Part shown: positions 1-53,403 of the stretch, one piece after another | Position numbering within the stretch: position 1 is the first letter of the stretch | How the letters are laid out: every line of letters begins with the position of its first letter | Notes under the pieces: generated by a model | Told to the model about the DNA's origin: nothing | Databases searched by the model: none | The model's input: only the letters and a program-made list of their open reading frames with translations | Translations under genes and position numbers: made by a program | Assembly: GCA_003427395.1 (NCBI GenBank) | Contig: BFEA01000018.1 | Location: forward strand, 3,006,622 to 3,060,024 | Length of the DNA stretch: 53,403 bases | Reading direction: 5' to 3' | Origin: Chara braunii | Taxonomy: Eukaryota > Plantae > Charophyceae

Positions 1-79
<79 letters not shown>

Positions 80-90
80 GCGTGTGCGTG
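1..90. repeat. (TC)n-(TG)n compound microsatellite
   Basis: Directly visible dinucleotide runs. Confidence 0.97.
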
Positions 91-103
91 CTCCTCTCCC
101 CCA

Positions 104-416
104 GTCCAGACACAGACTTGATGGCATTCCTATCGCCACCAGTTCCAATTCATTACTCCCACCCTCTCAACGACACTTGTCCGTCAACAGCAAAGAAAGA
201 AAATCTTACGGCCTACAAGGGCGAAAAAACAAAGCAAAACAAAAGAAAGAAAAAAAGGTCACTCGTTGATCAACTACAGCAAGGGGACGATAGCGATGGC
301 AACCGAAACAGATCCACCTGATCGAGACCCGTCCAGACACAGACGTTATGACATTCCGATCGCCGCCGGTTCCAATTCATTTGTCCCACCCTCCCAACGA
401 CACGTGTCCGTCAGCA
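104..416 (+). repeat. Imperfect ~85-bp direct repeat, 2 copies (104-190 and 331-416)
   Basis: Both copies read GTCCAGACACAGAC..ATG.CATTCC.ATCGCC.CC.GTTCCAATTCATT...CCCACCCTC.CAACGACAC.TGTCCGTCA. Confidence 0.85.
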
Positions 417-429
417 CCCGCAGATTGTA

Positions 430-924
430 AGCACCGACCACAAAAGAAACGCACAAATCCCCAATGAGCACGAATCCACGACAAACACGCATCCACGATG
501 AGCACCGAGCACGAAAAGCACGGATCTACGATGACCACGAAAAGCACGGATCGAAGATGAACACGTGATCATGCACCATGCACCAAAGAAAAGCACGAAT
601 CCACGATGAGCACGAACAGCACAGATCGACGATAAGCACGTGAAGCACGGATCCACGCTGAGCATGAAAAGCACATATCACAAGCACGGATCGACAATGA
701 CCACGTGATCATGCACCGAAGAAAAGCGCGGATCCACGATGAGCACGAAAAGCACGTATCCACGATGAACACCGAGCACCAAAAGCGCGGATCGACGACG
801 AGTGCGTGATCATGCACCAAAAAAAAAGCACAGATCCACGATCGGCACATGATCATGCACCAAAGCACGGATCCACGATCGGCACATGATCATGCACCAA
901 AGCACAGATCCACGATAAGCACGT
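430..924 (+). repeat. Degenerate minisatellite/satellite (core AAAAGCACGGATCCACGATGAGCAC), left part
   Basis: Many imperfect copies of the core; the array resumes at 15197-15270 after the LTR element. Confidence 0.9.
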
Positions 925-3900
925 TGTCAGGCGGCCACAAGCAATGAGCCGCCTGAAATCTGCGGCTTTGGGACTTAGGCTCAAAAACAAGTCCGTGTTT
1001 TGACGGTACTCTGGTTTGACCAGGCAGCAAAAATTAGGGGAACTTAGGGCACCCCTGATTTTGGGGGCACTGAACCTTACAAGTAACCCTCAAAGATGGC
1101 GAAATGGGTAGCCGCTCCCGGCACATCTAGGGACCGTCATTTCCGCCCGTTCCGAGACTAGACCTGGGATGGCCGGCCGCGGGGAGGCATCGCGTGGGTT
1201 GACCCCGGCGCAATGCTTTTGCAGCATATGATCGGGGCCGAAATAGCGCCTTAAATTTTTGTCAATTTTGATACCTAAATTGAAAATGGGAGAAAAGATT
1301 AAGAACAGTAGGAGGGGAGAAAAATGTAGTATTCCTTAATTTCCTTATTTTCTGTGGCATTTAAATTTTGGAGAAAATACCTCGTTATTTTATGTTTCCG
1401 GCAATGAAATAAAAAACAAAGAAAAATATTAAAAATGATAAAAGAGAAAAGAAACAAAAGAATTCTAACAATTTAATTAAGACTCCCTCGGAATTCATTT
1501 TTGGTGAACTTACGGTTAAAAAGGGGGTAGAATGATTAGAAATGATGAAACGAACAAGAACTAATGATTATTCGATGCCTGGCCTGATTTTGCTTGGATT
1601 AGCCACCGTCAATTCAGAACCCAGATTTGATCAAATTCTCTGAACTCTAACATTTTTTTTACAGTCCCCTGATGATCGGGATTATCTGTGTCGCTTTCAT
1701 GATTTATCTGATTACTAACCTCACTGAGTCAGTCCGAGGGTGGTCGCATGGAGGGCGTGGGTGCTGCTACCTTGGGCTGACAGTATGGTATTTGGCTTGG
1801 TACGGATACGTGGCTCGGAGAGATTCGGTATTGTTACGGACTGGGTACATCCTACGGTATCCGGCGTGTATCTGGTTCGGTATGGGCTCGGCATCAGTTT
1901 GTTTCAGGCTTAGGGCCACTACGGTGACTTATTTTCAGGTTTGCGGCCACTGCAGTGATTTATTTTCAGGTTCGGAACCTTGACGATAGGTTACTTCAGG
2001 CTCGGAACCACTAGGACAGTCTGTTTTAGGTTCAGGACATCACGGCGACTTATTTTCAGGTCTGGGACCACTACCGCAGCTCATTTCAGGTTTGGAGTCA
2101 CCGCCGTGATCTATTTCAAGGTTCGGGGCCTTGGCGGCCGCTTGTTTTCAGGTCCGGACCATTCCGGTATTTGTATCAGGTTCGGAACCATCACCGTGGG
2201 TTGTTTTCAGATCCGGAATCATCACGGATATTTATTTCAGGCTCGGTGTGAGCCCGACATTGGTGCGTTTCAGGTCTATTACTGGTTCGGCATCAGCGTG
2301 GAACACGCCACAGCTTTATTCTTCGGTCCACTATAGGTTCGCCATTGTCGTTACGGTTGTCCTAGGCGGTTTGGTGTTGGTGCAACTCCGAGAGATTACT
2401 TCAGGTCCGACGTTGGTTCGGTGCGGGCAGCTGTGGTACGGTACTGCCCTCGAGTTGCGCCATTGTACGGTATTCGACATATTTCACCTGGTAGGAGCTA
2501 CTCGGGTTAGGCCCAGGCACGATGCTCTGGTTCGGATGGACGTTCGGTCCTATCATGCTACATTGCAAGGCATACGACATATCTGAGGATCGGGTAAGAT
2601 TCGGCACAGGTACGGTGACAATTTGGTATTCCACAATATTGACATACAGGTTCGAGCATGTACGACATGGCAGCCTAATACGGTAACCTTCTTTGTTTCG
2701 GTACGCTCGCTGAATCGGCCACAGGGGATGGATTATCCGCCACAGCGAGTGGGGGCCGTTGTTACCTGAGATTCTGAAATTTGGTCGAGGCTCTATCCAC
2801 TGAGGTGGATTCGTTGGTACCCCGGCCTGGTGCGGGTACTCCCGGGGGTCCTTTAAATGAGCTGGTACCGTCACTATAGCGGGGTTGTAAGCCCTGGTTC
2901 CCGTGGAGGCTGCGGTCGACGTATAGCCAAGCCTGTTAACGGACGGGGTCCGGTCCCCTCGGTCTGCCGTGGCGCGTGAGAAGAGAAACGGTCTGCATAT
3001 AGCCAGACCAGTGGACAGAAACACGGGGGGATGTGCAAGGTGTATGCCGTCTGTAGAGGCGGTTACAAAGGCGACCAGGGGAATTTTGGGAATGCATGCA
3101 AGGTGTGCACAGCGCCCTGACAGTTGACCTAGAAGGTGTGACGCAGAGCGAGAAGAAGGGAGCTCAGGCAGTTAAACCAGCCTTATGCCACCATCACCAG
3201 TACGATTGCTGGGATTGGGTGGAATCGGCAGAGACATGAGAGCGTTCGGAGTGCTCTAGGCGTGCCCACCGTACCTTCAGTAGAAGGGCCAAAAGGGGAC
3301 TCGAGCGTGCGAGACCCCGTGAGCGTGCCCGTGTAAGGGCTAGCGCTCAGTGACTGCATGCGCTCGTGAGGGAGGCGAACGGAAGAGATGGCTTTGGAGT
3401 TCGTTTGTTGAGCGCCGCGGCCGTCAGTATGGAAGGATGGTGTGAGCCGAGGCGACCACGCAAGAGAGGGTGCAGGAGTACTCACGAGGTACGACCAAAG
3501 AGCGGAGGGGGACGACAAGAGACGACCTGCGGATAAAAGCCACAGAGGAGAAGCAACCGCCAGGCGCCTCACGAGTCGAACCTCGCCCCACTCACAGTAA
3601 GTGGCCGACCCCAGAATTGGGCGAGTGCGTTCAGGGGGAAGAGTTCTGGGTGGTGGAGAAGTGAAGGGGGAGGTCGATTGGGGTGGGGATGAGGTTGAGG
3701 ATTCGTGGGGAGAGAGTGAAAGAAAGGGCGGGAGTTTGCACTATTTATGTGTACGATCTCACGTCCATCCTCCCTCGCCATTGTTCATCACCGCAGATGA
3801 ACTCAGCGACCCAGCCTAAACCCATGCTTGTAATTGGCTAATATCAGTGACCGGTTCTGCAAGCTCTGGGCGCTCTGGCAATTGTATAATTGGAAACGAG

Positions 3901-5544
3901 CTCTGTTGATTCCCGCTTGTGATTGGAAACGGGGCCACTGTGTCGAGCACGCGTCTTGAGCATATGACCTGAGCGAGGAACAGACTTGAGCTCCGAAAAG
4001 ACTTTGTACACGGCTGGCGTCTGGTCGGTTTTTAAGTACTAAGACTGAACTAACACCAAGGGGCAGGGAGACTGAAGAGAGGAGAAAAGACGAGGTGCTC
4101 GAGGGAGGATAAAACTACGGGCGAGAACAGGACAAGCAACACACGCACAGTGAGAGGGAGAGAGAGAAGGTGGAGCAGGGAGAAGCAGAGCAAAAGTAGA
4201 AGAGGAAGGGAACAGTGGGGTTATAGCAATGAGAGGTAGTTCAGACATGGACAGACACTATTCACGTGGGTGGTAAGCAGTGTTTGTGAATAACGTCTTC
4301 CCTGTTGCTTGTGATCTTGTGAATTTGGGTAGGCCGTGTTCAGGTTGACGAAAGTTCATGTGATTGCTTTGATGACACGGTCTCGCGCTATCAATCCCGA
4401 ACTCCGAGGAAACAACTGCTGACGGTTCTACTTTGCCACCATTCTTTAATACATTTACCGCGCACCCCTTTTCTAACGCGTTTTGTTCTTTTAATTAATT
4501 CTCTCATATTTGCTCTACACTTTGAAGCATGCTTAGCAGTGGGACTTATCACAAAGCGTCATGAGCGAATGAAAGTGCCACCTTGTCCGGTCAACGAGCT
4601 TGCATAACTTGGCCCATAGCCCCTCTCTGAATCAGTTAATTTTCGAAAGACACAGAGTCAGAAGTTACCAATGTGACCCGAGTCGTTGCTCATCGTGCAA
4701 GGTCTCCGCGACCGTTAACATTTGTGGAGCGGAAAATACAAAGGGCTTTATCAGCATCAACTGTTGGTTGGGATGTGAAAAACTGAGTCTGCGCGTTGCT
4801 GCTCGCAGTTGTGTGTGAGTGCCAACGTGGGGAGCCCCGCGCATTCAGGGAGTCAAGGAGAGAGAGAAACAGGGAAAGCAAAGAGAAAGGGCAACGAAGG
4901 GAGAAAGGGGGAACGCAGGGAGAGAGAGGAGTAGAGAGAACAACGGTGCCGAGCAGGGGGAGAGTCTGAACCGCTAAAGCGGGAGTGACAAAAGGAGAGA
5001 GGGTAAAAGGGAAAGAAGAGTGCGGGGGAAATATCCAAAGTTGACTATGTCAGTGCCGTGTGCGTCGCTGTTTGCCGGTTTGGTTTTGAACCCCGCGGTG
5101 TGAACTTGCAGACTTGCGAGCTGATTGCGAATACCCGCCCTAGTGCGAGCTTGTCAACTGTTGGTTAACGTTTCGAATCTGCTGTCGTGTGAGCTTGCCT
5201 GTGGTTTTTATTAACTTCTGAAATTTGTAGCAGCGTGAGTTTTCCAATCGCTAGGCTAATGTATGAAATTTGTCCCAGTATGAGCTAGTCATCAAACGGT
5301 CCGACTCTTGAAAGTGGCTGTTGTACAAGTTAGCTAATCAATTGAATAATTTCTGAAAATTGCTGCTGCGCGAACTCACGGGGAAACCAGAAACAAGGAG
5401 AGTAGAAACAGGGAACATAAGCACACGCTCAAACCACAAGCCCTGTTGGTCGCCGAGGACCTCGGAAGCGGGCGCGGCGGGTGACAGACGTCGTTGCCCT
5501 TGGCTTCGGCGAACAGTAGGCGCCCCTCCCCGGGTTTCCTCACA
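925..5544 (+). repeat. 5' LTR (~4.6 kb)
   Basis: Begins TGTCAGGCGGCC and ends CCCCTCCCCGGGTTTCCTCACA, 4 nt before the PBS. Both ends are homologous to the ends of 11223-15192. Confidence 0.78.
1880..2290 (+). repeat. ~30-bp degenerate tandem array inside the 5' LTR
   Basis: TTTTCAGGTTCGG(G/A)ACCA-like motif recurs about every 30 bp. Confidence 0.85.
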
Positions 5545-5548
5545 ACTG

Positions 5549-5566
5549 TGGCGCCGTTGCCGGGGA
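5549..5566 (+). promoter_or_regulatory. Primer-binding site complementary to the tRNA-Asp 3' end (Athila-type)
   Basis: TGGCGCCGTTGCCGGGGA is the reverse complement of the plant tRNA-Asp 3' terminus (UCCCCGGCAACGGCGCCA) and lies 4 nt after the LTR end. Confidence 0.92.
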
Positions 5567-6747
5567 GGGGAACTGCACCCCCAAGGCCACGGCCTTCCCC
5601 AATCAACGGGGGTGCTCTGGCTAATTAGCCAGGAGCTAATTAGTTTCAATTAAGTTGATTAGCTGATATTTTTTTAATTTTTATTAATTTCAAATTTCTT
5701 TTTTTTCAAATATCTTCAAATCCGCGCGTTTTCGCGCGAACATCACAGGGAGTAAAGTTCGTCCTCTCGACGAGGCAAACATTTTGGCGCAAATTTTGAA
5801 AATTTTTAACGGTGGAATAAAACGATATTGATTTTTATGTATTTTTCTGTTTTTAATTCCGAAATAACTAATTTTGGTTTTTATTAATTTTCGGCGAATA
5901 GAAGCAAAATCTGGCGGACACCTCCCAGACCAAGGTTGGTCCTTGTAATTTTCCCGACATTTTGAGACCCTAGTCGGGAAAAACGGTCGCCGTATAGACG
6001 GGCGGTGACCCCCAACAGATAGAAAAAGGGGGTGAAATTAAGGGGAATCTCTGAATTTCTTTGTATTTTTATAAAAATTAAAGGGAAAAGAAGTCGGCAA
6101 AAGTAATCCGTTGGAAACCAACTTTCGACCTACTACAACCCGAGGGAAACTTTTCTCACTTCAAAAAGGGCGTTGCAGTGTGCGTGCGGTTGCGCTCAAA
6201 TATCGAAACCCTAACTAGGGGAAACCCAAATTAGGGTAAACCCTAATTAGGGTAGAACCTAACCCTAGATTGGGAAACAACGGTACAATAGAGCGTATTT
6301 ATAATTTCTATCTGCCGTGTGATCGCGGGAGTATTTTGTATAAATCTGTTCAATCGGATCGGAATTAATTAATTTTTTGGAATTTTGTATTATGTCGCGC
6401 TCATAACCAGGAGCCGCCTGCATACATGTGAGGGACGCCGGGCCCGTTTCCCGGTTTGTTAAAAGAGCATATGTTTAAAAAAAAAATAAAAAAAAATCAT
6501 AAAAATTCGAAATATTTAGAAATTTGACCTTGTTTATTTTTCTTCTCTTTAACTAAGAAATAATCTCTCCAGTTCGACTTTGCGAAGGAGAGGGGTTTCT
6601 GCTATAGCTTTTGGTGAATTATTTTAAGTAAAATTTTATAAATTAAATTCAATAATAATAATAATAAAATTAAATAAATATTAAAAATCCCCTAGGAGGG
6701 GAGTTTTTACTTTTATTTTGTCTTTAGTTGATCGGGAGACTTTTCGC

Positions 6748-7200
6748 TAAACCCCATCCCAACAGGGGGGAGGGGAAACGTTGCTGAAATTTTTTGATAT
6801 TTTAAAATTTTAATTATTTTTTTGCGAATAAATTAACAAAAATATTTAAAAGTACTCTAAAAAATTAGTAAAAATCAAATTTTTTTTTTGCATCATTCTT
6901 TATATTTTTTCCCTACGGACAGCATCGTTTGAGACTGTTCACCGAGCCCCGTCCCAACGGGGGGGAGTCGAAGTGCTTGGCGAAAGTTTGCGAAATTTCC
7001 TAATTTAATTCAATTTTGGATAAATATATTGAAAATAATTAAGAAAATTAATAAACAAAATACGCCAATAATTCTTTTCTTTCAGCGGCTTTGCTCATAT
7101 TTCGTTTGGCATTAGTACTGGGTAGGTAGCATTTGTCTACGAACAATAGTCCCGAACCCTATCCCAACGGGGGGAGGCGAAATGCTGCCTAAATTTTTGT
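6748..7200 (+). repeat. Three copies of a CCC.TCCCAAC.GGGGGGAG motif at ~200-bp spacing in the AT-rich leader
   Basis: Copies at ~6750, ~6945 and ~7155. Confidence 0.75.
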
Positions 7201-8716
7201 AAATTCATAACAAATATTACAGTCGCCTAAAAATCTTGAAACTCGTTGAATTATAGTAGAATCGCACCCCAAACGGATGTAAAATAAGAAAAAGATTTTT
7301 TTCAGTTTTCTTACAATTTCCCTAATCTATATTGTGTAAAATAAAAAAAAAAACAAAAAAAGGGGTTCCAGGGGGTCGCAGTTAGTAAAAAATTGCTATC
7401 GACACCGAAATAACGTTTCTAATTACTTATTGAAGAAAAAGGAATTTTTGGTAATTTTATCGATTTTTTGCTAATTAATTGATTAAAATTAAAGGGAATT
7501 CCTAGATAAGTACAGGAAAAGGCATGGCTCGCCCCAAATTTTCTTCCTCGCTTACCACCTAAGGCCCAAGGGCTGGAGCAGAAGATAGACCTGGTATTTA
7601 GCTTTTTGGATATTTTATTAATAAAAATTTGACAAATTCATTAAAAACCTAAAAATGGCTTACAAATTGGCGTAGGCTTCATCTACATAGTGTTAATTAG
7701 CCTTTCTTTTAGGTTGTGACTCCTGTTGGTTGGGAGCTTGGATACATGTGCGCCGAGCACTTCCACGACGAGGCGATAGCCCAGGCAAGGACTTGGGTAG
7801 GAGAGGGAGTATAGAGCCTTGGTGTCATGACTAAATATAACGCGTTGTTGTACAGAGACGGAGGAGGTCGAACTCCGTATTCCTTGAGATGGGCTCGATG
7901 AGACGTAGAGTCCTGGCGTAACATAGGAGACAAAAATCCCCGCACCAACTCACGAGAGGCAGCTCCGGCTCGTAGAGTCCACTTACTCTACTCTCACCGA
8001 CTACCGTATGAGCGCACTGTATCGAGGTGTTTGCATAGAGACGACGCAACCCTTCAGATTTTCTTAAAAGTCAAAGTGGAAGCAGAATTATCGGTAAGTG
8101 AATGTGAAGAACTCGCGAGAAATGTGATAAGAGAGCAAAGGTTAGGAGCACTCAGAGAAGTGACTGAGCAGAGTTGGATGATCTACGAGGTAGTCGTACA
8201 TGTGAGGGGAATTTTGCGAGCGGAGATCGTGCAAGACGAAACCCCAACCGAAGCACGAGTTAGGATGTGAGGGCAAGATAATTAAAAAAAAAGATGGACT
8301 AAGTACAAAAAAAGAGACTGGGAACGCTAGGGAAAACCGTTGAGGTAACTGAGGACATCGTGAGGTTGAGGCCTAGACGAGAACAGAGTGTTGTGGGCTA
8401 TAGTTGAAGCCATCGAGAATCAGCCTGGAGCCCAGAGATTAAGACTGCCTAGCAAAGCAATAGTTTCGGGCTGCGATATTTGTCATAGGTCCGGGCTGCG
8501 AGTTAGAGCATAGATCTGATCAAAGGCACGACGAACTCTTGTTGTTGGCTTTTATCTAGGGGACAGGGTCCATTGCTCGAACTCACACCCGAGGGTGCGG
8601 TAGACAGAATTGACTATTCTGGACCTTTCTTCACCTGCACGCCAGTCAGCGGTTAGGGGTGTTCCCCCATCCCGCCCGCCCTAAACAAGTATAAGTGCTT
8701 TAGTCCGACAAATCGA

Positions 8717-8806
8717 TAGGTCCGGGCTGTCGGATCAGACATTAGGTCTGGGCTGACGGATTAGACATTAGGTCCGGGCTGCCGGATCGGACATTAGGTC
8801 CGGGCT
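8717..8806 (+). repeat. 26-bp tandem repeat (TAGGTCCGGGCTG.CGGATC.GACAT), 3.5 copies, just upstream of gag
   Basis: Directly visible; single copies of the core also at ~8486 and ~11207. Confidence 0.88.
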
Positions 8807-8818
8807 ACCATGTGAACT

Positions 8819-10108
8819 TTGAGTCGAGAACGGGACGAAGAGTTAGGGATAGGAACTGAGTGTATGGAGTCCGACACCATGAGAGTTCAGGTAGATACGG
8901 GAGAATATCACCCGTCGCCAGACCGAACTCTTCGCGAGCTCAAGGAGGGCATCCGACAGGACGCGCCTCTTAGATGTCGGCCACCTGACGACGGGGAGCC
9001 CGAAGTGATGAGCGGGGTCGTCGTTACCGAGCTTGAGAGACCGCCATCGAAGAAACGGATGGAGAACATAACGGAGTCTCCCAGTTTTCGGGGAAAAATG
9101 GACGATCGGCGCTCGCCTACCTACGAGCGGAGAGACGCTAGAGAAGGCCGACGCAGAGATGATTGGAGAGACCAGTTCATTAGAGAGCAACTTTGGAGAG
9201 ATAGAGAGAGAGCTGCTATGGCCAGGCGGATTTTTGACCCTCAAACGGGGGAATCGCACCCCCTGCCATACGAGACGAGAGATAGGCTCATTATTTCGCA
9301 TCAACCTTCAGAATTTGATACTAGACCTCCCGTTTTCAAAGGATGCGGTATCACCGAATACCTCGAGAAGTGGGAGTTACACGCGTACCGCAGCCAGTGG
9401 TGCGAGGATGAGATTATAGACAATTTTTTGTTTAACTCGGACCCGAGTCTAAACCAGGTGATCAAAGAAGCTCGACCAAAGAACAGAAAGTGGATTACCT
9501 ATAAGACTAGTCTTTACGAACTCTTCAAGTTGGAGGACATCATATACTCGATCAAGGATTTGGAGTCGATGACGCAGGGTGAGGACGAGAGCGTTCATGC
9601 GTTCGGAAAATGCTTCCAAAAGATATTGGATGCCCTGATCACAAAGGGAAAGCTGTCGGAAGTCGATCGATGCACGATTTTCATCTGTTGACTACCCAAA
9701 GAGAAACAAAAGGGGATACTTAGGGAACTCCCTCATGATAAGCTAGATTTTTCGATGGTTCTCGAGTTGGCTATGAAAGCTGGAGCAGAAGACTATAAGG
9801 ATCTAATTTGGAGAGGGATGCGATGACGGGACTTCTCTCTCTACCGAGACTACGATACAGAGAGGTATCCTGACTTCAATGATCAGCCTTGGGCGGATCG
9901 ACGATATTTGCTGGATGGAGTCCATCTGCACCGACCTACAGAGGTTGTAGTAGATGAGATAAGGGAGATGAGGGAAACAATCAAGGTTTTGACGCGACAG
10001 GTCTCCAGGATAGAGGCGAAGGTGGAGACTTTTGGATATCAGGCGAGGAACGGTTCGTCGAACTCGCTAAGGTGCGTCGAGTTAGGACTGGTTCATCGTA
10101 CTCGCTAA
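8819..10108 (+). pseudogene. Retrotransposon gag-like pseudogene
   Basis: PPVFKGCGITEYLEKWE...W...K..L.ELF and L..M.QGEDESV..F...F resemble the Gypsy capsid/major homology region. The frame continues through TGA stops at 9689 and 9824 into ORF 9908-10108; an R/D-rich tail follows in another frame. Confidence 0.78.
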
Positions 10109-12989
10109 GGTGGGATAATCGAGACCCGGGACCGTGGAGAGACGCAAACGATAGAAACCCTCGGACATTAGCCGATTATCGAGCGAGGGAACAACGATAT
10201 CGTATACGTCGCGACGATTCCCCTTGTTACCAGGACGAGGATTGAGATCGAGAGGTGGCCTATCATAGAGACTATACGAGGAATAGGGACGACGAGTATC
10301 GACGACACAGTCGGGTAGAGACCTACCCTCACAGCCCGAGATATGATCCAGGTCGCGAAGACCTCCGGGATGCAAAAGGATATCCTAAGAGTTTAGATAG
10401 GTATGACCATGTGGCGAAGAGAGACCAACGCGACAATTCCCGCGAGTGGGACGAGAGGAGAGATGTTGATTGGGACTTTCGGAGAAGGACTTGGGGGTCA
10501 GACGAACGCCGTTGGACGAGGACGAGGTAAAGGCGACGGTAAAGAGTCGGAGTGTCAGGTTTTTCCTACCGTCAGGAAGTAAGACGCCTATAGTGCCCAA
10601 CCTCGTCACCTCTACAAAATCGTCGCGGGCTCATTCCTCAAAGAAGAAGGTCGATCCAGTGGATCGAGGGGGGAAGGAAGAAAAACGAAGAGTATTACGA
10701 CCACGGAAACGAGGTCCTGAGGGATTTGCTGATACAGTAACAACGCCCTTGAGGCTAGTGCTCAGACAGTATATGCGACGTTTCATACGAGAAGCGCCCA
10801 AGCGGACGCAAGATGAACCTACGGTACTCATCGATCCTGAACGAGGAAAACCGATACCTTTGACCGATAAGATCTTCGTTGATTCTAGGCCGTTAGCGAA
10901 CTAGCCCCTTACCGACGTCGTTTCAGTCGCATATCAGTCACGGCCTCGAGCGCTAGAACGGCCTGCGCCATGCCCATTTTCTTTGATGCCTGAGAGAACG
11001 TGCCTCATGAAGTATTTTACGTTCCTGGGAATGGTATCATGGGGACACTGCTTAACGACCAGGTGGTTCCTCGCAGAGTAGTGGATAACGTCAGGGACTG
11101 TTGAACCTTGTAAGCACCGACATGAGAGCCGCGCGGGTGTGGTCATTATAAATCTCATACGACTTGTCTGTCTGAAATGATGCGGGCTCGACGGGGGCGT
11201 CGAGAAGAGGTCCGGGCTTGTTTGCCGGGCGGCCGAACCCCAATCGGCCGCCCGAAATTCGGCTAAATGATTAAAGGGGAATTGGCGAGGTCTTTCGTCT
11301 GGCTCATCGGGAAAATTTAGGGGTCGGAAAGGGACTCCTAATTTCGCCACCACGAGTGTTGAGACTGACCCTTGAAAACGATGAAACGGATGACCGCGCC
11401 TACCGCGCCTCGGACCTGCCGTTTTCGTTTGTTCCGAGACAATTCCCGAAGCGGCCAACCGCGGAACGACAGTATGGGACTAAGGCTCGGTGCGCCGCTT
11501 TTACACTCGGCATTTAACGAGGAATTGAGCCCTCTATTTTCATTAATTTTAATAGCAAAAGTAAAACTGAGGAAAATAATTAAAAATAATAAAAAGGAGG
11601 AAAATGACGAATTAATTGATATTTGATTAAGTTTTATCGGAATTCATCCTTGACAAAACTATTCTCTATTTTCTTTAATTCTAATAGTAGAATTAATAAG
11701 TCCGCGAAAGAAATGAAAATAATAAAAGAAGAGGAAAGAAATGATTAATTGTTATTTGATTCATTTTTATTAGAATTTATTTTTGATGAAAATATACCCC
11801 GTGATCGATGATCCGTGCGAGTTTCCGGTAATGATGAACTCATGCGTGAGTTTGCCTGATTGATCTGATTACTGCCCTTTGCATTAACCCGGGTGTATTG
11901 AGTGTGCGGGACCGATTTCGGGGCACGGCGACACGGCTGATTTGGCACACCTACCGATGCTACTAAGAGACGGGTCACGCGACCCTATTACGGTGGTGCA
12001 GACACTGGTTCCGACTGAGCACGAGACGCTAGTCCGGGACTAGTACGGTGCGGTCACCCGTTTGGTATCGGGATAGTTCATTTGCGGCACGGTACGGTAT
12101 TCTGCATTGGTCTAGTATGGCTGTTGGATCGGAACAGACTGGTATACTGGTTCGGGACAGGAACAGGACCAGCATTTGCGGTATCACACGGTATTCGGGG
12201 GAACGGTACAGGCCGCTGCAGTTCGGTGTTACTGCTGGTACAGGCACATACACGACACCATCTATCCGGTCACGATAAATAGTACCTCACCTAGCCACTA
12301 GCACTAAATTAAAGTTACGACCTCTAGGTCTGTGGTATGAGTTCCCGGTACTGGAACTGGTTCACAGAAACTGCTCGCCCTGCTGCTGGTACTGCTGGGT
12401 TTCCTTGGGTTGCGTCGGTACCACATTGCTGACTCGTGAGCCTGGGGCCGGAGCCTCTAGGATATAGGGTGGAGCAGCGGAGTACTAAGGGACATTCGGC
12501 AGCCGGGCGACTGGAGGGACCGCAGCGCGAGAATAGTGAACGGTGGCGAGCACAACAAAAGTACCTGTTCGACGGTAGCTATGGGGCTGCTGGTGTGGGG
12601 GGGACATTATTCGACAGCGGGGCGACCAGGGCGAATCGGGCTCGCTAGAGTGAGCGACCAGGGCGAACCGGGCTCGCTAGAGTGGGCGACCAGGGTGAAC
12701 GCCGCTCACTGGTGCTGCCATGGCTGTGGCAGCCATGGGTGTGCAACCATGGAGGAGAGACCAGAGAGGGAGAGAGCGCACAGCGAGATAATGAGAGAGC
12801 GGACTGAGTGAGAAAGAGAGAGAGAAAGACTGTATAGACAGAGAAAGAGAGAGAAGCCCCGCGACTGCAAGTGAGCGAGGCTACGATAGTAAGAGAGACG
12901 AGAAAAAAAAGGAAGAGAGATGGTGGAAATCCTCATGCGTCATGCCATGTGAGGAGAGAGAGCGCTGAGGAAGGCGGCGCCTGGTGATC

Positions 12990-13330
12990 AGGCGATCCTA
13001 CAGCAGGCGGTATCAGGCTCTTTTGCTGATCAGCCAATCAAGACTTCTGCTAATCGGGCGAACAGGCATGCATTTTTGCTGATCAGCCAATCAAGACTTC
13101 TGCTGACCGAGCGAATAGGCATTTCCGCGGCCGGCGGGACCAGGGCCCAGGCAATCGGACATTCCTGCTATTGGCGGAACCGGATTCCTCTGCTAATTAG
13201 CTAATCAATGATCCCGTTGTTCAGGTAATCAAGCACCCCCTGCTCTTGACAGGTTCCATCGTCTTTGCTAAACGGGCAATCCAGGAATCCCGCTGCTGGC
13301 GAGTACAGCCTCTTTCATTTCCGCTGCCGA
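12990..13330 (+). repeat. Degenerate ~29-bp tandem array (GCTGATCAGCCAATCAAGACTTCT-like)
   Basis: Two near-exact units at ~13021 and ~13073, plus decayed units. Confidence 0.7.
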
Positions 13331-13597
13331 CGTGACTTCTTACCTCCACTGCTGTTTGATCTCGTCACTTTTTGCTGATGGGAATCGGTCATCCCCACTG
13401 AAGGCAGGGACACCCGTTTTCTCAGCATTGGTCACACAGGGAGAGAGGTGAGAGATAAGAACTTGATCGAGATCGCAAGGCATGTTCATTCTACTCATGG
13501 GCCTGCATACAAACCCGCGCAGGCAGAAAGAGCGGTTTAGCGTGTACGGATGTTTTCGTTATTATTAAGTTTTGTTTATTTATCATTATTATTTTTC

Positions 13598-13638
<41 letters not shown>

Positions 13639-14236
13639 NNNNNNNNNNNNNNNNNNNNNNNNNNNNNNNNNNNNNNNNNNNNNNNNNNNNNNNNNNNNNN
13701 NNNNNNNNNNNNNNNNNNNNNNNNNNNNNNNNNNNNNNNNNNNNNNNNNNNNNNNNNNNNNNNNNNNNNNNNNNNNNNNNNNNNNNNNNNNNNNNNNNNN
13801 NNNNNNNNNNNNNNNNNNNNNNNNNNNNNNNNNNNNNNNNNNNNNNNNNNNNNNNNNNNNNNNNNNNNNNNNNNNNNNNNNNNNNNNNNNNNNNNNNNNN
13901 NNNNNNNNNNNNNNNNNNNNNNNNNNNNNNNNNNNNNNNNNNNNNNNNNNNNNNNNNNNNNNNNNNNNNNNNNNNNNNNNNNNNNNNNNNNNNNNNNNNN
14001 NNNNNNNNNNNNNNNNNNNNNNNNNNNNNNNNNNNNNNNNNNNNNNNNNNNNNNNNNNNNNNNNNNNNNNNNNNNNNNNNNNNNNNNNNNNNNNNNNNNN
14101 NNNNNNNNNNNNNNNNNNNNNNNNNNNNNNNNNNNNNNNNNNNNNNNNNNNNNNNNNNNNNNNNNNNNNNNNNNNNNNNNNNNNNNNNNNNNNNNNNNNN
14201 NNNNNNNNNNNNNNNNNNNNNNNNNNNNNNNNNNNN

Positions 14237-14308
<72 letters not shown>

Positions 14309-14589
14309 AATACCAATCCATACACAGCTAACGGCAGAACAACAAGTCCTCTGGTGGCATTCGAACATCATTCGTGGGTATACTCGATCACATGGGAGAT
14401 GATTGCAGCAGTGGGAACTGACATACTTAGCCAGATTGCTGCAACTGGGCTGTTTGAAGCAAACGAACCTGATAGTCAAAGCCGACAGTCATGGCTGTTT
14501 CCTTACATGCAGCTTGAAATAACTGATTGAGATCCTAGTTGAGGACCAGTGCACTGCAAAGAGGTGACAGTGTGATTTTACTCTAATAC

Positions 14590-15030
14590 TGAATGTTGAT
14601 TTGTTTCTAACTAATTAGTGATCCCTTGATTGGGGGAGGCTGCTGCGCAGTCAATCACGTGCGACCAGCGAAGTGCTCAATCACTTGTAAGAGCCACTTT
14701 GCCCGTCACTTCGCTGGTTGGCATAAAAAAGGTTTTTCCCGACATTATTTGAATTCGAATTTTCACTAATTAGTGATATCCCGTGATTGGGGGGGAGGCT
14801 GCTGCACACTCAATCACGGGTAGCCAGTGAAGTGCTCAGGCATAAAATAGGTTTTTCCCCTGCATTATTTAAATTCGTATTTTCACTAATTAGTGATCCC
14901 TTGACTGGGGGAGGCTGCTGCGCACTCAATCACGTGCGACCAGCACTTTGCCCATCACTTGGCTGGTTGGCATAAAACAGGTTTTTCGCGATATTATTTA
15001 AATTCGAATTTTCACTAATTACTGATCCGA
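14590..15030 (+). repeat. ~120-170-bp tandem repeat, ~3.3 copies, with palindromic CACTAATTAGTG
   Basis: TTTTCACTAATTAGTGATCCC.TGA.TGGGGGAGGCTGCTGC..ACTCAATCACG recurs at ~14600, 14760 and 14880, with a partial copy at 15008. Confidence 0.9.
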
Positions 15031-15196
15031 GAGGTCATCCGTTTTAGTTATATAGTGGAAGTGTGACAGGCAGAACAAACCCCTCTCCCCTGTTGCGTCA
15101 CTGAGGACCTCTGATGCGGACACAGCGGGTGACAGACGCCGCTGTCCTTGGCTTCAGCGACGAACAGGGCCCCCTCCCCGGGGTTCCTCACAACGT

Positions 15197-15270
15197 GACG
15201 AAAAGCACGTATCCATGATCAGCACGTCACGAAAAGCACGGATCCATGATGAGCACCGAGCACCAAAGAG
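15197..15270 (+). repeat. Right part of the AAAAGCACGGATCC satellite
   Basis: Same core as 430-924. Confidence 0.85.
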
Positions 15271-15283
15271 CATAGTCAGAGAG

Positions 15284-15343
<60 letters not shown>

Positions 15344-17559
15344 NNNNNNNNNNNNNNNNNNNNNNNNNNNNNNNNNNNNNNNNNNNNNNNNNNNNNNNNN
15401 NNNNNNNNNNNNNNNNNNNNNNNNNNNNNNNNNNNNNNNNNNNNNNNNNNNNNNNNNNNNNNNNNNNNNNNNNNNNNNNNNNNNNNNNNNNNNNNNNNNN
15501 NNNNNNNNNNNNNNNNNNNNNNNNNNNNNNNNNNNNNNNNNNNNNNNNNNNNNNNNNNNNNNNNNNNNNNNNNNNNNNNNNNNNNNNNNNNNNNNNNNNN
15601 NNNNNNNNNNNNNNNNNNNNNNNNNNNNNNNNNNNNNNNNNNNNNNNNNNNNNNNNNNNNNNNNNNNNNNNNNNNNNNNNNNNNNNNNNNNNNNNNNNNN
15701 NNNNNNNNNNNNNNNNNNNNNNNNNNNNNNNNNNNNNNNNNNNNNNNNNNNNNNNNNNNNNNNNNNNNNNNNNNNNNNNNNNNNNNNNNNNNNNNNNNNN
15801 NNNNNNNNNNNNNNNNNNNNNNNNNNNNNNNNNNNNNNNNNNNNNNNNNNNNNNNNNNNNNNNNNNNNNNNNNNNNNNNNNNNNNNNNNNNNNNNNNNNN
15901 NNNNNNNNNNNNNNNNNNNNNNNNNNNNNNNNNNNNNNNNNNNNNNNNNNNNNNNNNNNNNNNNNNNNNNNNNNNNNNNNNNNNNNNNNNNNNNNNNNNN
16001 NNNNNNNNNNNNNNNNNNNNNNNNNNNNNNNNNNNNNNNNNNNNNNNNNNNNNNNNNNNNNNNNNNNNNNNNNNNNNNNNNNNNNNNNNNNNNNNNNNNN
16101 NNNGTGTGTGTGTATGTGCGTTTATGGATATGTGTTTGTGACTGCCGTTGCATCCGTGTCTCTCGTCTCACAGAAAAAGCGTGGATGCGGCAAAGGCTGA
16201 TAACAAGAAAGCGTGGGAGAAAAAGTGCCGCTCACATGAGCACTTCAGCGGGTCTTCCACGTGGCTCAAACAGTTACCGAGCACACACGAGGTAATCAGA
16301 CAGAAGTGAGAGAGAAGGAGAGAGAGGGAGACAAACATACCTTCGGCAAAACCGACCAAGGGCAACGAAAAACTCGGCGATGACGAAGGACGATTGCTGT
16401 TCGCTCAAAAAGCAGCAGGATCGCAAGTAAAACACGAATATAACACATCCTGCCAGCGACCCGCATATATACAGCCTACCACCGACCTCCCCACACCAAT
16501 CTCTGCACCTCCAAACCTCTGGCCGATACTGACGTGCACACTAAGGCCACCCCCGATTGTTTCCCCCAAAGGTAGTTGCGTGCACTGACCCCGCCCACGT
16601 GCATATCCACACATATCACATGCCATATCTCCCTTGTCATACTATGCACATGTTGTTTCCTCCTTCCTCTTAACCACAAGCTACACTCCACAACGTAACC
16701 GTAACCGCAACCGCACATGCACACACACACAGCAACCCTAAAAACAATGCACAGGACACTGGGTCGATCCATGATGCTCGCCGGGTCCACAAATCGCCAC
16801 ATTGTACATTCGCCCTCACGTTCTCCCTCCGCCATGTCCACACCTCGATCCGTCCGACTGATCACAGGCTCAACCTTCGACAACTCCACCAGCCTTCAGC
16901 ACAACAACTCAACCAGCCCTCATGCTGCCGCCAACCCACCATGCTCGTTCCTGCGTCGCCGGCGCGATTTCGAAGTCTCCCCGCGCATTCTACCTGACTG
17001 CACTGCATGGCCAAACGCTGCATCGAGAACTGGCGAGGCCGGCCGACGGGAAGAGACAGGAAGCAAACTTCAATGATTGAACCTGGACGTGTTTCTGGAA
17101 ATCTGCCGGTGGGCAGCAGCAAGCGACTGCCAGAACGAAGTGAGGACTGACCGACCTGAAAAGCCCGCAGCACAAGCGAAGTAAGGATTCGTAAAAATTT
17201 CGTGCACGAACCCGACCGTGTTCTGTCGAAAAGTGCTGGTGAATGGGGGGGGGAGGAAAACCGTGGACCGACCGACCTTGTGCCCTTCCGTCGACCTCGT
17301 TGGAGAACGAACGGTCGAATAACGGACTGTGCTTCCTATATATGGAAAGCACGGTTGGGACCGGACGCACACCACCGTTCTTCGACGACCGCCACCAAAC
17401 ATGCATCTAACCGCAAACGCAACTCTGTCCACTTTCCCAAAATTTCCTAAAAAGAAAAAAATAAACTGTCCACTCCAATCCAAAAAACGATTTTGACCGA
17501 ACTCCGTCGATCTCCCGATGCATAACGAAGGGCTATATTTTTCAGTTTTATTAGGCCTA

Positions 17560-18144
17560 CCGTCTTAACCCGAAAACAACGTACGTACGTTGTATACGAA
17601 TACATCAGGTACGTTGTATTCGAATACAACGTACGTACGTTGTACAACGAATATTGGGGTACAACTTTTCCAGGGCAAAGATACAAAAAATTTAAAAATT
17701 TAGTAAAAGAAAAAATATGAAAAATAAGAAAAATGAAAGAGGGGGAGCATGGTATCTGGCGTGTCGGGAGGTCCCCTGTATCTGGGTTGCTGTCTGTCGG
17801 GGGAGGTCCCCGTTGAACACTGTCGGGGCCAGACTTTGCAAGGAGGACTGGATTTCCCGCCTACGAATACAAACTTAAAACAGACAGTATTTGGCGCAAC
17901 ACTCAGTCCACATACAGAAGTAAGTGGAGATGTTATTTTTCCTTGTAGCCGTTTTTTTTTTTCTTTTTCTTTTTCTTCGTTGTAATCGAGGGCCTCTTCT
18001 TTTTTTTGCTTTTTCTTTTTCCTTGTACGGTATGTTGTATTCGAGGGTACGTTCTATTCGAAAAAAACGGTGTGATTTCTCAGAGGCCATTTTTCAGAGG
18101 TAAGTTGAATACAAGGTACGTACGTTGTTTTCGGGTTAAGACGG
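17560..18144. mobile_element. Tc1/mariner (pogo-like) MITE, 585 bp
   Basis: 29-bp perfect terminal inverted repeat (TIR) CCGTCTTAACCCGAAAACAACGTACGTAC, TA on both sides (17558-59, 18145-46), subterminal GTTGTATTCG repeats. Confidence 0.92.
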
Positions 18145-18374
18145 TAGTTGTGCACCACTCCCCCCCCAAACCGTCTATATGCCCATTAATGTCCATTATA
18201 TACGGTCTATATGCCCATTAATGCCCATATTATATATGCCCATATGCCCATTATTGTGTACAGCCTCGTTGCTGTACATTGCCGGGTTTCCCGACTAGGC
18301 AACGACGTGGCAACGACGCTGTACATGCTGCTTTTTCCATCTACAAACATGTCTCGAAAAGGAAAGTTTCCTCG

Positions 18375-18525
18375 GTGCCTGAATCTGGACGCTTTTTTGC
18401 GCAAATGTGCAGAAAGTCGCAACCCCCTAAGCGTAGCCATACCTGGCTGCGAACATCGCCACATTCAGGATTTCTATAGCCACATTCAGGATTTCTATCC
18501 TATCCCCTTCGCTCCTGGGACCACG
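18375..18525. mobile_element. Degenerate copy of the CCTGAATCTGG fold-back MITE family
   Basis: GCCTGAATCTGGACG...TGCAGAAAGTCGC...CCACATTCAGGATTTCTATCCTATCC matches both arms of 21380-21551. Confidence 0.6.
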
Positions 18526-19479
18526 GCCCAGGAACTGAAGAAACTACCGGTAGCATGGCCCCTAGGGACCACGGCCCAGGAACTGAAGAAACTACAGGTA
18601 GCATGGCCCCTGCGCAAGGATGACACTCGTGATAAATCGAGAAGTGGTCCCAAAGAAACTACCGGTGGCGGAATGATCGGTTGTTGTTTTGTGTTTAGCG
18701 AAACGTTCAGAAGGACATTCAAATGTACTTTACGCTGACGATGGACCGGAGCTTGGAAAGCGGGAAGGAACGTCGGGGCCATGCAGATCCCTGCAGCCAG
18801 CGGCGGAGGCGCCAGTTCCGCGGCAATATCGCTGTAACCTTCGGCGGGGAATATCACCCCAGGTGCGGAACTAAAAATCCGTTGCCTCGGGATCTTCAGG
18901 CCAGTTCATCGCCGGCCATTCCGTTCTATAGACACGGTGTGTTCTGTTGTCGTGTTCAGTATATAAAAAAAGCCTCACGAGAAAAGCACGACTGTGCGTG
19001 TCCGTGTGCGTGTGGTTGGTAGCTGATCATCACCTTCCTGCGCAGCTCTGCGTCGTCCTTGTTGAGGTCAGCTGTGGTGGCGGGGCTGGACTGGTCATCG
19101 AGCGATCCGCGAGCAGTGCTGTGGCACTCGGTACAGACAAGCAGAGGCGGTGGTGATGGCGGCGAAGGTGATGGCGGCGATGGTGATGGCGCCGAAGACG
19201 GGGGCATTGTTGAACGGGGGTGCAACGGAAGCAAGACCTGGAGTATTTTGGATGGGCCCAGGGACCCATCCCGTGCCAATGTCCATGCATGCCGGAAATC
19301 GCAAGCGTTTGGTCACAAAGATGCTCAAACGGATCCAGGAATCGGGCGGCTCGCCTCGCAACTCGGTTGTGCTACTCGAGGTGGGCACTGCACTCTTCTA
19401 AAGTGCCCCTCCTGATTCTCTTCCCGGATTCTCTCTCTCACACTCTCGGTCAAGATTTGCTTGCAATCCCACGAAGGTG

Positions 19480-19548
<69 letters not shown>

Positions 19549-19896
19549 NNNNNNNNNNNNNNNNNNNNNNNNNNNNNNNNNNNNNNNNNNNNNNNNNNNN
19601 NNNNNNNNNNNNNNNNNNNNNNNNNNNNNNNNNNNNNNNNNNNNNNNNNNNNNNNNNNNNNNNNNNNNNNNNNNNNNNNNNNNNNNNNNNNNNNNNNNNN
19701 NNNNNNNNNNNNNNNNNNNNNNNNNNNNNNNNNNNNNNNNNNNNNNNNNNNNNNNNNNNNNNNNNNNNNNNNNNNNNNNNNNNNNNNNNNNNNNNNNNNN
19801 NNNNNNNNNNNNNNNNNNNNNNNNNNNNCCCACACACCCACACACCCACACACCTTACGGTCAGGATTTGCTCGCAATCCCTTGGAGGTGGACTCT

Positions 19897-19928
<32 letters not shown>

Positions 19929-19978
19929 CTGTCTCTACCTTGCGGTGAGGCTTTTGCTCGCTTTTCCTCGATGGTGGA

Positions 19979-20047
<69 letters not shown>

Positions 20048-20182
20048 ACACACACACACTGACACAGACAATGGCACATTCATGCTTTTTTTTGGAGTTC
20101 TGTATAGCGGACATGACAACACACAGACAGTGGCACGGGCACACAATGACACTCCCGAAGATTGACACAAACACACAAAATG

Positions 20183-20249
<67 letters not shown>

Positions 20250-21120
20250 GACACTCCCAAAGATTGACACAAACACACAAAATGACATACACACGCACAC
20301 ACACACACAGACACACACACACGCACACACACACACACACTCACAACCACAAAACCACACACATACGAGGACATTCCCTTTGCTTGCGTCTCCTCCGGTC
20401 GTGTTATCCTGCGCCCTATCTTCCCCTCTGTTGTCCTCCTCTTTCGCTTCTACTTCCTCTTCTTGGTTCCTCCTCCCTTTGTCCCTCCTTTCCCTTGTCT
20501 TCTTCCCTTCCTTCTCCTTCCTTCCTTCCTTCTCCTTCCTTTCTTCTTTCTCCTTCATCTCCTCCTGTTCCTTCGCTCATTCCCGCCTTTTCCGTCCTTC
20601 CACCGCTCTCTTTCTGTAATGTCCTCCCTTCCTCACTTCAACTCTCCCCCCCGCCTTCCTTCCGTATGTCGTCTCAGAGACGTGGCTGCGCATGGACATT
20701 TATAGATCGTTGTTGCATTGATCCCGATCTGGATGAAAACGCTTTCTTTTCTTCTTTTTTCTCCTTTTTTTCCCATTTTTTTTTCTTTTTCTTTCTTGGA
20801 CATAGACGATCATAACTGCTGCAATCCTGATATTATAGTTTTTCTTCGTCATTTAATTGAATTATTAATAATTCTTATACATTATGCTTACTTATTCAAA
20901 GCGCAGTCGCGAATCAACATTCCTGCAAATACCCCATACATGTAATAATGCCTACCACCGCTCTCTTTCTGTAATCTCCTCCCTTCCCCCCTGCAACTCC
21001 CCCCCTGCATCTCCCCCCTTGCATCTCCTCCCCCCTCCTTCCTTCTTGAAGACCACATCGTTAAAAGAAAAAAAACAAAGACCAAACTCTGGTGTCTCAA
21101 GTGCAGGACATGATTCTTAG

Positions 21121-21270
21121 AATCGCCCTAAGTGTTGTAATCAATTCCTTTTTTTTTTTTTTGTTTAGGATCAGATATTAAACTGATCAGAATTCTCAAT
21201 TCCATAACTGGAGCCTTGGGCACCGGGCCCTGTTTTGGGAAAAAAAAAATTAAAAAAAAATCGCCCTAAG
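21121..21270 (+). mobile_element. Short poly(A)-tailed retrocopy with 12-bp TSD AATCGCCCTAAG, containing a nested U2 fragment
   Basis: AATCGCCCTAAG at 21121-21132 and 21259-21270, with an A-rich tail just before the second copy. Confidence 0.8.
21168..21192 (-). pseudogene. U2 snRNA internal fragment (stem IIa region), retroposed with poly(A)
   Basis: Reverse complement TTCTGATCAGTTTAATATCTGATCC is identical to part of the 22633 copy. A-tail on the minus strand; 8-bp TSD TCAATTCC at 21141-48 and 21196-203. Confidence 0.82.
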
Positions 21271-21379
21271 ACTTGGCGATCATACAGTAATGGTTCTTCA
21301 CGTGTCGATCTGTTCGTTTTCCTTTCCCTGAGATACGTAAACGCACCAGGCTCTTTTTTTTTTTGTGGGTTCTTTTTTA

Positions 21380-21551
21380 CGGGGGCGAGGTCCCACTAGC
21401 AAAGAGGATTGAATTAAGCGCCTGAATCTGGATGGGTACTGAGCAAAGAGACGGAAATGCAGATCAGTCGCGATTCCCTGCACCTATCCGAAAACCCGCC
21501 CAGATTCAGGCGTTCTATCCAATCCTTATTGCTGGTGGTACCTCACCCCTG
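21380..21551. mobile_element. Fold-back MITE with ~56-bp imperfect TIRs (C(A/G)GGGG termini, hAT-like)
   Basis: Left arm GGGGCGAGGTCCCACTAGCAAAGAGGATTGAATTAAGCGCCTGAATCTGGATGGGT; reverse complement of the right arm GGGGTGAGGTACCACCAGCAATAAGGATTGGATAGAACGCCTGAATCTGGGCGGGT. No TSD retained. Confidence 0.75.
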
Positions 21552-21679
21552 GTGAATTTCTCGATCAATCAGCTTGGGCCATCGTGGGACTCAAAACCAG
21601 AAGTAAAAAAAACGAAAGAAAGAAAAAAAGAAAAGGAAACAAAAAGGAAAAAAGGTCAAAAAGGTCAAAAAAAGGAAAA

Positions 21680-21963
21680 ATACCTTTCTCGGCCTTTTTT
21701 TTTTTTTTTTTCCTCGGCCTTTTGGCTAAGATCAAGCGTAGTATCTGTTCTGATCAGTTATTATTAAATTAATTTTTCTGGGCCACGGAGGGGTCGTACG
21801 GGTAAGTTTGCTTACTCGACCCCTCCAGTGTTGCCTCTGTATTGCACTGCAAAAAAAGAAAAAAAGAAAAAAAGAAAAAAAAAAAGAAAAAGACAAAAAA
21901 AAAAGAAAAAAAGAAAAAAGAAAAAAAAAAGAAGCAAAAAAGACAAAAAGAGAGATTCCCCAC
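21680..21963 (+). pseudogene. U2: Near full-length U2 snRNA pseudogene, disrupted
   Basis: Plant U2 5' end ATACCTTTCTCGGCC, GGCCTTTTGGCTAAGATCAAG.GTAGTATCTGTTC (branch-point pairing region), Sm-like AATTTTTCTG, stem III GGAGGGGTCG/CGACCCCTCC, stem IV loop ATTGCACT. Disrupted by a T17 insertion with duplicated CTCGGCC, a deletion of stem IIa/IIb, and an A-rich insertion in stem IV. Confidence 0.9.
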
Positions 21964-21989
21964 CCGAACGGGCCGCAATAGGTGGGTAT

Positions 21990-22100
21990 CAGGAGCATGG
22001 TCCCACTAGCAACGGGGATTGGATTAAGATCCTGAATCTGGGCGTGTTTTAGGCACAGATGCAGAAAGGGAGTTCAATCTTGATTTTCTGCACTCGTCCA
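21990..22100. mobile_element. Partial copy (one arm plus spacer) of the fold-back MITE family
   Basis: GGTCCCACTAGCAAC.GGGATTGGATTAAGATCCTGAATCTGGGCG matches the arm at 21389-21436. Confidence 0.72.
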
Positions 22101-22632
22101 CAAACGCGGCCAAAGTGGACCTCGGCCCCGGCCTGCTCTCCGTTCTGACCCTGGACTGCGATAAACCCCTTTTTTTTTTTTTTTTTTTTTTTAACCCTCT
22201 TGGGGCGTAAGATTTGTATTTGTCACCGCAATAAGGCCGAGAGTAACCTTTTAGCGGGACTCGAACTCAGCACCTCCCTGTGCTATCCATGCTAATTACT
22301 GAAATGCCCCTCTTTGCATTCGTTCCATTTTGACGGATGTCTCCAAGGACTATCCTTCTATCGCTCCTCCTCCTCCTCCTCCTCCTCCTCCTCGCAGCAT
22401 CATCATCTCCTCATCCTCATCGCAACCATCCTCCTCCTGCTGCCGTCATCGTCGTCATCATCAACTTCAGCGCTGTCATGCGCAAGGAGGGAGGGCGATA
22501 TCCCTCCTGCCGAGTGTTGTCATCAACTGCTTATCCCTTTTGTTTTTTTGACCCCCTCAAAATTCAGCATTCCTGAATTATATCGCGAGCAGCTATTGCA
22601 CAAAAGAAGCAAAACAAAGAAAAGACTGGGCA

Positions 22633-22702
22633 GGCCTTTTGGCTAAGATCAAGTGTACTATCTGTTCTGATCAGTTTAATATCTGATCCGTGGTCCATCG
22701 GG
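22633..22702 (+). pseudogene. U2: 3'-truncated U2 snRNA retrocopy followed by poly(A)
   Basis: GGCCTTTTGGCTAAGATCAAGTGTACTATCTGTTCTGATCAGTTTAATATCTGATCCGTGGTCCATCGGG, then a ~25-nt A run. Confidence 0.92.
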
Positions 22703-23166
22703 AAAAAAAAAAAAAAAAAAAAAAAAACTGTGGAACTGTACCAACGCGCCCCGCTCCGTCACTAAAGACCCAGTCGCAAAACCCACTGGTTGCAGATGAG
22801 TAAAAGAGCAGCTCGGAATCTACCCAGGGCAGGTCATTTCGAAAACACGTGGAAAAAAAAAAAAAAAAGTAAAAAAAGTGAAGGCACTTGCCCCACAGTA
22901 GATGACCAGGGGTTGCAATTCACGGGACGGGACGGATTCCTACTAAATCTTTGAGAGAAATAGCATAATCTTCTTTATTTTATTTTATTTTTATCTCCCC
23001 CACCCCCCCCTCCCCCCCTCCCTACTTAGTCCTTTTCATTTGCTTTTCGAATGGGGGGTGGAGGGCTCGTAGTACCTTTATTTACAGCAGCAGACTAGGT
23101 AGCAATTGGCGCGCAGCGCTGGTCTGGTTGTGTACACAGTCAGCAGAGGGGAAGGAGCCTTAAGGG

Positions 23167-23343
23167 ATGGACTCGAACGCTTGCGCCAATGGATCACGAG
23201 GATTTGCTATCGGGAACCCTCAACGAAATTGACGAAGTTGGGAACAGAAGGAGGATACAAATCCGCTGACTCAATCCTTTTCCATAGGATCGACTCAGTC
23301 GGTCGGGATTTGTATCATTCAAAAACGAATTGAATCCCCTGGG

Positions 23344-23375
<32 letters not shown>

Positions 23376-23819
23376 CCATTTCAGTGAGGTGATCGACTCG
23401 CAAAGATTTTAACGACAGGCGGTCCTGAAACCATTTAATTTGGACGAGTTAGATTTGGCCCACCTGTCGTCGTTAACCACGTCCCTTGATCGGTGGACTC
23501 GAAGCCTCTCTTGCCCTCATAGGATCAGAAGGATTTCCTATCGGGAAACCGCAACGAAGTTAGTTGACTAAGTTAGGACGAGAACGATACAGATCCCCTG
23601 ACTCAATCCTATCACATAGGATTGAATCAGTCAGTCGGAATTTGTGTCGTTCAAAAAAAATATTTAATCCCCTCAAAAGAGTTTAACGAGGTGATTTTAA
23701 TGAAATGCGATTTCGTGACGTGATCGACTCGCAAAGATTTTAATGGCAGGCGGTCCTGAGAGCATTAAAATTGGGACGAGTCAGATTTTAGCCCACTCGT
23801 GGTTAACCACTTCCCTTGA
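23167..23819 (+). repeat. Diverged tandem duplication (~326-bp unit, 2 copies), each with a long hairpin
   Basis: Units start TGGACTCGAA (23168, 23494) and end GTTAACCAC.TCCCTTGA. Confidence 0.88.
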
Positions 23820-23972
23820 ATGACGTCTGGGTCTGAGCATCTGGTAAGTGGTTTTGACAGATGGGGGCTATGGAGGTGGGTCGTCCAGTGGTGTTCCATT
23901 TGCAGTCCTGTGGATAGAAAGCCAGGTTTTCGAAGCAGCTGTCCCCTTGAAAATCAAAGGGGTTCTCTCTGT

Positions 23973-24013
<41 letters not shown>

Positions 24014-24649
24014 TTGTTGTTGTTGGAAAACATCTGCGGGAGCCTACTATTGGAAGTGATATGAGAATTCCCCAATAGTAGGCCCTAGTGATAGATGGCT
24101 CCAACCTATTGGTGGGAAGCAGCACCTGCTGGAAACTGGGTCCAGCGTCCCACTTACAGTACTGGAGCAGGTCATGTCAATCAGTCATATCATGCGGAAC
24201 AGCATTGATTGCCCTCTTCAGAAGGGATTAACTGTCCGCCTATTTATAGGTGAGGTTACATCATCCCTGTGACTCCAATTGCAACTGCCGAAACCCATAC
24301 GGAATTACCTAGACCATCCTTAAACCCCCTCCCAGCCTAAGGATGCAGGTGAAATTGAGGACGCCAGTTGTAGCCTTACCCTTCGATGCTCCCCTGGCCA
24401 AGAAGTTTGTATGTCAGTTCATGTGACTTGCAATCATGTCAACGGGCATTTGTACGTCAGTTCATGTGACTTGCAAACATGTCAACGGGATTGCCTGTCC
24501 CACAAAGAGAAAAGGGACAGCGATGGGGACATCAGCAGCCTTTTCCCCTCCACTTCGCATATCTGCCGAGATGACAGTTGTTGCAGCAACGTGTGCTACC
24601 CAGGGGGGAAGAGGATGCTAGAGGCCCTCCCTTCTTAGCCCTTTCATAC

Positions 24650-26695
24650 GCGAATGCCAACAGAGAGCCTAACCACAATGCCCCACCCTGGTCAGTGAAA
24701 GCGACATAGCCAAGACGCGGACTCGAAACAAGTCAGTTTCGTCCCGCCACTTGAGCAGATGGCGGCCACCATGGAGGGTGCCTGCCATGCCAATCACGTA
24801 GTATTATACTAAAGGCATCGTGTGACCGTGTCATGTGAACTCTACCTATATGCCGCAAGTCCTGTCTAATGGCCACCCGATCTCCTTCCCTCCGCGTGGG
24901 ACCTTGCCTGAGAATTTGGTACCAAGACAGGGGGACAGCCTCGGTGAGGGTGTCCAGCCTCTGCTCTATGTGGTGGCAGTACCGAAGAGTGTGATGGAGC
25001 TGTCCTGCAGATTTTCACTCTTTTTCTGATCTAAATCCCATAAGTTTTTTACTGGAAATACCCCATTCTTGACTCACCCTTTCCAGGACGGGGCTGAACT
25101 GCACATGATTTGCCCTTGTTGATCCGTTATCCACCAATTACCAAAGAGGGGTTGTGGGAAGACCTCCCAACATTCCAGAGGGGATTTCTTTGGGAGCGGG
25201 AGTTCGCCAGATCTTTAGAAAGGACTGCTAGAACTGATGTAGGGGCTGATCCCTTTCATTATCATCAACCGTCCCCCCCAAGAAAACGGTTGGAAGTTTG
25301 CAGGAGATCAGCCATATTAGAGGGTGCACTCCTGGGCGTGTAGTTGGGGCAAGGCGGGCAAGGTGCTCACGAGCGAAGACTCTCCATGGACTTTGGAAGG
25401 AAAATATCAGTTTCTTCACCCATTAAGGCGGAGGGCCTGGGCCTGTATGTATGGTGAATGATCCCACGGTGCCCTCCGATTTTGGGTTGAATTACCACTT
25501 CCAAGGCGAGCCGGTTAGTTGCATTTGCATCCGGGGTCTCACAGTCGCCTCTTGAAAGAAAAGCAGCCACTTTCAACTGAAGTGATTGCAGTGCCACTTT
25601 ACTCAATGGTCAGAGTAAGGATTTATAATTTTATAGTACAAAGTGACAGTTAAAGCTCTGCCGAGAAGGGAAGTGGGCTTGCTACGCCAGCCAGACAGTT
25701 TAGCCAAAGCCGGAGAGGTGATCCATTCCTCATTGGTTGGGGGGCGACCAATGGTTGTCAGGGATAACCCCAAGATCCTGATTGGGGTGTCAGGGGGAAG
25801 CCAGGATATATTGGGGGTTTCCAAAGGATGTCCCCCTTGATCATGAGTCCACCATGCCTGAGTTTTACTTCCCCACTTAACCATCATGTTGGAAACCACG
25901 AGGCGTTCGATTTCTTTCATGTTTCCGAGGGTGACATCCACCATAATAGTGAGGTCGACTGCAAAAAAGGAACACACAGGGACTGTCTCTCCTGGGATCT
26001 CCATGAGCCTGATTCTGGTGATGTCCTTGTTTTTGTGTAGAATCTGCAGAATGGTCAACAGGGCTTCCAAAGGGATATAGAAAAGGAAGGGTGCTATGAG
26101 GTCCCCTTGGCGTAGAGACCGTTCGAGCTTTATTGGTAGAGCCAGTGAGCCATTGATCTGAAATTCTGAACCCGGGTGGTGACACTTTGGTAAAAACTTC
26201 TCACCCATCGTCCAAAATATAAGGCCAAAGTTCATTTTCCCCAGCCTCTCATCTAAGGACTCCCAATGTACATGACCATAGGTCAAAATAGATGAAAATA
26301 AAGGGCGCATTTTGGTGTCGATGCCTGGATAGTTGAAACATCTTGCTAACCAACAAGACGTTTTCTTGGGTCTTTCTATTCTGTATGAATCCAATTTGTG
26401 AGAGGTTGATGCTCCATCACCTCTATCATCCTCTTGGCCAAGGCTTTGGGCAGCATTTTATATGTTATTGTCAATAGGGTAAGAGGGCAATAATTTCTAA
26501 TATTGACTTTGCCCTCTTTCTTATAGAGGGATAACACTCCTTGGCCCACCATCTCCCTCATGCACCTCTTGAGTCAGACCTCGCGATAGAAGTCTAGCAC
26601 ATCTTGACTCATGAACTCCCACGTGGATTCCCATAATTCTTTTAGGAGGCCGTCAAGGCCGGGTGTCTTCTCCTCATCCGTCTGCATGAGGGGTG
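24650..26695 (-). pseudogene. LINE ORF2 reverse-transcriptase pseudogene
   Basis: KTPGLDG, YKKEGKVNIRNYCPLTLLTITYKML.KALAKR, INGS...I.L.RSLRQGDLIAPFLF, FAVDLT (eroded F/YADD) and IRILG; several frameshifts and stops. Confidence 0.93.
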
Positions 26696-26731
26696 TCCTC
26701 CTCCTTCCTTTCCCATTTCCACTCCCTCACA

Positions 26732-28793
26732 TGTGACGCTCAACCTCACGCCCTGTGCTACCTTCCGGTTGGAGTGTTTTGGTTTGCGGAAAGGGGCCCG
26801 GGAAAGGCAGCAAAGATGGGGTGTGCCAAGGATTTTTGGAAAATTGAGTGCAGGGACACAGACAAAATTGAAATCCCCCGTGTTGGTCCGACTGGAGCAA
26901 GACGAAGATCCGTCGCCGCGCGGGTTTGACGGGAGAAAAAGGCGCGTGCGGGACTTGCACCTATAGGAGATTCAATCCAAAAAGTATCGTTGAACTTCCC
27001 AGCGAACCATCGCTCTACGTTTCGAGTGAAAAGGGGCAAGTACACACGTCGTATTCCGTTTGCGGATGAGGTCCCGTCGGCGTTCGCTACACAATTCCGA
27101 ATCCGACGTGGAGGGCCTCAATCGAGTGGCTCTTTCCTTGTGCTCGTCCTCGCCGCGTGTGCGGTAGTGGAATCCCTTGGCCTAGTAACGCTCGAAGCGG
27201 TGGCAATCGCTGCACATAGTATTAGGCCAATGAGGTTCCACTGCCGTCCACGGTACGACGATTAGTTCGTTAAAGGGCAGTAACAACGAATGTGGCGGGA
27301 AGTGCGTATCGATGATAACAAAACCCGCACCGACAAATCTAGAACACCGAGTTTCGGGAGGAAAGAAGTAACACCCTTCGATCTTGGTGACGACTTCTCG
27401 TACGTCCCACTCGCATACACATATCCTTTCCTTGTTGTATGGGAAGGGGTGTGGTGGGGGCACGGGAAATTGGCGCCCAGTCGGATTGGGGCCGTCAGTC
27501 CACATGGCAGCGAAGATAAGCTCAAAATAGATCTTCATCATACATCACTCCAAGCAATCAGATCGTTCAGTCGATCAACCATACAATCTTGCTATAACAT
27601 CTCTCTAGCACGACTCACCGCATGTACATACCGAATGAGAAGTAAGGTTTACCATAATTCATCCATTTCGATATAGCGTGACTGGAGGAGAGAGAGGGAG
27701 GGAGGGAGGGAGGGAGTATGAACGTAGACCAGGAGGGAAGAACGAGTGGAAAGCAATCACAGAATGCCCGACAATCTTGTCCAGGAAAGTTTCGGCTTAA
27801 AAGCTAAGTGATCGGATTTCATACTTGAAGATACAAATTTAGGGACAACAGAAAAGGAAGCATTTCTGCCATAAGATTCCACCATAGCCCCAGGCCATAC
27901 ACTCACTCACTTCCGACTCGAACCTCGAACATCTCACTTGCATTGACGATCTCGGCCGTCACGTGCCAAATCCACCATAGCGATCGTCACCCCGCCGACT
28001 TAGCCTCGGCACGGCTGTACTTGGATCCCACAGTTCGTCGGGCGATCCAACATACCGAGCGTCCAAACTACAGCCAGCTCGTTGGGACTTTTCGACTCGC
28101 ACCTTCATTCATACCATCTAGCCACGGGTTCCTGGAAGCGGGCAGATGAGTCGAGAGAGCGATTTTCGGGAGCGCTTGCGAAATTTATAGTTGCGGAAAA
28201 GAAGATATATGCTAGCAATTGTTAGGACTGAGACAGGGCGGAGTAGGGGAGGGCTCAGGGATTGCCCGACGAAAGCCATGTCGGTCCTTCGGATCCCAAC
28301 TGCAGCCAATCAGAATCGCCGTGTATCAGGAATTTCCTTCTTACACGGCGCGTCTTCTTGACTAAGGGAAATGAAAGGGGGTCGACAGGGTATTTCGGCG
28401 TGGAGATCAGAGCGGGAAGAAGAAGAGCGCGAAGAATAGCGTGAAACGGAACCAAGATTCAGACGATCAAGAAGAAGAGAAAAGTTGTGCAAGGTCAAGA
28501 GGGATATGGAAAACGGTTACAGAGAGAGGAGCGTGAGCGCGAAGAGGAGAGTGTAGAAGGCAGCGTGGGAAGCGGGGAGGGGAGGCTTGCATGCATGGCG
28601 CCGACGTGGAGGCAAAAAGGGCACCAAAACAATTACAACTATTTCAAATTGAAAAGTACCATATCCGCGCGGTAGGGCAAGCACGGGAGAAAAATCCTAT
28701 GCCTATTGAGATTCCTACGAAAGTTCCTAGAGCTTTCCAAGACGAGGTTGGGAACATTCAAGCGCAAGAAGGTCCGGGAACTAGCGCGTCACA
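26732..28793. mobile_element. Solo LTR (2062 bp) inserted in the LINE
   Basis: 8-bp terminal inverted repeat TGTGACGC/GCGTCACA and 4-bp TSD CACA (26728-31, 28794-97). Confidence 0.82.
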
Positions 28794-28859
28794 CACACCC
28801 CCTTTTTCCTTTGCCTCATCTATGTAGACCCAACCCTTGTGGCCTGGATCCACAGTCCT

Positions 28860-29640
28860 CCAGAGGGTCATCTTGAAGGGATCCTAAAGGATGCACCCTG
28901 GCCCTAGCACGTGTAGCAGGTTGATGCTCGTAGTCTGGAACTATGGACGCGGTTTGTGTACTGTGTGAATTTTGAATTCACGGCCTCCAATCTGAAACGG
29001 ATTTGAAAAATGTGATCGTCTGGCAGGTCTAGAACGACGATCAAATAATCCTCTTGGCGGGCAAAATATGGGTGCAATGAATCGATCAAATCGATGATGT
29101 CGTATTTCTGGGTGAGATCCTGTACAACTTCTGCCTGCATCTCGATTGGTACATGGCAAAATTCCACCCAATAATAATATGGCGTTAGCTGGTCTCTCTT
29201 CTTGTCCAGGCGTTGTTGTCGTTTGGGGGCCTATTTGCAGATATAGACTTCCGATAGGGCACATTGAATACTATGCCAAGTGTCGATCCGTCATTTGTTT
29301 GTGTCAAACAAACTGGTGACAGTAAATACCGATGATGAGACTGGTTGGATGAAAAAAGAGTCCTACGCCCCTTACTCGCTCCCGTTGATGGAGGCTAGCC
29401 TCTTTCTAGTGTAGCCAATCTTGTCATTGGTGGACTTGCACACTGCGTCATCGTAAAATACCCAGTTGCTGGCATGACGCCTATGAACCGTTTCGCTGCT
29501 GGACTTTGGATGCCGAAAGAGCTTTGACTCTGTGCTCCTTACCTCCCTGGCTGATCACTCGGTCTTCAGACTTCGTGAGAAACCGGTAGAGGAAGAAAGC
29601 GCTTGTCATTGCCAGGTTGTCCAACAATATCTTCTATTCT
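28860..29640 (-). pseudogene. LINE ORF1-like remnant (RRM/DUF4283-like plus zinc knuckle)
   Basis: FCHVPIEM...LIVVLDLP...IRF..YTN...TCYTC*GQG resembles plant L1 ORF1 ending in a CCHC knuckle; same strand as, and upstream of, the RT. Confidence 0.6.
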
Positions 29641-29704
29641 TCACCCGCATCCTCTCCCTCCCCCTGCTTGACTGACAGGGATTTGCCACTATAAGGACGC
29701 TTAA

Positions 29705-29795
29705 ACCACCAGCACCTCCACGTTTTTAGGCGGTTAACGCGGTGGATGAATTGGTGCATCGTGCGGGTCCATATGCATTTGCGGGTACTGGTGGT
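29705..29795. mobile_element. 91-bp TTAA-flanked mini inverted-repeat element
   Basis: TTAA-ACCACCAGCACC ... GGTACTGGTGGT-TTAA; the same end TTAAACCACCAGTAC occurs at 52752-52766. Confidence 0.55.
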
Positions 29796-30225
29796 TTAAC
29801 CTTCTCAAAGCAGGAGGCGGAGGGGGAGGCTGGGGTGGCTTGAGCTTCGATTTTTTCTCTATCGTCTTCCCCTGAACAAAACGCACGTATGTACAATTCA
29901 ACTTTCCTTGGAAAAGTCAATTTCTCGGAGTGTCCCCCTGAAATCCAATTAGTATGCACATGCAAATAGTACGCATGTATGTTCTATTCGAAAAGTACAC
30001 AAGTGTGTTCTATTCAAATAGTACGCAGGCCCATTCTTGGCTGGCTGGCATGCGTTCTTGAAGCCTTTCGTGAGTTGCGTGTTTCCTGAAGTCTTTCGGG
30101 ATGGTGTGTTGCTCAAAGGCACTCGTTGGAGAAGAGCGCTCAATTGCACCTGCGCTAGTCGAGTTGTTGCTGTCGGATCGACCAGGTGCCAACGTCTCTA
30201 TCGCACAGGGGAAGAAGATCAGAAG

Positions 30226-30306
30226 CAGTAGTAGTAGCAGAAGGAGGAGAAGGAGAAGGAGGAGGAGGAGGAGAAGGAGAAGGAAGAGGAGGAGGAGGAG
30301 GAGGAA
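30226..30306. repeat. (AGT)/(AGG/AGA)n trinucleotide microsatellite
   Basis: Directly visible. Confidence 0.9.
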
Positions 30307-30598
30307 ATAGCGTGCGTAGCGGATCTTGGCGCGATTGATGGCGATGGCGATGGGGGATCTTGGCGGTTGATGGTGATGGTGGATCTTCGCGGCGCGTGAT
30401 GGATCTCGACGTCATTGCTGCAATGGTGACTTCGGATGGAGGTGCGTGCCGCGCTGCGCAGTTCAAATGCTACCTACAGTTGGTAGTGGGCCCGACAATT
30501 CAAATGCTATCTACAACCAGTAGCTGGGCCGATAGTTTGAATGCCACGAGTGGCCGGTATTGGGCCCGTGCACGAAACAAAAAAAGTTGTGTGTGTGT

Positions 30599-30690
<92 letters not shown>

Positions 30691-31099
30691 CAGGGTGTTC
30701 CCCTCCTTAGGGCAGGGTATTCCATGACTGGGGGGGCGGCACTCTTTTTTTTTTCTTTTTTTATTTTGCGCCGCATCGCGTACGGTGCACGATGCAGTGC
30801 GCGAGGTGCTTTAGACGGTTGGCGCGCACCTCAATGCGCCGCATGTTGCTTGCCATTGAGGTAAAACTGTTTCATTGTTGGATTGGCTCTTCTCAAGTGT
30901 GCTTTGTTGTCTACAATAAAGGTATAAGCTGCGTCGATATTGGATCTACTCATTTGGGTGGAACAGGGGCTGTTGTGGTGAAAATCTACAATGGACACAT
31001 AGCTTTTAGGGTCGCTGTTGAGGGCGGCCCCTCAAACAAATTGCCCGACCCATCTCTTAATTTTGGCGGGCGGGGGAACTCCGATCCAGTCCCCCTTGG

Positions 31100-31134
<35 letters not shown>

Positions 31135-31924
31135 CGGGGGACCCCAATTTCCACCCTTGTGGTGCACTGGATGTGCACGCCGCGTGCACAATGCCAGTGT
31201 GCCGCATAGGCGAGACTGGTGCGGACGTGATGTGCCACAAGTATGGTCCGTTTTTGAACTCCGTTGATTTTGCAACAACCTGTCTGGGTCCTGTTTGATC
31301 TTGGTCTTCGGTCTGAGCTTACAGCATCCGTTTGATTTTGTTGACTTGGGAATCATGTGTACCAGTACGGTCCTGATGAAAACCATTAGGGAATGCTCAT
31401 ATTAGGAATGTCTCTGTCTGTGATTACGGCCAGATTTAGCAGGAATATTATGAGTGTGAATTTCCCTTTTGTTTGCTTGAGAATCTAAAGCAAGATAGGA
31501 CTTGGGGTATAATTGGTCAATTCCTGAGTGTCCAGAATTGTGCGCGCACACACGTAACAGTGCAGTCTGGCTCCTGTGCTCGTCTTAGAAAACTCCAAGA
31601 AACAGGAGCACAATGCCATTGTAGTGTGCCGACTGATGAACCTTAAAGAAACTTCAATCCCCGAAAACAAGGAAGAGCCAGAGTTCCATTGAGGAAAAAC
31701 AACGTACCCACACTAAGACTTTGTGAATGTATGTGATTGGGATCATGGATGCCCCTTGATGTATCCGAGTGACCATTGATCAGTCGAGAAAGTCACTTGT
31801 GTGAGTACGCCCTGGAGGTCAACAATGGACTCCTTTTCCCTCTGCACACAACCCACTTCCTCTCCTCTGTGCTCCCCCCTCCGCTCTACTCCCTACTTGC
31901 TTCCCCCCTTCTACCGTTTTCTCT

Positions 31925-32050
31925 TTTGGAAACATTGCTTTGGAAGAGCTCAATCCAATGGGTGATAAGAGCGCCCCTTGAGTCAAGCCCTTCCAAAGAG
32001 GAGGGCTCCCACTGGTATGGAGCTCCACCTGCTGGAAACTGGCCCCAGTG
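31925..32050 (-). mobile_element. Orphan LINE/SINE 3' tail with conserved stem-loops
   Basis: CCAGTTTCCAGCAGGTG motif, a 25-bp stem with loop CGCTCTTATCA, and a terminal ATGTTTCCAA as in the LINE tail at 24024-24150. Confidence 0.75.
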
Positions 32051-34189
32051 TTTCTTCTGTTTTTTTAATTACTTTGGAGGCGGTGTCTTATTTCAGCACC
32101 GACTAACCCAACTTACCAAAGAACATATTTATGTATATATTTTATATTTTATTTACTTCGAAAAGTAATATATATATTGACAAATATTTTGCTAGAATGT
32201 CTTGCTCGGCCTGTGGATCATGGGTCATGATCGCACCCTGCTCATCCTCCCATTGGAATAGAACGACCAGACACCATGAATGTATTAATCACAAGTTTTA
32301 GGTTGATACGTGCCTTAGTGACAAGTTTTAGGTTAGATACATGCCTTTCATGTTCNNNNNNNNNNNNNNNNNNNNNNNNNNNNNNNNNNNNNNNNNNNNN
32401 NNNNNNNNNNNNNNNNNNNNNNNNNNNNNNNNNNNNNNNNNNNNNNNNNNNNNNNNNNNNNNNNNNNNNNNNNNNNNNNNNNNNNNNNNNNNNNNNNNNN
32501 NNNNNNNNNNNNNNNNNNNNNNNNNNNNNNNNNNNNNNNNNNNNNNNNNNNNNNNNNNNNNNNNNNNNNNNNNNNNNNNNNNNNNNNNNNNNNNNNNNNN
32601 NNNNNNNNNNNNNNNNNNNNNNNNNNNNNNNNNNNNNNNNNNNNNNNNNNNNNNNNNNNNNNNNNNNNNNNNNNNNNNNNNNNNNNNNNNNNNNNNNNNN
32701 NNNNNNNNNNNNNNNNNNNNNNNNNNNNNNNNNNNNNNNNNNNNNNNNNNNNNNNNNNNNNNNNNNNNNNNNNNNNNNNNNNNNNNNNNNNNNNNNNNNN
32801 NNNNNNNNNNNNNNNNNNNNNNNNNNNNNNNNNNNNNNNNNNNNNNNNNNNNNNNNNNNNNNNNNNNNNNNNNNNNNNNNNNNNNNNNNNNNNNNTGAAG
32901 CAATGAACTTGTAGCAACCAAAATGAACACGGATGGAAAAAAAACTACTAATGAAATGACACCCCCTTTGCTGCTGTTATTGATGTTATTGCAACAACCC
33001 TAACATAGTCCACCCTCCTGCAAAAAGGAACTAAAGTGCAAATAGCACTAGTACACGACCATACATCGGCCGCGGTGTCGAGCGCATCGGTCCCGCATCG
33101 CATAAGGGTGGGACCCTCCCGGTTGCGTCACGCAAGAATTGGTCTACCTCGTCGCGAATACACATGGAGCTTCCGCTAGCCGCTCTGGCCGAGTGCACCA
33201 GCCGTACCTCTCACGAGCCCCTACGACAGGATAGGGCCAACGCGAGGCACGACTTACCTCCACCTTACGGGAGCTATCACCTCCCTTCGGTGGGCGTATC
33301 CCCGCCGAGCTACCAGTCCACAGTACGAAAGCTAATCAGTTGCAATCGCAGAGGTGGACCAGCCGAGGGCATTTCTCGTTCACTCTACATAGGGGGTATG
33401 TGCGGTTTTTACGCCTATCTGACCCGCACGTGAACCGACGCACTGGGGGGCTGAAGTCCCAAGCGCGACTCGTCGTCGGTCGATTAGGATGTATCCCACA
33501 TACCACACGTTATACCACAACTCTCACGCACACGGAATGACACAAAACAAACAACACAACAACACTCCTAGTCCCTTTGGTAGCCATCCCATAACCTTTC
33601 GACGCGGAAAATCGGATAGGCGACACGCGTGAAACTTAGTATAAAACTGCGAGGACGCAGAGTCTTCCCATATCGAGTAGCAATGTATGAATATGCAAGC
33701 AGTCGCAATGATGGCGTACTATGTAGTGCCCATAGTCAATCGGTCCCTCGTGGATCCAAGTACCGCTTATGACACTGAAGTGTCAATCTCGAAGTATTGT
33801 GAGGGGCGACCCCTTGACGACACTGCACGGCTGAAGGAACAATCGTTTGGCCCCTGCGGCACCTTCAGCCCTTAGGCTGAGTGCCGCGATGGGCAGGGCA
33901 AATAGGCTCTGCGCGGGGTGATCCCTTGTACGTAGAGTCTGGGACCTGGGATGTCCTGGATAAGGATCTCGAATCCAGGCCCAGGACCAACGTCTGACTA
34001 AGAAACTTTTAAGAAGCAAAACGGTAAAGGAAGGGAGTCTCCTTCCGTTTCTCAATTTGAACCCCCATTAAACCCTCAGGCGTGGGCTCTTTAGGCCATA
34101 CAAACACTCAAACATCCCCTTCCACTTCCCCTCCACCTTCCTCTCTCTCTCCCCCTCCCTCTCCTTCTCCTTCCTCTTTTTGCCAGCAT

Positions 34190-34370
34190 CCTTTTCTTCT
34201 TCTTGTTCTTCTTCTTTTTCTTCGTCTTCATCTTCTTCTTCTTCTTCTTCTTCTTCTTCTTCTTCTTCTTCTTCTTCCTTTTTTTTTTTTTTTTTCCCTT
34301 CTTCTTCTTCTGCATCATTCGTATCTTTGTTTTCTTCTTCTTTTTCTTCTTCTTCTTCTTCGTCATCATT
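34190..34370. repeat. (TTC)n microsatellite with poly-T
   Basis: Directly visible; it explains the poly-K/F/L/S ORFs. Confidence 0.95.
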
Positions 34371-34619
34371 TGCCCCCCCACGCCGGCTGAGATCGACCCC
34401 TCCTTTGTCTTCGTTGTTTATATTGGGACGTCGGCAGGTTCGTTCATCCTCTCCTCCTCCCAGTCCCTCTTCCTCTCGACGTCGTGTTGATGCTAATCTG
34501 CGGGGTTCTTTGTCTTACTGACAACCTTCTCTGCCAGGTCGACGACGTTCATCATTCATGCGCCCCGCCAGATCAGACCTAGCTTTCCAGTGGTGACTGA
34601 ATCGGATTTGCGGGTAGAT

Positions 34620-35450
34620 CTACCAAATGCTTGTGGGTTGACAACCACAAATGTTTGCCTATAGGCTTATCAACGTCAATGTTATACTACTTCCCATTTT
34701 GTTACAATTGCTTATCAACTTGAAGTTGTTGAAAATCAGTTGTTGTATGACCATAATGGTCCACTGCCTGAAGGTAGTAATTATACTACCTCAGGAGGCT
34801 TTACTATAAATGTCTTACAACTAGCTTTCCACGATCACCACCTTCTTATATATCATGCGACGCCAGGCGATGACCTTAATGACCATCCTTATATTTCTGC
34901 CTGTATATTTTGCACAGACCCGGACATTATATGGCACTCATTCGTGCAACTGCCCAGTGGGAACTGTGGGATGGTGGGACAATGATTCAGGTTATTTTCA
35001 ACATAAATGAATTTCTGTGTGCATTACCGAATCATACTTTATTATGGATTATTGATGGACTCTCGTGTGACACCTGTCGGGACAGGGATGCCGTGCGTCT
35101 TGGCTGCGGAATTCATCACCTATGCCATCAACATTATCAATCTATTGCAACCGCCGCCGTCTGTGTCGAAGGGTGTCCAACATTTCCGCGTTGTATACAT
35201 CCTTATCACCTAGATATTCGCTGTCCCTTTTGGCCTCAAGGACGCTATCATGACTGCATGATGCCGCACTGTGATGAACGTCTTGCTGTTTTCTTGACAT
35301 GTGGACAACATGTCCTTTGTCAGGACTGTTTTGATGGGATGGTCCGTGCTAGTCGTTCTGCTGAATGCTGTGCTGAATTAGAACTCTCCTTGGGTATCCT
35401 TGTGAACATCCACGTCATCCTCAGCGTGCCTGTCCTATCTGCCGAGGTGG
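34620..35450 (+). pseudogene. Intronless pseudogene: USP/peptidase-C19-like His box followed by two RING-HC-like fingers
   Basis: YISA..LHRPGHYMALIR....WELWD, then CDTC-x9-CGIHHLCHQH...CPF and CMMPHC-x9-CGQHVLCQDC...CPICR (the last pair is frameshifted, 35431-35445). Confidence 0.65.
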
Positions 35451-35557
35451 GGGCTCCTCTTCCTGACTGTTCAATAAAATTAAGCGATCAGGAGCAATAC
35501 TGATTGTAGAACAGATAAAAAAAAGAAAGACAAAAAGTATAATTTTTGGAGAACAGG

Positions 35558-35588
<31 letters not shown>

Positions 35589-35689
35589 TGTTGAACTTTG
35601 TAGTGACAGTGACAATTGGTTTATCTGTGGGATGTGTCATTTGCTTTGTTTCTTTTTCTTTTCTTTGACCTTTCTCTTTCTCTTGCCTC

Positions 35690-35850
35690 TGTAAGGTTTG
35701 GTTTCCTCCTCCTTTTCTTTACCTCTTTGCCTTTTGGCTGCGTGCAAGTGGGTCCTTGTGACACACGGGGATGGGGGCAGCCAACGCTCAACCTGTTGTC
35801 CACGTGGCTGGCCTTGTACGTAAGAGGTGATGAACATGTGGGGTTTTCCT
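35690..35850 (+). repeat. Dispersed structured repeat, copy 1 (others at 46420-46570 and 46710-46802)
   Basis: CCTCTTTGCCTTTTGGCTG.GTGCAAGTGGGTC...TGACACA.GGGG.TGGGGGCA is shared by all three copies. Confidence 0.88.
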
Positions 35851-36607
35851 TCCTTCTTTTCCTTTCCTTTTTTTTTTTTTTTTTTCGCCATCGGGCCCTG
35901 ATTCACAGTGTGACAATATATATAAAAGGGGGGGGGGGTAATTACGTGACGATCACTTCTCACAATCATAGTGGGACTCCTCTCAGCCATATACATGTAG
36001 TCAATTTCAAAGTCTTAATCACAAAACATACTTGCAATCACATCAAAGAATCAACCAAAGGTCCACACACTACACGAGGTCAACTTCAACTATTTTCTAT
36101 ATTCATATCCCCCGCTTTGGCCATGCAAGCCCCAACCTTTGTCCAACCTTCCGAGAAAGCACCTTCGCTAAATGACCATTCAATAAAAGTCCGGGTGAAA
36201 ACCTTAATAAAACAATAGAACCACCAGGGCTAAAACCTTTTAGGTTGGGTAATGAGAATGGATTGGAGTTGAGTCGTAGACCGACGAATCGGCAATCGAC
36301 GTGTTATCAGTGATAACAGAAGGTGATCCTTGTGGGATTAAGCTGAAAATAGTCCAAATCTTGAATCAGAATGATCAAAATGACCTGTACCATAAAACAT
36401 GCCAATGCCCAAGCTAAGCTTATAAGTGTACGGAAAGTAAATCCTCACACCACTTTCCTTATCAAGAATCCTTCTAATAACTAAGCCTAAGTCTACCTCT
36501 AAGTCGATACCCTAGGAAATATAGACTTATGACAGAATCTCCCCTATACAGAGTGAATTGCCAGAATCGCCACGTGTCGAAATATAATCTATCTCCTTTA
36601 AACTAAA

Positions 36608-37135
36608 GAAAATTTCGGCAGCGCTTCCCGTACGGAAAGTGCCTTCTCATAATTTATACTAGCAGAAATAATCTCCAACTTTTGAAAGTCAAATTTTGTT
36701 TAACTTCCCGAAGTAGTAAAAATTGGGCAGCATCTCCTTTAGAAAGGTATACTTCCCAAATTTATACTAAGTCAGATTAGAACTCGAAGTGAACTTGAGT
36801 TCAACCAAGACAAAATTTAACTAACTCCTTAGATTTGTAGAAATTTTGGCAGCACCCCCTTTAGAAAAGTGTTATCCCAAGATTTATACAAAGCTAAGTT
36901 CAGAATCTAAAATGAATTCGACTTCTCAAGGTCCAATTTTGTTTAACTCCCTGAATTAGCAAAAATTTGGGCAGCACTCCCTTTAGAAAATGAGACTTTC
37001 CAGATTTTTACGTGGTCATGTATACAATTTAGATAAACTGAATTTTGAAAAGTCAAAATTTGATTTTGGATTTGAAGAAATTTTGGCAACGCTTCCTGTA
37101 GAGAAAGTGGCTTACCAAGATTTATACGAAGCCAA
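36608..37135 (+). repeat. Diverged tandem array of five ~110-123-bp units, each beginning with a hairpin
   Basis: AAATTT.GGCAGC...CC.TA.A.AA.TG....CCAA.ATTTATAC recurs at ~36608, 36718, 36841, 36961 and 37078. Confidence 0.85.
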
Positions 37136-37421
37136 GCATAAGAAATAATCCCAGAGGATGTGAAATTTGATCTAAGTAAAAAAAACTAGCTCAGAAAATG
37201 CAAGAATTGAAACTAACTCCTATAGCTCTAGCACGTGGCGAGCATCTAAAACAACTACATGTCAAACTGAAACTCAGACTAGGTAGTGATCTCACTCAAC
37301 CACATGCAAGGCCAAACCACAAAGGTAAGTACTGTCACCAACCTAAAGTCAACCTTGGTCAAACAATAGTTCGTAGTCTTTCAATGATTTATCCCTTATA
37401 CCCAGCTTACATAAGGCGCAA

Positions 37422-38201
37422 AGCTAGACCACCCAATCTTATGGGAACCTGTCTAGCTCAACCATTGAACATACACAAACATAGGGCACTACAACTTTTC
37501 TCTTCTTTGGGCTTATGACTAGGCTGTCCAACCAAGTCGCCCTGAATTGTTTAAGTATCCGAGTTATATATAATTGTCTGCTCATAGTCTTTTAAGGTAA
37601 CATATGACTGAACCGATCATCTTAGATCAAGGTTCAGCCTGTCCCTTCTTAAGGTAACATATGACTGAACCGATCATCTTAGATCAAGGTTCAACCTGTC
37701 CCTTCTTACATCAAATTTATTCTTAATTCATATTCTCTTCAGTTAATGATAAGCTATAGTCAGACCATCCAATGTTATGGAAAAATGTCTGACTAGCCTA
37801 TTCTTAATTAAAGTAGTATAGAAGTATAAACAAGTTTATCCCTTTGGTTTTAGCATGTGCGTGACTCCAGACTAGACCACCCAATCTTATGGGAACCTGT
37901 CAAGTCCTTTGCCTGAATTCTCCCTCAGAATAAAACAAAAGAGAGTCACGGTCATCCAATCTTATGGAACATGCCCAATTCTCTTTCAGAAACTAATAAA
38001 ACATAAGAAAACCCAAAGAAACAAGGCAACCAAGCCATCAAATCTTATTGAAAAATGTTTGGTCCCTGAAAATCAAGCACAAACAACCCTCGCAAGTCAA
38101 AGCAACCAGACCACCCAACCTTATGGGAACTTGTTTGGTCCTTCAGGCAGGCAAAAACAAACATAGCACTGGGCCCTCCAATCATATGGAGACTCTCCTA
38201 G
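37422..38201 (+). repeat. Irregularly spaced array of seven ~35-nt hairpin motifs (core CCA.CCAATCTTATGG.AA)
   Basis: Copies at 37422, 37757, 37870, 37950, 38029, 38105 and 38169. Confidence 0.85.
37591..37708 (+). repeat. 57-bp tandem duplication
   Basis: TTAAGGTAACATATGACTGAACCGATCATCTTAGATCAAGGTTCA.CCTGTCCCTTC occurs twice. Confidence 0.92.
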
Positions 38202-41200
38202 CCTTTGGTTGACCCAGTCAAACACAAGCAATACAACCTTCTTCCCACCTTTCCCCAGATGCAATCTGTTTTTACAATCTTCTTTCAGTCAACACAGCAA
38301 AGCTGAAATGAAAACTTGCATAATCAATCTTTTACTTAAATCTGGTTTGTCGTGAAAGTCAAACTGAAAGTCAAAGTAGGGATGTAAGCCGTATACTCAG
38401 TCAACCATAGCAAGATGTACAACTAAAGGTTATAACTGGATTTATAGAGGGAAAGCAAAAGATTACCTCTCAGTTCCTCCTGAGTTCCGGCAGAGCTCCC
38501 ACAATCAGTGGGCTGACTCCCCATAGAGTCTTGTTGTGGTCCTACGGGTTGCAATCCCGCCTGCCGCCTTCCTTTTGTAACATGATTACACTAAGAGTAA
38601 GAAGGGCAGGAAAAGGGGTTTCAAATTCTCGAGAGACAAGAGGGGGACAACTCAACTCCTAGGAGATGGCCTCGTTGCCTTGATACGCTTGAGGGCCCCG
38701 CAATGGTGGCCAGAACACGTTTGCAGCAATTGGTCAAACTGAAGTCAACTGCTGACTGTTGACCTCCTGATGATCCTTTTGTTTACCACAATACCCCCCC
38801 CTTGCCATACCTTGTGACCCACAGTACCCTGGCAACAGGCACCTTTGTAACCTCCCAACCTCCCTCCAACTGCCTTTTTTAGTGGGTGGTCTGTGCGCCG
38901 CCAAACCACCTAGCCTGCACAACTCAATTGATATGCTATAGCTTTACTCCGCAGCGAACGACGCCACCGATCAAACACTGAACCTGCAGTCTCGGCCACT
39001 TGCCTCCCGTCACTCTGGTCAGTGGTGAGCAGCGTACCGTTGAGTAGGTAAGTATGCTGCTCTCGCGGCTGGTCTCCTTGCATGGATGGGCTAGTGGTAT
39101 AAATGGTACAATGGCCAACAAATAAGTTTTGTCTCCCTCACTCTATTCTTCACACTAGTGTCGGCAATGAGATGGTAGCGTGTTGTTTGGCAGGTAAGTC
39201 TCCAAGCTCAGCGAACCCTTCGTCAGGACATACGTCAGTCAGTACATAAGCTTCCGATCCACTTAGTTGCGCCTTACCTCCTGCGTATTAGTGCACTTGG
39301 TTGCTACCCCGACCAGGTTCAACACTCGGCTTGTTGAACGAAAGCTTCGAGGCAGGATTCTCGCTGCCGCCAGGTATGTATGCTTCTCCCTCTCAATCGA
39401 GTCGACCACCTCTCTGCAAATCACGACTCCGTCTCTTTTTACCCAAACTATCGTTGTGCCTTCAGTAACAACAATACTCGACTGGAATGTACCCCCATAG
39501 CAATGCACAACTACGCTCAACGTAACTCCTTTGCGCAACCACTCATCAGACGGATCCGAGCGGCGACAACCAGTACACAGTAACTCCGACCATTGAGGCC
39601 GCAAGATTCAGTAATCAATGATCGAACACACAGTCCTGGTTTGCACCTGACCCTCAAACTGAACGAGGTACGAGGGTATGCCCTTCCTGCTAAATCCGCA
39701 AGAGGAACTTGTCCTTGCCACAATACTCTAACCTTAGCATACAAATACCCATTCGTTACCTCTTGCGCACCGTCGTACCCAAGCTATGGTAGCCACGAGC
39801 ACTCTATACAGGCAGCACCCACTCCGACAGAAGATGGCTGCCCTCGTAACCTTCGATCAAACAACAACGAAAGTATAATATGACACACTCCGTTACAACG
39901 TGAGACAATAGTCGAACTGGTTTCAGCATAGGATAGGGGTGAACCTTCCTTCAAGACATAAATGTATGCGCCGTTGTTTAACCATGCATATAGGAAGATA
40001 AAAAGCCTCTACTTCTCCCACTAAAATGAGCAGTTCGAATGAATGCTCTATCGAACACGGAGGCTTATACTGCTACCCAGTTCCTCATGCAAACAGACAG
40101 GGGGAGATCGCCTCTATCGACGGAAGGAGGGGGATCAAACGAATCCTCCGCCGGAGTGTGGAAATATACATTCACCTTTTGGACTATGTGCCCCCGCTCA
40201 AATCAGTCGGTCGACAGCTAAGTCTCCAAGTCCACGATTGTCCTCACGCTACCTCCCATTGATAGGACAAACAAGGTTGAATGAATCTTTCGCTATAACA
40301 TGGAAAAATACGTCCAGTTCTTGCTCCCACTTTGTCGTATATATGATCTTTTCTCCGCTCCTAACCGTCTATTCGCCCTCTACCTCTCACTATTTGTACC
40401 GGTATGACTAACGCCTCACTCTCAAAGTTGACATTGCCATCGCACTCGTGATGACTTTAACACTCTAATTTCAGTATCTCAGATCAACAACGAACGGTCA
40501 TCTCTACTCTCCCCCCTTTTCTCGGCATCTCCCTCGCACATATCTTCTTCCTACTAAACTCACCACCTACCGGTAGACAAGTGACATCTCACTCTCACTT
40601 TTCTCGCCACCTCAACTTTCTAAACGCTGCCTTCGACTTTCGTTGCGACTAGACCGTAATTCCAGCGCGGATTTCGTCCCCACAGGTCGATTCGCCAGGG
40701 GTCATAACCTCGAAATTGCCTTCTCTCTCTCCCTTTTCCGTTGAGAAGCACGTAGGCTATCTCCTTTCTTGCTAATCCCTCGCTTGTTTCTCCGCCATCT
40801 CCGACCTGCTTCTTCTCTGTTTGGCGCAACTTCCTTGTTTGATGTCGTTTCCTGGTTTAACGCACAGCATAGCCCCCACACTTACTCCAACAACGACTCG
40901 ACTACGAGTTTAGTTGTACTCTACGTCGTTATCCGACTAGTCCTCTCCTCAGCGTCCTCTCTGGTGCGAATACCTCATCACGGCTGAATCCGGCCGTCTG
41001 TTCACGCCTGATTCAGTCCACCGGCCAAGGGGTGAGAATCCGTTACTAGCCGGCTCGATCGACCTTTCACCCCTATACCTTTGTCCGACAAATGATTTGC
41101 AGGCCAGTATCGCTGTTGGCCTCTACTGAAGCCCCACTGCGCTATGTGCTTGCCTCCAGCACTCATGGCTACGCGGACTTTCTCTACATCGCTCCATCCT

Positions 41201-42715
41201 GGCAGAAGTGGACCTCCAACGGCCGTGCTCACACTTAGGTGTGGCGCCAAGCACACAGCCTACTGCAAACTTTGCAGCATAAGCCCCGATGTGGTGGGCC
41301 CCAGTCCAAATCTTGATGGTAGTAGCCAAATTTCAAATAAGAACTTTTTCGGCCAAAGTGGAGAAGAGTTCCATGCGAGCAGCCGCTGTAGCAGCCTCCC
41401 CGCAGTGTGCTGCCACTCCACCCAGGCACTGTTTGCCTCCTTCGGGTCTCAATAGGCAGGCTCACACTCGAACCTCATTTGCAGCAACAATGGCCAATGG
41501 GCGGTGCGTCCACCCCCGCCGGCTCACATGCACGTTAAATTCCTCGGTCCTTGTTTTCAAGACAGACGAAATAGATAAATTTCCATCAGCATCCCAAACA
41601 TGCAGGAACCCGTAGGTCAACAAGAAAGAGGCGCGTGCTCAAGGCCCTCGATCGTTGCGACGACCTCCAAATCCAGCGTCGTGCCCGAGTCAAGGGGCAC
41701 CAGAGCAAAATAATAATAATACAACAATAAAAATTATTTAAAAACTTTTAACTGTCAGAAATTCGACGAACGAGAAAAAAAGAAACGATAGTACCGTTCC
41801 TACGCCGTCGACGACAAAACTAAGGGGGATAGCCCCGCTGGACCCCCAACCCCTAGGCTCCTCCTCGCCGCTCTAGTACTCTATGCTGCCATCGCTAGCC
41901 TCGATCCCTGAATTTTCTCTGATGGAAGTCCGACGCTGTAACCAATAGTGCTAGGCCCAAAGTTGGGTCTAGTACTAACGGACACCCAAATAAACAGGTA
42001 CTGCACGACGCGCAGACCTACTGAAAACACTCCAAATCCACCTTGTTGTCGATGCCGTCCTGCGCACGTACGCACAAGTCTCAGGCAAGTACACCAATCA
42101 AGAGAGAAAATCTTTTCAATCCTAGTCTAATCAGAAATAAAAATCCGGCCAGCGATCACGCCGGTTCTTCAACCATCGACAGTTAAAATCACGCGCGCCT
42201 CAAGCCTGCTCGCCCACGCACTCTCTGCTCTAGTCAGCCACCCAGTCAATGTAAACCAAGACTACAACTGCGCCTCGCGCAGTATGCCTATACTTTAGAC
42301 CAAACTTATTCTCTGTTGCTTTCAAAAACCAGGGCAGATACCCTTGTAAGAGTATTCGCACCGACAGTGGGCCCCTCACCGGGACTTTTGGAGGCCGGAA
42401 ATGCGACAAAAGCAGTTGATGAAATTTATCAACTACGGCCCAGCCCGAAAGTTGTGGTGGTGGGGACGAGTTCATTTTCTGCAAGGCTGGGCCCATGTAA
42501 AAGGGAGAGGGTGGAAGCAATATGTAACAGTAAGGTCTGGCAGTATAGCAGGCAATGAGCTGATCACTCTCTTGCTCTCTTTTTCTCGCTATTTCTCTTC
42601 CCCTTCCACCTCTTTCCTGCTTGTTCCCTCATTTGCTTCCTCTTTGCCTCTTCCTTCAGCAAGAGAGAGCGATAGAGAAGTCTGGGGGAGGGGGGGAGTG
42701 AGCGCAAGCAAGTGA

Positions 42716-43190
42716 GATGGATAGATAGACTGACAGACAGACAGACAGAGGCAGACAGACAGACAGACAGAGACAAACAGGCAGAGACAGACATGCAGAC
42801 AGACACACAGGCAGACAGACAGACAAACAGACTGATCGACCGACGGACCGACCGACCAACTGACCGACCAGGTCGACGGACTGATCGACTGACAGAACGA
42901 CAGACCGACATACCAACGGACTGACAGACTGATGAACTGACAGACCGAGCGGCCGATGAACCAACCAATGGACTGATTGACCGACCGATGAACCGACCGA
43001 CCAACCAACGGACTGACAGCTGTCTCTTATACACATCTAGATGTGTATAAGAGACAGCCGATGAACCGACCGACCAACCAACGGACTGACAGACTGATGA
43101 ACTGACAGACCGAGCGGCCGATGAACCAACCAATGGACTGATTGACCGACCGATGAACCGACCGACCAACCGATGGACCGACAGACCGAT
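42716..43190. repeat. (GACA)/(GACC)/(GACT) tetranucleotide low-complexity tract
   Basis: Directly visible. Confidence 0.9.
43020..43057. other. Nextera mate-pair junction adapter (sequencing artefact)
   Basis: Exact 38-bp palindrome CTGTCTCTTATACACATCTAGATGTGTATAAGAGACAG (two Tn5 mosaic ends). Confidence 0.99.
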
Positions 43191-44673
43191 TGGCAGGGCC
43201 ATTACGAAAATGGCGCCCTTCTACAACTGATAAATTGTTGAGATGCTTTTCAAATGGACCGAAAAAGCGGTCCGATGGACTGAACTGTGTTTACGGAGAA
43301 TACTCGGAAAACGAGACGGAGGTTACATACGTTTTCATTTGCCCCGGGGTGCACTCTGCCATGAATCCACGACTGTTCCAAAAGTAGCGGCCTGTGCACA
43401 GTCCAAGCGAAAACTAATTTTTTTGCAGTGGAACCCCGCTGCCTATGTTAAGCAAATCCTCAAAAGAGGACTGTGGAGCACAACCCGTAGACTACAAATC
43501 CAAGCTTGAGGTCTCAAGTGGGGTCCAATGTGCTAGTTTTTGCTGTTTCATATCAGGCGACCTGGCTACATTCTGATGAGGCAACATTTCCCACTCATCA
43601 GAGACCTCCCAGTCAATCCCCTGGGAAGCCCAAGGGTGATCCATGCTGCAGGACATTCCACAGTCCAGTTTCATTAAACCACCACTACTTTTGACCCGTC
43701 CCTTGCCAAGCCTCAAAAAGCACTGCGCGCCAAAAGAAAATGAACTGGCCATGCAAGCCATTTTGTTTCGGTAGGCCAACCTCCGAAACTTGCAGTCGCA
43801 TGCGCACTGTGTCGGGAAAAAATGACTGGGAAATGTGCCGGTGGTTCAACTGGATGATTACTGGGATGCTGGGACCCATTTCCAGAGGTCATCCTCCTCA
43901 CCAATAGAAAGGAGCCATCTGTCAAAGGGCTCTACGATTGGAGGATGCTCCTACCACCACCAATAGTATCCCCGACTGCTATGTTGAAAAAAAGAAGAAA
44001 ACGAAAGAAGGCTTAGCAAACAGTACCATCTACGTACCCAAAGAGCCTGCTTGGGGTGGTGGTATGTCTGGGCTAAGAGAAGGACCATGAGTGTGGTAGT
44101 CGTATTGGGCAGTTTCTTGTTAACTTGGCACAGACATAGCATTGAGGTAGGGAACGAAGTAGTGACAGCTCAGAGAGACTTCTAGGGTATATTTAAATCG
44201 GGACTTCCGTGTACCACACCCCCTAGTAGGCGAAGTCCGGTTATTGGAAAAAAAAAAAAAAAACTTAAAAAAAGCTCATTTCCGTGGATGTATCTGGCAG
44301 GTTTTACAGATGCAACCAAAAAAGGTCGTACTGTGAATAGGCCAGAGCATATTATGTATGCACCAGAACGGAGGTTCACTTGGACCAATGAATCCACCGG
44401 TACTTTTCATGGGCAAATTTATGAGATGAGATTGTGCACACGTAGCGTCCTTCGGGATGCATCAGCCTGCCGTGCGGCAGAAAATACATCCAGGCAAAAC
44501 CATCGCATATGCAGTACCATTTTGCCTGGATGAATAACATGCCGCTTGGCAGGTCGGTACATTACAAGGATGCGGTGCAAGGCGTGCTGTGTCAAAACTG
44601 CCATTTATTGTTTTTTTTTTTTTTTGTGTTTTGGAAAGTTGATCTTGATCGAGACGTACCTGCCCCTTGCTTT

Positions 44674-44710
<37 letters not shown>

Positions 44711-46419
44711 GGCGACAGCCTTGGGATATCTTCATTGATCGGACCGCCCCTTGGTAATTCAGAATGATTTATTCCATTCATCAAGGTCCAAAGCAGGATT
44801 TGAACATGGGTCTGTATTTCAACAGTGCATGGGTGCACCAACTGAGCTGGGCTCGTTGGTGTTACCTTCGTCTTCTTCTTCTTCTTCTAGACGGTTTTTT
44901 TTTGCTTAAATTCATGAGGGAAAAAAAAAAAAAAACCCATATGCATGTGCATAGCTCTTCATACTGGGTCATCAGAAACGCCTGTGGCAGGTTAGCGTGT
45001 CTTTTTGGGGGCCTGGGTCCACTACACATCACTCTACATGGACTTGGACGCTTTGAGGACCAGGTACATTCGGACGAGTCCGGCATTCTGAATGTACTGC
45101 GCCCAGAAAGCGTCCAAATGCATGTAAAGTATTGTGTAGTGGAGCCAGGCCCTTAAACCAAACAAACAAAGTGTCTCATCATAGTGTGATGGCACTGTAC
45201 AGACTCCTGAGACGTTTGCTATTGTGTATGTGGTACTATGTGCACACACAGTCTGTCTATACCCCATTCTTGCTCAAGAACAACAAGCCCTCAACCATCA
45301 TCAACCCTTCACTCACACACCCCTTTCTATCCTGTCTATTGACATGTCTGACGATTTCTTTCTTCTTTTTTTTTTCCTCCCCCCCTCCACCCCCTCCTCC
45401 CCTTAAGGAGAGTGTCTGCCGATTTCACTGAGAACGCTATTTCTGCTTGGCTTAGGGTTCTTTCCTTCCTCCTCCTGACGTCATGCCCTTCTTTTTTCTT
45501 TTTTTCTTTTTTTCTTTAACAAGCACAAAATGCCCCATCTATTCTGCCCTTCCAACCAATACTCTGTCTATACTTCCACCTACAAAACCCAAACTCTGTC
45601 TATACTTCCATCTAGAAAACCCCACCTCTTGTCTACACTGCCCGGGTCTCACTAAGTTTTTTTTTTTTTTTTTTTTTTTTTTTGGAAAGCATTAGCCTTA
45701 TATTGGAAAAATTCCAGAAAGAGACCGGGGACCTCACAATTCAACCCGGAGTTATCCTGGCAGCCTCAGCCAGTTTACAGTTTAGCTTTTGAGCACAAGT
45801 CATATCTGTGTCTACCAACCATAGATAACTCCGCCCTACATAGGGAAACTAAGTCCGAGATCTCGTTCTAATTACCATCGGTTTCCAAAAAAATAATCGT
45901 GAAGCTCAGAGTCTCACTTAGGTTTAGGATCGAGATACAAAGAAATTTCAGTAGGGTCTCTGGTCGTCAAACCTAAATGCAGTTGCTTGGGGGGGGAGCA
46001 GCCAAGTTGCCGCGTTTTTTTTTTTTTTTCTCTTTAATCTTCCCCATTGTTGGGGTGTTGCGTTTTGCGGGCCTACTGAATGGTTCCGTTTTTTTACTAT
46101 GGATATGGTAGAATGTTTGGTTTGTGAATCTTGTCTGCTTCGGTTCTGTATATTGGGCATCCTGGTTGGTTGTTTTCCCGGTGGCCTTCTGAGCGCGGGG
46201 GCGGTGCTTGTATGTGGGAATCGTCATCCGGGATTGTCTTCTCTTTCTCTTTGGTTGTCACACTGTGGACCGGAGCTTTTTTTTATTTTTTTGCAGACGA
46301 GAATGATTTGACATCCTGGTTGGTCTTGTCCCGTCGTTTGGCCTGTGGTGTGGTGCAGGGGCGGTGCTTGCATGGGGGACTTGTCATCTGGGATCTGTTT
46401 TGTTGCCCCCTGTTCTGTN

Positions 46420-46802
46420 TTATTTGGCTGTTCCCTTCCTCTCTTCTTTGCCTCTTTGCCTTTTGGCTGTGTGCAAGTGGGTCGATATGACACATGGGGG
46501 TGGGGGCACCCGCCGATCAACCTACATCCACGTGGGCGGCCTTGTACGCAAGAGGTTCTGAACAGGGGGAGTCTTGTAAGGAAGAAGATTAAAAATGAAT
46601 TGATATTTTTTGTGTTTTCCTTTGTTGTTGTTTTTTCGCTTTTGCGCTCTGATATTTATGTGACGATATCTTTCTTTCCCTATCTTTCTTTCCCTATCTT
46701 TCTTTCCCTGTCAGGTTTGGTTTCCTCCTCCCCTTCTTTACCTCTTTGCCTTTTGGCTGCGTGCAAGTGGGTCCTTGTGACACACGGGGATGGGGGCAGC
46801 CA
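46420..46802 (+). repeat. Copies 2 and 3 of the structured repeat seen at 35690
   Basis: 46712-46802 is nearly identical to 35694-35783; 46420-46570 is more diverged. Confidence 0.88.
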
Positions 46803-46844
46803 NGAGAGGGGACCGAGGGGACCAAAGAAGGGGAGAAGGGAAAG

Positions 46845-47402
46845 GGAAGGGGAAGGGGAAGGAGAAGAGAACTTAGAGAAACGGCTCTACCCTTGCAGCC
46901 ATAGTCACATGCCCAAGGGGGGGACTGCTGCAACCCACACCCTCCTCCAGATCCTGGCTCTTCTTCAGGGTTCCCCCACTGATTGGGAGGCTTACTAGGA
47001 GCACCCAGTCATGCAGCAGGGGGATCCCTAAAAGAGGGAGCTGCCGGGGGGAGGAGGGGGCTGGGGGGGGGGTCCCTAGCTGTCTCACAGGCCTCTTATC
47101 GGCATCTCAAGATCTTCCCTAGGGGAAAGGGAAGGGGAAGGAGAAGAGGACTTAGAGAAACGGCTCTACCCTTGCGGCCCTAGTCACATGCCCAAGGGGG
47201 GGACTGCGGCAACCCACACCCTCCTCCAGATCCTGGCTCTTCTTCAGGGTTCCCCCGCTGATCGGGAGGCTTACTAGAAGCACCCAGTCATGCAGCAGGG
47301 GGATCCCTAAAAGAGCGAGGTGCCGGGGGGAGGGGGGGGGGGGGGGGAGCGTCCCTAGCTGTCTCACAAGCCTCTTATCGGCATCTCAAGATCTTCCCTA
47401 GT
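46845..47402 (+). repeat. ~280-bp near-identical tandem duplication
   Basis: GGAAGGGGAAGGAGAAGAG.ACTTAGAGAAACGGCTCTACCC...GGCATCTCAAGATCTTCCCTAG occurs twice. Confidence 0.92.
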
Positions 47403-48214
47403 GGTTTTAGTAGTGTGCTTCCTAGGTGTTACTAGTATGGTCCCTAATACTCTATTTCTTATTTCCGCCCCGAGTGGCTTTACTAGTGTGGTCCCTGATA
47501 CTCTATTTCTTGATTCCGCCCTCCAGGCATTTGAAGAGCATCTGGTTTCATGTACAGAACATTATTCATGTCTCTCTGGCTTGTCCCTCCATCTTTGCCA
47601 AAACCATCTATTTTATATATGCAGCCTAATACTGTAGTCTCTCTACCCTTGTCTCTCTGCTGTTGCCAAGAGACTAACAGGGCTTCTGGCTATTCTACCC
47701 TGTATTTACACCTAGTTTCCCTCCATGTTCATCCATATCCCCTTCTTCCTGCCTTTCTTTCCATTCTTCCTTCATCTACTAGGATTTCTCCGCTTCCTAT
47801 CTCAAAGTTCAAGTATGTTCGACTATGTTTTCCTTGCTTTTGATGTTTTTCAGTTTCTTAAGGATTTTGTCCTTCTTACCTCCCAATCCTCCTACTTCCG
47901 TCGTCTTCCTACATGGATGTCTACCCCCCCTGCCTACCCAACTATTATGGTACACTCAAATCCCACCAAAGCCTCCTCTTCCTCCTATCCTTCCTCTGTA
48001 ACTATAATACACCTCGGTTATTCCCTCAATTCCCTGCAGATGTCTACGGGATTCCAGCAGCGAGTTGTAGATATTCTTTGTGGTCAAATCTTGGAGCTGC
48101 ACCGTTTTCCTCTGCATCCCCTGAGCTGGCCGTTCCCACTCCGCCGGGTCCCATATGAGATGCCGTGCAAGCTAAGCTATATTCTTCTCTCAATTTGACC
48201 TGTCACTATCTACC

Positions 48215-48732
48215 TTTTTTTTTTTTTCACCTCCAAAACCAGTGACCTCTACTGGAGGTGATACGAGTAGCCTCCTCTAGTAGTCGCTGCCCCTGGTTGA
48301 CCCATCTATTGGTGGGGAGCTACACCTGCTGGAAACCGGGTCCAGCATACCCGTACAACCATGAGATTCATGAGGACTAACATAAGCGTAACCCGCCAGC
48401 ATTGATTGCCCCTGATTGCCCAGGAGGATTGACGAAGCAGTAGGAAGTTCTGTAGCAACAGAAGTGCCTCTTCACCCTTCAAACAGGGCGCCTCTTCTAG
48501 CTTGGCATATCCAGCACTACTCCTAAGCCTGTTCAGGGGACCCCTGCAAGCATAGCTAGGCCGGGGCCGGTGTGGGGTGGGGTGGGGGGGGTTTGTTTGG
48601 CTAACGCAAAGATGGAGCATATTGCCAGTAGCTGCACCTCCCGTCTACTTCCCCCGGCCCCATCGAGTAACAGCAGTGTCTATGGCCATCACTCATGCGC
48701 CACGCATGACTCCACACACACACATACACGGA

Positions 48733-48796
<64 letters not shown>

Positions 48797-49052
48797 NNNN
48801 NNNNNNNNNNNNNNNNNNNNNNNNNNNNNNNNNNNNNNNACACACACACACACACCCGTGACGGCCAAAGCCTACCAATACCAACCTGGTGGAGCAAGCC
48901 AACTATCTCAGTTGGGGGGGGGGGGGTGGTTTGGCTAACGCAAAGATGGAGCATATTGCCAGTAGCTGCACCTCCCGTCTACTTCCCCCGGCCCCATCGA
49001 GTAACAGCAGTGCCTATGGCCATCACTCATGCGCCACACATGACTCCACACA

Positions 49053-49104
<52 letters not shown>

Positions 49105-49260
49105 CACACACGTGACGGCCAAAGCCTACCAATACCAACCTGGTGGAGCAAGCCAACTATCTCAGTTGGTTGGCACTGAGCGTGCCCAGCCGGTCAGTGG
49201 GGATTGAACCCACGACCTCCTGAATACCACTTGCGTGCCTAGCCAACTGAGCTAGGCCGC
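48215..49260 (-). mobile_element. Putative tRNA-derived SINE with a LINE-related 3' tail
   Basis: tRNA-like head at 49260-49189, body with a (TG)n-containing duplicated unit, LINE-type 3' stem-loops at 48240-48415, A13 tail at 48215-48227. No clear TSD. Confidence 0.62.
49189..49260 (-). promoter_or_regulatory. tRNA-like head with Pol III A and B boxes (not a functional tRNA)
   Basis: A box TAGCTCAGTTGG; T-arm GTGGG-TTCAATC-CCCAC; anticodon and acceptor stems do not pair. Confidence 0.82.
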
Positions 49261-50186
49261 TTGATCTGCATAAAATATATGCATGGTGGGCAAGGCCAGT
49301 GGTGCCTTAGGGTCTGGCACCACTAGTGCAAGGGCCAGGTACCACTAGTGCAAATTTCATGCTAAAAAGGATGAACCTGGCCGCTTTTGAGACCAAGATT
49401 ATGTTCTCGAAGCAGGAACATAGAATCAGTGGGACCTGGTTCTTAGGGCCAGGCTCTGGTGGTGCTTTGTAGGTTCTATATTTGTGCGAAGTAGGCACGA
49501 TCCTACTGTTTTCCCCTGAAAATATGGCATGACTACAGTGCACGTAGCTGAATGGTGCACACATAAAACTTTTCGTCAACAGAACACGACTTGGAATCCA
49601 GATGGAATTGGAAAAACACAAGAAATTTATGGGGTAACCCTCTTTGAAAAAGAGAAAAGATTCCCTGGCGATTGCCTCCTCATCGTTATCGGGCACTCCT
49701 GATTCAATAAGATGCCAAACAGGAAACACTTGGCCATAGTCATAATTACTTCCCAGTTTTCCACAGAATCTGGCCGTAGTTGCAGTCAGATACTTTCCAC
49801 AAAGTTCGACTGTGCCCTCCGAGATGAGCACGTACAGCAGTACCTAAGCTTTATGGTGCATATAGGCCCCATCTCCCATCCTCCTGCGGACCTGCGGGAA
49901 TGGTGGACATATCCGCAAAACTCCAAACAGGTTTGAGAAATGAGCACATATATGAGCAGTTCATCAAGTGGGTGAAAATCAGAGAAGTGTAGAGAAAGTG
50001 TGGGGACAGGGTTGGTTGATTGTTAGGGCCCTGATTTTTGCACTACCATGCTTGCACAAAACATATGAAGGCAGGGTTCGCTGTTGTGCCTGAATCCAGG
50101 AAAACAGAGGTACATCATGTATACCGCCTACCACGAAGATGTGTTTGGTGCATGGTTAATGATCTGGTTCTCGCAGGATGACTATT

Positions 50187-50234
50187 CCCTAAACCCTAAG
50201 CCCTAAACCTTGTTTAGGGGTTTAGGGTTTAGGG
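50187..50234. repeat. Short interstitial plant-type telomeric repeats, (CCCTAAA)3 then (TTTAGGG)3, imperfect
   Basis: CCCTAAACCCTAAGCCCTAAACCTTGTTTAGGGGTTTAGGGTTTAGGG. Confidence 0.75.
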
Positions 50235-50315
50235 CTTGGAGTTCCGCCAATGTTAGTGATTGAGGAGGGAGGGGGAGGAGAAAGAGGATATAAAGAATAC
50301 AAGATCGTAATGCTT

Positions 50316-50397
50316 ATGATGAAGATGATGATGAGGATGGTGGTGATGATGATTTAGAAGATGATGACAGCATTAATTATGGTGTTGCTGATGATCA

Positions 50398-50429
<32 letters not shown>

Positions 50430-50436
50430 AATGATC
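50316..50436. repeat. (GAT)n microsatellite
   Basis: Directly visible. Confidence 0.88.
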
Positions 50437-52277
50437 ATAGAGTTTGATGTCAGTGGAGCTCCCTTGCGTACCGTCTCACCACTGGTTTGCTGGAATTGGT
50501 GTTGGCTTGTGTTTTGTCGTGGCATTGGCTTGGCAGGGTGGTGTATCTGAAACTCGTTACTGCACCGACCATGAGCCTCTGTTCAGGTGATGTTTGATTG
50601 CCTGGTTTGACAAGAATGGAGTAACGGTGCCTCCTCAAAGATGTTAACCTTCACTACCTTTCACAGTTAAAATCTAAATCGAAAATATAACCTACACCGC
50701 ATTCTCCGGAGGGTGGGCGCCACCGGACCAAAATGGCTGGCACCGCCATCCAAAACAAAAGCAAAAAGGTTGCGCTGGTGCTTCAGCAAAGCTTGGCACG
50801 TAGTTCTACTCCGCCTCGGCAAAAAGAGGCTCGGAGGTAGTGCTGGTTTTAAGAGGGGAGGGAGGGGGGGAAGAGGGGAGGGAAGTAATGGAGTAACAGG
50901 ACTGCATCAAATTTTCTCAAACCAGGTTGCGTATGGCTAAATATGTGATTCAGAATCTTGTGATGGAGGGGGCAAAATAATGGGTTGAGGAAATTGCCTC
51001 CCAGCGCATCTGATCAGAGAGAGATTAGTCCTGTTTTTTTGATAAACCAACAGCACCTGAAAACATGTCTCTCTGATTATGAGGATCCCGAAACCCGAAA
51101 TGCACCAAAAGACAAGAAAAGCTTGTCTGGGTTTATTCAGGTCATGACAACTCTCAAAGAACCTCACCAGAGGACCGAGGGAAGCCATCCACCAAATGCA
51201 TAGTGGTTGTTCATTGCTTTGCAGCTGCAGATCAGTCTGCAGAGGGTGTTGGAAGCAAGGGCATACTGGAATGTTTGTGTGCACACATGTGAGGAGGACG
51301 TTGTTGACCACATGCCTTTTCTTTTTTTTTTTTTTGTGTGTGTGTTTGTGTTTGTGTGTGTGTTTGTGTTTGTTTGTGTGTGTGTGTGTNNNNNNNNNNN
51401 NNNNNNNNNNNNNNNNNNNNNNNNNNNNNNNNNNNNNNNNNNNNNNNNNNNNNNNNNNNNNNNNNNNNNNNNNNNNNNNNNNNNNNNNNNNNNNNNNNNN
51501 NNNNNNNNNNNNNNNNNNNNNNNNNNNNNNNNNNNNNNNNNNNNNNNNNNNNNNNNNNNNNNNNNNNNNNNNNNNNNNNNNNNNNNNNNNNNNNNNNNNN
51601 NNNNNNNNNNNNNNNNNNNNNNNNNNNNNNNNNNNNNNNNNNNNNNNNNNNNNNNNNNNNNNNNNNNNNNNNNNNNNNNNNNNNNNNNNNNNNNNNNNNN
51701 NNNNNNNNNNNNNNNNNNNNNNNNNNNNNNNNNNNNNNNNNNNNNNNNNNNNNNNNNNNNNNNNNNNNNNNNNNNNNNNNNNNNNNNNNNNNNNNNNNNN
51801 NNNNNNNNNNNNNNNNNNNNNNNNNNNNNNNNNNNNNNNNNNNNNNNNNNNNNNNNNNNNNNNNNNNNNNNNNNNNNNNNNNNNNNNNNNNNNNNNNNNN
51901 NNNNNNNNNNNNNNNNNNNNNNNNNNNNNNNNNNNNNNNNNNNNNNNNNNNNNNNNNNNNNNNNNNNNNNNNNNNNNNNNNNNNNNNNNNNNNNNNNNNN
52001 NNNNNNNNNNNNNNNNNNNNNNNNNNNNNNNNNNNNNNNNNNNNNNNNNNNNNNNNNNNNNNNNNNNNNNNNNNNNNNNNNNNNNNNNNNNNNNNNNNNN
52101 NNNNGCTACTAACACCCCCAGCCCCCTTTTTAAAGTTTTGAACCCCACCCCCCCCTTCCCTTGAAAGCCAGTTTCATTGTTGTCAATGTCTCCTGAAGCC
52201 AAAAAAAAAGAAGTCTCCTGAAGCCCGTGCTTCCTGAAACCAAAAAAAAAAAAAAAAAAAAAAGACCCACTTTTGGG

Positions 52278-52368
52278 CCCAACCGGCATTCCGGTTGGAC
52301 CACGGGGGGTCCAACCGGCCCGGTTGGATCCAACCCGGTCCAACCGGCCGGTTGCGGACACAGCCCTG
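52278..52368. mobile_element. Probable hAT-type transposon end with subterminal CCAACCGG/CCGGTTGG repeats
   Basis: Cluster of CCAACCGG motifs in both orientations ending in CACAGCCCTG (reverse complement CAGGGCTGTG). Partner end not seen; it may lie in the N gap. Confidence 0.5.
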
Positions 52369-53403
52369 CTTGATTCATTATCAAACCGAGCTGACCCAGG
52401 TGAATCCTGAGATATTTTGCCCATCTAACTCCATCAGGATGTGTGCTAAAGCTCTTGCACAACAGTTAGTGTGCGGTGCATTTCTTTTCATAGGGAGAAT
52501 GAAAAACACGGATAAGTAGGCCTCCGCCTATTCCTGGCACTGGCCTCTTGTCTGTTAGTTGCCACACACTACTATCTTCAACCGAATAAAACGCCCGGTC
52601 ATTATTGCAGTATCTAGACTGAAAGTTGCCCCAAAAATACAACCGGCCGTTATATATTCAGGTGAACATGGTAGGCTGGCCGGTACAGTTTTATGAGCTC
52701 GGATGATTCAAATTTCAGGCTTGACAAAATAGGCTCGGGAGGACTGCTGGCTTAAACCACCAGTACTTGGCTCATACATCAGCCGTTGGTCGCTCACGGT
52801 AACGCGCAGTGAGTTTTGGGCCTGGGTGGCTGTTGATAAATCTCATCATGGCGCTATACACAGGAAGGAAGCGCCAGGTCCAGACATACACAGACGAAGA
52901 GGAGGGGATCAGACGAAGAAGAGGGGGAGAGATGGGAATGTCGTCAACACCAAGACTTTTCACAAGTCCCAAATAATCCCTCGTCGAAATGGCTGAAGCC
53001 CAAAAGTCGAGTCTGGATCCAATGTCACCAAGCTCTCTCTCTCTCTCTTTCTCTCGTAGTCTGCTGATGCAGTGAAGTCAGATAATGAGAGGGCAAGAGG
53101 GAGATGGTGGACTGAGAAGAGGAAGAAGAAGAACTCTCTCTCTCTCACGAGCCAGGTACTAACCTGTGAAGTTGGCGCTGTGCTGCAGGTACCTCGAAGA
53201 CGAAGCTGGAGCAACGGCGCTGCAGGTAAGTACCCCTGGCCTCCGCCCAATCTCTCTCTCTCTAGTACTATCCTAGCTATGGCGCCCAGCGCTGAAGACT
53301 ACAGCTACGCTACTAGCGCCCAGCGCTGAAGACTAATGCTAACGCTACTACTACTACTGCAGCGCTCCTCCAGAGTGCTGCTGCCGAATCCTGAAGACTA
53401 CTG

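Follow-up and report, generated by a model that had tools for sequence, protein, structure and literature searches.

A structured RNA segment that recurs several times along one algal contig raises the question of which elements it ends and what its fold does for them. The DNA analysed, hereafter the window, is a 53,403-nt stretch of the Chara braunii genome. A sequence-only reading of it had described three minus-strand loci of like architecture, each with two hairpins followed by a long stem, and had taken them for a reverse transcriptase (RT) recognition element that defines a partnership between a LINE and a tRNA-headed SINE. The analysis reported here supports the first part of this description, namely that the loci are conserved, covarying structured RNA at retroelement 3' ends. 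It is reasonably probable, if far from assured, that they constitute the 3'-terminal RNA module of C. braunii L1-type LINEs and act as a cis-acting handle for the ORF2 protein.

Copies and anatomy of the tail

All three loci are present with the architecture described, and a plus-strand copy brings the total in the window to four full copies, together with one fragment:

24024-24153, minus strand: full tail of a decayed L1-like LINE (c24); hairpin 1 spans 24146-24128, the pseudoknot 24126-24098 and the long hairpin 24085-24040, while the loop motif CUCAUAUCA occupies 24065-24057 and GAUGUUUUCC, at the terminus, 24039-24024
23975-24023, minus strand: (AAC)n and poly(A) tail of c24
24200-24214, minus strand: upstream box of c24, GGGCAAUCAAUGCUG
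25035-26669, minus strand: decayed L1-type RT remnant of the c24 LINE (tblastn E 1e-12 to 1e-5)
31925-32056, minus strand: tail copy c32, whose long stem (31998-31938) is wholly different; its loop, CUCUUAUCA, occupies 31971-31963, and its A-rich end is degenerate
near 32101-32116, minus strand: decayed upstream box of c32
43861-43987, plus strand: full copy c43, with the core at 43861-43915, a c24-like long stem, the loop CUCCUACCA at 43948-43956 and an A-rich end starting at 43988
48215-48514, minus strand: c48, a 300-nt tail-only retrocopy inside a tRNA-headed SINE, with the box at 48411-48397, the core at 48353-48298, the long hairpin at 48296-48233, the loop CUCGUAUCA at 48267-48259 and A13 at 48227-48215
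48515-49254, minus strand: tRNA-like SINE of family Z, the portion upstream of the c48 insert, with its head at 49254-49185
6430-6469, plus strand: variant with hairpin 1 only and poly(A) downstream of it; its stem, GCCGGG/CCCGGU, is compensatory relative to GCUGGA/UCCAGC

One assembly gap, 32356-32895, falls inside no locus; in the orientation of the element it is some 300 nt upstream of c32, and it limits statements on the sequence upstream of c32 only, and no claim spans it. Target-site duplications of at least 8 nt were found for none of c24, c32 and c48.

Read 5' to 3', the module starts with GGGAC, followed by hairpin 1 (6 bp, loop CCCGGUU). The segment previously called hairpin 2, GGUG-N8-CACC, does pair, but not as a standalone hairpin: it is stem 1 (GGUG/CACC) of a predicted H-type pseudoknot, in which the loop GCUCC pairs with a downstream GGAGC to form stem 2 and the third loop, AAUAGAU, is conserved. 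In one group of families there follows a long imperfect hairpin of 19-26 bp with the conserved apical motif C-U-C-N-U-A-Y-C-A, and the module finishes with 8-15 U/G-rich bases and then poly(A). Folded alone, the long hairpins of c24, c32 and c48 each carry the motif at their apex, with z scores of -4.4, -3.9 and -2.4, respectively, and the loop reported as conserved, CTCNTATCA, is found in all three. Their stems had been said to differ completely; this is so for c32, whereas c24 and c48 are not completely different because they have a lower stem, CUACUA/UAGUAG, in common.

The box CCRGTTTCCAGCAGGTG occurs three times in the window against 0.2 expected by chance. Upstream of the module, GGGCAATCAATGCTG is exact in c24 and c48, as had been noted, and CAATGCTGG recurs in 4 of 22 copies, against 3% by chance, at a distance of 40-58 nt from the module. 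The region that contains the c24 box (24192-24233) is 10-20 times commoner genome-wide than the remaining LINE 3'UTR. A match to the box with three mismatches at 43634-43648 was discarded, being at chance level and differently spaced. The sense-strand flank upstream of the module is U-rich (35% T); an A-rich plus-strand flank in the read consensus had raised the suspicion that most copies lie in the opposite orientation, which was rejected, the sense flank simply being U-rich. An Rfam 15 scan of the window returned U2 alone at the gathering threshold and no family matching the module, and E-value scans of c24 and c48 gave nothing above 19 bits.

Covariation, abundance and the LINEs that bear the tail

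The sample of 17-18 tails was drawn from the window, from a single metagenome contig and from about 230 kb of C. braunii assembly; the loci were chosen via LINE proteins, so densities derived from them are biased. Thirteen tails were aligned with MAFFT with no fitting to structure, and RNAalifold applied to this alignment gives back hairpin 1, stem 2 and a long stem of 10 pairs. The long stem covaries, as proposed earlier on three copies: 9 of its 10 pairs show double changes, and 80% of cells are paired. For the whole 25-pair structure the score is 0.328 against 0.150 in shuffles, none of the 500 reaching the observed value, and 0.07-0.10 in slid controls. Four of five copies outside model building keep 8-10 of the 10 pairs, and the decayed fifth keeps 5. 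Pairwise identity falls to 37-41% in the arms of the stem, and stands at 78% in the nine-nucleotide loop motif and 82% in the core. In the pseudoknot, 98% of stem 1 cells and 92% of stem 2 cells are paired, without double changes in the 13-tail set; compensatory variants occur only in a few other tails. Those seen in the core include GCCGGG/CCCGGY in hairpin 1, GCCCC/GGGGC and CUG/CAG in two LINE tails (L013 and L014) and CGUG/CACG in L018. Because the core varies so little, independent covariation events within it are few. The fold is clearly under selection.

The genome of C. braunii is roughly 2 Gb in size, and within it the 47-nt core of hairpin and pseudoknot is extremely abundant, with a copy number of the order of 10^5. 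Summed word depth over 24108-24149 reaches 1.4-2.1 million; the corresponding figures are about 200-550 in the adjacent 3'UTR and about 10-17 in single-copy contigs. More than 7,700 contigs carry the core amid unrelated flanks. The core is also transcribed, with oligo-dT RNA reads 2,500-5,700 deep and a strand bias of 5:1.

The modules had been predicted to lie just 5' of poly(A), and in 21 of 26 a poly(A) start is indeed found at most 130 nt downstream, compared with 5.4% at random places; the distance is 6-85 nt in 20 of the 26 and falls into two groups, 6-16 nt and 60-85 nt. The earlier assignment of c24 to a LINE 3' end is borne out by the decayed RT upstream of it. Pfam gave no match for the decayed open reading frames of the window, and a word-based protein search gave none for the window RT frame and only a self-match for the RT fragment of L011, the metagenome copy; an exhaustive protein search led to Chara loci. 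At one of these (L019) ORF2 is open for 1095 aa, and the 3'UTR after it terminates with the full tail and A28. In L013 and L014 ORF2 is intact, and the tail downstream of it takes the hairpin-plus-pseudoknot form. The L1-like affiliation proposed for these LINEs is upheld by ORF2 (P0003), residues 9-829 of which align colinearly with residues 12-822 of human ORF2p (E 2e-48), whereas its match to R2 is confined to the RT core; Pfam recognises Exo_endo_phos with RVT_1, and zf-RVT. The elements thus combine an APE-type endonuclease and RT, colinearity with L1 ORF2p and a poly(A) end, as in the L1 clade. Their tails have two features of the stringent type, an extreme 3' location and a stem with compensatory changes presenting conserved loop bases. 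The ORF2 proteins of the module-bearing families are merely 29-47% identical to each other.

Some LINE tails have the core without the long hairpin, which is therefore not universally required. The window also holds poly(A)-ended retrocopies without the module, among them U2 fragments and SINE family Z, and further module-free poly(A) tails at 23114-23343, 31132-31361, 44706-44935 and 45684-45913; therefore the LINE machinery, or at least that of some lineages, is not strictly dependent on the fold. When viral and metagenome contigs were scanned for the pattern of box plus loop, 11 loci came up, and of these L011 alone is a true copy; L001-L007, L009 and L010 match by chance within a single viral gene, and the match of L008 is likewise due to chance and unrelated.

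Proposed template recognition and its rivals

The fold is a plausible candidate for recognition by the RT, which would extend Ohshima's 'stringent plant L1' model. The ORF2 protein would pick its own RNA via the fold, in what is termed 'stringent' template recognition, and would start target-primed reverse transcription beside the poly(A). In such a mechanism the long stem may serve as a rigid spacer and the loop as the contact.

The module might instead govern the fate of the RNA, as a stability, 3'-end-processing or poly(A)-related element, a reading that we regard as possible but not likely. In one version AAUAGA in the pseudoknot loop would be a poly(A) signal that the long hairpin brings near the cleavage site. 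In tails that lack the long hairpin, AAUAGAU does precede poly(A) by 15-25 nt, and in the others folding out the hairpin would leave a comparable effective distance; a U/G-rich stretch stands ahead of poly(A), and the module is abundant in oligo-dT RNA. However, AAUAGAU sits within a predicted pseudoknot with compensatory stem changes, of which a linear poly(A) signal has no need. In a second version the fold would block decay or protect the tail, like the ENE triple helices that stabilise plant retrotransposon RNA (PMC12501189), but the paired U-rich internal loops that define an ENE are seen in 0 of 17 tails, none of which has two runs of four or more U after the pseudoknot. Moreover, in stringent LINEs an apical loop that is conserved while the sequence of its stem is free is a known protein-recognition signature (PMC3472496).

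The proposed LINE-SINE partnership rested on c48 as the 3' end of a tRNA-headed SINE. Family Z, however, resumes at 48214 beyond c48 and extends as far as about 48165, and an intact Z copy (L012:21444-20950) lacks the module and ends in a different tail of its own. Because Z continues across c48 and intact Z lacks the module, c48 is a 300-nt nested insert, and the tRNA-like head 0.9 kb upstream belongs to Z; about 286 kb contain four Z heads, and for none of them is the module the tail. This head is tRNA-like by its A and B boxes only, since ARAGORN detects no tRNA in the window and Rfam none in 48100-49400 at E 5 or better. The upstream part of Z also includes a tandem duplication of 334 bp, as well as a (TG)n run containing a second assembly gap (48797-48839), outside c48. 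That c48, c32 or both are dedicated non-autonomous SINEs borrowing the LINE tail is thus unlikely, even though there are short tail-bearing copies with no RT remnant upstream, c48 is a complete insert with known borders, and its upstream box is common to c24. BLAST among the 700 nt upstream of 16 copies found nothing except tandem hairpin-1 repeats, so no amplified short family is visible, and the 5' part of c48 is unlike a small RNA and has LINE-3'UTR features in common with c24. Most simply, c32, c43 and c48 are 5'-truncated copies of LINE tails, which explains them equally well.

Decidedly improbable is a composite tRNA-like or other host-directed mimic, in which a double pseudoknot carrying ...CCCCACCA... 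and a long arm with a G-C-closed heptaloop, CU-CNU-AY, that matches the anticodon-loop pattern YU-NNN-RN would, in some 10^5 copies, recruit a host RNA-binding or tRNA-handling factor instead of or besides the RT; if true, this would be a kind of LINE tail undescribed in any eukaryote. Scarcely credible is a tail without function, its likeness due to shared descent of recently copied tails and its hairpins incidental: the core hardly varies, a trait of young repeat families, but the diverged arms of the long stem still pair around a conserved loop, and the module ends LINE families with widely differing ORF2 proteins.

For recognition by the ORF2 protein, which we favour, the multitude of copies would be a large natural mutagenesis set for learning which template features an L1-type ORF2 protein reads. 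Rfam lacks the fold, which is a candidate new family, and in the repeat-rich, hard-to-annotate Chara genome retroelement 3' ends are marked by a covariance model of the tail.

Comparison with known systems

Stringent-type L1 3' ends have been described for LINE1-1_ZM with ZmSINE2/3 and for L1-1_CR, and provide the precedent of a covarying 3' hairpin with a conserved loop in plant L1s (Ohshima, 2012; PMC3472496). Ohshima proposed, on evidence from one monocot lineage and one Chlamydomonas element, that recognition by the ancestral green-plant L1 was directed at a specific 3' RNA structure and was later relaxed to poly(A) recognition in land-plant L1s (PMC3472496). A streptophyte alga with L1 families almost all ending in an elaborate covarying fold would bridge the two. 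The Chara elements are likewise green-lineage L1-clade LINEs with poly(A) ends and a conserved 3' hairpin, whose compensatory stem changes and conserved loop are read as an RT-recognition signal, a likeness of form that does not imply homology. The Chara tail differs in being about 125 nt long rather than about 45-50 nt, in the hairpin and predicted H-type pseudoknot that precede the recognition-type hairpin, and in its loop, C-U-C-N-U-A-Y-C-A as opposed to UCU with a CGAG flank. Unlike LINE1-1_ZM with ZmSINE2/3, it is not tied to a partner SINE in the loci sampled.

Stringent LINEs of the L2 clade carry, close to the 3' end, a conserved loop on a stem whose sequence is free, and the ORF2 protein needs this stem-loop; the stems are short, the 3' ends are repeats and not poly(A), and there is no pseudoknot. 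Eel UnaL2 and zebrafish ZfL2 are examples with both 3' stem-loops and SINE partners (PMC3472496, PMC4176376). The Chara tail similarly shows a conserved loop on a free-sequence stem near the 3' end, but its elements belong to another LINE clade and have a longer stem, poly(A) and a predicted pseudoknot.

In R2 elements, the R2 protein is reported to bind a pseudoknotted 3'UTR to start target-primed reverse transcription (PMC12222951, PMC11601368). To that extent both are pseudoknot-containing 3' RNAs of retroelements, predicted in Chara and with RT binding known for R2. R2 is, in contrast, site-specific, with a restriction-like endonuclease and without poly(A), and neither sequence nor Rfam relates the Chara tail to it. 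The ENEs of plant transposon RNAs (PMC12501189) are, like the Chara tail, structured elements near the 3' end of a retrotransposon RNA, beside poly(A), whereas their defining pair of U-rich internal loops is missing from all 17 Chara tails.

The tail module and its place behind LINEs

The architecture that a sequence-only reading had described at three minus-strand loci is present when that strand of the window is read (c24, c32 and c48, named by kb position), and those three copies are real; a fourth full copy on the opposite strand had been missed. The box CCRGTTTCCAGCAGGTG occurs three times in the window against 0.2 expected. None of the loci contains the assembly gap at 32356-32895, which is situated some 300 nt upstream of c32; the finding is independent of continuity across it. 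The further units in the window are:

43861-43987, plus strand: fourth full copy (c43), with loop CUCCUACCA and a stem resembling that of c24
6430-6469, plus strand: fragment with hairpin 1 only

A pattern scan of metagenome contigs yielded one true extra copy, the other matches being due to chance. This contig, L011, encodes a reverse transcriptase (RT) fragment whose closest relative in an exhaustive protein search is the LINE protein P0002, encoded on assembly GCA_003427395.1, which serves as the C. braunii reference in a Chara paper (PMC11982790). P0002 and seven more LINE proteins, all on that assembly, led to loci L012-L019 (about 230 kb), which have repeat families in common with the window at 70-98% identity; the window is probably from C. 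braunii or a very close relative. Within about 286 kb a covariance model of the core matched 46 sites (36 at E ≤1; 10 at E ≤0.1), 26 of them full modules.

The consensus core starts with (A)GGGAC, hairpin 1 (GCUGGA-CCCGGUU-UCCAGC) and an A, and continues as GGUG-NN-GCUCC-C-CACC-AAUAGAU-GGAGC-C, a sequence likely to form an H-type pseudoknot. The GGUG/CACC pairing is kept, as had been claimed, but is probably stem 1 of this pseudoknot rather than a separate second hairpin; GCUCC, the loop of stem 1, pairs with the downstream GGAGC as stem 2, which RNAalifold favours. Across 13 tails 98% of stem 1 cells and 92% of stem 2 cells are paired. Compensatory versions of hairpin 1 occur in other tail types (GCCGGG/CCCGGY or GUUGGA/UCCAAC), the LINE tails of L013 and L014 combine a stem 2 of GCCCC/GGGGC with a stem 1 of CUG/CAG, and L018 has the compensatory stem 1 CGUG/CACG. 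The core hardly varies within the main type, and few independent events therefore stand behind the pseudoknot.

The hairpin-1 loop may in addition pair with the 5' flank, UGCUU with AAGCA/AAGUA (L014, L013) or GGG with CCC (main type), which would give a first pseudoknot and so perhaps a tandem double knot. Hairpin 1 or the whole core is also repeated in tandem, 50-130 nt apart, just upstream of full tails, and joints that 'go back' at the core are seen in sequencing-read data too.

L014:14296-14320, plus strand: candidate flank/hairpin-1-loop pairing
L013:15575-15600, plus strand: candidate flank/hairpin-1-loop pairing
window 24150-24138, minus strand: candidate flank/hairpin-1-loop pairing
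L012:48746-48851, plus strand: tandem core or hairpin-1 repeat
L012:42186-42066, minus strand: tandem core or hairpin-1 repeat
L012:47673-47495, minus strand: tandem core or hairpin-1 repeat
L019:15189-15333, plus strand: tandem core or hairpin-1 repeat

The predicted 3'-end position is borne out, in that 21 of the 26 modules have a poly(A) of at least 7 bases starting no more than 130 nt downstream, as do 5.4% of positions chosen at random. For 20 of these modules the distance is 6-16 nt without the long hairpin described below and 60-85 nt with it; in the remaining one it is 127 nt. A decayed RT (26669-25035) lies upstream of c24. The ORF2 of L019 is open for 1095 aa, ending at 14532, and its 3'UTR of 880 nt terminates in a full tail and A28. 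Downstream of the intact ORF2s of L013 and L014 come an alternative hairpin, then the pseudoknot, UGUUUCCC and a poly(A) that is the first after the ORF; the ORF2 of L015 is colinear, with five stops. One ORF2 of the set aligns end to end with human L1 ORF2p (E 2e-48) and matches R2 in the RT core only, and the elements are thus L1-like, in keeping with the L1 side of the L1/Tx1-type lineage first proposed.

The long hairpin and its apical nonamer

A third element stands 3' of the pseudoknot in 17-18 tails, including all four window copies. It is an imperfect hairpin, with 19-26 nested pairs in most copies, separated from poly(A) by a U/G-rich stretch of 8-15 nt (e.g., GAUGUUUUCC). When the regions between hairpin 2 and poly(A) of c24, c32 and c48 were folded alone, each gave a long hairpin that has the motif as its apical loop (z-scores -4.4, -3.9 and -2.4; 0-1 of 200 shuffles fold equally well). 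The stems had been said to differ completely, which is true of c32; c24 and c48 have a common lower stem, CUACUA/UAGUAG, so that only the c32 stem is wholly different.

A MAFFT alignment of 13 tails, made without structure fitting, gave a 10-pair consensus stem in which both partners have changed at nine pairs and pairing is kept in 80% of cells. For the whole 25-pair structure the covariation score is 0.328, compared with 0.150 for shuffles (0/500 reach it) and 0.07-0.10 for slid controls. Among five copies outside the full-tail model, four keep 8, 8, 9 and 10 of the 10 pairs and the decayed L012:38763-38875 keeps five. Pairs of tails are on average 82% identical in the core and 78% in the apical nonamer; the mean for the two arms of the stem is 37-41%.

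The conserved loop was confirmed as the nonamer CTCNTATCA at 24065-24057, 31971-31963 and 48267-48259. Its positions read C (15 of 16 copies), U (16), C (14), N, U (15), A (16), Y (15), C (16), R (16), often as a heptaloop CUCNUAY closed by a G-C pair, with CA after it. Copies in L012-L019 were found via the core and not the loop, so its conservation there is not a search artefact. The heptaloop CU-CNU-AY of 17 long hairpins matches the anticodon-loop pattern YU-NNN-RN (e.g., window 24065-24059), a likeness that we offer as an idea only.

The c48 copy, the Z SINE and other retroposons

The LINE-SINE partnership as first proposed is not supported. The tRNA-like head at 49254-49185 (minus strand), called a tRNA by neither ARAGORN nor Rfam, belongs to repeat family Z, and the intact Z copy at L012:21444-20950 runs from its head to a tail of its own, ...GGAGUAGUGGUAGG...GAGAGAAGAAYAUAG-poly(A), without the module. 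The window Z breaks off at 48515 (...GGAGTAGTG) and restarts at 48214 (GGTAGATAGTGACAGG...GAGAGAAGAATATAG); c48 (48514-48215, 300 nt including A13) is therefore a separate retrocopy inserted into the Z SINE. The window Z copy also contains an internal tandem duplication of 334 bp and an N gap (48797-48839) within a (TG)n run.

window 49254-48515 and 48214-48165, minus strand: Z copy interrupted by c48
L012:21444-20950, minus strand: intact Z copy
L012:26510-26900, plus strand: Z copy
L014:19026, minus strand: Z copy

Across the sampled DNA, the module serves as tail to none of these four Z heads. Features of the 3'UTR upstream of the core, moreover, are common to c24 and c48, among them the upstream box noted earlier (GGGCAATCAATGCTG, exact in both); the box CAATGCTGG lies 40-58 nt upstream of the core in 4 of 22 copies. 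No RT remnant was found upstream of c32, c43 or c48, nor any detectable common sequence in the 700 nt upstream of 16 copies. The simplest reading is that c32, c43 and c48 are 5'-truncated LINE tails, although a dedicated short non-autonomous family carrying the LINE tail may exist.

Other retroposons occur in the sample; the second U2 copy among them was retroposed without the LINE tail module.

window 21706-21873, plus strand: U2 snRNA copy (Rfam)
window 22627-22741, plus strand: second U2 snRNA copy (Rfam), cut after about 75 nt, straight into A25
window 45684-45800, minus strand: other retroposon tail, ...GAGGCUGCCAGGAUAACUCCGGGUUGAAUUGUGAGGUCCCCGG... then A27
L016:12699-12870, plus strand: GAGGCUGCCAGGAUAACUCCGGGUUGAAUUGUGAGGUCCCCGG-type tail, 3' of a hairpin-1 unit
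window 44706-44860, minus strand: unit with tRNA-like A and B boxes, no module, A30
window 22193-22330, minus strand: unit with tRNA-like A and B boxes, no module, A23
window 23114-23343, plus strand: further element with a poly(A) end (A30); a long inverted repeat (GGAUACAAAUCC...GGAUUUGUAUC) with no relation to the module makes up the final 90 nt

Abundance, expression and a possible role

Two DNA runs (Logan contigs) and two oligo-dT RNA runs were mapped to 23940-24540 at 80% likeness. Over 24108-24149 the word depth sums to 1.4-2.1 million; the remainder of the c24 LINE 3'UTR and the long hairpin reach about 200-550, and single-copy contigs about 10-17. The 24108-24149 segment lies in more than 7,700 contigs with disagreeing flanks, and homology breaks sharply at 24151/24152 and around 24106; the downstream consensus, AUGGAGCC, is the second strand of stem 2. 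From this depth and these contigs, the copy number of the 47-nt core is on the order of 10^5, in agreement with about one core per 10 kb in the sampled DNA. The majority form is of the c48/L011 type (CCCGGUU, GCUCC, AAUAGAU). RNA-read depth over the core is 2,500-5,700 with a 5:1 strand bias in the two oligo-dT runs, and, assuming a library of the usual dUTP type, the transcripts contain the module in sense orientation. Nearly all RNA reads continue into unrelated sequence, so transcription of the core takes place in many contexts; from the c24 copy there is next to none.

Given the signature of stringent LINEs and the pseudoknot precedent of R2, we lean slightly towards a tail that would be read by the Chara L1 ORF2 protein as a cis-acting handle. 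Against a strict requirement stand the module-less poly(A)-ended retrocopies in the window (U2 fragments, Z and several other tails) and the LINE tails from which the long hairpin is missing. The main rival is that the tail would help to form the RNA 3' end or to stabilise the RNA; none of 17 tails has paired U-rich loops, which rules out an ENE-type clamp.

No family of Rfam 15 matches the element, in keeping with its description as uncharacterised, and full-text literature searches turned up no account of Chara LINE tails; elements of this kind are known, and the Chara form appears undescribed. The signature of stringent recognition, a paired stem of free sequence with an invariant loop beside the priming site, was reported in a single lineage of monocot L1s and in one L1 of Chlamydomonas (PMC3472496), and two reports on R2 describe a pseudoknotted 3'UTR bound by the RT protein (PMC12222951, PMC11601368). 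The Chara tail shares with the stringent L1s the pairing kept in a free-sequence stem and a conserved loop near the 3' end, and it resembles the R2 3'UTR in its likely pseudoknot.
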